Counted from the stretch's first letter, positions 1 through 64,000 are shown. The stretch: 64,000 bases of DNA from Piromyces finnis finn (GCA_002104945.1 MCFH01000012.1:186001-250000); one strand, 5' to 3'. The notes: a model not told the origin generated them from the letters alone. Program-made: numbers and translations.

Positions 1-362
1 TACAGTCCATGTATTATTTATATATTATTTTAATATTAATAATACTATTTATTATATATTTGCTATTAAAAAAATACCAATTTAAAGCTACGCTAAAGTT
101 ATTAAACTAATTTAATTAAATAAAAACTTTTTAAGATTTAATTTGAAAATTTAAAATATTTAAATTTAATTATCCATTAATTTAAATATTTATCCAAATT
201 TCATTTACTAACCTTGATATTTTAAAATTAATTATTATTTAATTATTTCATAAAATTTATTGAATAAAATTTATAAATAATTTCCATTAAAATATCAAGA
301 TTTTATTTATCAATTATTAATTAATTATTAAATAATTTAAAGATATATCTTATATCTTTACA
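1..362 (-). repeat. LTR fragment, family A (runs off window start)
   Basis: Reverse complement of 4567-4930. Ends ...TATATCTTTACA, i.e. the TGTAAAGATATA LTR 5' end on the minus strand. Confidence 0.8.
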
Positions 363-430
363 ATAATTTAATTAATAAAATTTAAAGAGATAAAACATTA
401 ATCATAAAATAATTACTAAATTACTTTTGC

Positions 431-497
431 TGGAAACAGTATGAATCGAACCTACGATAGTTTGACTCTTAGTATCTTACAACTAGGTCAAGTTTCT
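431..497 (-). pseudogene. degenerate tRNA-like sequence
   Basis: Minus strand reads AGAAAC..GACCTAGTTGTAAG..GTAGGTTCGATTCATAC TGTTTCCA. It has a T-arm with GGTTCGATTC (B box), partial acceptor pairing GAAAC/GTTTC and an A-box-like TAGTTGTAAG. At 67 nt it is too short, and the anticodon arm is unclear. Confidence 0.4.
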
Positions 498-510
498 AAA
501 TTTAATAATA

Positions 511-997
511 TGTAAGAAATATTTGCGGCCATAAATTTGCCCACAAATATTTCAATTGAAACCATATATTCTGGTTATCATTTATTGACCAGAATTATGC
601 ATAATCATATATTAATGGTTATTAATTAAATAGAAAGTTTATTTGCTTTACCCATTCAAGTGGTAAAGGAAATAAACTAGTATAGTTAAATAGTATAGTG
701 TAAACAAGTGCTAAATACTTTAGCGTTAGTATTAAAGTTAATAACTATAATAATAAATAATGTATAATAATTATAACTACTAAATAAAAGGTATAATTAT
801 AAATATTATTATGAAATAAATTTACTTAAATAATTATTTTTTTGTTTATATCTATTTTTGTGTTATAATATTTATTTTAGTTCTTTTATTATTTTTTATA
901 AAACTTTATTTAGTTATTAGCTCGTATAGAGAGGTAATAACTAACTTAATTAACTTATTTAATAACTTATTAACTACTTTATAATAAACCTTTTATA
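511..997 (+). mobile_element. solo LTR, family C
   Basis: TGTAAGAAATATTTG...AAACCTTTTATA is homologous to the LTRs at 55778-56273 and 62093-62588. TSD TAATA at 506-510 and 998-1002. Confidence 0.85.
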
Positions 998-1364
998 TAA
1001 TAAATGATAAAGAATGAATGTAAAATATTCTATACTACAATTCAGGTTTGTATACACTTTATTAACTAAACTCAAACTATAAATTATTTTTAATTATTAA
1101 ACTTTATTTATTAAACTATTTTAAACTAAGCTAAACTGAACAACCGTTGATTACTTTACCGTGAAGGTTATTTTACCAGAGCCCTCACTAGGTAATAAAT
1201 TTAATTATTTTAAACTAAAACTAACTAAACTAATTATTAACTAATGTTAATTTATCTATACTAAATTAACCTATACGATTTTCCAACTATCGTTTCAAAA
1301 ATTGAGAAATTTTCCTTATTTATACTTTTTAAATAAATTGAATTAATTCTAATATACATGTTTT

Positions 1365-2258
1365 TGTAAAGTGGGCTAGAATTGGTATGTAACTTTGTCA
1401 GAATGTTTTATATAATATAACTTAATTTACCAATAAAATATTAAACTTATTTATTATTAAATCTTTTCTCAGAACTTATTAAAGAATTTAAATAATACTA
1501 ATTTAAAAATTAAATAGGTTTTTATATTTAAAATAAGAATTTTAATATAATTTAATTATGAAATTTGTTTATTAATTATTTATTTATTAAGATAATATTT
1601 ATTAAGTTATATTATAATTAATAATTAATAATTAATAATCTTACAAAGAATTTCAAAATTGATTTCAATTCTTTGTTTAAATATTTTTTTCTTACATATA
1701 ATAAAATTACATTGATATTAATATTGATATTAATAATAAAGATAAAAATAAAATAATTTTAAATTAAAATATTAATAATTGATATTGATATTAATAATAT
1801 GAATTCATATGATAGATCTTAAGATTAATCTTTTAAATTACTTTTAAAATAAAAGTATTGTTTTAACCATTTTAAATTGTAAATATTTAATATTATAAAT
1901 TGAGAATAACAATTGATACTAATTATATATTCTCATGATTAATTAATTAATAATTATAACTAATGATTTTTGATCTAAAGGCTTTTTTTGGTTTGATTAT
2001 GATTGAGGTTATTAATCAAAATTATTTGAAAAATTATTAATTAATTTTTATAATTGATTAGGTTTGTAATCAAGAATATTTATTATCTAACCTTATTTAA
2101 TAATAATGGAGAATTTTTAAATTAGTATTATTTAAATTCTTTAATAAGTTCTGAGAAAAGATTTAATAATAAATAAGTTTAATATTTTATTGGTAAATTA
2201 AGTTATATTATATAAAACATTCTGACAAAGTTACATACCAATCCTAGCCCACTTTACA
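1365..2258. mobile_element. ~0.9 kb non-coding element with ~146-bp terminal inverted repeats (MITE/foldback-like)
   Basis: 1365-1510 is the reverse complement of ~2113-2258 with one mismatch seen. Ends are TGTAAAGTGGGCTAG...CTAGCCCACTTTACA. No TSD found. Confidence 0.65.
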
Positions 2259-2570
2259 ATATTAATAATAAAAATTGTTTTCTATATATATATATTTTAA
2301 AAATATAATTATTATTGAAGATTTATACGAAAAATTAACAATAAAATATTATTATTAATGTAATTAAATAAAGAAACTCAATATTATTTATTTATAAATA
2401 AAAATTATAAAAAGTAAAATATATATATTTTTAAATTGTAATTTTTAAATTTAAATTTTTTATTTAATTTTATTATTATTATTAATTATTTATTTTATAT
2501 ATCTTGATAATTAAAAAGGTAAAAAAATAACTAGTATATAGATAAGAAAGAAAAAGAAAAGAGAAAAAAA

Positions 2571-3263
2571 TTATAAAATAGCAATTAGGTCATATTTAAA
2601 TAAATATTCTATCCAAACATCAATAATATTATATCTTGTTGTTTTAATTAAATTTGGTATAGAAGAAATTAAAGTATATATTAAAAATGCTTGTTTTGGT
2701 CTCGTACAACAATATTCATTAATATTATTGTTAGTTACGGTATTTACTATGTATTCTATTAAATCGATATTTTCATTTGTATTATTTTCGAATAAATCTG
2801 TAATGTCCGAAAAAGAAATATTTTTATAATTTTTTAGCAAAGGCAATTCACATTCAATATTATCGAAACATACAGAGTATATTAACACTTCTATTAATTC
2901 TTTTTTATCATAAAAATTATTTATATTTCTACCACGATTTATATTTCGAAGATTATTCGAATCTTTATTGTTTTTTGAGTAAAGATTTAAATTATTGCAC
3001 AAGTCGCGATAACGAAGAGTAAAATCATTACATAATACATAAATATATTTCAGACGATTATTAATCCGTTTACTTGTTTCTTCATCGTAATGTTTTTTAA
3101 ATACAGAAGATAAGTTTTTCAATTTTTTATCCTTCAATAAAGTCCAATTATTAAATTTACCATCACTATAAATTATCATTTTGGTAAAATCATTAACAGA
3201 ACGTTTTTTGTTACTGGCATAGGAAGTGTTTTTAATACTAGAAAAATAGGAGATATAGAACAA
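2571..3263 (-). pseudogene. probable C-terminal fragment of NCLDV D6/D11-like helicase
   Basis: 230-aa ORF overlapping and collinear with the upstream helicase fragments. RGRNINNFYDKKELIEVL resembles C-terminal tails of these proteins (inference). Confidence 0.4.
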
Positions 3264-3735
3264 TCCTTCGTACTCTAGCCAATAAGGACTGAATAGATAT
3301 AATATTTTTTAAGTTTAATTTAAAACCATACTTTAAAATTTCGAGAATTTCTGTATATAAGAGCTTAGAAATGATGTTATAAAATTCATTCATTAAATTA
3401 GTTTCTAAAAGATCTTCCATATGTTTTATGTAATTTACAGTTTTTTCACCTCTGATTTTTAATAAAGGATAATGATTTTGGGTAGCATTTTGAGAATTAC
3501 ATTCAATATTTTTATTTTTATAATCTTTTAATGAATCATTTGGCATATATAAGTTAGAAAATAAGTCAATGGACATGTTGGTTTCAACTATATTTGTAGT
3601 ATTTTTGTTGTCATTACCACAACAATGAATATTTGATGCTGTATCAAGATAAAATAGTCCGCATGAGTATTCTAAAATTTTTTCATTGATAATAACATTT
3701 TTAGTTTTAATAATATCAATAATTTTATTTAGCAT
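3238..3735 (-). pseudogene. middle fragment of NCLDV D6/D11-like helicase
   Basis: Follows 3763-3912 after a frameshift/stop, same strand, no introns. Confidence 0.4.
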
Positions 3736-3912
3736 AAATTTATTTACCGTGGATACTTTTTTTCAAAAATCTTTAAGGCTTATATAATCACATAAATTGA
3801 ATACGTTTTTAAATTCATTACATACTATTGAAAGGTACTTTGATAAATTTTCATCTAGATAATTTTTAGAATATTGAAAACTGTCTATGGTGTCGGTGTC
3901 GGGGTTAATATC

Positions 3913-5850
3913 TGTAAAAGTATAAAATTTAAAACAGATTTTATACTTAACAAAACAATTTTTATTAACACAAAAAATAAAAAAATAAAACATTAAATTT
4001 TTATTTTAAAAAAAAACATTTTTATTTAAACTCTTAAAAATATTATTAACTATATAATAGTTAATAATTAAAAAATTGAAAATAACAATTACATCGATTT
4101 AATAAACAAAAATTACATGTATTTATATTTTTTCATAATTATATTCTAATATATTATTCTATTTAAATAAACATATATTTAATATAAAATAAACAACACT
4201 AATCTAATTAAATAATAAAATAACAAAACTAAACTAAAACTAATTCATTATACTTTTAATTCAACTTGAGTAAACTCAAAATTGAATAAAGCCCATGTAT
4301 TATTTATAAATTAATTTAATATTATCAATATGTAAAAGTATAAAATTTAAAACAGATTTTATACTTAAAACAAAACAATTTTTATTAACACAAAAATAAA
4401 AAAATAAAACATTAAATTTTTATTTTAAGAAAACATTTTATTTAAACTCTTAAAAATATTATTAACTATATAATAGTTAATAATTAAAAAATTGAAAATA
4501 ACAATTACATCGATTTAATAAACAAAAATTACATGTATTTATATTTTTTCATAATTATATTCTAATTGTAAAGATATAAAGTATATCTTTAAATTATTTA
4601 ATAATTAATTAATAATTATTGAATAATAATTTTGATATTTTAATGAAAAAATTGTTTATAAAATTTATTGTATAAATTTTATGGAATAATTAAATAAATA
4701 TTAATTTTAAAATATCAAAGTTAGAAATGAAATTTGGATAAATATTTAAATTAATGGATAATTAAATTTAAATATTTTAAATATTCAAATTAAATCTTAA
4801 AAAGTTTTTATTTAATTAAAATTAGTTTAATAACTTTAGCGTAGTTTTAAATTAGCATTTTTAATTATAAATATATAATAAATAGTATTATTAATATTTA
4901 ATTAATATATAGGTAATACATGGACTGTATTCAATTTGCAGTTTACTCAAATTGAATCAAAAGTGTATTTAATTAGTTTTAGTTTAGTTTTATTATTTTA
5001 TTATTTAATTAAATTAGTATTAAATTAGTTTTGTTTATTTTATATTGAATATATGTATAATTAAATAGAATAGTATATTAAAATACAATTTACAAAAAAT
5101 ATAAATACATGTAAATTTTCTTAATTAAAACGATGTAATTGTTATTGACTATTATTTAGTTAATAACTAAATAAAATTAATAAAAGAGATATTTTTTTAA
5201 ATATAATTTATTTTCTTGTTTTTTCTTTATTTTGTGTTGTTGTTTTATTGTAAAAAATTTTATAATCTGTTTTACATTTATAAAACTTTTACACTAATAT
5301 ATTATTCTATTTAAATAAACATATATTTAATATAAAATAAACAAAACTAATTTAATTAAATAATAAAATAACAGAACTAAACTAAACTAATTCATTATAC
5401 TTTTAATTCAATTTGAGTAAACTCAAAATTGAATAAAGCCCATGTATTTTCTATAAATTAATTTAATATTATCAATACTATTCTTAATATATTTCCTATT
5501 GAAATATAAATAAATCTATTTTTAAAACTAAGTTAAAATTATTAAACTATTCTAAATTTAAATAAAAAAGTATAATCTATTCTAAAATTAAATAAAAGTA
5601 TTTAAAAAAATATTTTAATTATTTAAAATATTTGAAATATTTAAATTTAATTAAAATTCTTTTATTCCTTAAATTTAAATATTTATCTTAATTTAAATTT
5701 AACGGAATTATTATAAAATAATTTATTATTAAATTATTCCATAAAACTTATTCAAAAATTTTATAATCAGTTTTACTAAATATTAATTTATTATTTAATA
5801 ATTAATAATTAATTAATAAATAATCTAAAGATATATATTATATCTTTACA
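3913..5850 (-). mobile_element. compound family-A solo-LTR nest
   Basis: A partial LTR (3913-4330) is followed by a full LTR (4331-5850) that matches 23644-24433. Outer TSD ATATC at 3908-3912 and 5851-5855. Confidence 0.85.
4567..5293 (+). mobile_element. solo LTR, family A subtype, inserted in opposite orientation into another A LTR
   Basis: TGTAAAGATATA...AAACTTTTACA. TSD CTAAT at 4562-4566 and 5294-5298. Confidence 0.85.
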
Positions 5851-8800
5851 ATATCATTGTCAGTATTTGAATTATCGGAATTATTTTTTGATTTCTTTTT
5901 ACAAATTAGTGATTCAATAGAAGCATTTTGTAAAGCTTCATTATACCTGAGTGCTTGATTATACTTTTTTTCACTGATTATATATTTGACATAATCAATA
6001 CTGTAATTTATTGAGTTTTCATATTCGAATTCATAATCATTGTTATAGGCCATGTACAGATAAATATTAACATTTCTTTGGTCTGGAGGTAAAGTATCAT
6101 GAGATCCTACTCTACGAATTCGACCAATAATTTGATTGATTTTTTCATAATTCCAGTGTGGTGTTAGTATATGCAATTGACGAACATTCATAATATCTAC
6201 GCTTTCTGATAAAATATCACTTAGTTGATAAATTTATTATCTACTTCAATTTTGTTAGAAATCGGTTCATCAAACGCATCAAATACATTAACTTTACTTA
6301 ATAATTCAGTAGTTCCTTTAAAAGACTTATAACTCGAAACTAGTTCATTATACATTTTGTCATCGACTTTTCCTGAAACTTTTATTATTTCGTTTACACT
6401 ATGGCTCATATCTTTTTTTATTGTTTTTACACAACTATTAAATTCTTCTTTGGTATTATAATTAGGATTTTCGTTGTTACTATCAACTTCTTTATATAAC
6501 TTTTTGGCATCATCAATGGATTCGATTTTATCAAATTTTTTACTGCTAATTTTATTATAGTTTGTTGCTACTTTATTTGCATTTTTTAAATTGGTTTGTT
6601 CATAGGTTTCAATATTACTTATACTGTCACTTTTATCTTTAACCTTACTTAAGAAATTATTTATATTTGATAATGTACCTAAATCATTAATATCATCCAC
6701 ATTTCTGAAAAATGATGGTTCATGCTTTATTAATTTATACTTCATATTATTGCAACGCTTTATATCTATTAATTGATATCTTCCGGTGGATTCATCTGTA
6801 AATATAACCATGGCGTCGGATTTAGATTTAACTACATCATTAATTATAACTTCCAAATCTTCTGTCCTAGGTTCGACTACTTCTAAATTGCCAAATCTGT
6901 ATTTTGTAATACCATTGCCATCTTTGTTTACATAATTTTCAACTTTTCCTTTAATGTGTGGGAACTTTTTACGATTCTCTTCAATAATTTTATCTAACCC
7001 TTTATATAATAATTTTACACGTAAATAATTTAATCGATCAGATAATGTCGAGTCATCATTTATATTTATACGTTCTAAAGAATCAAAATTGTCAGATTTA
7101 CTTACTGCTATTGATATGACTTCATCGTAATTGTTTATCAAGTCAATTAAATGAAGGGCTTCTTCATTATGACCTTCTGGTTGCTCGTAGTTATTGAAAC
7201 GTTCTATTTTTTCTTTTATTTTAGAAGCAATATCCTTAATCTCGTTAGTCATCTCATCTGAAATATTATTTTCAGAACTACCATCAATATCATTTATGAG
7301 TTTACTCTTTATACTATCGAAATATTCTTTAACATATAAATTCTCGGAATTATTTATTATAAAGTCTTTTACATCATCCAAGTTTTTAATGACGTGGTTT
7401 AAATTAAGCTTATTGGTCAACTCAACGTTTGATTTATTTAAATCTTTGGTTTTAATTCTGTGTTTCTCGATTAATCCTCTTATTTCTGAATCTCCTTCCG
7501 AATAGACTTCTTCAAACTTTTCGACTAAACTATCCTTCAATTTATAAACCATTTCTGAATTATTTACGTATTCCGGATCGGCATTACTGTAGTTTTCTTT
7601 ATCAAATATACTTTCTAAATAATCAATTTTGTGATATAAATTTATTAAATAATTCCTAATTTCATTATCTTCTTTGTCCACATCATTTATATTTTTAAAT
7701 ATTTCTAATATCTGCTTAAATTCTTCAGTCCTATCAGCATCGTCAATACTATTTTTATCAAAATTGTGAATCATTAATGAATTATCAATGACATTGTCAC
7801 TAACATTAATTAAGTTGTATACATCTCCCAAAATACTAAGTAATATTTCATCAGCATATAATGATTGAGATTCAATATCAGGTTTAATAATTGCGTTTAT
7901 TTTATAATTGTTTATTTCTAATTCACCATATCTACCTTTATACACTTCAAGAGCTTTGTTAAATAAATATTCCATTTCGTGCAATTTCTCTTCATTAATA
8001 TTAATCAGCGACTTGTCTTCTGAATACTCCGACTTTGAATATTTGTAATGGTACCCATTGACAGTTTCATAAAGTCCTTTAATAAACTTTTTACTTTCTT
8101 CTTCACTCATTTCATTAATGTGATCTTGAAAACTGTTCACGCTTATTTCTAAGACATTAACTATCGATTCAGCATTCTTACACAATTGTTAGGCTCGGAA
8201 ATATCGTTATTTTCGAAAGCAATCAATATATTTTCGGGATCGTACATTTTAACTATACTTAATGTTGAATGTAATGACTTTTCAACATTATAATTTCGGG
8301 ATATCGTCATCGAAATTGAACAACTACCACCTGTTGCTCTTTTTCTCAACTTACTAATACCACATTGATTAATTTGCGCATTACTTATTTGATTAATCGA
8401 ATTATGCAATTTAACAGTATCAACAAGATCATTAAAATTACCATTTAACTCTTCGTTACTATCAAAATGAAGCAATCCTTTATACGAAGGATATTTCAAT
8501 TTTTCTAAGATGATTTTGTTATAATTATCAATTACAAAAAATTCTTCTAATGTTAATTTATTGGAACCCTCGTCAATCGTTTCTAAATCAATGTTTCTAT
8601 TTACCAGCAAATTATTGGTAATTTCATTCATGGATAAATTATTTGGGTCTGTTTCACTACATATGATGTTAGTATTTCCATCCTTATTATCTGCTAGCAT
8701 GGCATGGAAAACTCTAGCGTCAATAACATTAAGGCAAAATTTACTATCAAGGTTTTCACCGTACTTATCTTGAATAATGGTATCTTTGGAAACATCATCA

Positions 8801-10198
8801 GCACTTAAACTATAGTCTTCCGGATTTAAAATCGTTCCATCAGATAATTTAAATTTAATAACACATTCAGCAAAAAGATCTATACCTGTTTTTATTACGT
8901 ATTGATCATCAAAATCAAAGTCTTTGTTATATATATCACTATTAATTTTCATTAAGTTTATTAATTTATAACTCATTTCATTATACTCATTATCACTATT
9001 AATTTCGTAAATATAATCATCAACATTACTTAATGTAAATGCATGTATGGTCTTCTCGGAAATATCATCATTTATAATAAAGGAATAATTATTTATTATA
9101 TTACCGTCATTATCTGTATTTTCATGAGTAATAACATTGAAAGAAATTTTTTTATTGTTAATATCGTTAAAATTATTATTGTTATTATTATCACTATTAC
9201 TATCTTCATGCCAATTTGTAAAATGTTGCTTACAAAGTGGTGATTTAATACAACCAATTGCTATTACTTTAAATAAATCATCATTTATATTAGCATTTCT
9301 ACTATCATCTAAATCATTTGCATCTTTGATACTCCATTGATTTTTAATATTTGTATTTAATAAATCAAATGAATTTATATCAGTTTCTTCATCAATATTA
9401 TTATTACTTATGAATCCTATAAACATATTATCAAAATCGGTATTTGATGATAAATTGTAAAGAAATGTGTCTTTAACAATAAAACAAATTATAATATTTA
9501 CTAAATAACTTAGTAATATTAACACTTTAAAATATTCTGTAAATTATTAATTTATAAAAATATCATTAAAAACACATAGAATTTAACTTAATAAGTTAGT
9601 GTTTAATAATATAATTATTTATTAATAAAATCTCGATTCTTTAAAATATTTGGAAAATTCACTCGTATTTATACTAAAAATTTTTTAAATTAATTTATAA
9701 AATTTTTTCAACTTAAAATTCTTAACCAATCAATAATCTTCATATAAAATAAAATTTAAAAATAAAATAAAATCATAATTTTTAAAATAGTATCTATGAG
9801 GTCTTGAACTAGTGTCATTCAGACTCAAAGTCTTAGCTACTAACCACTAAGACAATTTAGTTATTTCTAGTATTCGTTACATGATCCTCCTCCAGGATTC
9901 GGATACCAGACGAATCTAGAATTTTAATATTTAAATATATATATCTTTCTTTTTAATAAACTAAACTAAGGAGTGAATTTTCTTAATTATAAAAAATACA
10001 TTTAATATAATAAAATACATTTTTTTTTTTTTTTTTTAATATTACTAAAGTTAAAAATAAAATATTGATAAATTTGATATTAATAAATTGTTTAATAATA
10101 AAATTGATATTGATAATGATATTAATAAGTTTTGATAATAATAATAATTGTGATTTTAATATTAATAATAAATATAATTTGAATTTTTTAACTATTTT

Positions 10199-11932
10199 TT
10201 ATTTCTTTCCATTAAATTTTTTAAGTAGCTCCTTGCAATTTAGATTTTCTTCAGGCTCCCACGAAGCTTCATTGATTGAATACCCTTTCCATTTAATTAG
10301 GTATTGTATTTTTCCGTAATGTCTTCTTTTATCCAGAATTTCTTCAACTTCGTATTCTTCTTCATTGTCAACGGTAATAGGTGGCGGTGGTGGTTGAGAT
10401 CTTCCAAATTTATCTTCGACATATTTCTCGAGATTGGATACATGAATAACTGGATGAATCTTAATAGATTTTGGGAGACTTAATTTAAATGTAACATTTG
10501 ATATTTTTTCCAAGATTTTGTATGGGCCGAGTTTTCTTGGCTTAAATTTTTTATTTCCTTTGTGGATAATTAAAGAACTATCCAGCCAAACTTTGTCACC
10601 AACTTTAAAATTCGGAGCTTCTTTTCTAAGTTTGTCAGCATGCTTCTTCTGGGTTTCCATGGCAGATTTTAAATTTTCTTTTAAGGTATTAATTAAAGTT
10701 TTAAAATCTCTTGTAAACTCTTCTGCTCTTGGGACTTTAGATAAGTCTGGAATAACTGGTGAATATTTTGGATGAAAGCCGTAATTCAAAAAGAATGGAG
10801 AAAATTTGGATGATTCTTGAACCACGTTGTTATAACTAAATTCTGCAAGACTAAGAAAACTTTTCCAATTTGAACCTTTATAATTTGAGAAACATCTTAA
10901 ATATTGTTCTATAACGGAGTTCACCCTCTCCGTCTGACCGTTTGATTGATGATGAAATGGAGTAGACAACTTAAGTTCAATGCCAAGGGAGGAACAGATG
11001 GATTGGAAGAATTTAGAGGTAAATTGAGAACCTCTATCCGAGACAATAGATTCAGGTAGGCCATGAAGACGGAAAATATTATCAATAAATGCTGTGGCTG
11101 TTTCGGCGGCGGAAGGAATACTTTTGAACGGAATGAGATGAACCATTTTTGTAAGACGATCAACAACAACAAGAATGCAAGTGAAACCAGAAGATGAAGG
11201 CAAATCTGTAATGAAATCCATTGAAATGGATGACCAAGGACGCTCAGCAATATCAAGAGGATTCAGAAGACCATAAGGTTTATGACGAAAGGTTTTTGAA
11301 CGACAACAAACTTCACAAGAACGAACGTAGTCTTTAACATCAGAAGAAATAGAAGGCCACCAGAAGTCTCTAGCAATAAGAGAAGATGTTTTCTTTATTC
11401 CGAAATGACCAGCTGAAGGAGAGTCGTGACAGAGTTTAAGAATTGAAAGACGACAATTTGGAGGAACATAGATTCTGTCAGTAAAAAGGAGAAAACTATT
11501 GCTTAAGGAAAATTTGTCAATTTGAGGGTGAGGTATTGGAGGTTTCCTACAATCAAGATATTCACAGATTTTATTATAAAAGTCATCATTTATATATTCG
11601 GAAAGAAAAGAATCACTAATGGACGAAACAGAAGTCACAATGGCACAAAAGTTTTCAGGGCGAAGAACATTAAAAGGAACATCAGAAGAGGAATTCGAAT
11701 TGATAGCATAATCAGGACGACGAGATAGAGCATCAGGCTTACCGTTAGAAGAACCAGAACGATAAATAATAACAAAGTTAAATTCAGAGAGAAACAAAGC
11801 CCAGCGAACAAGACGTTGAGACATTTTTTCAGGTTTCTTTTGATAGAGTAAATTTCGATGATCCGAGTAAATCTTAAAAGTAGAAGAAGAGCCTTTAAGT
11901 AGATGACGCCATGTTTCAAGAGATGACGCCAT
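10199..11932 (-). CDS. pol: RNase H tail-integrase-chromodomain
   Basis: [12 protein letters not shown] zinc finger, MDFITDL / VSDRG / GQTERVN DDE core, LGPYKI GPY/F motif, [27 protein letters not shown] chromodomain. Confidence 0.95.
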
Positions 11933-14652
11933 GTTTCAACGATAGCTAAGAGCTCTTTATCATATATTGGATAATTACGTTCAGGACCAGTAAGAGAGCG
12001 AGAAAAGAAAGCAACTGGATGGGTCATATTATCAATTGGAGAGACTTGCGAGAGAATAGCACCAATGGCAAAGTTACTTGAATCAGTTTCGACTATGAAT
12101 GGAAGTTCACGGTTAGGAAATATAAGAACAGGAGCAGAAACAAATAAGGACTTGAGTGAATCGAAAGCATCTTGAGCTTCTTTAGACCATACAAATTTAA
12201 CATTTTTCTTCAAAAGTTTATGCAAAGGATGAGCGATCTTTGCAAAATTTGGAATAAATCGACGGTAGTAGTTCGCAAGACCAAGAAAAGATTGAACCTC
12301 TTTAACATTAGATGGAGTAGGCCAGTTTAAAATAGAAGAAACTTTATTTGGGTCCATGTGAATACCATCAGTAGAAATCCTATGACCAAGGAAATCAATA
12401 AAAGAAACAAAGAACTCGCATTTTTCCAATTTAGCATAGAGCCCAGCATCCCTCAGGAGTTTCAAAACAGTTTTGACATGAGATATATGAGATTTATAAT
12501 CAGAGGAAAAAATAATAATATCATCTATGTAAGAGAAAGCGAATTTACCAAGAACGTCTTCAAGAACATCATTAATGAAATGTTGAAAAACAGCAGGTGC
12601 ATTTTTCAACCCAAAAGGCATCACACAGTATTCAAAATGACCTAACTTGCAAGTAAAAGCGGTTTTATATTCATCACCACTTTTAATCCTGACCAAGTTA
12701 TAGGCAGAACGAAGATCCAATTTTGAGAAAATCTTCCCTTTTCCAAGATGTTCAAGCATATCTTGTATAAGAGGAAGGGGATAAGAATCACGAATAGTTA
12801 TGGAGTTTAATTGGCGATAGTCAACACACATACGAAGTTGACCGTTTTTCTTAGGTACAAACAGAATAGGAGCTCCCGCAGGCGATTTTGATTTTCTAAT
12901 AAATCCTTTCTTGAGATTTTCTTTTATATATTCTTCTAAAGCAATTGATTCGGTTTCTGTTAGAGGATAAATCGGTCCATAAAACAGTTTTGAATTTTCT
13001 TTGAGTTTTATTTCACAATCGTATGGACGGTGTGGAGGAAGTTTTTCAGCATTAGATTCATTGAAGACATCAGCAAAGTCAGAGAGAACATCCGGAAGTA
13101 TAATAGAAGAATTGGGTTCTGATTTAGAGTTTGAATCGGATTTGAGAATAGAATTGGATTGAATATTAGAATCAGAAAAAGAAGTCAAAACAGAAGTTTG
13201 TTCTTGATTTGAGAGAGACGAAGTAGAAAAGTTAACAGAAGACTTCTTAGAAACAGAATTGTTAATATTTTTAGAAGAACCCGAACAGAGAATAGTACAA
13301 GTACGATTAGTTTCGTTTTGAGATTGGATGTTTTGTTTATCGACAAATATAGGGTAAGCGAGTGAATCATGCGGAGGTTCGTAAGAAGGATCTTCCATTG
13401 CAGGAAAAGCAGATCTTTCTTCAGGAAATTCAGGGACATTATTGGAGAGTGTTATACAACGATTATAACAGTAATCGGATACAAATGAAATTTTGTTCTT
13501 TGTGAAATCGATAGAAGGATTGTGTTCTTTAAGCCAGTCTATTCCAAGAATACAAGGATAATAAGGTAGATCAGTTACATAGAATTGTGTTCGACAGAGA
13601 TGATCTTTGTAGCGAAGATTCAAAGGAGATGTAATTCCAAAAAGAGATTGTCGACCACCGATACCAACGATATTTGGGAGGTTACCATCATCATGATAAG
13701 GAATGTTATTATCGTTACAGTAATCTACATCAATTAAATTAAGTTTGGATCCTGAGTCAATAAGAATATCCGTATTTAGTTCATAAGAAAGTTTAAATTT
13801 AGTTGTCATTTTATTATGAGTTTTGTTTTCTTCTTTAGGAGCGGATATAAGTGTGGGAATAGATATTAGTGAAGGATTTTCACGATCTTTATTCTTTCTT
13901 TTTGGACAATTATTAAGCTTATGACTTGAAGCACCACAATACACACAAAGATTTTCTTTCTTTCTTCTTTCCTTTTCTTCGTTTGAGATAGGGCCATGGT
14001 TATTCCTGTTTGTAATGGACTTTGTTATTTTTGAAGAGTGATGAAAAGATCTTTTCTTTCGGTTTTGGTCATTGTTTGAACCAGAAGGGAAAAAGGTATG
14101 GTGTGTAGATAATCTTGAATCGATTCTTGAAGCAATAGTCTGTAATGAAAGAAGATCCCTAGGACCCGGAAACATTTCCAAAATACGAACGGCAACTTGT
14201 TGATTAAGGCCAGCTATAAATGCATCCATTTTGGCTTGTTCATTCCAGTTTGATTCATCAGCATAGCGGTTAAATTCCAAGATATATCCTCTAATTCCTC
14301 CTAATCGGCGTTGTTTTAAGGTTCTAAGCATTTGATTTGCAACATAGGTAGCATCGTTATATCCATAAAAAGCCTTAAACCTGTCAACAAAAGCTTGGTA
14401 GTTATTAAGACACGGATCATGGTTGTTTATAAGAGTAGCAGCCCAATTCATAGCGTCCCCATAAAGTCTTGATATTATATAGAGAATTTTGGTTGCGTCG
14501 TCTTGATACCGTTCAGGATATAGCATAAACACTAGCTCCACCTTAGCTAAGAAACCCTTCAGATACCTGCGATCCCCTGCAAAACCATCCTTAAGAGTTG
14601 CGTTTTCGAAAATATTATTATTATCCATGTGGTTGTTTTCGTTCTCTTCCAT
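11635..14652 (-). CDS. gag-pol: Gag-protease-RT-RNase H (frameshifted at C-terminus)
   Basis: [14 protein letters not shown] knuckle, IDSGS protease, YIDD RT, ETDSS RNase H. The frame is lost at the duplication at 11901-11937. Confidence 0.93.
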
Positions 14653-17600
14653 AGTACTTATGATGTTTTCTTTAATAAGCTTTAATAAATTTGTAAAAAT
14701 AATAGAATAAAGTATTTAATTATATTTATTAATTGAGTAAATCTTTTTATTAAATAATAATATAAACCAGATTATATAGTGTTAAACCATCAAATATATA
14801 ACCTGTTTTATTCTTTATAATAAGTCCTTCGTAGCTCTTCACGATAACACGTATAAAGTCGATTGTTAATATTAATTAAATTAATAAAAGAAAGGAACAG
14901 TGTAAAAATTTTTTTTAGTGTCTAACTTATTGTTAGCAATAAAAATTATTACAGGTTTTCTTTCCCTATATCAACCTTATCCGAACGTAGAAGTATTATG
15001 TATAAGAGTTTAACTTCTCACGCTAAAGGAGTTATAAAGAATATTATTTTATATTATTACAATTTTAATAAATTGTCTTAACAATTAATAATTATAATTA
15101 AAAATTAGAAATTGTTTTATTAGAAAACTTAATTTTAAAATGTATTAATTAAGAAATATTATTTTATTAAAGTAAGGCATTTCCGGCTATTTTCCGGTCT
15201 ATAATCAAACAGCAAAAGATAGTATACAACTATAAATCTCACGCCAGCTTGCTTATTACAGCGTCTTGTACGTGGTGTACCTCGGATTCTCCTACTTCCT
15301 TATTCAAAGTAGAATAGCTCAGAGCCTGCCAACCCAATTATTGTACAGGTTAAACTCGATCCCGTTAATCTTTTACTTTTTATAGTTTGAATTATATACC
15401 GCTTCTAAAGCGTACTAATTCTACTACTTTAAGTAAAAATATTTCTTTAAAGAAAAGCTTCAACAATAAAACTTAAAAGTTTTATCTATAACAATTTCTT
15501 AAACACTAAGGTATTAAGCTTTTATATTATAAGGAGATTTTATTGTAAAGAAATGTGTCTTTAACAATAAAACAAATTATAATATTTACTAAATAACTTA
15601 GTAATATTAACACTTTAAAATATTCTGTAAATTATTAATTTATAAAAATATCATTAAAAACACATAGAATTTAACTTAATAAGTTAGTGTTTAATAATAT
15701 AATTATTTATTAATAAAATCTCGATTCTTTAAAATATTTGGAAAATTCACTCGTATTTATACTAAAAATTTTTTAAATTAATTTATAAAATTTTTTCAAC
15801 TTAAAATTCTTAACCAATCAATAATCTTCATATAAAATAAAATTTAAAAATAAAATAAAATCATAATTTTTAAAATAGTATCTATGAGGTCTTGAACTAG
15901 TGTCATTCAGACTCAAAGTCTTAGCTACTAACCACTAAGACAATTTAGTTATTTCTAGTACTCGTTACATAAATAATAATTTTTTTCTTCAAAAGGTGTA
16001 TCCTTGTTTTGATTAATTAATAAATTAAGTATATTATGATTATTAAGTAATTCCGTTGGATCAATATTAAACTGTCCATTTTCATCCATTGAATTTGAAA
16101 AATATTCTAAAAAGGCAATTTGCGATAATGAATATAATGTTTTATACTTGTTATCGAGTTCTTTACCTTCTAATCCTCTTAAACTTGGAATAATATCTTT
16201 AATTGTTAATTCAACTTTTTCACCATTATTCATTACATTAATTTTCATTAATTCCTCTTTTCCTTCTTCATTTATTGTTTTTACTAATGTTCCATCAACA
16301 TTTCCTGCCACAAGTATTAATAATGATAATTTATCATATGTAATCTGTATCAAATTTGATGAATCAGTTGGTATCTTTTTGGCAACTTTATCAACAATTT
16401 CGACAATATTTTCATTATTTCTACTTGTAATCTTAATATTATTTATTAAATCACTTTTCATTTCTATTTTATTTAAAAATACATCACTTTCACTCGGCAA
16501 CTCTTTACTTTGATTTATAGTATCAATCAAATCATTATAATCTCCTATTAAATAAATAAGATTAATCGAATTCTGTTCAAGCTGGGTTTGTACGTCATTC
16601 AATCTTGTTTGTTCTCCTTTTGATTCAATTAATGATTTTATTTCATTAATTATATTTAATAAATTTTCATCTAATACAGGTTCTGTTGATTTTTTTATAC
16701 TTGTCTCCAGTCCTTTAAAGATATACTTTTTATTATCAGAAGAAATAAAATCATCCTTAATTAAATCTATTATATTTGTGTTTTCTAAACGTTCAAATTC
16801 AGGTACTCTCAAATTATTATTGTCGGGATTTAAATCAACATTAGATACCTCATCTCTATTAATTTTCCCTAATTTAATTCTAAGTGAATTATGTAAATAA
16901 TTGGTAATTTCACTGTTTAATACTGGCTTATCATTAAAGAAAATTTCAACTTTATTGGCTTCATTTAATTTTCTTAAATCGGAATCAATTCCTTCTAATT
17001 CTTCTAATTCACTACTGGATAGATTAGATAAATCTAGAGAATTAATTTGTTCCGTTAATTTCTTAATTGAATCAACCAAGTTTTCTGAGTTAAAAACTAT
17101 CGTTTTATGATCAATTTCTGATGAAATTTTACCCTCATTATATTTTACACCTAAACTAATACTTTTATCCTTATTTACTAGTTTGACAAGTTTTTCAACA
17201 CTTTTAATCAGGTTTTCTTTTCCTAACTTTGATTGTGCATCTAATAAATTTAAATCGCTTTCGGCATCATCAATATCATTTGTACCATATTTTTCAATAT
17301 ACATATTTTTAATTTTAATGTAATCATTCTTCATGTTTGTTATATCGTTTTCTGAAATATTATCCATACGTTTATCATCTACACATAATAGTTTAAAACT
17401 AAATTCAATTTTGAAATGTAGTCGTTACTTTCATCTTTATTTAGATTGTCGACAGATTTTTCAAAACTTTCAATCAATTTATTCCAAACGTCTTTTTCAT
17501 TAATGCCATTACCATCCAAATCATTATTGTCATTAATTTCTACACCTATACTCTTCAATGTATCAATATTTTGGTAAATTACATTTTCAATATCTACATC

Positions 17601-18800
17601 ATATCTTACTTTAGCACACGTTTTACATGTTAATTCTTGAAGTTTTATTAATGATCTTTTTTTACTTTCGGATATTTTTCCTCTATTGCAAGCATTACTT
17701 ATTCCCAAATGGTTAATATACCTATAAGATTTATCTATGTATGGTTGATGTTTATTATCAAAAGATACAAGTTTTAATGTTTGATCCAAGAATGTCTTAT
17801 CCACGTCCAATAGCAGAATATGCTGGTTAATTAAGGACATCTTCATTTTTATCATAGGCACTTTTGGAAATAAAACTATCATCAAAATATAAACTTGAAA
17901 TTAGAATTTTAACAATATCATGAAGTTCATAAGTAGTTATATTGCCAATTTGAATATCTATATTAATATTTAAAAGTGTTTCCAATGTAATTAAAAGAAG
18001 ATTCCTAGCATGAATATCGAAATTAGTATATTCTTCTTGTTCCGTTAAATACCATCTATTAAGTAAAGCAGTAACTAATAATTGGATAGTAGTGTTTTCA
18101 TTCGATTTAACAAGTTGACTTTTTTCATCTTCACTTTTTATTTCAAACTCACTATTACGTTTAATTAATTAATTTTCAATTACTGAAAAATCAACTTATG
18201 TAATTTCGTTATCATATATATTAAGATTATAACTTGTGGCATTAAATGAATCTTTTTCTAATCCTCTAATAAAACTTGAATAGTATTGTGCAACTTTATA
18301 TTCAAAATTGGAATTACTTTCAACCGCGCCAACCTCATTTCAAATTAAATTTAAAAATAAAATAAAAATAAAATAAAAATCCATTTCGTATTAATGTATA
18401 AATATATATATATAATATATGTATATATATTTTTTAGGATAACTTTTATTTTTTATATAAATATTCTTTTAAATCTACTTAAAAAATAATTAGCAAAAAT
18501 AGACCAATATAATCAAAATTAAGTTATATTAATGAACTTAAAGATGGATTATATATGAAAATAAATATAATTTATATTTATTTTATTTGTTTAATTTTGA
18601 TTTTTTTTTTGTATATTTTCCCTTTTTATTATTTTTTATTATTTTTATTATTTCTTTTTTCTAATAAATATAAATATATTAAAAAAATAAAAAATCATTT
18701 TTTTATTTATAAAATGTTTTTTTTACTATTTTTTGAAATAGAAAAAATCATATAAAAATATTTAAATAAAAATCTTAGAAAATTTAGATATTAATATACC

Positions 18801-21800
18801 ATGTATTTATTTAGTGTACTCTTTGTTTTGCTGTTACTAAGTAGTATCAACGCAGCAGAAAATGAAAATGAAAATTACAGCATATGTTCATTTTTGTAAT
18901 GAGGTATATCTAATGATAAGGGTTAGACTAGAAAATCATTAAGGTTAGATTAATGAAAATTTCATAATTATATTTTTATAACCAATCATTAAGTAATTAA
19001 TTCACTTATCAAATTGTATTAAAAAAAATAATTTTCATGTATAAAAGAGAGAATAAGAAAGATAAAATAGTTCTTTAGTGTTTTTATTAATAATTAATAA
19101 AAATTAGTTTCTTTTGTTTCGTCTTTAGTTTGATAATACACTGATCTAGCGAGTTAGTCGTATTATAATAATAAATTTAATAAATAAACATTATTAAAAA
19201 AAATATATATTTGATTACATTAGAGTGTGTGTGTTAATTATTATAATATTTCGTTACAATTTTCAAAAAATGGGGTATATCAATTTACAAATGAAAATAA
19301 TTATACACTATATGACTTCGCTAATTTAATTGGTCCTTCATGGTTAGGACATATGTATTGTTGTGACGGTTTACCAGACATATCAATCAAGGAAATTGAA
19401 ATTGTTGACTTTCTAGGAAATAAACGAATGTTATCAAGAGATAAAAATAAATTATCAAAGAGACAAAATTCATTTGAAGTTTTAAATGCTAAAAATAAAG
19501 AAGATATTTATAATGACTATATAAAAAGACCATTAAAGTGCCATCCTTTACTTGGAAATAATGAAATTTCAAGTCCTTATTCTGAAATATTTACAGGAAG
19601 AAAGAAAATTAATTTCCGTGAAGGTTATGGCTTACCTAAAATTGCTTTTGATTCTGCTTTGACATGCTATTCCGGAAGTAAATGTACAAGACAAGTTACA
19701 GTTGGTGTTACTCTTACTGATTCAAAATCTTACTCTGTATCTAATGGTTACTCAAATTCTTTTTCTGTAAATGAAGGCAAATCCACTTCTAATGGCATTG
19801 ATGTCTCTCTTGCAAAGTCAATATCAGATACACTTGAAATTAGTCATGAACACTCCGTAACTGAAGAACAAAATGGTAACGAGTCATGGGATATCAGTCG
19901 TTCATTAACCCCGACAGTAGAACATAGTACAGGTTATACTTATGCTAAAACAATTAATGAAGAAGACACTAATACATAAAGTCAGGAAAAATCCACATCC
20001 GAAACTTGGACAACAAATTCTTCAACAACAATTACAAACGGTTCTGAACATACTAAGAGTTATTCTAAGGATAAATCAACTAATACCTGTGGTACACTTG
20101 GAGTCACTATTGGATCTAGTACTACTAATGGTACTACTAATTCAACTGATTCTGGATTTCAGTATGGATTTGAAGAACATGCTCAGGCTAGTTTCTTCGG
20201 ATTTGCTGAAGGTGATGGTAGTGCAAACCAAAATTGGAATAGTAATAAATCAACGTCATTCGAAAAATCGCATACTTCAAATTTAGATATAAATGCTTCC
20301 AGTGAAAAATGTACTTTCTGATACTAGGTCATGGAATGAAGCTACTACAGAAGAAAATGGTTACAATAAATCTGATACAGTCACTAAAGGTGTTAGTAAA
20401 TCACATACAAGTGGTCATTCCAAAACAGATACTTATGAATCTTCAAGATCTGATAGTACCTCGGATGCTGTAACTAATTCTTATAGTAGCTCTGAAGGAT
20501 GGTCAAAATCAAATTCAGATTCTGTTGGTAATAGTTTCAGTCATAATTTCGGATCAACAAATACTTATTCTACATCAAATACATATTCCACGGATTATTC
20601 TGAATCTATGGAAAAGGCAATGGATTATAGCAATTCTAATTCTACCGAAACTACTGAAAGTCGCTCCTTTTCACAAGAAATGGGATTTGACGTAGAAGCA
20701 GGCAAAACCGTTCATATTTATGCAAAGTCTAGAATTTCTTCAGTTGTCATATCATGGATTTGTGGACTTGATGATGATTCCGGTAAGCATGGTACCAATT
20801 TAGATTTTTACATTTCAGAATACAATCGTAATATATTATATTTCAACAGAGCAAATATTACATATGTCCCTATTGAGAATATCGATGAGGTATCTAGTTT
20901 TACTCCAATTAACGAAGGAATTACTACAGGTACAGAATGGTATTACGATATATCATATGATGAATATCCTAACAAATTGAAAACAGGCCAAATATTATAT
21001 AATGATAATACCGACAATAATTATTTAGCCTTAAAGAATTGCTATCATTTGACTCTTGAACCTAGTGGTAATTTGAAAATTCATAAATCAAATTATAATA
21101 CACCTGTTTGGGAAACACATACAAGTTTTATTAAGAAAATGAGTAAAACCGCAAAAGCTAGATTAATCGTAACAACAAATGGACATCTTAAAATTGAAGC
21201 CACCCATATACTTGATGATTCTACAAGGAATAGTAAGGGATAGTGATGATGATTGGATAACTATTTGTGATTCCCTTCCTATTAACCTTCAATATACAGT
21301 CGGTGTTTCGAATAAACAAAGTAAATACACCTTGGTATTACGTGATGCAACTGTTGGTAAAGAACCACGAATTGAATTATATGATGAATACTATGTTATG
21401 ATTTGGTCCTCTGTTAGAATTTATAATGATAAATATAATGAGAATGTTCCAAATCCTCATTACATAGGCTATATCTGTCCAGAAAACTATCAAGTCCCAA
21501 CTAAATCCGAAGTTGAAACAATATATCAGCCAAATGATATGCACAATCAATTAGATGAATCGATTAAATATATTTATACGGAATCTTATATACAACCCTT
21601 GGATTCATGTTCTCCATTTTTGGTCTCGGGAACCGGAATTAAATCGGCAAATGGAAGATTTAAAATATATTTAACAAATACTGGAAATTTAATAATGAAA
21701 GATGGATCCAGTACCATGTAGGAATCAAAAACTGCCAATATGTATTATGCTAAGCCTCCATATGAACTCTTTATCGATAATTCTGGAGAATTAGTTATAA

Positions 21801-23335
21801 GAGATGGTGAAAAACATGTATTATGGACTTCTGTAGTATCTGAAAAAATTATATCGACTCATTATCAACCCTATACATTTTCTATTAGTGATGAAGGTGA
21901 ATACAATGTTCTTGGTAGTTTAATGCCTCATTGTTCTGAATTCAATAAATGTGAATTACTGAAAGGTATTTACACATTTGTTCAAGCTCTTGATACTTAT
22001 TTATGTTTTAATGCCGAAAAAAAAGCGATAAATCTTGATGACTATTATTGTTACGAAGATGTTGAATGTACAGCCAAATATAAAAATACTGAAATACCTT
22101 GTTGTTCAGATAATTATAAAGTTTATGATAAAGAATATTATCTTGGATGGGATTACAATACCGATAAGATATGTTCCTATAAAAGAGATCATTATAAAAC
22201 AGTCATAAAAATTAAACATAATAATGAAAATGAAAATTCATCAAGTACTCTATCAAATTCTTCTAGTATATCAATATCTTCAACTACCACAGTAGCTGCA
22301 ACAATTACTACTGCACTTACTGTAGAATCTAATAGCATACCAATTAATTCAATTACCACAACACATACCAATAAATACAGTACTACTACTACTACTACAC
22401 CAATTAACTCAATTACATCCAATACTACAATACCATCACCTACATCAGCTGTTGATAATGATAAAGATGGATATATTATTGTTGATGATAGTTTCTGCGA
22501 AGATGGAATTGCTGGTTATGAATTTAATGATGATTTTTATATAACTTCAAATTCACAAAATTATTTCAATAACGGAGAATATGATAAAAGAGATACGATA
22601 TATGATGAAAATGTTAAAGATGAAAATATCTATACCGACAAACAAGGAAACGAATTTATTTATGATAAAAATAACAGATTAATTAATGCTCATTTAAAAA
22701 ATTCTATTTGTAAATACGGTATTAGTATTAGAAATAATGTTGTTCTTTGTGCTAATGAAATGCTTGAAGATCGATTAAGTTATTCTAGAAAACTTCAAAA
22801 ATCCCTAAAAGAATTAAGAGAAAACCAATCTAAAAATAAAAAGAGATCGGAAACCACTATCGAAATATGGAATTCAAGACCAAGTACTGGTTTAAGAGAA
22901 ACAATGTATTACTTCGAACCTATAAAATTTATATACAAACATTGCGCTGAATGTTTCAGACAATTGGTCATCAATTTTATTTATAATGAAAAAAATTATT
23001 ATTTCGATACATTATATAAATATGATTCCATGTTTAATGATGATGGTACTCGTTCATTATTTGTTAACGATACAGGATTATGGTATAGAGAACACTCCAT
23101 GGTTGGTAATCAACTAAGAGAATACGAATCAAGTGTTTATGAAAATAAGGAGAAAAATATTGATAGAGTTCAAATATTAGATGATGGTTTACTCAAAATT
23201 ATTTTTACAGATACTTCATCTGTTCATATCGGTAACGTTTCCAAAAATAAAGATTCATTATTTAGTTTTGGATTTGATGAAAATAACATCTTATCTATTA
23301 AAGATGAAAATAAAAATACATTATGGACTATTTAA
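18801..23335 (+). pseudogene. large secreted protein: S/T-rich aerolysin/ETX-MTX2-like region, bulb-type (B) lectin repeats, fungal dockerin-like module, T-rich linker
   Basis: Signal peptide MYLFSVLFVLLLLSSINA at 18801. Probable GT..AG intron 18904-19223. ORFs 19227-19979, 20293-21243, 21179-21721 and 21740-23335 are linked by in-frame stops or single frameshifts. LTLEPSGNLKIH..PVWET, LTNTGNLIMKD and IDNSGELVIRD..VLWTS are B-lectin-like. C..PCC..VY.D...GW...C (~22064-22180) is dockerin-like. Confidence 0.6.
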
Positions 23336-23613
23336 AAAATAAAAATATTTGTAATTTTTTTATATTATTTTATTTAAAATTTAAAGTAAAATAAAAAGAG
23401 TTTTAAAAAATTTTAAAAATTTCAATTTTAAAGCATTATTTTTTAATATTATTGTTTTTTATTCATTCATATTTAATTAATTTATATTTATATTATAGGC
23501 ATTAATTATAGTAAATATTTTAATAATATTATTATTCTTTCTTTTTTAGATTTTGTTAAAAAAGAAACTTTTTATCATTTTTTTTTATTTTTTATATACT
23601 ATAATATAAATAT

Positions 23614-23643
23614 TGTAAAGATATAAAATATATCTTTAAATTA
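23614..23643 (+). repeat. first 30 bp of a family-A LTR (insertion target)
   Basis: TGTAAAGATATAAAATATATCTTTAAATTA lies directly before the LTR at 23644. Confidence 0.6.
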
Positions 23644-26600
23644 TGTAAAAGTATAAAATTTAAAACAGATTTTATACTTAAAACAAAACAATTTTTATTA
23701 ACACAAAAAATAAAAAAATAAAACATTAACTTTTTATTTTAAGAAAACATTTTATTTAAACTCTTAAAAATATTATTAACTATATAATAGTTAATAATTA
23801 AAAAATTGAAAATAACAATTACATCGATTTAATAAACAAAAATTACATGTATTTATATTTTTTCATAATTATATTCTAATATATTATTCTATTTAAATAA
23901 ACATATATTTAATATAAAATAAACAAAACTAATTTAATTAAATAATAAAATAACAGAACTAAACTAAACTAATTCATTATACTTTTAATTCAATTTGAGT
24001 AAACTCAAAATTGAATAAAGCCCATGTATTTTCTATAAATTAATTTAATATTATCAATACTATTCTTAATATATTTCCTATTGAAATATAAATAAATCTA
24101 TTTTTAAAACTAAGTTAAAATTATTAAACTATTCTAAATTTAAATAAAAAAGTATAATCTATTCTAAAATTAAATAAAAAGTATTTAAAAAAATATTTTA
24201 ATTATTTAAAATATTTGAAATATTTAAATTTAATTAAAATTCTTTTATTCCTTAAATTTAAATATTTATCTTAATTTAAATTTAACGGAATTATTATAAA
24301 ATAATTTATTATTAAATTATTCCATAAAACTTATTCAAAAATTTTATAATCAGTTTTACTAAATATTAATTTATTATTTAATAATTAATAATTAATTATT
24401 AAATAATCTAAAGATATATCTTATATCTTTAAAATCTCGCCCTTTAAGTCGAGCTCCTGTGAGATTATTTTCTTGAATAAATTTAGATAACAAATGGTTA
24501 CTACTTTTTCTAAATCATAACATTGTTAAAAAAATATATAAAGTATTTAATTTATTTATACTCTTATTATCATTCTTGTTATACATAATTCTAATAATTT
24601 ATCTAAAACTTAATCATCAAGAATCCATTTGTTTTTATATTCAGATTATGGTTATTTATAAATTAGTTTTCTATTAACATTTTTTATTTAAGAATTCAAA
24701 ACAAAACATTTACATAAGTTTCAAATTTTTATTTATTCAATTCTTCTTGATCATCATGACTTTTATAATCTTCTTATGCATGATCAAAATTCTATTTTAC
24801 AATTTTAATACTTTTTATTAATACTTATAATAATCTGTTCAACTTTCTTTGATTTATTAGCTGAAGAAATTTCAATATTAAATTTTAAATTAAATCCATA
24901 GTTTGTATAAAATTGAAATTGATTGATTGATTACAATAAAATATTATAAGTAGATTCCAATATAACAATCAATTCGATTTTATTAACCAACGGAGATATT
25001 GGAACAATATCTCGTTCACCCTCTCATTTAAATGAAAAGTCTGTGATAAAATTTATATTAAATATATCAAACAGACAATTCTAAAATTATAAAGAAAATA
25101 GCATTTAAAGAGTATTAAATGTTTTTTATTATTGTACAAACTTTAAACCAAGTGGAACTTATTTTTTTTTAAAGGTTATTATTAAGCAAATAAATATAAC
25201 AAAATTCTTAGTAATAAAATATTTGTAAAGAAAATTAACATTCATTAATAATAATGGAAAAACATCATTCAATAATTATATTAACTATACCACTATTTTT
25301 TTTTAATCTTATTATTAAATAAACAAAAGTGGTATCAAGTCATCAAGTAAATACTATAATTTAATTAACAAATTTATCATTTTTAGACGTTTTTAAAATA
25401 CTTTTAGCATATTTATAATTCTCTTTTATTTTATAATTTATCAATATATGGTATTATAAAATTATTTCTTTTTTAAAAATTTAACAATGAATTCATAAAT
25501 TTAAATATCATCAATAAAACATCACAGAATTGATATAAACATATACATAATGTTGTACTAAATATTATTAATTATAAAGTAATTAAAATACTTCATCAAA
25601 AGCATCACTTAAAATATTAAAATAGAGCTGATACATTTTTGAATAAAAGGTATGATAATAAATTAAAAATGCCATATAAAGATTAAAGCAATTTTAAATT
25701 CATCACCTTATTTAATTATTACTAAGCTATTGATATATTTAAATTTAGTTTAAAAACATATTTCACTCCATTTATCTTATTTATTGATTAAAGGAATATA
25801 TGAATTTCAATAATTATATCATTTAATTTCCTACAGTCAATATATAGTAATTATAATTATCAATCTCATTATACTTCCATTAAAAAGAATTGTATAAAGA
25901 TTAAAATCTTTTTTTTTTCCTTTATAAAGTTCGTTTTATTAAGTACATAAAAACTATTCATTTATTAAAAACTCTTATAATTATTATACATATTACATTA
26001 ATTTATATTTGTTTTATTCATTATATTTATTACATTTATCATATTTATTAACTTATTCTATTTATTAATTTATTCTATTTATTACATTTATCATATTTAT
26101 TAACTTACTCTATTTATTAATTTATTCTATTTATTACATTTTATTATATTTTTTTTTCATTTGTTGTATTTATTAATTCTATTTATTTTTTAATTATTAT
26201 TAATACTAACTATTATATTATCAAATTGTTACTATTACTAAAACTATTTTCATTAATTTCTATTATAGCTATTTCTAATTCTACAATACTAATACATTAC
26301 AATCATATTTATTTTTTAAATTACATTTATTATAATCAAAATTATTTAGATAACATTATTTTCCATAGGACGAATGTACTTAACATTTTGTTATAATCCT
26401 CCACAATTCAGTAATTCATTAAGTTTCTTTTTAAAACATTGGAATTTTCAAATTTATTATTTTCATTACTGAATTGTTCTTCTTTCTTGATTCTTTTTAT
26501 TTTCATTTTATTCTTTATAAAATCAAGATAAATGAAATTAAGAACAGATCCAGAATAGATTAATTTTCTAGCTCTGATTTCACTACCATCATATTATTAA

Positions 26601-27182
26601 GAATAAAAAATATTACACTCATTTCTTATTATATATTTATTTAACTTTATAATTATTCAATCAAAGCTACTATATTAATTTATTCAAGTTATTTGAATCT
26701 TTTAAATATAAAACTTACTTCTTAATAAAAATATAAACTTATTAACTAGATATACAATAACTTCTTTATAATAAATTCAAATCAAATTAAATTTGTGAAT
26801 TTATTCTACAATTATAAGAAATTCTTTATTTAATTAATTTATTTTAATTTATTAATTATAAAAAACATAATTTATTTAACAACTAAATTTGTAAAACCTC
26901 CTCATATTGAATTCAAATTATTTTAATTATTAATCTTAATCATTTGTTTAATGAATTATTTAATAAACTATTACATTCAAATTATCTTAATTTACGAAAT
27001 ATAAAATTAATTTTTTTTTTTTTTTTTTTTTAATAAATGTATAACTTTTTAAATAACTAAATTTGTATTGACTTTTGTTGATAAATTCAAATCAAATTAA
27101 AAATGCTTTAAATTTATATTCTAATTATTAAGAATTTTCTATTTAGTCAAATATTCAGTTATATAAAATACACCTTTATATA

Positions 27183-28346
27183 AAAGAAGTCGACCTGACT
27201 CCATCATATCAACTGGTGTCAGCGAATTCTTTATAAAGTATAAAGTAAGTTATTACAATGAAATTAAATTTTTAAGTTCGTTTTCGTATTACTTCAAAAT
27301 ATTTTAATATATTATTTAATAAACTTCTTAATTGTATTTATCTAATTTAATTAATAATATATTATCCTTGAATATATTATATTTATTTAGTTAGTTAATC
27401 GAATTTATATTGTATCTTCATATTAAAGAAGTCGACCTGACTCTATCCTTTAAAGAAAAGGTGTCGTCGAGTTCTTTATTTAGTATGAAGTTAAATTATT
27501 TTAAAAGTGATTTTAAATATCAAATCATTTTCTAACTTCATTAAATAAAATTATATATTTCAAATTTTCAAGTTAAATTAATTTATAGTATTTTCAATTT
27601 AATTTATTATATACTATTTCCCAAAAAGATGTCGATCTGACTCTGTCCTCTAAAAAGGTGTCATCGAAATCTTATTATAATAAAGAATAATTTATTTATT
27701 TAACTAACTTTACATATTTATTACTTTTACTTTTATTGTAAAATTTTAATTCATTTCTTAATTTTAATTTATTATATACTATATCTAAAAGATGTCGCTC
27801 AGACTCTATCCTATCAAAAGGTGTCGAGCGAGGTCTTTTATAATATATAATAAATATATTTCAATAAAATAACTTTTTCCAATAAGTGATATTTACATTT
27901 TAATTCACTTACTTCTCAATTTCATTTTAATTAATAAATATCAAAATTTTAATTTTCATATTTCTCAATATATTTTAAATAATTCTATAATTATTATATA
28001 CCATGTTTAAAAGATGTCGCTCAGACTCTATCCTATCAAACGGTGTCGAGCGAGGATTTTTAAGTATATAATAAGTTCATTTCAAAATAACAATTAATAA
28101 TTCATTCAAATAAGTGAAAACAACATACTAATTCACTTACTTCTCAATATATTTAAATAATTTTAAAATTTAATTAATTTTTTCTCAATTTTCTTTTTAA
28201 ATAAATTTTAATTTTCTTATTTCTTAATTAATTTTTTTTTGTTTACTCTTTTTAATTGTATATATACAATTTAATTTATAATATACTATGTATAAAAGAT
28301 GTCGCTCAGACTCTATCCTATCAAACGGTGTCGAGCGAGTTCTTTT
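27183..28346. repeat. array of six ~50-nt imperfect hairpins separated by AT-rich spacers
   Basis: Units at 27183, 27425, 27626, 27787, 28009 and 28294. Consensus AAAGA(A/T)GTCGnnC(T/A)GACTCYRTC..loop..GGTGTCnnCGA..TCTT. Confidence 0.9.
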
Positions 28347-28439
28347 TATAGTATATTATAATTAAATTTAATTTTAAAAGAGTATCATCAATTTAAAAAC
28401 AAGAGTATTTCATAAATAGATTCCCATTAGTATTACAGG

Positions 28440-28790
28440 TAGATTTTACATATAAAGATTTCATTGTTTCACAAAGTAGAGTTACACTCATTCCAATTCC
28501 AATATATAAAAGAAAGTTTCACAAAGTAAAGAAGTTCCAAAAGCAAAGTTCCACGAGATTCGTTCAAAAGAATTCCACGAAGGGAGGATTTCACAAGGTA
28601 ATGTTCTACAAGTAGGTAAAAATTCCACAATTATAGTTCCACAAAGTAGGGTTTCACAAAGAGGGTTTCACAAGGTAGTATTCACAAAATTTATTTAGAA
28701 TTTCACAAAGTAGGGTAACACAAAATTGATGTTACACTAACAGAAGTTACACCATAAATAGTTCCACAAGGTAGGCTTCTCAAGTAGACA
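28440..28790. repeat. cluster of ~14 degenerate TT(T/C)CACAA(A/G)GTAG motifs
   Basis: Repeated gtttcacaaagtag / gttccacaaggtag motifs with irregular spacing in the leader of E4. Confidence 0.7.
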
Positions 28791-29671
28791 AAAAAATTTC
28801 CGAAGAGAAAAAATTTCCGAAAAGTTCCAAATTTTCTACGGTAGCAATTCCCAATGTTGTAACTTCAGAAAATAAAAATTGTTTTATTATTAAATATAAA
28901 ACGTGTTTTTTAATAAGAAAAGGTAATTGTTATTGTAAAAGTATAAAATTTAAAACAGATTTCATACTTAAAACAAAACAATTTTTATTAACACAAAAAT
29001 AAAAAAATAAAACATTAAATTTTTATTTTAAGAATTTTTTTTTTTTTAACTTCCGAGTGCAAATTTTGTCACGAGAGAGGTCACACGAAGTCGGAGTGTT
29101 CTGGATTCGCTCAATTCCAATTTCTTAAGTATAAAGATGAACAAATGAGAAGTAACTATCAATAATTTTAGCTCAAATTATACTAACTTTAATAATTATC
29201 CAGCCAATAGTCAAAATAATTTTAACCACTCTAGTGATTTTAACTCAAATAAATTTAATTCTAATAAATTTAATTATAATAATAACACTGGACTTAATGG
29301 CCAAAACCCTAATAACAAAGTTTTAATAATCAAAATTTTAATAATTCATATTCTAATAATTTAAATTTCAATGGTCAAAATTATAATAATTTAGGTTCTG
29401 CTAATTCAAATTTTAATCAAAATTTTAATAATTCTAATTTTAGTAACAGTAACACCAACTTTATTCCTAATAATTTTGATAATTCTGGTTATAACAATTA
29501 CTATAATTCCTATAGTAATAATCCCTTTAGTAATTCTGCTCTGCTTAGAAACTCCGCTACTAACTACCAAAATTATCAAGATAGGAGTTTCAATAACCAG
29601 AACCTCTATGAAAATTCTAATAGTTTCTCCGAAAACGAAGATCATCAAAATGATTCAATGCATTTAAACTA

Positions 29672-31483
29672 ATGCAGGGGAGGAAATGCTCTCCCCTAAA
29701 CCAAAATGCATACCAAGATATGGGAAACTTCTATGTGGATGCCATTAAAAGAAAAAGCACTTCCTTAGAACCTGGTACTGAAATAAGAAAAGCTAAAAGT
29801 AATACCAGGAATAAAACTTCTTTGCAAGGAATGCCAACTAATAGTTCTGAAGATTCTGAATCCGATATGGAAGAGGATACCTTCAATAGAAAATTTGTAA
29901 ATCCACACTCCCGTAGTCGTTCTCCCAGTAAAAATTCCGACGTGGACCAAAATAGTCCTAATAAGTTAACTAATAACTTAAATAATAATAATTCTAATTC
30001 TAAAAATTTATTTTCTAATAATTTAAATAATGATAATGTAAACAATAATAATGTAAATGAAATTAATGTAAATGATAATAATGTATACAATAATGTAACT
30101 AATAATGAAATTATTAATAAAAATTCTAATATTTCAAAGTATATGGAAAAGACTTCTAAAGATTTTACTAAAACTAATAGTGTAAAGAATAATAATCCTT
30201 CAAAAATTGTTAATAGTAATAAATCTAATAATAATTCTTCTAACAATCCTTCTAATTTTACTAATAAAAATTCTAATTCTATTTCTAATGAAATTTCTAA
30301 TAATACTTTTTCTTCTAATAATTCTAATTCTAATAAATCTAAAACTATTAATAATTCTAATCCTAATTCTAACACTATTTCTAATAATAATTTTAGTACC
30401 AATAATTCCATTAATACTAATTCTAATATTGATAATTCAAAATTAGTCCAAAATATTAATAATAAAGTTCGATTTAAGGATCCACCTGTGTCACCTGACC
30501 ATAACAATAAATCTGACGTTCATATGACTTCTCCTAAAATTAGGAAAGATCGTCATACTATTTTAGTTAATAAAAATAATATTGAACCATATAATATAGA
30601 AAAAGACTTAGCTAATACCAAGTGTAACATTTCTTTTGCCCAAATTTTGGATATTTGTCCTAAACTTAGAAGTGAATTAACTAAGAACCTTAAACTAGAA
30701 AAATTGAAATTTGTTAACTCTATGTATTTTAATGATGATTTTAATTTCTATAATAATAACATTACAGCTCATAATGCTAAATTTAAAAATGATGACTTAG
30801 GTATAGTTTTAGCCTCAGTCGATAATATTAAAAATAAACTTCTTATTGATTCAGGAAGTAATCTTAATTTGGTTACTACTAAATATTTCAACAAACTGCC
30901 TGGACAATACGATACTGTAGGCGTTTGTCGCGGTAAAATTGGTGAAGCATTAGGTGATGATACTATTTCTAATGCTATTGTAGTCCGTTTACCAATTGTT
31001 ATTAATTCTTATTCCTTTATAGCTAATTTCTGCGTTATAGAGCATGATGCAGCTTATTTTGATATCCTAATTAGTCTTAAAACAATTGCCGATAATTACC
31101 TTTTTATCAACCCGGTATCTAAAACAGTCTGTAGGTGTACATCCCCTGATTCTTTTGAAGTTTTAGCACCTATTGTTGAAGACCAAGATGCCGAGATTGT
31201 CACTTGTTTCATTAAATTCCTAAGTCCACATAAAAATATCTATTCTTCTAAATTTTCTGATGAATTAGAAGATTTTTCTAATAATTTTTCCAATCTTAAA
31301 GTTACACAGAATGAAAATTTGTCCCCAAGTGATTATATTCATTCTGAAAATTTTATTTCTGAATTAGATCCACAATATAGGGATATTATTATTAATTCTC
31401 TAAATGATAATATTGATGTTATTGCTACTTCGTCTGAGCAATTATCGCCGTCAGATCTTAATCCTCATCGCATTGAACTTTAA
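29672..31483 (+). pseudogene. Asn-rich Gag tail plus aspartic protease of E3
   Basis: LLIDSGSNLNL protease motif; ends PHRIEL with a frameshift into RT (KDAVPFKSKFY..WSSPIVLV). Confidence 0.8.
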
Positions 31484-33115
31484 AAGACGCTGTTCCTTTT
31501 AAAAGTAAATTTTATAGACTTAATAAATTCAAGTCCGATATTCTCAAGGAGGAATTTACTAAGTTAATTAATAAAGGTCTTATTGTTTCCTCCAAATCTT
31601 CATGGTCATCCCCTATAGTCCTGGTCACAAAAAAGAATGGTAAATGGAGACTTTGCATGGACTATAGGAAATTAAATGCTTTAACTGTTCCAGATTCCTA
31701 CTCACTTCCTAATATTGATGAAATTTTTAGTGGGATTGGTGGTGCAAAAATTTTCTCTACTCTGGACCTATTCTCCGGGTATTGTAATGAATACTAGAAA
31801 TAACTAAATTGTCTTAGTGGTTAGTAGCTAAGACTTTGAGTCTGAATGACACTAGTTCAAGACCTCATAGATACTATTTTAAAAATTATGATTTTATTTT
31901 ATTTTATTTTATTTTATTTTTAAATTTTATTTTATATGAAGATTATTGATTGGTTAAGAATTTTAAGTTGAAAAAATTTTATAAATTAATTTAAAAAATT
32001 TTTAGTATAAATACGGGTGAATTTTCCCAAATATTTTAAAGAATCGAGATTTTATTAATAAATAATTATATTATTAAACACTAACTTATTAAGTTAAATT
32101 CTATGTGTTTTTAATGATATTTTTATAAATTAATAATTTACAGAATATTTTAAAGTGTTAATATTACTAAGTTATTTAGTAAATATTATAATTTGTTTTA
32201 TTATTAAAGACACATTTCTTTACAATAAAATCTCCCTATAATATAAAAGCTTAATACCTTAGTGTTTAAGAAATTGTTATAGATAAAACTTTTAAGTTTT
32301 ATTGTTGAAGCTTTTCTTTAAAGAAATATTTTTACTTAAAGTAGTAGAATTAGTACGCTTTAGAAGCGGTATATAATTCAAACTATAAAAAGTAAAAGAT
32401 TAACGGGATCGAGTTTAACCTGTACAATAATTGGGTTGGCAGGCTCTGAGCTATTCTACTTTGAATAAGGAAGTAGGAGAATCCGAGGTACACCACGTAC
32501 AAGACGCTGTAATAAGCAAGCTGGCGTGAGATTTATAGTTGTATACTATCTTTTGCTGTTTGATTATAGACCGGAAAATAGCCGGAAATGCCTTACTTTA
32601 ATAAAATAATATTTCTTAATTAATACATTTTAAAATTAAGTTTTCTAATAAAACAATTTCTAATTTTTAATTATAATTATTAATTGTTAAGACAATTTAT
32701 TAAAATTGTAATAATATAAAATAATATTCTTTATAACTCCTTTAGCGTGAGAAGTTAAACTCTTATACATAATACTTCTACGTTCGGATAAGGTTGATAT
32801 AGGGAAAGAAAACCTGTAATAATTTTTATTGCTAACAATAAATTAGACACTAAAAAAAATTTTTACACCGTTCCTTTCTTTTATTAATTTAATTAATATT
32901 AACAATCGACTTTATACGTGTTATCGTGAAGAGCTACGAAGGACTTATTATAAAGAATAAAACAGGTTATATATTTGATGGTTTAACACTATATAATCTG
33001 GTTTATATTATTATTTAATAAAAAGATTTACTCAATTAATAAATATAATTAAATACTTTATTCTATTATTTTTACAAATTTATTAAAGCTTATTAAAGAA
33101 AACATCATAAGTACT

Positions 33116-36100
33116 ATGGAAGAGAACGAAAACAACCACATGGATAATAATAATATTTTCGAAAACGCAACTCTTAAGGATGGTTTTGCAGGGGATCGCA
33201 GGTATCTGAAGGGTTTCTTAGCTAAGGTGGAGCTAGTGTTTATGCTATATCCTGAACGGTATCAAGACGACGCAACCAAAATTCTCTATATAATATCAAG
33301 ACTTTATGGGGACGCTATGAATTGGGCTGCTACTCTTATAAACAACCATGATCCGTGTCTTAATAACTACCAAGCTTTTGTTGACAGGTTTAAGGCTTTT
33401 TATGGATATAACGATGCTACCTATGTTGCAAATCAAATGCTTAGAACCTTAAAACAACGCCGATTAGGAGGAATTAGAGGATATATCTTGGAATTTAACC
33501 GCTATGCTGATGAATCAAACTGGAATGAACAAGCCAAAATGGATGCATTTATAGCTGGCCTTAATCAACAAGTTGCCGTTCGTATTTTGGAAATGTTTCC
33601 GGGTCCTAGGGATCTTCTTTCATTACAGACTATTGCTTCAAGAATCGATTCAAGATTATCTACACACCATACCTTTTTCCCTTCTGGTTCAAACAATGAC
33701 CAAAACCGAAAGAAAAGATCTTTTCATCACTCTTCAAAAATAACAAAGTCCATTACAAACAGGAATAACCATGGCCCTATCTCAAACGAAGAAAAGGAAA
33801 GAAGAAAGAAAGAAAATCTTTGTGTGTATTGTGGTGCTTCAAGTCATAAGCTTAATAATTGTCCAAAAAGAAAGAATAAAGATCGTGAAAATCCTTCACT
33901 AATATCTATTCCCACACTTATATCCGCTCCTAAAGAAGAAAACAAAACTCATAATAAAATGACAACTAAATTTAAACTTTCTTATGAACTAAATACGGAT
34001 ATTCTTATTGACTCAGGATCCAAACTTAATTTAATTGATGTAGATTACTGTAACGATAATAACATTCCTTATCATGATGATGGTAACCTCCCAAATATCG
34101 TTGGTATCGGTGGTCGACAATCTCTTTTTGGAATTACATCTCCTTTGAATCTTCGCTACAAAGATCATCTCTGTCGAACACAATTCTATGTAACTGATCT
34201 ACCTTATTATCCTTGTATTCTTGGAATAGACTGGCTTAAAGAACACAATCCTTCTATCGATTTCACAAAGAACAAAATTTCATTTGTATCCGATTACTGT
34301 TATAATCGTTGTATAACACTCTCCAATAATGTCCCTGAATTTCCTGAAGAAAGATCTGCTTTTCCTGCAATGGAAGATCCTTCTTACGAACCTCCGCATG
34401 ATTCATTCGCTTACCCTATATTTGTCGATAAACAAAACATCCAATCTCAAAACGAAACTAATCGTACTTGTACTATTCTCTGTTCGGGTTCTTCTAAAAA
34501 TATTAACAATTCTGTTTCTAAGAAGTCTTCTGTTAACTTTTCTACTTCGTCTCTCTCAAATCAAGAACAAACTTCTGTTTTGACTTCTTTTTCTGATTCT
34601 AATATTCAATCCAATTCTATTCTCAAATCCGATTCAAACTCTAAATCAGAACCCAATTCTTCTATTATACTTCCGGATGTTCTCTCTGACTTTGCTGATG
34701 TCTTCAATGAATCTAATGCTGAAAAACTTCCTCCACACCGTCCATACGATTGTGAAATAAAACTCAAAGAAAATTCAAAACTGTTTTATGGACCGATTTA
34801 TCCTCTAACAGAAACCGAATCAATTGCTTTAGAAGAATATATAAAAGAAAATCTCAAGAAAGGATTTATTAGAAAATCAAAATCGCCTGCGGGAGCTCCT
34901 ATTCTGTTTGTACCTAAGAAAAACGGTCAACTTCGTATGTGTGTTGACTATCGCCAATTAAACTCCATAACTATTCGTGATTCTTATCCCCTTCCTCTTA
35001 TACAAGATATGCTTGAACATCTTGGAAAAGGGAAGATTTTCTCAAAATTGGATCTTCGTTCTGCCTATAACTTGGTCAGGATTAAAAGTGGTGATGAATA
35101 TAAAACCGCTTTTACTTGCAAGTTAGGTCATTTTGAATACTGTGTGATGCCTTTTGGGTTGAAAAATGCACCTGCTGTTTTTCAACATTTCATTAATGAT
35201 GTTCTTGAAGACGTTCTTGGTAAATTCGCTTTCTCTTACATAGATGATATTATTATTTTTTCCTCTGATTATAAATCTCATATATCTCATGTCAAAACTG
35301 TTTTGAAACTCCTGAGGGATGCTGGGCTCTATGCTAAATTGGAAAAATGCGAGTTCTTTGTTTCTTTTATTGATTTCCTTGGTCATAGGATTTCTACTGA
35401 TGGTATTCACATGGACCCAAATAAAGTTTCTTCTATTTTAAACTGGCCTACTCCATCTAATGTTAAAGAGGTTCAATCTTTTCTTGGTCTTGCGAACTAC
35501 TACCGTCGATTTATTCCAAATTTTGCAAAGATCGCTCATCCTTTGCATAAACTTTTGAAGAAAAATGTTAAATTTGTATGGTCTAAAGAAGCTCAAGATG
35601 CTTTCGATTCACTCAAGTCCTTATTTGTTTCTGCTCCTGTTCTTATATTTCCTAACCGTGAACTTCCATTCATAGTCGAAACTGATTCAAGTAACTTTGC
35701 CATTGGTGCTATTCTCTCGCAAGTCTCTCCAATTGATAATATGACCCATCCAGTTGCTTTCTTTTCTCGCTCTCTTACTGGTCCTGAACGTAATTATCCA
35801 ATATATGATAAAGAGCTCTTAGCTATCGTTGAAACATGGCGTCATCTCTTGAAACATGGCGTCATCTACTTAAAGGCTCTTCTTCTACTTTTAAGATTTA
35901 CTCGGATCATCGAAATTTACTCTATCAAAAGAAACCTGAAAAAATGTCTCAACGTCTTGTTCGCTGGGCTTTGTTTCTCTCTGAATTTAACTTTGTTATT
36001 ATTTATCGTTCTGGTTCTTCTAACGGTAAGCCTGATGCTCTATCTCGTCGTCCTGATTATGCTATCAATTCGAATTCCTCTTCTGATGTTCCTTTTAATG

Positions 36101-36133
36101 TTCTTCGCCCTGAAAACTTTTGTGCCATTGTGA
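33116..36133 (+). CDS. gag-pol: Gag-protease-RT-RNase H (frameshifted)
   Basis: Same motifs as 11635-14652; one amino-acid difference seen. Confidence 0.93.
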
Positions 36134-37569
36134 CTTCTGTTTCGTCCATTAGTGATTCTTTTCTTTCCGAATATATAAATGATGACTTTTATAATAAAAT
36201 CTGTGAATATCTTGATTGTAGGAAACCTCCAATACCTCACCCTCAAATTGACAAATTTTCCTTAAGCAATAGTTTTCTCCTTTTTACTGACAGAATCTAT
36301 GTTCCTCCAAATTGTCGTCTTTCAATTCTTAAACTCTGTCACGACTCTCCTTCAGCTGGTCATTTCGGAATAAAGAAAACATCTTCTCTTATTGCTAGAG
36401 ACTTCTGGTGGCCTTCTATTTCTTCTGATGTTAAAGACTACGTTCGTTCTTGTGAAGTTTGTTGTCGTTCAAAAACCTTTCGTCATAAACCTTATGGTCT
36501 TCTGAATCCTCTTGATATTGCTGAGCGTCCTTGGTCATCCATTTCAATGGATTTCATTACAGATTTGCCTTCATCTTCTGGTTTCACTTGCATTCTTGTT
36601 GTTGTTGATCGTCTTACAAAAATGGTTCATCTCATTCCGTTCAAAAGTATTCCTTCCGCCGCCGAAACAGCCACAGCATTTATTGATAATATTTTCCGTC
36701 TTCATGGCCTACCTGAATCTATTGTCTCGGATAGAGGTTCTCAATTTACCTCTAAATTCTTCCAATCCATCTGTTCCTCCCTTGGCATTGAACTTAAGTT
36801 GTCTACTCCATTTCATCATCAATCAAACGGTCAGACGGAGAGGGTGAACTCCGTTATAGAACAATATTTAAGATGTTTCTCAAATTATAAAGGTTCAAAT
36901 TGGAAAAGTTTTCTTAGTCTTGCAGAATTTAGTTATAACAACGTGGTTCAAGAATCATCCAAATTTTCTCCATTCTTTTTGAATTACGGCTTTCATCCAA
37001 AATATTCACCAGTTATTCCAGACTTATCTAAAGTCCCAAGAGCAGAAGAGTTTACAAGAGATTTTAAAACTTTAATTAATACCTTAAAAGAAAATTTAAA
37101 ATCTGCCATGGAAACCCAGAAGAAGCATGCTGACAAACTTAGAAAAGAAGCTCCGAATTTTAAAGTTGGTGACAAAGTTTGGCTGGATAGTTCTTTAATT
37201 ATCCACAAAGGAAATAAAAAATTTAAGCCAAGAAAACTCGGCCCATACAAAATCTTGGAAAAAATATCAAATGTTACATTTAAATTAAGTCTCCCAAAAT
37301 CTATTAAGATTCATCCAGTTATTCATGTATCCAATCTCGAGAAATATGTCGAAGATAAATTTGGAAGATCTCAACCACCACCGCCACCTATTACCGTTGA
37401 CAATGAAGAAGAATACGAAGTTGAAGAAATTCTGGATAAAAGAAGACATTACGGAAAAATACAATACCTGATTAAATGGAAAGAGTATTCAATTAATGAA
37501 GCTTCGTGGGAGCCTGAAGAAAATCTAAATTGCAAGGGGCTACTTAAAAAATTTAATAGAAAGAAATAA
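35836..37569 (+). CDS. pol: RNase H tail-integrase-chromodomain
   Basis: Same motifs as 10199-11932; three amino-acid differences seen. Confidence 0.95.
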
Positions 37570-38326
37570 AAAATAGTTAAAAAATTCAAATTATATTTAT
37601 TATTAATATTAAAATCACAATTATTATTATTATCAAAACTTATTAATATCATTATCAATATCAATTTTATTATTAAACAATTTATTAATATCAAATTTAT
37701 CAATATTTTATTTTTAACTTTAGTAATATTAAAAAAAAAAAATGTATTTTATTATATTAAATGTATTTTTATAATTAAGAAAATTCACTCCTTAGTTTAG
37801 TTTATTAAAAAAAGAAAAACATATATTTAAATATTAAAATTCTAGATTCGTCTGGTATCCGAATCCTGGAGGAGGACCATGTAATGAATACTAGAAATAA
37901 CTAAATTGTCTTAGTGGTTAGTAGCTAAGACTTTGAGTCTGAATGACACTAATTCAAGACCTCATAGATACTATTTTAAAAATTATGATTTTATTTTATT
38001 TTATTTTATTTTATTTTTAAATTTTATTTTATATGAAGATTATTGATTGGTTAAGAATTTTAAGTTGAAAAAATTTTATAAATTAATTTAAAAAATTTTT
38101 AGTGTAAATACGGGTGAATTTTCCCAAATATTTTAAAGAATCGAGATTTTATTAATAAATAATTATATTATTAAACACTAACTTATTAAGTTAAATTCTA
38201 TGTGTTTTTAATGATATTTTTATAAATTAATAATTTACAGAATATTTTAAAGTGTTAATATTACTAAGTTATTTAGTAAATATTATAATTTGTTTTATTG
38301 TTAAAGACACATTTCTTTACAGGTAT

Positions 38327-39457
38327 CACCAAATTCATATGGACGATGATAGTATTGACCTTACTAGTTTTACCACCAAGTTTGGAAATTTTGTTTTTAA
38401 GGTCATGCCCTTCGGTCTTACTGGTGCCCCTGCTACTTTTCAAAGAGAAATGAATAGAATTCTCTTTGACCTACTTGGACATTCTGTCTATGTTTTCTTA
38501 GATGATATTTTAATTTTCTCTAATAATGTCGAAGAACATCTTTCACATTTAAACCAAGTTTTGGATATCTTCCGCCAACATAAGGTTAAAATCAACATTG
38601 AGAAATGTTGCTTCTTCAAAGAGGAGGTAGAGGTGCTTGGCCACGTGGTGTCCAAAGATGGTCTCAAAACCATTAAGTCTAAAGTAGAAGCTGTGAAGAA
38701 CTGGTCTAAGCCAAAAGACGTGTCTGAACTTAGGTCATTTTTAGGCACAGTTGGGTATTACAGAAAATTCATAAATAATTTTGCTAAACTGGCTGCGCCA
38801 CTTTATAAATTATTGAGGAAAGATTCTCAGCTTATATGGAATAAAATAGAACAAGAAAGTTTCGACATACTTAAAATAGCTCTGGTAGAAGCCCCAATAT
38901 TAGCTTTTCCTAATTCAAATAAACAATTCATTATTAGGACTGATGCCTGTAAGGATGGTATCGGAGGTGTATTATTACAAATTAATGATGAAAATGGCTT
39001 AGAACATCCGATACATTTTATAAGCAGAACACTCACTAAAGCAGAAAGAAATTATAGTACAACGGACCTGGAAGGCACAGCAGTCTATTACTGTGCAAAG
39101 GAATTTAAATACTATATTTCCGGAAATAAATATGAGGTTTTCTTATATACCGACCATAAACCCTTGCTTGGTCTATTCAGTAATAAAGAACCAGAAAACA
39201 TGCGCCACATTAGGTGGTGCATTACTATAAGTATGTTAAGAATAAAAATATTATACGAACCAGGAAAGAAAAATTGTCTCGCCGACGCTTTATCAAGAAT
39301 ACCTGTTACCTCAGAAGGACAAAATAATAACTTAGTTAATAAAGAAGAAATTTTGTCAGAAGAAAATACAAAAATTTCCAAAACGCCACAAAAAGGCAAG
39401 AATAATTTAGGAAGTCAAATTATAATAAAGCATCTACTAGTCAAAAAAATCAAATAA
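38327..39457 (+). pseudogene. pol: RT-RNase H of E3 (3' part)
   Basis: VMPFGLTGAPATFQR, VFLDDILIF, IRTDACKDGIG, YTDHKPL. Confidence 0.88.
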
Positions 39458-39521
39458 TTTTGAAAAATTCAAAAATTTCGTCAATTAAAAATTTAAGGGA
39501 AAATGGTGGTATATAGATAAT

Positions 39522-41105
39522 TTGAAATTTTCAGGAAATCCAAAAAATTTTTCAATTCAGAACAACTCCCATATATCAGAGTGTAATAATAATATATGTA
39601 ATCATATAAATCCCAATATATTAAAAATAAATCAAAATAAATTGAAGAAATTTTTAATTAAATTGATTCAATTCAAAAATGATATAAACAAATACTATTC
39701 TAATATATTGGCCCATATAGAATCCCGTATATTACAATATAATGGAGAAAACCAAAATATGAGTGAAAAACATAAAATTGAAGATTTATGTCAATATAAA
39801 AATCAATTGAACCAAACTTTGAATAATATATTACAATATATAGATAATATATTAGGAAACAAGAGTAATAAATATAATTTAATCAATTATAGAATACATT
39901 CTATTAATAATAGCAGTAATAATAATGATAATGATACAGAAGGAGATATAGCTGAATTTATGAAAGAATTCCTTGAAGATCATATAGTAACTCTAGATAA
40001 TGAAAGGTACATCAAAGAAGAAGGAAATCTAAGAAAAATAATTAGTACAAATGAAGAAAAGTTCAATTTAATTTGGAAAGCACATGCAATTGGTCACGAA
40101 GGCTTCGGTAAAACTTATGAGAGACTAAAGAAATCCTTCTATTGGAAAGGAATGACAGTAGATATTAAAAGGTTCATAGCCAATTGTACTACCTGTCAAT
40201 TAAATAAAAAGAATGAAATTCCCAATCCCACAGAAAAATATGCTACTCCTGTGGAGGCTCCATTTACTCATCTAGGTTTAGATATAATAGGCCCTTTACC
40301 TGCTACTAGCCAAGGCAACCAGTACATTATGGTAGTAGTTGACTATTTTACCAAGTGGGTAGAAGCAGAGCCGCAGTCCTCAATAACGTCTCAAGATGTG
40401 GTTTATTTCCTATCAAAAATTTTTGCAAGATTTGGTACACCTACCACTATAACTACTAATAATGGAGTACAATTTAACTCTGACTTTACAAAAATTTTTC
40501 TAGATTTGTATGACGTATACATTAAATTCACCGTAACGTATCACCCAGAGTCCAATGGATTAACTGAAAATCGCAATAGAGAAATAGGAAAACTATTAAG
40601 ACTACTTGCCTCAAAGGAAAAAGAATGGGACAAAGTTCTTCCTTTTGCTCTATGGGCTTTAAGAACATCTAAAAATACAGTTACCAAATATTCAAGTTTT
40701 GAATTGGTCTATGGTAGAAAAGACCAACAACCTTTCGAATTATACACCACTCTTCCTACTTCCATGGTCCAAGGTAACCAAAAAGAGCAGTTAATTGAAA
40801 AATTTATAGATCACTATAATTGGATAATAGATGCTTGTAACAATATTAAGAAGAATAATAAATACTGGGAAACTAAAAGAGAAGAAATTACCAGTATGAA
40901 TAAACAGAACGAAATTAAAATAGGTGACTTAGTTAAAGTTAGGAATTTTTCAAGATACAAATTAGAACCTTACTTTGTAGGACCCTTCGAAGTTGTAAGT
41001 AAACAATATAATACCGCCAAATTAATGGATCCTGATACTAAAAGACTTTTAGAACGTCCTGTCCACCTTAAAAATATAATAAAATTTCATTCTACAACTC
41101 CATAG
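39522..41105 (+). pseudogene. integrase of E3
   Basis: HAIGH..CTTC zinc finger, LGLDIIGPL, TTNNG (degenerate second Asp), SNGLTENRN, VGPF motif; no chromodomain. Confidence 0.88.
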
Positions 41106-43753
41106 TTGTATTTAAGGAGGGACATTTGATATGAAATATTATATAAAACTCTAATTATTAATAAAATTATTTTATTAATAATTACATAAAATAAATTAAA
41201 ATAATCATGTAACAACGTGACTAAAAGCAATTGAGGCGTAAATAAACTCACAAGATAAAATAAATTTAAGTGATAACATAAATTTATTTTATTAATTTAA
41301 GTAATATAAACATAAAATTATAACATAATTTTATGTTATGTATATAATTTCTTTTATTTATTATTTTATTTATAATATTTTATATTTTATATTTATATTT
41401 TATTATATTTTTATTATACTTCAATAAATATTTTTATACTTTTTATACTAGTTATTATATATTTATTAATTAAACAAACAAAACATAGTTTATAATTATT
41501 AAAAGATATATAAATGTATTATTATTTCTTATAATTAATTCTTTGCTTCTTGTATTTTTTTTAGCCAAATTTATATTTAATAAAATTAATTTGAAATAAT
41601 ATTACATAAAATTTCCCCCTAAAGGAAATAGAACCGAGTTATATCAGATGTCATATATTCATTCTTAAAATATTATTGGATGGATGAATAAGATACCAAT
41701 AGGATATAAGTTATAAATTGAATATGAATAGAATAACTATAGGATACTAATAAACTATTAATAATATGAAATTAATATATTAATAAATAAATATATATTT
41801 ATAAGTATATATTATATATAAACAATAATTGTAATTTTTTAATTTAAATATTTTATATATTTTATATATTTTATATATTTTATATATTACAAATTATTAA
41901 GTTTTTTAAAAATATATTTTAAATAAATTAAAAAAAAATAAAATTATAATATCTACATTAAATATAATAATAATATATATATTGATATATATATTATTAT
42001 TACTATTATTATTATTTTTTAAAATGAAAATTTTTAATTCTATTTTATGTTTACAAAGTTTTTCGTTAATAGTAAGTTTATTTGTCTATTAAATGGTAGC
42101 AATAAGTACACAGGATATTGATACAAGTGGTATTAACATATACCATCCAATTGTATACTTTTTATTTATCCTCTTAAAACATAACGAAACTAAAAGAACA
42201 AAATCTTATTCATTGATTGCTAAATACCTGGAAACCTATAATCTATAATATAAAAATTGATAATGATGAAAGTAATGAAAAGGATAGAATCCCAAATGAA
42301 GAAATTGGAATTCTTAATAATCGATTAAATAATATAAAGATTGAAGAAAATAATACTTTGGAAAATAAGAAATTCAAAAATGACATTATTGATATCATTT
42401 ATAGTTGTATTGAAGAATTTGGTTTACGTATTGTAAATATTTCTCGATTAATGACTATTAAAAGGTATTATGGTAAAACTTCATTATCAAATCATTCTAT
42501 ATTCAATATATTTACAATTTTAAATTTGGGATATTTTGTGTATAGTGACAAGGAATGGTATAAATTCTTTTACAGTCTTAATGGATGGGAATCAATAAAT
42601 TCTTACGACATAGCTAAAGAAATAAATTTGTATTTGACAAGAAATCTTAAGAATATGTGTATCGAATACAATATATCTTTAGATGGCATCACTAATGAAT
42701 TAATGAATTTCTTTACCAATCATACCATAATCTATAATCACTTGGAACAACTTGAAACCTTCTTTTACACACATGATTTTATTAAACGAATTGATAAAGG
42801 TAATGTATTAAGATTCGAAGACTGCGTTTATGACTTTGATATTGGAGCTCCACGTCCTGGACGTCCAATGATTTTTGTCTTAAATCAACCAATTACAATT
42901 ACTATAATGATAATAGGAATAAAATGGAAGAAGTCTATCAATTCTTAAGAGATATTTTTGTTGAGGAAGACTTGATAAATTATGTATTAAAAGTGATAGC
43001 TTCTAATCTTACTCTTGGTAATAAATTACGTTCCATTTTGTTTTTCATTGGATCTGGTCGTAATGGTAAAACTACCTTTACCAATATGTTAAGACTTGCA
43101 CTTGGAGTGTAAAGATATCAAACGCCTCTGTTTGATATCTTTAATGTAACTTAAGCCACAAGTATTATTGTTTAAGTTACACAAATTATATTCAGAAAAA
43201 GAAAATGAGACATAATTTATTTATTAATAATTAAAGTTTAAAACAAAATAAATTATTAATTTATTTTTAATGTTTAACAAGTAAATTAATATTCTCAATT
43301 TAAATCCCTAGTTTTAGTATTGTTTTTTTTATAGAAATAGATAAATAATAAATGATTAATATATCAATAATACATGGGCACATATTCAAATTAAATAGTA
43401 CTTAATTTGAATTGCCAATTGTATTTTACTAAAAATAGTTATAGTTTAAATATTTATTAATAATTAAGATTTTAGTGTAGATTTTAAATAATAATATATA
43501 AGAAATAAATAGTTATAATATAATATAAATGTATTTAGGAAAAATATAAATAGAAGATATTTTTCATCATTTTATCGATGTAATTGTTATTATTAAAATT
43601 CTATTATAATAAAAGATATTTTATAAAACAATTTTTTATTTTATTTTTTCAAAATCTTGTGTTATTGTAATAGAATAGATATCCTAATCTATTCTTTCTG
43701 TGTCGCCATTACAATAACAATTACCTAACGAAAACCAAGAATACGTTAGGGTA

Positions 43754-43880
43754 TCTACCGCCGAGTAAAAGAAGAAAAAGAAGGAATAACTACTGGGTTG
43801 AAATTGAGTCTACCGCCGAGTAAAAGAAGAAAAAAGAAGGAATAACTACTGGGTTGAAATTGAATCTACCGCCGCCGAGT
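43754..43880 (+). repeat. ~55-bp tandem repeat (2.3 copies) in E5 leader
   Basis: TCTACCGCCGAGTAAAAGAAG.. at 43754, 43809 and 43865. Confidence 0.85.
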
Positions 43881-44080
43881 GGGAAGAAAGGACCAAGAAT
43901 AACCATTAAGGATTGATTAGTAGTACAAAACTTGTTCGACACTGCTTTTTGCAGAACGCGTCTGAATAACTTTTGTATTGTTAGATATACTAAAATTATC
44001 TTTTATAAATAATTAAAAAAAAAAAAAAAAATTACTTACTTGAAATAGTAGTAAGAAAACATTTTATTTATTTTAGTAAG

Positions 44081-47000
44081 TTGGAGGGTTTAATTAGTGA
44101 ATTTGAAAATTTGAATTTGGAAATGGGTGATAGGAATGTGGGTGTTTCCGGGAACTCGGGGAACATTATTAATGCTCCACCGATATTCTCTGGTAAACAA
44201 CGTGAATTAGATGGATTTTTAACTAGAGTGGAGTTGGTATTTCGTACTCGACCGACACTGTACAATACAGATCGAGTCAAGGTCGACTTCGTTATATCAT
44301 ACTTCTCTGGTAAACCTTTGGAATGGGCTTCAGTGTTGATGAAGAATAATAGTGGGGTTTTAAACCATTATGATGAATTTGTAGATAGGTTGAAGGCTAA
44401 TTTTGGCAGTTATAGATACGATACCGTTGTAGCTAACGGAAAATTAGATAATCTTCGCCAAAGGAAACTTGGTCAGGTATTAGATTACATTACCGAGTTT
44501 CAACGTATTAGCCAAAATTCAAGCTTTAATGATAGCGCAAAAATCTACATGTTTCTGAAAGGTTTATTACCACCACTTAGGGAGAAGTTGGCTTTCATTG
44601 AATCAAACCCAACTTCAATTGAACAATTAATTTCTTCAACTATTTTAGTTGAAGATATGATGAAAAGGAATTCTTTAAGTGAATTTTATTTTAATGGTAG
44701 AAGGGCTAATGATCCTATGGATGTGGATGTATTTAAAATTAGTAGAGAGAATAAACGAAAAAGGTATGTGAATATTCAAGGATCAAGTAAAAATTACAAT
44801 GAAAACATAGATAACTTTGAAGAAGAAAAGAAAAAAGGGTTATGTTTTCTTTGTAAACAACCGGGACATTTAAAATTTAATTGTCCTAATAGAGTAAAGC
44901 CCAGAAAAGTGTTAAGAATTGTTAAAGAAAGGACTCCAAAAATTGTTAATCCAAAAATTTACAAAGTTGGAGTTAAGGGAGTGAAAAGTGATTTAAACCT
45001 TGTGGACTTTTACTTGAGTACCAATGAAGTTTCGGAAGTTAAAATTAAGGTTTTAATTGATTCCGGTTCTGAATTAAATTTCATTAATCCAAGTCTTGCT
45101 GAAGAACTTGGTATTAATTTGGAAAAAGTGGAACCATTCCGTGTTTCAGGTGTTAGTGATGGAGTTGTTAGTGTTTGGGAAAGGACTGAGAAGTGCATGC
45201 TCCGTTGCAAAAATCACTTCGAAGTAATTCAACTTTATGGATTACAAGTCCCCGGTGTTGATGTTATTCTTGGTTTGCCGTGGATAAAGAAGCATAATCC
45301 AAATGCTTTCTACGACTCTAAGAAAATCGCTTTTAGTTCTGGTTATTGTGCCAGACATTGTAATAAAGGCAAAAGAAAGAGAAAACCAAGAAAGAAGTCA
45401 AAGAATGATCAGTTAGATCATGATGTTCTCGACCGAAGCTTGACCAAAAAACCGAAAGTAGATCCCTCTGTCCCAAACAATGAAGAAAAAGAATATGTTA
45501 AAGGCCGCCTTGTTAGAACCATCAATGATGAAGATGATAGCGATGATGAATATATTAGTTTTAATAAAAAAGTTAAATGTATTGTAACAAAAATTAATGA
45601 AACATGTAATAATGATAACGAATCATGTAGTAATAATAATAATAATGGAAAAGATATTAATAAAGATAAATTGGTCGCCGTACCAACCCAATATTTAGAA
45701 TTTAGTGAAGTGTTTAATGAAAAAAATTGTGAAGTGTTACCTCCTCATAGACCTTATGATTGTGAAATCAAACTTAAAGATGATTCGACTTTATTTTATG
45801 GACCTTTGTATCCATTAACTGAAGTTGAAAGAGAGGAACTTAAAAAATATATTGATGATAATTTAAATAAAGGTTTTATTAGGAAATCATCGTCTCCTGC
45901 TGGTGCCCCAATTTTATTTGTTAAAAAGAAGGATGGCTCCCTAAGACTTTGTATCGATTATAGAAAGTTGAATGATATTACCATTCGTAATTCATATCCT
46001 TTACCTTTAATTAGTGACCTTTTGGATAGGGTGAAAAATGCTAAGATTTTTACTAAATTAGACCTTAAATCCGCTTATAATCTTGTTCGTATTAAAGAAG
46101 GTGACGAATACAAAACGGCTTTTCGTACTAGATATGGACATTTTGAATATCTGGTTATGCCTTTTGGATTAAAGAATGCACCTGCAACTTTTCAACACTT
46201 CATTAACGATGTCCTTAGTGACTATTTAGACGATTTTGTTATCTCATATATTGATGATATTCTTATTTATTCTAATAATATCGAAGAACATCATGAGCAT
46301 GTTAAAAAGGTACTTAAGAAACTACTTGAAAATAATCTTTATGTTAAATTAGAAAAATGTGAGTTTGATGTTGAGAAAACCACTTTTCTTGGTTATGTCA
46401 TTTCAAAGGATGGATTGCAAATGGATGAAAATAAAGTTAAAGCAATTCTCGATTGGCCGGTTCCCAAGAATGTTAAAGAGGTTCAGTCTTTTATTGGTTT
46501 ATGCAACTATTACAGAATTTTTATTAAAGACTTTGCTAAAATTGCAAACCCTCTTCACAAACTCACTAGAAAAAATGTTGCTTTTAACTGGGTGAAAGAA
46601 GATCAGGACGCTTTTATTTTATTAAAATCTCTGTTCACGTCAGCTCCTATTCTGAAACATGCGGATAGTAATAAACAATTTATTGTAGAAACTGATGCTA
46701 GTAATTATGCTGTCGGTGCTATTCTCTCTCAAGAATTTGATGGCAAATTACATCCTATTGCATTTCTTTCTAAAAGTTTGACGAGTTGTCAAAGAAACTA
46801 TCCTATATATGACAAGGAACTTTTAGCTATTGTAGTTGCTCTTGAAGAATGGCGTCATTATTTAGAAGGTGCACGCCATCCGTTCATAATTTATACTGAT
46901 CACAAGAATTTAACATTTCCTAGAAAACCTGAAATGTTATCTCAGAGACAAATTAGATGGAATTTGTTCTTATCCAGATTTGATTTTAAACTCATTTATA

Positions 47001-48673
47001 GAGCTGGAAAGAAATCCGGTAAGCCTGATATCCTGTCTCGTAGAAGTGATCATGTAGAGAATAATATTAATTCTGATGTTTCTTGTCTTACTATTTCGTT
47101 TCATCATAGCGATAACAAACCGTTAATCGATTCTATTTTATTAGAACTTAAAAATGACGATTTGTATAATTCTATTGTCCAATTTAAAATGAATGGTTCT
47201 GCATGTAATGCACCTATTAAAAATATTGATAAAGTTATTATTGATAACGAGGGATTTTTGTTATATAATAATCTTATTTATGTTCCTAAATCTCTTAGGA
47301 CAAGAGTTTTGGAACTTCATCATGATTCTGTTGCTGCTGGTCATTTCGGTATTAAGAAAACCACTGAACTGATTTCCAGAAACTTTTGGTGGCCAAGGTT
47401 TCATTCAGACGTTAAATCTTTTATCAAATCTTGCGTGACTTGTTGCAAATCCAAAGTCCCCAGACATAAGCCTTATGGATTGTTATCCCCTTTGGACACT
47501 CCCAGTAGGCCCTGGTCTGATATTTCTATTGATTTTATTGTTGATCTTCCTAAGTCCAGAGATATGACAACTCTCATGGTTGTTGTCGATAGATTTACTA
47601 AATTTGCTCACGCCATTCCTTTACGTTGTCTTCCTACTGCTTCGATTGCTGCTGATGCTTTTATTGCTAATGTCTTCCGTTTGCATGGTCTTCCTGATTC
47701 CATCATTTCTGATAGAGGCTCGCAATTTACTTCTGACTTTTGGTCAAGACTTTGTGACCTTCTTAATATCAATCATTCATTATCAACTGCCAACCATCCG
47801 CAGACAGATGGTCAAACGGAGAGGGTGAACGGCATATTAGAACAATATTTCCGTTGTTTTATAAATAAAAAGCAGAATAACTGGGTTGATCTTATCCCAT
47901 TTGCTGAATTTGCATATAATAATACTTTACAACAATCTATAAATTAATCTCCATTCTTTGCTAATTATGGTTTTCATCCAAAGTTCAGCTTAGAAATTCC
48001 AGCTAATGATAGACCTAGTAGAGCTGAACAAAGAGTAATTGATATGAATGAAAACTTTAAATTATTAAAAGAAAACTTAGAAAAAGCAAAAGAAACATAT
48101 AAGAAATATGCCGATATGAAGAGAATGATTCCCCCGGAGTTCGAAGTGGGAAAGAAGGTATGGTTATTGAAAGATTCTCCTGGAACTAACCTAAAGAGAA
48201 AATTAGCACCTCAAATGCTTGGCCCATTTGAGATAATTGGAAAAGTTAGTTCTCTCGCTTTCAAATTGAAACTCCCAAAGACAATGAGATGTCATCCAGT
48301 CTTTCATGTTTCATTGTTAGAACCATACTTTGAAAACAAGTTTAACGACAGGTCTAATCGTAGGAAGAGGAACATTCACCTTAACACAGATTTAATTGAA
48401 AAAATTCCAGAGAAAATTGAAAAGATGAAATCTGTTAATGGTGAAACATTTTATAAGTTATCATGGAAAGGATTTGACAAATCCACTTGGATTTCTGAAG
48501 ATCAGATTCCAGATAAACAATTAATACAAGAGTTTGAAAGAAACTCTAAAAAGTCAAAATATAAGTCGAACGACTCCTCCATGAAAATTAGAAAGAATAA
48601 AGTAGGTAATCTAATCAAGCACAGATACCAACCATTTGTAATTGAAATTCCTTCGAGAAAAGATTCCTTATAA
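44081..48673 (+). pseudogene. gag-pol: Gag-Pol polyprotein with one in-frame stop at 47945-47947
   Basis: CFLCKQPGHLKFNC, IDSGS, YIDD, ETDAS, HHCC, DDE. After the TAA the same frame continues SPFFANYGFHP..LGPF..chromodomain-like KLSWKGFDKSTW. Confidence 0.92.
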
Positions 48674-50733
48674 ATTAATCTCGCAGGAGCTCGACTTAGA
48701 GAGAGAGATTGTAAAGATATCAAACGCCTCTGTTTGATATCTTTAATGTAACTTAAGCCACAAGTATTATTGTTTAAGTTACACAAATTATATTCAGAAA
48801 AAGAAAATGAGACATAATTTATTTATTAATAATTAAAGTTTAAAACAAAATAAATTATTAATTTATTTTTAATGTTTAACAAGTAAATTAATATTCTCAA
48901 TTTAAATCCCTAGTTTTAGTATTGTTTTTTTTATAGAAATAGATAAATAATAAATGATTAATATATCAATAATACATGGGCACATATTCAAATTAAATAG
49001 TACTTAATTTGAATTGCCAATTGTATTTTACTAAAAATAGTTATAGTTTAAATATTTATTAATAATTAAGATTTTAGTGTAGATTTTAAATAATAATATA
49101 TAAGAAATAAATAGTTATAATATAATATAAATGTATTTAGGAAAAATATAAATAGAAGATATTTTTCATCATTTTATCGATGTAATTGTTATTATTAAAA
49201 TTCTATTATAATAAAAGATATTTTATAAAACAATTTTTTATTTTATTTTTTCAAAATCTTGTGTTATTGTAATAGAATAGATATCCTAATCTATTCTTTC
49301 TGTGTCGCCATTACATGGAGATTATGCTGCTACTCCGAACGTATTCTTATTTCTAGGAAAGTCCACCAGTGCTGATAAACCAAGTCCTCATATGATGGAT
49401 CTTAATAAATGTAGAATTTCGATTTGTGAAGAACCAGATGCTCGATCCATTAATATCACCGGTGATGCTAAAGCCATTACAGGAAATGTCGGATATATTA
49501 AGACTAGATATTTGTATAAAGATTTGCAAACTGTTTACGTTGATTTATTACCAATTATCAATACCAATGATAAATTAACTATATCCAATTTGGATAATGC
49601 TTTAATTGATAGAATCTTGGTTATTCCTTTCACTCAACGTTTTGTTAACAAAATGAATATCTCAATATTATCATCCACTCAAAATATTGACAACTCTTCC
49701 ATCAAGCAGGCCAACACAATGTGGCAAGGTTCTCATATTCAAATATATGCTGAAGCATTAATCCACATCTTGATCAAAAATTACCAAAAAGATTATACAA
49801 GTTTGGAGATACCTCAAAGTGTCATCCATGCTACAAAGCATTTTATTATGAGATGTGACCATATAGCCAGATTCTTGGAAAAGTATATTATTGATAAAAA
49901 TGACAACTTTGCCATTCCTATCGATGAAGTTTATTCCTTATATAAAGGTTGGTTTAAAAATTTTGTTTCTACTGGAGCTCTAAGTTATTGTTTGAAAGAT
50001 TTCCGTATGGATTTAATTAAATATAATATAAGAATAAAAAGTGTAATGTCATCTGATCATTTAGTTGAATCCATTGTTGGATATAGATTGGCAAAATAAA
50101 AAAATATTTAATTGCAGTTTATTAATTAAAATAGTTTAAATACTATATATTATTAACTTCATTTAAATAATATGTGTTATTATTATTTTTAATTAATTAT
50201 TGCAATAAAAACTTTAAATGTTTAATTTTATTAAATAAATAATATTTGTATATTTTGCTTATATTTATTTTAGTAATATTAAAATCTTAATATAATTTTA
50301 TTTATTTTTTAAAAAATAATTCATAATGTAAATAATTATTTAATTTTTTTAAGAAAAACTATTTTTTATTATTAATAATTATTATATATATTATATGCAA
50401 AATATTATAATTAATTATTGATTGTTTATTTAAATATATATATATATTTAATATATATACTAATGTTTATCATATAATCAAAATGTTATTATATTATGAA
50501 ATAAATTTATTAATATATATTAAATATATATTGTATATATTGTATATAAAATAAGTATTGTATTTGTTAATAATATTATAAATGTTATAAGTATTATATA
50601 TATATGAATGTGAATATATATATGTATTTTGTTAATATAACTATTATTTTAAAATGTAAAAAATAAATATTTGAATATATGTAAATTATTTTTTATTAAA
50701 TATTATTTTATTATTAAAAAAAATAATTATAAT

Positions 50734-53700
50734 TTATTTTTCATTTAGAGTTATATGTATTCCGATGGAATCTAAATAAGAATTCATAATATTAAAACTA
50801 TTTGAAATTGTTAAAGATTTCGTTGTGGAATTACAACATATTTCAGATATACTTATTGAATGACAAGTATTACAATATTTAATTTCCATAATATCTGCAT
50901 TATTTCGAAACATATCTTTTAATATGGCATTGGCACCATGTGCTATTAATGCATCCCTTTCCATTTCTCCGATTCTTAAGCCACCATTATTAGCTTTTCC
51001 TTCCGTTGGTTGCTTACTAATAGAATTAACACTTCCGGTAATACGATAAAACATTTTTTCTTCTACTTAATGTTGTAAAGCTGTATAGTAACAAACGCCT
51101 ACAAATACGGATCCTATATTTATTTCTGTATTAGGATCTATCATATTTTCTATGATTGGTATTTCACTTTTAATAAATGTTGAGAGGAAATATTTTATAT
51201 CATTACTTTCTATGGAAGCATTAAAAAATGTTCCAAATTTTTGAGGATCTATCACCATATACTTATCGACATACATTTCGATTAAATGGCCAACAGTCAT
51301 TCTGGATGGAAAGGCATGTGGATTAACAATGATATCTGGCATTATTCCATGTTCTGTTCTGGGTAATTCATCTTCTGGTAGTATTGATCCAATAACACCT
51401 TTTTGAGCATAACGACTAGCAAACTTATCTCCTTGTTGTGGCTTATACATATGGCGAACTTCCACACAACAATAACACATATCATCTTTAATAATCTTTA
51501 ATAAATGTGGTACAATACTCAACAATAACAGGCTTTCTAAAAATATTTTCTATATCTTCAACTTCATTCTTTACAAGATTATATTTCTTAAAAATTATTT
51601 CATTGGAACACGATGAATCTTGTGCAATTGGTGTATTTGGTTTGGGTAATCCATTTTCATAGTTTTCATTTATATTCGATAACATTTCTTCTTTAATATT
51701 GTAAGAAACATATTGATATCTATATTTAATATTACTAAACAAACCATTATCTATACTCCTGGCATTGAATATAACACTGTCTTCTTGATTATTTCCAAAT
51801 GCCATAATAGCTACCATCACATTTTGACCACTAAATCTATGATAAGTATTATCATTTGTTATTGTTGATGATGTTGTCATTGAATCATTATTGCCATTTT
51901 CATCTTTTTCAATATTGATATTTGTAAGAAGGTCAATTCGATTTCTGAATTCTTCATTATTTATCTGTATATTTCTTTTAAAATTATAATGCTTTATAAT
52001 TTCGTTTAAATAATTTTTATTATTTTCTTTAAAATCATTTTCTTCAAATTCATTACTATTATATTCATCATCATATTTGTAAATAAATTAAATAAATTAC
52101 TCAAGGTATAATTGGTATCATTAAATAAAATATTCAAAGGTTGATAATGACAAAATCTGCGTGATAAAATAGATTCTAATTTGGTCATACAAAATGAACG
52201 TTGAGCATGAATTAATTTTGAATTATCATTAAATTGAAATATTGTACTGTCATTTGACATACATTGTTTTGTTATACCTGCTTGAAATGTTAGTCTTGGT
52301 ATATGATTATTTCCTGGAAATGGGGAAAGAGCACTGATTAATCCAAATACAAAATTGGGATCTATTTCTTCATATTCATATTCGGTATTGCATTTGTATT
52401 CAGAAATGTCGATAAATCTTACACCTATTTCAGATCCATTTTTTAAGACTTTTATTGGTCTCATAATTCTTCCTTCATCCGTAAATATATAGAATGTAAC
52501 ATTATCGAATATACAACTAATAAATGGATATGTTAATTTTAATTCTTTATATACATATTCTACTAAATCAGTTGAAGTGAACCCAATGAACCTACTATTC
52601 AACAATACGGGATATTCTGTCGATTTGCTGTTTATACATGGATTCATATGATCATTAACAAAAGAATATAAAATTGATTTGTCTATTGAAAAGTCCGGTG
52701 CTACCAATACTGATATTCCAAAATACTTGACAAGGCCTACATCTTTGGATTCCGGTGTTTCAAAAGTACAGAAATAACCATAATCATAAGACATTCTTAA
52801 CTCCGAATTTTCACTTTCCGTATTAATCGGAATTTGAACTCTTCGTAAATGTGATAATTTATCATAATAGGAACGCTTACTAAGCGTCTGTACTGCAATG
52901 ACCGAGTAATCTTTGAAATAGGAACGAACTAGTCCGGTTTTAACATTATTAAATAATTTAAAATTTAAGTTTTTAACAAATTTATTCAATGGAACCTTTT
53001 TATTTTCTAATGTATAGTATTTAATAAAACGATACATTGAATATGGGAAAGTGTCAATACGATTGTTATAATGTTCTTTTGTATCGTAAAAGAAGGCTCT
53101 TGCCATCGACAGGTAAGTATAAAATTTAATGTCATTATTATTTAATTTATTTTTTCCTTCAGTATCAATAACAGGATGGAGTGAATCCGGAGTAAGATAG
53201 CTATCTATTATCTTATTAATTACAGAGATTATCTCTTCACTTTATTCTTTTCGATGTGAAATAATACTTTCGAAGGTATCTTCTGGTAAAGAATCCGGAA
53301 TGTCAATTACAATATTTTCTGGTAGATTATTTCCAAAAAGAGTAGAAATAATGATATCTTTAATTTTAGCCATTGATAATTTCGGTTTTAAATAATGAAG
53401 AATGTACACGAGAGAGACATTTTGTTTATCATGATATTTAATTCCTTTTACCCGCAGATATTGGAAAAATAAAGAAAAATAGACTCGTATATCCAGATTA
53501 ATGTGATTTTTGACATTCTGAATCTTTTCATAACGTTCTTTTTCCATAAAAGTAGTTATAAAATCAATGTTTGTATTTTCATTTTTGTAATTCAAGTCTT
53601 TTTTATTTTTTCCAAGGACTATTTTTAAATACCTCACATATTTATAATTTGTAAACATTTCCAAAGACTGAAATTTTCCATATTTATTACATTCTTTGTA

Positions 53701-53997
53701 TTCTATGTAATCTTCTTTATTTTTATAAATAAAACATGGCGTACAAAATATTTCTTGTGATATAATAACCTTTTCAACACCGTACACTATAAACACACCG
53801 TCAATAGGTGCTGGTATTTTTATTTCATAAGATCCTTGAATCAGTGATATATAATAATAATCTTTTGATACCATTAAATCATCGTAACTGACTTTTGGTA
53901 TTGAAATAGTTAAATGATTTAATCCTTATTTTTTTCTATAAATTCTTTTATATCATAAATCTTCTTTATAAATAATTTATCAATATCTGCAAATACA
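50734..53997 (-). pseudogene. RPB2: DNA-directed RNA polymerase second-largest subunit, NCLDV-like, fragmented into five ORFs
   Basis: Conserved motifs in order: DGVFIVYGVEKVIISQE; LSHLRR..ETPESKDVGLVK; GQNVMVAIM..NQEDS; GDKFASRYAQKG..PDIIVNPHAFPSRMTVG; QPTEGKANNGGLRIGEMERD. Intronless and strongly diverged from cellular RPB2 consensus (ETPEG, SRHGQKG). Confidence 0.9.
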
Positions 53998-53998
53998 T

Positions 53999-55069
53999 TG
54001 TATTTATTAATAAATTTCGTCAAGTAATCAGTAATCATCTTTATCTATTATTTATAATATTTATAAATTAAAAATAGTTATAATCATTTTATAAATTATC
54101 AAATATCATATATAAATAAAATTTTAAAATAATAAATTCAATAATAAACAATAAATTTATAATAATAATTGAGAAAATTCATAATATTGTTTTTAATATA
54201 ACCTTTATTTATTAATATTATTAATAAAAAGGTAATTACAAAATACATAAATAGTTCATAAATTTATTCTCTATTTATACTAAGAATTGTGGCGTATTAT
54301 TTATCATGAGAATATTCTATGACTAAATATATTAATAATACATAATTCTATTCTATTCTAAATATTTCTAGATTTAAGTCAAATTATTAATGTTTAACAT
54401 TCCCCCCTCAAATTTGTTTTTTATGAAAAGTAAAAATTAAATTTGAAGAGATTAAGAAATTGAAAAATTTAAATAGTTGAATGTAAAATATAAAATATAA
54501 GATATTAATAAAATAAAGTTGATAAGTTTTTGTAAATTTTGTTATTTTTTAAATATAATGTTAGTGAACTTTTGCATTTTTGATCCATTAATATTAATAT
54601 TTTTTGTTAAAAAGTCTGCTAGCATATTATTTGTGTCAATATATTCTAGTTTAATTTTATTATTTTTAATATTGTCTCTATTGAAATGGAATTTTATATT
54701 TATGTGTTTAAGTTTGGAATTTAATTCACCATTTTCAATTGCTCTTTTACTTGCTAAGTTGTCAGTATAAATAGTTATTGGTTCGTTGAATTTGAATAAT
54801 TCTTCTAGGATATTTCTAAAGTATAAAATTTTCTTTGTGCATTCTGTAGTGCTGATATATTCGGCTTCAACAGTAGAAGTAGCAACAGTTTGTTGTTTAT
54901 TTGAGCACCAACATATTGGATTGTTTTCCATAAGAATTATATATCCTGATGTTGATTTTCCATCAGTCTTATCTCCCCCAAGATCAGCATCAGTGAATTC
55001 AATGATTTTTCCATTACCATCATAAGTAATTTTGTAGTCAATAGTGATTTTAAGATATTTGATAATATT
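53999..55069 (-). mobile_element. Ty1/copia 3' fragment (RT tail-RNase H, PPT, probable LTR 53999-54399)
   Basis: FTDADLGGDKTDGKSTSGY..ATSTVEAEY..IYTDN..KHINIKFHF..MLADFLTK. PPT GAGGGGGGAA followed by TGTTAAAC. Confidence 0.85.
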
Positions 55070-55480
55070 TGTAAAGAACTAGTGTTCAATAAATAAAAAC
55101 ACAAATATATAAAAGGAAAAAATAAAAGCAAATAAAAATTTTATTATTGAACACTTAACAAAATTATAACAGGTTAGTGTTTAATAATTTTATTTTTATT
55201 ATAAAAATTTTTTGTTAATAAAAACTCGAATTAAAAAAATGTTTAAAGAAATTTCACTCGTATTTATATAAAAATTTTTAAAATTAAATTTATAAAAATT
55301 TTACAACTTAATTTTTCAGACCAATCAGAAATTTTCTTTTTTGATAAAATTTTGTTGTAAAAATATTTTAATATTTAATAAAAAAAAGGGATTAATTAGT
55401 ATTTGAACTCGAGTAATCCAAACCAAGGTCTTAGTTACTAACCACTAACACAGGTTACTAATTTCTATGATGTGATACGA
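55070..55480 (-). repeat. diverged solo LTR, family B
   Basis: TGTAAAGAAC end, TATAAATACGAGTGAA, GAGTTTTTATT and the TAGTGGTTAGTAACTAAGAC segment. The right boundary is approximate. Confidence 0.7.
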
Positions 55481-55777
55481 AGAGGATATTATCTTAATTC
55501 TATATTTTACTATAGAAAGTGATAATATCTGTATCTAAAAATTTATAAATAAAAATAAGGAAAATAAAAATAGAATAAATGATTTTTATACTTGTTCATT
55601 TGCAAGTGTTAGTTTTTAATATAAAATGTTATTTTATTTAATTATAAAATTATTATATTATCATATTATTTAATAACTCTAGTATTATTAAATAATTAAA
55701 ATTTAATACATCTAGTATTTATTATAAATGTTGTAAAATAAATATTGTTTTATTAAGTATAAATTGTAACGAATCAT

Positions 55778-58700
55778 TGTAAAAGGTTTATTATAATATT
55801 AGTTAATAGGTTATTAAATTAGTTAATTAAGTTAGTTATTACCTCTCTATACGAGTTAATAACTAAATAAAGTTTTATAAAAAATAATAAAAGAAGGAAA
55901 ATAAATATTATAACACTAAAATAAATATAAACACTTATATAAATATTTTATGAAATAACTTTTACTTAAATAATTATATTTTAATTATATCTTTTATTTA
56001 TTAATTATAATTATCTACATTAATTATTATTATAGTTATTAATTTACTTTAATACTAACGCTAAAGTATTTAACGTTAGTTTTGACTATACTATTTAACT
56101 ATATGAGTTTATTTTCTTTACCACTTGATTGGGTAAAGCAAATAAACTTCCTATTTAATTAATAACCATTAATATATGGTTATGCATATATTTGGCCAAT
56201 AAATGGTGACCAGAATATATGGTTTCAATTGAAATATTTGTGGGCAAACTTATGGCCACAAATATTTCTTACAATGCCCCCCTAAGGAGAAAACCTAGGC
56301 AGGGTTTTGGACACTAACCATGAATTCCTGGTAGCATTTATCTTGAAATTCCTTGAGTAGCTTATCATAGTGGGAGTTCTTGTCAATGATATCGGCATCA
56401 ACCCACTCTTGTCTAAAGTCACTAAAGGTAGCTAAGTATTGGTAGTTATCCTTCTTTCTTCTGGCATTCATGATTTTGATAATTTTCTGGTAGCCCACTG
56501 GTGCAGGTGTTAGTTCTTCAGGTTTGTTATGGTAGGGTTCAAGTTCACTGATATGAAACACAGGGTAGACATTGGGGAAAGGTGACTTGCTGATATCTAA
56601 CCGGTAGTTGAGCTTGCTTTCATCAATTCCAATAACCTTGAAGGGACCGTACTTTCTTGCTTGTAGCTTGTAGAAGGGAAGAGGGTTGTAATTTCCTGGT
56701 TTTCTTAACCACACCAAATCCAGGAGCCTAATTTTAGGGTAGTTAAGTTCTCTTCTATGGTCCAAATGGTCTAAGAACCGTGTTCTTGATATGTCCAACA
56801 TGTGCTTTAAGTTACCTAAGTTGTGAGCGAAGCTATCTAATATAGGAGCTTCACCAAGTGAGTGGACAAGTTCTGAGTCTTGAGGGTTCATATGTACCTG
56901 GTAGTTATACAAGGCTAGGAATGGGGACTGCTTAGTAGAACTGTGCACTGCATTATTATAACAGAACTCAGCTAAGTACAAGTACTTCAACCATTCGTCG
57001 TCATCAAAGGTCTTCACAAAGCATCTAAGGTACATACTTACGTAGGAGTTGTTACGTTCTACCTGACCAACTGTTTCATGATGGCCAGTAGTAGCAAGGT
57101 TTACTTCTACGCCAAAGAACCCCATAATGTCCTTCCACAACTTACTAGTGAACTGGACACCACGATCCGTAGTAACCGATCTGGGACAACCATGTAACTT
57201 GAATACATGTTGTAAGTATGCTAAGGCTGTCTCTTTAGCAGTAGGCATACTCCTAAATCCCACTAAGTGTATCATCTTGGTTAACTTATCGCTACAAACC
57301 ATGATACAACCTCTTCTAGTGACTTCTGGGGGTTCTGAGGGACTACTACCTGGTTTTCTACGTTCCTTAATAGGTAGGTCCGTCAGGAAGTCAATTTCTA
57401 CTTCTTGCCAAGGTAAGTCTGTAACTTTTACCCTAGCAGCGCTACCGTACGGCTTGTGTCTGTTGTCCTTTTGGGTACAACATATGGTACAAGCTTTAAT
57501 ATATCCCGCAATGTCATCCTTCATTTTTGGCCAGTAGTAGTTTCTGGCTATCAGGTCATAAGTTTTATCTTTTCCCAGATGACCTGCTGTTTCACTATCG
57601 TGGTTAAGTTTTATGATTGTTTCCCTTAACACCTTTGGTACATATGTACGTTCTGGTGCATCCTTTCTAACAATCAACCCATTAACCATCAACCACTTCT
57701 TTTTGATGAGCTTGTGGCCTCGTTTTGCGTCAAGACCATCTCTAATTTCCCTAGCAAGCTCATCCGTGTTGTAAGCTTGTTTCAGTTCTCCCACAAAGCT
57801 TACTTCTAACACCGCATAGCACTCTTCTTCCACGGGTGGAAATTCTTTTACCTGTTCAGGTCGAAGGAGGCTAGCTTTTTCCATCTCCAGTTGTACCTGT
57901 TCTGGAGATACCATTCTTGATAGGATATCGGCTCTACCATTCATTTTCCCTGGCCGATATATTATTTCGAAGTTGTATGCAGCAAACAGCTCTTGCCATC
58001 TTGCCTGTCTTGCTGTCAACAACTGTGGTTTTGTGGCGAACAGGAGATTCCTATGGTCACTATATACTAGGACCTTATGTTTCGCACCCATTAACAGGTG
58101 TCGCCACTCGATGAAAGCATTCCTAATAGCCAACAACTCCTTTTCCGTGATGGAGTAGTTGATTTCTGCTTTCGTAAGCTTCTTGGAATAGTAATACACA
58201 GGGTGTAATTCGTTGTCATCGCCTAGTTGTGATAGTACACCACCCACCGCGTAGTTACTAGCGTCGCATTCCACTATGAACTGACGGTCATGGTCAGGAT
58301 ATGCTAATACTGGTGGAGACAACAGCATTTCTTTTAACTTCTCGAACGCCTGGATGCGTTCTTCATTCCACAGGAACTGTACCTTTTTGGACGTCATAGC
58401 ATATAACGGCCTTGCTATCTTAGAGAAGTCCTTTATAAACTTCCTATAATAGTTGCAGAATCCAAGGAATGACTGTAGTTCTTTAATGTTGGTTGGTTGT
58501 GGCCAACTTGCTACAGCTTTTAACTTTTCGGGGTCGGTTTTAATACCATATTTTCCAACTACATGACCCAGGAATGCAAGTTCTTCCTTGTGGAACTCAC
58601 ACTTCGCCAACTTAGCTACTAGACGATTATCTATTAGCTTTTGTAGGACTCTTTTTACATGCCCTACATGCTCTTCAAGTGACTTGGAGTAGATGATGAT

Positions 58701-61700
58701 ATCATCCAAGTACACTTGACAGCAATCATTGATTTCCTCTGCCAGCACCGTATTAATGAACCCTTGGAACGTGGCAGGAGCATTAGTCAACCCAAATGGC
58801 ATCACTAGATATTCATAATGCCCAAACTTGGTTGAGAATGCCGTCTTGTATTCGTCACCTTCACGAATACGCACGAGGTTGTAGGCAGACTTCAAATCCA
58901 ACTTGGAGAAGATAGTCGCGCCTTTCATAGCCTCAAACACTTGACTGATGAGTGGTAAGGGAAAGGAGTTACGCACTGTTACCTTATTAAGACGCCTATA
59001 ATCAGTACATAATCGTCTTTCACCACTCTTTTTGGGCACGAATAACACAGGATAACCTGCAGGACTTTCTGACTTCCTGATGAAGCCTTTTGCCAGGTTT
59101 TCCTCTATATATTCCTTCAGTGCTTTTTCCTCTTCTGGATTGAAGGGATATATAGGCCCTTTATGAAGACTAGCATCCGGCTCCAGGTCGATCTTACAGT
59201 CGTAAGGACGGTGTTCTGGTAGCTGGTTAGCTATTTCTTCATTAAATGCTTCTTTGAAATTGTGGTAGTACTTCTCCACGATTTCTTCAGGTGTGGGTTG
59301 ATTTTCGTTTAAGTTTTCTCCCTGTACCAACCCTACGTAAATGTGATTTTTCTCTAAGTTCGACTCTTGTACCAACCCTACTGAAACACAAGTTTTTTCT
59401 AAGTTGGATTCAAATGTCAACCCTCCGGAATCACATTTTTTCTCTAAGTCAACACTCTGTACCAACCCTACTGAAACACAAGTTTTCTCTAAGTTGGAAC
59501 TCGATGCCAACCCTCCGGAACTTCCGTTTCTGGTTTCTTTTGTAGCCTTGTGGCTACCATTGCCCACGATTTCGGCTTCAATGTTTTCTGCGGTTACAGT
59601 TACCAGAGGCCTTCTTGCTTTTGCATTAGTAACTGTATTTATGGGACTTAATTGAGTACAGTAGTAGATGTCACCCCCATTCACACCATAACTGTTGGTA
59701 TGTCCTTTATCCTTATCATTATCTACTACGAAGTACCTCACTTGTGCATCTTTATCGTAACCTCTGTAGATAAAGTGCTCATCCATGAAGCCCAGTCCCA
59801 CAATGATCATCTCCGGCATGTTGTCGGATAGGTGACAACTTGTGTTGAAGCAGTATGGTTTAGCTTCTTGTTCGCCAGATGGAGTTAACCATAACTTCAA
59901 CTGCAAGTCATCTGAGAACTGCTTTAACTCGATATCTCCATTCACAGTTCTGAATATGGCTGGTTTGTCCACTACCTTTAACCCGAGCTTCTTTGCTAAA
60001 TTTGGGTGAATGAGGTTTGTAGTGGAACCAGTATCATACAAGACTTCTACCCTTTTTATATCTCGAGGGTTGCTTCTTGCATTTATTTCAGCTACTAATT
60101 GGTTCTGACTGTAGTAGCTGTTATTAACCGTCGTTTGACTTGCCATAGCCTTAGGTAATGGGTTATTTCCCATACTAGAAGGTCCTTGCCTTGGTTGGAA
60201 GCTAGAACTTCTTCTAAAGCTTGACTTGTTTAATGATTCACGACGTTCTTTAATACCGTTATTGTTTTTTGCGTAAGCCTGAGTGTTGGTCTGCTCAACT
60301 TTAGGCTTATTATTTGGCTTGTTGTTCTTCTGCTTTAACTCAGCCCATCTAGATGGTCTACATGGGTCTGTGATGTCCAACAAGGCCATAATAGTGGTCT
60401 GGCGGTCTCTTTTGTCGTACTTTTCTATGGTTTCATTACGGAAGACTGCTTGGTGATCATCGCACTTTAACAAGACTTCACTTAATGTTTCCAGCGTACG
60501 TTCCTGTTCAGGGATATCATAGAACGCTTCCCTGACAGAAGGCCTGACCTGTTGTATTAACACCTGTCTCCTAACATTTTCAGGAAGCCCAAGTGTTTCC
60601 GTCAATTCATTGAACTCTTCCAAGTAGTCGTATGCTTTTCCCCACTCATGTGTGAGTTTAAGCAACTTTGACTTGCAGAGTTCATGGGGAGACTCTGGTG
60701 GAAACTTATCTTGAAGGTGGAGGAATAGTCTTTCAGCATCAGGATTCCTACGCTGCAGCATCCTCTCTCTAAGTCTATACCATCTCAATACTTTCCCACC
60801 TAGATGATCTTCAATGAAGCTAACCTTTGCCTTTTCGTCGTTACCATAGTCATATGGATAACGTTTGAAATGACGTAAGCACTTCTCTTGAAAACCCTCT
60901 AAGTCTATCCCATTATTATCAAACATAGGCACTTTTTCTTCATACCTATGTACTCGCCAGTCGAACATCTTCACGTCCCCATCCTCGGAGTATTCCGTAG
61001 GGTTGGTGCTGCTACTAGTTCCAGCACCATGAGGATTACCCGTACCACCGGTTTGATAGGATGTTCTTTCATGAGCTCTGGCTTCAGCTCTTCTGTTCAT
61101 GGCTTCGACTTTAGCCTCGAACAATTTTTCTCTTTCTTCTAGAGCGTTTCGTTGCTCCCTCAGTCTGGCCATCTCTTCTTCAAGCTCTTTTTTATAAGAG
61201 ACAAAGGCACTAGATTGACGGTACAACGTTTCTTGGTTGTTTAGCACTTGCTGGTGGTCTTGTAACCTTTCCTCATGTTCTGCGGTAAAGGCATTTTCCA
61301 CAGCATGCAGCTCTTCCAAGTTAACTTGGCTAGCTGACTCATTTGCTTCCAACCTTTGATCCACTTCAACAAATTTTTGCTGAAGAGCATCGTTTATCTC
61401 GCTCTTGTAAACCTCAATACCCCGCAGTTGTTCTTCCATAGCACCCAGACGGTTTCCCATACTAGCAAACTGGCTAGATATTTCCGAAACCCATCTATTA
61501 AGAAGAACCTCAATGTGTTGCATTGGGTTTACCTCACTATTATTAGTAAAAAAGAAAGAAGGATCAACAGGGGCGGGCATAGAATCCCCCTGTTGAACCT
61601 GTAAATTCTGATTAGATTCGACCTCAGTGCTTTCGAGAAGCACCGGGGTTCGAACCCGTGACATTCCCTCTACACCATCCATGCCATCCGCGCTCGCCGC

Positions 61701-62588
61701 GTCAGGACGGGTCCCGTCCCTTACGAATGATGTTTTTGTGTCCAATTTATGGACACCCCGAGGGTTAGGCGACTTACCTGCGTTTTTCATTTCTAATTCG
61801 AAAATAAATTCTTTTAATAAATTAAAGAATTTATTATATAAAATATGGTTATAATGAATTTTAAAATTTAAAAATAATGAATTTTTAATGCTAAACTATT
61901 AAAAAATAATTATTTTTAATAATAAATTTACTTCTTTTAAATATAATATTTGAATATTATATAAAATATTGTAAATAATTATTATTAAACAATAATTTAA
62001 ATAAAATAAAATATGTTTTTTAAGAATTTTTTAATAACACTAACCTAATTAAAACTAAGCTAACGTAAGAACTAACTATAAAGCGTTAGTATTGTAAAAG
62101 GTTTATTATAATATTAGTTAATAGGTTATTAAATTAGTTAATTAAGTTAGTTATTACCTCTCTATACGAGTTAATAACTAAATAAAGTTTTATAAAAAAT
62201 AATAAAAGAAGGAAAATAAATATTATAACACTAAAATAAATATAAACACTTATATAAATATTTTATGAAATAACTTTTACTTAAATAATTATATTTTAAT
62301 TATATCTTTTATTTATTAATTATAATTATCTACATTAATTATTATTATAGTTATTAATTTACTTTAATACTAACGCTAAAGTATTTAACGTTAGTTTTGA
62401 CTATACTATTTAACTATATGAGTTTATTTTCTTTACCACTTGATTGGGTAAAGCAAATAAACTTCCTATTTAATTAATAACCATTAATATATGGTTATGC
62501 ATATATTTGGCCAATAAATGGTGACCAGAATATATGGTTTCAATTGAAATATTTGTGGGCAAACTTATGGCCACAAATATTTCTTACA
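55778..62588 (-). mobile_element. apparently intact Ty3/gypsy element E7 (family C)
   Basis: 496-bp LTRs at 55778-56273 and 62093-62588 (no differences noticed). TSD ATCAT. PPT AGGGGGG. Confidence 0.97.
56295..61790 (-). CDS. gag-pol: single-ORF Gag-Pol polyprotein, 1831 aa
   Basis: Coiled-coil Gag, LYDTGS protease, YLDD RT, ECDAS RH, HDSETAGH..CTIC, DDE core, YGPF, degenerate chromo-like tail. No stops or frameshifts. Confidence 0.95.
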   Translation of the reverse strand: MKNAGKSPNPRGVHKLDTKTSFVRDGTRPDAASADGMDGVEGMSRVRTPVLLESTEVESNQNLQVQQGDSMPAPVDPSFFFTNNSEVNPMQHIEVLLNRWVSEISSQFASMGNRLGAMEEQLRGIEVYKSEINDALQQKFVEVDQRLEANESASQVNLEELHAVENAFTAEHEERLQDHQQVLNNQETLYRQSSAFVSYKKELEEEMARLREQRNALEEREKLFEAKVEAMNRRAEARAHERTSYQTGGTGNPHGAGTSSSTNPTEYSEDGDVKMFDWRVHRYEEKVPMFDNNGIDLEGFQEKCLRHFKRYPYDYGNDEKAKVSFIEDHLGGKVLRWYRLRERMLQRRNPDAERLFLHLQDKFPPESPHELCKSKLLKLTHEWGKAYDYLEEFNELTETLGLPENVRRQVLIQQVRPSVREAFYDIPEQERTLETLSEVLLKCDDHQAVFRNETIEKYDKRDRQTTIMALLDITDPCRPSRWAELKQKNNKPNNKPKVEQTNTQAYAKNNNGIKERRESLNKSSFRRSSSFQPRQGPSSMGNNPLPKAMASQTTVNNSYYSQNQLVAEINARSNPRDIKRVEVLYDTGSTTNLIHPNLAKKLGLKVVDKPAIFRTVNGDIELKQFSDDLQLKLWLTPSGEQEAKPYCFNTSCHLSDNMPEMIIVGLGFMDEHFIYRGYDKDAQVRYFVVDNDKDKGHTNSYGVNGGDIYYCTQLSPINTVTNAKARRPLVTVTAENIEAEIVGNGSHKATKETRNGSSGGLASSSNLEKTCVSVGLVQSVDLEKKCDSGGLTFESNLEKTCVSVGLVQESNLEKNHIYVGLVQGENLNENQPTPEEIVEKYYHNFKEAFNEEIANQLPEHRPYDCKIDLEPDASLHKGPIYPFNPEEEKALKEYIEENLAKGFIRKSESPAGYPVLFVPKKSGERRLCTDYRRLNKVTVRNSFPLPLISQVFEAMKGATIFSKLDLKSAYNLVRIREGDEYKTAFSTKFGHYEYLVMPFGLTNAPATFQGFINTVLAEEINDCCQVYLDDIIIYSKSLEEHVGHVKRVLQKLIDNRLVAKLAKCEFHKEELAFLGHVVGKYGIKTDPEKLKAVASWPQPTNIKELQSFLGFCNYYRKFIKDFSKIARPLYAMTSKKVQFLWNEERIQAFEKLKEMLLSPPVLAYPDHDRQFIVECDASNYAVGGVLSQLGDDNELHPVYYYSKKLTKAEINYSITEKELLAIRNAFIEWRHLLMGAKHKVLVYSDHRNLLFATKPQLLTARQARWQELFAAYNFEIIYRPGKMNGRADILSRMVSPEQVQLEMEKASLLRPEQVKEFPPVEEECYAVLEVSFVGELKQAYNTDELAREIRDGLDAKRGHKLIKKKWLMVNGLIVRKDAPERTYVPKVLRETIIKLNHDSETAGHLGKDKTYDLIARNYYWPKMKDDIAGYIKACTICCTQKDNRHKPYGSAARVKVTDLPWQEVEIDFLTDLPIKERRKPGSSPSEPPEVTRRGCIMVCSDKLTKMIHLVGFRSMPTAKETALAYLQHVFKLHGCPRSVTTDRGVQFTSKLWKDIMGFFGVEVNLATTGHHETVGQVERNNSYVSMYLRCFVKTFDDDEWLKYLYLAEFCYNNAVHSSTKQSPFLALYNYQVHMNPQDSELVHSLGEAPILDSFAHNLGNLKHMLDISRTRFLDHLDHRRELNYPKIRLLDLVWLRKPGNYNPLPFYKLQARKYGPFKVIGIDESKLNYRLDISKSPFPNVYPVFHISELEPYHNKPEELTPAPVGYQKIIKIMNARRKKDNYQYLATFSDFRQEWVDADIIDKNSHYDKLLKEFQDKCYQEFMVSVQNPA

Positions 62589-64000
62589 ATCATAGAAATA
62601 AAGAAATTGTCTTAGTGGTTAGTAACTAAGACTTTGGTCCGAATGTCTTGAGTTCGAGACTTCTAAATTACTTTTTTTTATTTTATTTTTATTTTAATTT
62701 TTTATTTTGATTTTTTATCAACTCGAAATTCTTTGATTGGTTAAGAAATTTAAGTTGTAAAAAATCTTTTAGATTAATTTTAAAAATTTTTATATAAATA
62801 CGAGTGGATTTTTCTAAATTTAAAAAAAAATTGAGTTTTTATTAATTAATAAATTATTGTTAAACACTAACCTATTAAGTTAAAATTTGTGTGTTTTTAA
62901 TAATAATTTTAAATATTAATAATTAACAGTAAGATAAAAGTGTTTTATATTTACTAAGTTATTTTAGTAAATTGTTATAAATTTTTTATTGTTAAGAACA
63001 CATTTCTTTACAATAAAAACTCCTTTATAATAATAGACTTAATACCTTAGTGTTAAAGAATTAGTTATAGATAAAACTTATGTTTTATTATTGAAGCTTT
63101 TCTTTTAAAACATATTAAAAAAAAATATATATATATATAATTAAAATATAAAATAATAAAATAGTTAAAATTTATTATAAAAACAAAACAGAGTATAGCT
63201 AGTAACAACACTTGAGTTGTGGAGGAGGCGCTCAAAGTTATTTTATAAAAATAAAAACTATAATTATTTTATAAATTTTAAATTATTTTTTATTTTTTTT
63301 TGGAACGAAGTTTTTAATAAAACACTTTATTTTTCAAGTTTTCTTGAAAATTAGATTTATTTAATAATATTTTAAAAATATTATATAATAAACTAATATT
63401 GACTTCCTACGCGTCAAAAGTTAGACTTTGATACCATAATACTTTTGCGTTTAGGTATAGTTGAAACACGGGGAAACTAATTTGTTCAATTCTTTCATAC
63501 TAACAAGAGTTAGCTATTATAAAGAATTAAACAATATTACTTCCTATTATCGAAAGATATTAACATTCGACTTTACCTACTTTATCGTAAAAGAGCTAAA
63601 GGAACTCTTAGATATTAATTTATAACAAATTATATATTTGGTGGTCTAACACTATATAATTTGGCATATATTTTTAAATTATTTTAGTTAATAAATATAA
63701 TTGAAGAAAACTTTTTTAATAAAACATCTTTATCTTTTTCTTTTACTTTTAATTCGTTCCATTAAAAAAAAAATATTTTTTATTGGAGGCTTTGTTTAAT
63801 TTAATATTGATAATTGAAATATTCTTTTCTTATCAATTTTGAGTTAAACAAATTATATTTCAGCAATAGACAGGCCTTATTGATTTATCAACAGGGGCAT
63901 ATTAGGGGTAATAGTAAGAACCTGAAGCGCGTGACGGAACTTAGATCGCGTGAATAGGGCGACGGAAACATCTATTATCGGACGAAAGACCCTTAATCAA

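What the first reader, a model, noticed from the sequence alone, without database searches (positions are those of the whole stretch)
2571..53997. Relic of an endogenous giant DNA virus spread across the window
Three intronless genes of Nucleocytoviricota core type occur within ~51 kb: a D6/D11-like SF2 helicase, a D5-like SF3 helicase and a divergent RPB2. D5 and RPB2 are adjacent and convergent. Each is cut by or abuts an LTR insertion, and the frames rejoin across the TSDs, so the viral genes were there first. Co-occurrence of these families is established as diagnostic of NCLDVs. Assigning them to a fungus-infecting lineage is inference.
Basis: partly seen in the sequence, partly recalled or inferred. 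Interest (0 to 1): 0.75.

Follow-up and report, generated by a model that had tools for sequence, protein, structure and literature searches.

The report
Broken fundsalphavirus pieces in gut fungus
These are broken, transposon-riddled pieces of a giant-virus-related DNA element already catalogued in anaerobic gut fungi, and the element was likely a compact, coat-less replicon with its own copying and transcription genes rather than a true giant virus.

Summary
The three genes are real. RPB2 (54038-50734, minus) and D5 (42093-50099, plus) are convergent; only the C-terminal half of a D6/D11-type helicase survives (6233-2571). D5 and the helicase are cut by LTR insertions with 5-bp target duplications and rejoin in frame; RPB2 is not cut, only frameshifted. 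RPB2 and D5 have many relatives in anaerobic gut fungi. RPB2 sits in a clade with chytrid and moss sequences, sister to a pitho-like clade, and not with Pol II; D5 lies outside the phage helicases, its attachment unresolved. This matches the published fundsalphaviruses (Gong et al. 2020, PMC7017919). Corrections: the window holds two viral blocks that are not colinear, about 24 kb apart; PolB, RPB1 and capsid genes were not detected; a fourth gene, a huge secreted orphan, travels with the element. 'Giant' is unsupported: published copies are compact cassettes and no capsid hit is listed for these hosts. The scan already reported this element on other DNA of this genome (e1-10593334). Verdict: new member of a known kind; the capsid-less reading stays open.

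The parts
50734..54038 (-). RPB2 (RNA polymerase second subunit) pseudogene, 3 frameshifts and 2 in-frame stops, no LTR inside
   Evidence: Pfam; tblastn of P0001 in four segments at 75-88% identity; trees
42093..43107 (+). D5-type helicase, N-terminal part with Walker A, 2 frameshifts; intact relatives (about 590 aa) show no primase domain
   Evidence: tblastn of P0189; Pfam D5_N, DUF5906, Pox_D5 on P0189; PDB profile hits vaccinia D5, mpox E5, ASFV C962R
43108..49315 (+). Ty3 chromodomain retrotransposon inserted in D5, TSD TGGAG, LTRs 0 differences in 606 bp
   Evidence: LTR-free joint in contigs of runs X1 and X2
49316..50099 (+). D5-type helicase, C-terminal part
   Evidence: 88% identity to P0189
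5851..6233 (-). D6/D11-type SF2 helicase, motif V-VI region; N-terminal half absent, butted onto the truncated end of the large orphan gene (deletion inferred)
3913..5850 (.). nest of solo-LTR-like repeats (TG...CA) inside the helicase, TSD ATATC
2571..3907 (-). helicase C-terminal extension (one stop, one frameshift)
   Evidence: frame rejoins; a giant-virus helicase (L113) matches residues 4-196 of the X-joined reading, across the junction
6221..17831 (-). large secreted orphan gene (residues about 903-3003 of a 3044-aa Piromyces protein), truncated at both ends, frameshifted, likely element cargo
9456..15969 (-). Ty3 chromodomain retrotransposon inserted in the orphan gene, TSD TAAAT, LTRs 1 difference in 426 bp

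Best explanation
The window holds two decayed chromosomal blocks of a fundsalphavirus-type element of an anaerobic gut fungus, an element that was likely a compact, capsid-less replicon descended from pitho-like giant viruses and that likely entered the chromosome by accidental integration before young retrotransposons landed in its genes. How it works, step by step: (shown in published copies, not in this window) the intact element carries PolB, D5, UDG, split RPB1, RPB2, RPB5, a D6/D11 helicase and a SAM methyltransferase in a conserved order; (inferred) such a set copies and transcribes DNA without the host nucleus, so the free form likely lived in the cytoplasm; (inferred) it carried secreted cargo genes such as the 2000-3000-aa orphan; (inferred) pieces were captured repeatedly by the chromosome, no integrase being seen; (shown here) these pieces then gained stops, frameshifts and a deletion and were hit by LTR elements whose LTR pairs are still 99-100% identical. 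The two blocks likely come from two copies or from an inversion plus deletion. Relic status and family membership about 0.95; the capsid-less reading about 0.5.
For: Family: the top 28 of 120 listed RPB2 hits (49-85% identity, 203-500 bits, then a drop to 178 bits) include 18 with an organism, all Neocallimastix; 8 of 20 D5 hits carry an organism, all Neocallimastigomycota. Same convergent RPB2/D5 pair, intact, in L014; neighbouring locus tags on one N. constans contig. Trees: window RPB2 in a 30-row clade (SH-aLRT 100) with Gaertneriomyces, Sphagnum and Lobulomyces proteins, sister (99) to a clade holding L269, whose 1,473,573-bp contig equals the Orpheovirus genome length; same result under LG+C20; grouping with Pol II-like rows rejected (p-AU 0.006). 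Gong et al. 2020 list this gene set and order (RPB2-D5-POL-RP1c-HELICc-DEXDc) in these hosts. Compactness and no capsid: their A32 and MCP trees list no Neocallimastigomycota hit; Myers et al. found MCP in 17 of 141 fungi, only Chytridiomycota, Monoblephidomycota and Blastocladiomycota; the related moss regions lack MCP and packaging ATPase and were put at about 13 kb; sister-clade contig L015 packs a capping-like gene, a primase-like gene, PolB and RPB2 in 8.2 kb. Order of events: LTR-free D5 joint in two runs.
Against: No whole genome was held, so I could not search this genome for capsid, PolB, A32 or RPB1; absence of capsid rests on published similarity searches that may miss a divergent coat. 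Whether Neocallimastigomycota were among the 141 genomes of Myers et al. was not visible (0 hits in readable supplements, 6 files unreadable). The D5 tree does not place the family inside the giant viruses (attachment 52/66). The RPB2 clade is long-branched and several rows have a skewed make-up; only one pitho-side row could be named, by length alone, and six GVMAG names were not in the taxonomy table; no Pol I, Pol III, iridovirus or marseillevirus row was labelled in my trees; the test against archaea was borderline (p-AU 0.046). Spacers are long and 7% GC, like host DNA, here and in L014, which fits long residence in chromosomes as well as a free plasmid. No free form, terminal repeat or terminal protein was seen.
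Confidence: 0.55

Rival explanations
1. The blocks are scraps of a genuine virion-forming large DNA virus (Pimascovirales-related) whose structural genes are too divergent to detect or were not captured; this is close to the first reader's and to Gong et al.'s reading.
For: RPB2 sister to a pitho-like clade; D5 profile scores best on giant-virus contigs (E 4e-42 against 5e-19 for the best phage-side locus); pithovirus-type capsid genes are divergent (own knowledge).
Against: About 20 published Neocallimastix contigs repeat the same compact core order with fungal-type flanking genes and no structural gene named; no MCP or A32 hit from these hosts; the moss relatives show the same gap.
Confidence: 0.3
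2. The element is a nuclear, self-synthesising transposon of giant-virus origin that spreads within the chromosome.
For: Many near-identical full-length copies: an 83-member cluster of 1177-aa RPB2, two on one 308-kb contig; 42 of 96 fetched family RPB2 proteins are at least 1050 aa and start with M; host-like spacers.
Against: No integrase or transposase other than those of the inserted retrotransposons in the window or in the published core order; a full transcription set is superfluous in the nucleus, the argument of Maumus et al..
Confidence: 0.12
3. The genes are divergent host paralogues or pieces of a yeast-type cytoplasmic linear plasmid (pGKL2-like).
For: Best PDB match of the RPB2 profile is Pol II RPB2; a preprint places linear-plasmid and moss D6/D11 helicases in one clade within the Marseille/pitho/irido group (passages); AT-rich DNA.
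Against: The profile scores only 283 bits on Pol II, against 1159 for a Pol II-like row; AU test rejects the Pol II grouping; 0 of 41 clade proteins carry the beta-prime DFDGD motif of a fused plasmid polymerase (motif recalled); a D5 helicase is not part of the pGKL gene set (own knowledge).
Confidence: 0.03

Closest known systems
Fundsalphaviruses, endogenous NCLDV-like elements of early-diverging fungi (Gong, Zhang, Han 2020, PMC7017919; main text parts 1-2 of 3 and supplement parts 2, 3, 5, 6, 7 of 7 read as text)
   Same: Same hosts (Neocallimastix, Piromyces, Anaeromyces, Pecoramyces), same genes (D5, D6/D11, RPB2), RPB2 next to D5, stops and frameshifts, retrotransposons nearby, RPB2 next to pitho-like viruses.
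   Different: This window lacks PolB (their defining probe), RPB1, RPB5, UDG and SAM genes; the helicase block points away from the D5/RPB2 block; a 2000-3000-aa secreted orphan is linked here (it may be their 'Fungi_specific_protein', not verified).
Physcomitrium patens NCLDV-like regions (Maumus et al. 2014, PMC4083422; passages and Discussion read)
   Same: Dense core replication and transcription genes, no MCP, no packaging ATPase, no integrase; a Sphagnum RPB2 falls in the sister clade here.
   Different: Moss host; about 13 kb reconstructed; no secreted cargo reported in the passages read.
Yeast cytoplasmic virus-like elements pGKL1/pGKL2 (own knowledge; search listing)
   Same: Works like: capsid-less AT-rich replicon with own RNA polymerase, D11-type helicase and capping function, plus secreted cargo; a Zancudomyces fundsalphavirus contig carries LysM-ChtBD1-GH18 zymocin-alpha domains.
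   Different: Separate RPB2 rather than a fused polymerase; D5 helicase and UDG; PolB of the cellular/NCLDV type in sister contig L015.
Mycodnaviridae (Myers et al. 2026, PMC13533422; passages read)
   Same: Nucleocytoviricota endogenised in zoosporic fungi.
   Different: They encode MCP and A32 and occur in other phyla; the authors call earlier fungal EVEs distinct and distant.

Membership tests
Fundsalphaviruses | PolB in the fundsalphavirus clade | tested here: inconclusive
   No PolB detected in the LTR-masked window with 6418 ORFs from fetched loci, including sister-clade PolB; rest of genome not available
Fundsalphaviruses | RPB2 in a fungal clade next to pitho-like viruses | tested here: met
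   published accessions were not compared directly, membership rests on the same host species and the same placement
Fundsalphaviruses | D5 adjacent to RPB2 | tested here: met
   same in L014 and in Gong Fig. S2 text
Fundsalphaviruses | D6/D11-like helicase | tested here: met
   C-terminal half only
Fundsalphaviruses | RPB1, RPB5, SAM methyltransferase | tested here: not met
Nucleocytoviricota (virion-forming) | Double-jelly-roll major capsid protein and A32 ATPase | tested here: inconclusive
   none in the window; genome not held; none listed for these hosts in Gong Figs S9, S10
Nucleocytoviricota (virion-forming) | Core replication/transcription genes of NCLDV ancestry | tested here: met
   RPB2 tree; D5 profile and PDB hits, D5 tree unresolved beyond exclusion from phages
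Nucleocytoviricota (virion-forming) | Genome above about 50-100 kb | not testable with these tools
   no intact element with both ends could be fetched (longest family locus 5.1 kb)
Cytoplasmic linear plasmids (pGKL type) | Fused beta/beta-prime RNA polymerase | tested here: not met
   0 of 41 clade proteins with DFDGD
Cytoplasmic linear plasmids (pGKL type) | Protein-primed PolB and terminal inverted repeats | not testable with these tools
   no PolB or element end in the window
Fungal Pol I/II/III second subunits | Nesting with cellular orthologues | tested here: not met
   Pol II-like grouping rejected, p-AU 0.006; profile scores 283/251/211 bits on solved Pol II/III/I chains; Pol I and III were not in the tree
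Polinton/PLV helicases | D5 nesting with Polinton helicases | not tested
   no Polinton row was identified among the 43 D5 rows

The most novel reading that the evidence does not exclude
Fundsalphaviruses are not giant viruses but a widespread, still-active class of capsid-less, 15-50 kb cytoplasmic replicons derived from pitho-like viruses, a second origin of the killer-plasmid way of life: they keep a minimal DNA polymerase/primase/helicase and RNA polymerase set, carry large secreted, dibasic-site-bearing cargo proteins, and span gut fungi, chytrids, mosses and dozens of unnamed metagenome lineages with shortened RPB2 (810-1100 aa).
Probability: 0.3. Interest if true: 0.75.

Novelty: new member of a known kind. 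Interest (0 to 1): 0.33.

Why it matters
As it stands it is one more decayed copy of a described element. It matters because the family is under-studied (1 paper holds the name), has many intact copies in culturable rumen fungi, and may be a giant-virus lineage that gave up its coat; that would make reductive evolution from giant virus to plasmid directly testable and would flag a new family of giant secreted proteins in rumen fungi.

Tried and rejected
No whole genome held, so no search for MCP, PolB, A32 or RPB1 outside the window. Viral-contig scans with the window piece, the family alignment and sister PolB found no gut-fungus family member; metagenome and genome scans gave only 3.3-5.1 kb family contigs. 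Single-sequence PDB search with the D5 C-half gave nothing; the profile did. ESM Atlas put D5 nearest phage-dominated D5_N/DUF5906 clusters and NCBIfam gave the P4-family primase model; INPHARED hits were 22-27% identical; these are family-level and were outweighed by profile scores and the tree. The AU test on 84 rows did not finish; a 31-row subset was used. Rows dropped: 23 near-identical or partial family and archaeal rows; 24 of 84. Structure models were too poor to use (lectin-gene piece pLDDT 32; orphan C-terminal piece pLDDT 46, mostly helical); no fold search was run. No Pfam or NCBIfam family for the orphan. No RNA holder listed for the D5/RPB2 stretch. Literature searches for an account of these elements in gut fungi beyond Gong et al. 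returned none: 0 papers; only PMC7017919; none on this family in the listings; the library lacks most subscription journals. The zymocin survey PMC11848437 has no passage on these hosts. No tRNA gene in the window.

Full report
Setting. The window is 12-18% GC between genes and is packed with Ty3 chromodomain retrotransposons. All named close relatives of its viral-type genes are from Neocallimastigomycota, so the host is very likely an anaerobic gut fungus. No whole genome was held.

Observation. RPB2 runs from 54038 to 50734 on the minus strand; Pfam finds domains 3, 4, 6 and 7 on its pieces and an intact 1074-aa relative aligns along its whole length in four segments at 75-88% identity, with no intron-sized gap. 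It has three frameshifts and two in-frame stops but no LTR inside. D5 runs from 42093 to 50099 on the plus strand, ends 634 bp from the RPB2 stop, has two frameshifts and is split by a 6.2-kb Ty3 with TSD TGGAG and identical LTRs; removing it restores the frame. Contigs of two runs carry the LTR-free joint, and several divergent D5 contigs lie on the gene in run X1, so the insertion is secondary and the gene is multi-copy in that organism's data. The helicase survives only from motif V onward (6233-2571), is closest to vaccinia NPH-I and VETF-S in the PDB, and is split by a solo-LTR nest with TSD ATATC; the frame rejoins and a giant-virus helicase matches across the junction.

A fourth gene. 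Upstream of the helicase lies a broken ORF (17831-6221) matching residues about 903-3003 of a 3044-aa Piromyces protein at 52-73% identity, cut by another Ty3 (TSD TAAAT). Intact homologues (1980-3044 aa) start with a hydrophobic signal-like peptide and contain dibasic sites; they have no Pfam or NCBIfam family. One lies 14 accessions from a family RPB2 on a 51,540-bp N. lanati contig, another on an N. constans contig of the same length as one carrying a family RPB2. The window copy stops about 40 residues short and butts onto the helicase half, which I read as a deletion that removed the helicase N-terminus (inference).

Phylogeny. In one search the top 28 of 120 listed hits form a family (49-85% identity) clearly apart from the next hits. 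A profile of 17 of them pulled in a wider set. [quoted passage not shown] Its sister (SH-aLRT 99 in both models) is a clade holding L269, whose contig length equals that of Orpheovirus. Named Imitervirales and Algavirales genomes, Pol II-like rows and archaea fall elsewhere. Forcing the clade together with Pol II-like rows is rejected (p-AU 0.006), with archaea only narrowly (0.046). Limits: long branches, skewed make-up, one pitho-side label by length only, no labelled Pol I, Pol III, irido- or marseillevirus rows. For D5, the family profile hits poxvirus D5 and ASFV C962R in the PDB and scores best on giant-virus contigs; the tree keeps the family outside the 13-row phage-side clade (100/99; head, tail, portal or terminase genes seen on 6 of the 10 of those loci spot-checked) but does not resolve its attachment (52/66).

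Known family. Gong, Zhang and Han 2020 (PMC7017919) described fundsalphaviruses in 14 fungal species including five anaerobic gut fungi, sharing D5, D6/D11, SAM methyltransferase, RPB1, RPB2, RPB5 and PolB, near retrotransposons and related to Pithovirus. The text of their Fig. [quoted passage not shown] The window's right block (RPB2-D5) and left block (HELICc-[missing DEXDc]-orphan) each fit that order, but the left block points away from D5 and the POL-RP1c bridge is absent, so the window is not one colinear copy; gene strands were not visible in the figure text, so this is inferred from domain order. Between the blocks lie a secreted lectin/dockerin-like gene with a likely intron, AT-rich DNA and nested Ty3 elements.

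How it works. A set of PolB, D5, UDG, RNA polymerase subunits, NPH-I-type helicase and cap methyltransferase is what a cytoplasm-replicating DNA element needs (established for poxviruses and other NCLDV). The A32 and MCP trees of Gong et al. list no hit from these hosts, Myers et al. found MCP only in three other zoosporic phyla, and the related moss regions lack both genes. Sister contig L015 is densely packed, and many family RPB2 genes are intact (42 of 96 fetched). I therefore favour a compact, capsid-less replicon with secreted cargo, captured piecemeal by the chromosome (0.55), over a virion-forming giant virus (0.3) and a nuclear transposon (0.12). No free form, end structure or expression was shown. 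Supplements I could not see (six files of PMC13533422; figures of PMC7017919 beyond their text) may bear on the capsid question.

Earlier scan notes. After writing down my own reading I found that another piece of this genome had been reported with the same family and the same capsid-less idea (e1-10593334); it is not independent support.

Verdict. Real, correctly recognised as NCLDV-derived, already catalogued as a family; new member of a known kind, interest 0.33. The open and testable point is whether the family has lost its coat.

Noticed in passing
window 18801-23335 (+): Broken secreted gene with a signal-peptide exon, a likely intron, long Ser/Thr-rich repeats, weak B-lectin similarity (Pfam E 0.044) and a dockerin-like motif (recalled); ESM Atlas gave only a weak aerolysin/ETX-MTX2 lead (score 0.76). 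A B_lectin gene also lies beside POL in an Anaeromyces fundsalphavirus contig, so it could be cargo or host.
   Followed up: partly
window 9456-15969 and 31783-38321: Two copies of one Ty3 element, 99% identical over 6.5 kb, in opposite orientation 16 kb apart; the second sits inside another Ty3 pol gene (TSD GGTAT). All four full elements have LTR pairs with 0-3 differences: a very recent burst.
   Followed up: partly
RPB2 cluster of P0005: Four of five members lie on metagenome contigs of 14,292-14,347 bp, a uniform length that could mark a free linear element or segment.
   Followed up: no
L015:1-8234: Sister-clade IMG/VR contig with capping-enzyme-like and stand-alone primase-like ORFs (my reading, no Pfam support), PolB and RPB2 packed with tiny spacers; fits the primase-less 590-aa D5 of the gut-fungus family.
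   Followed up: partly
P0216-P0354: About 25 unnamed metagenome RPB2 proteins, many of 810-1030 aa, form deep sister lineages of the family, so the clade is far wider than the fungi and mosses named so far.
   Followed up: partly
L014:1-5134: An intact RPB2/D5 pair of this family sits in a Methanosphaera metagenome-assembled genome, likely a fungal-element contig binned by mistake.
   Followed up: partly
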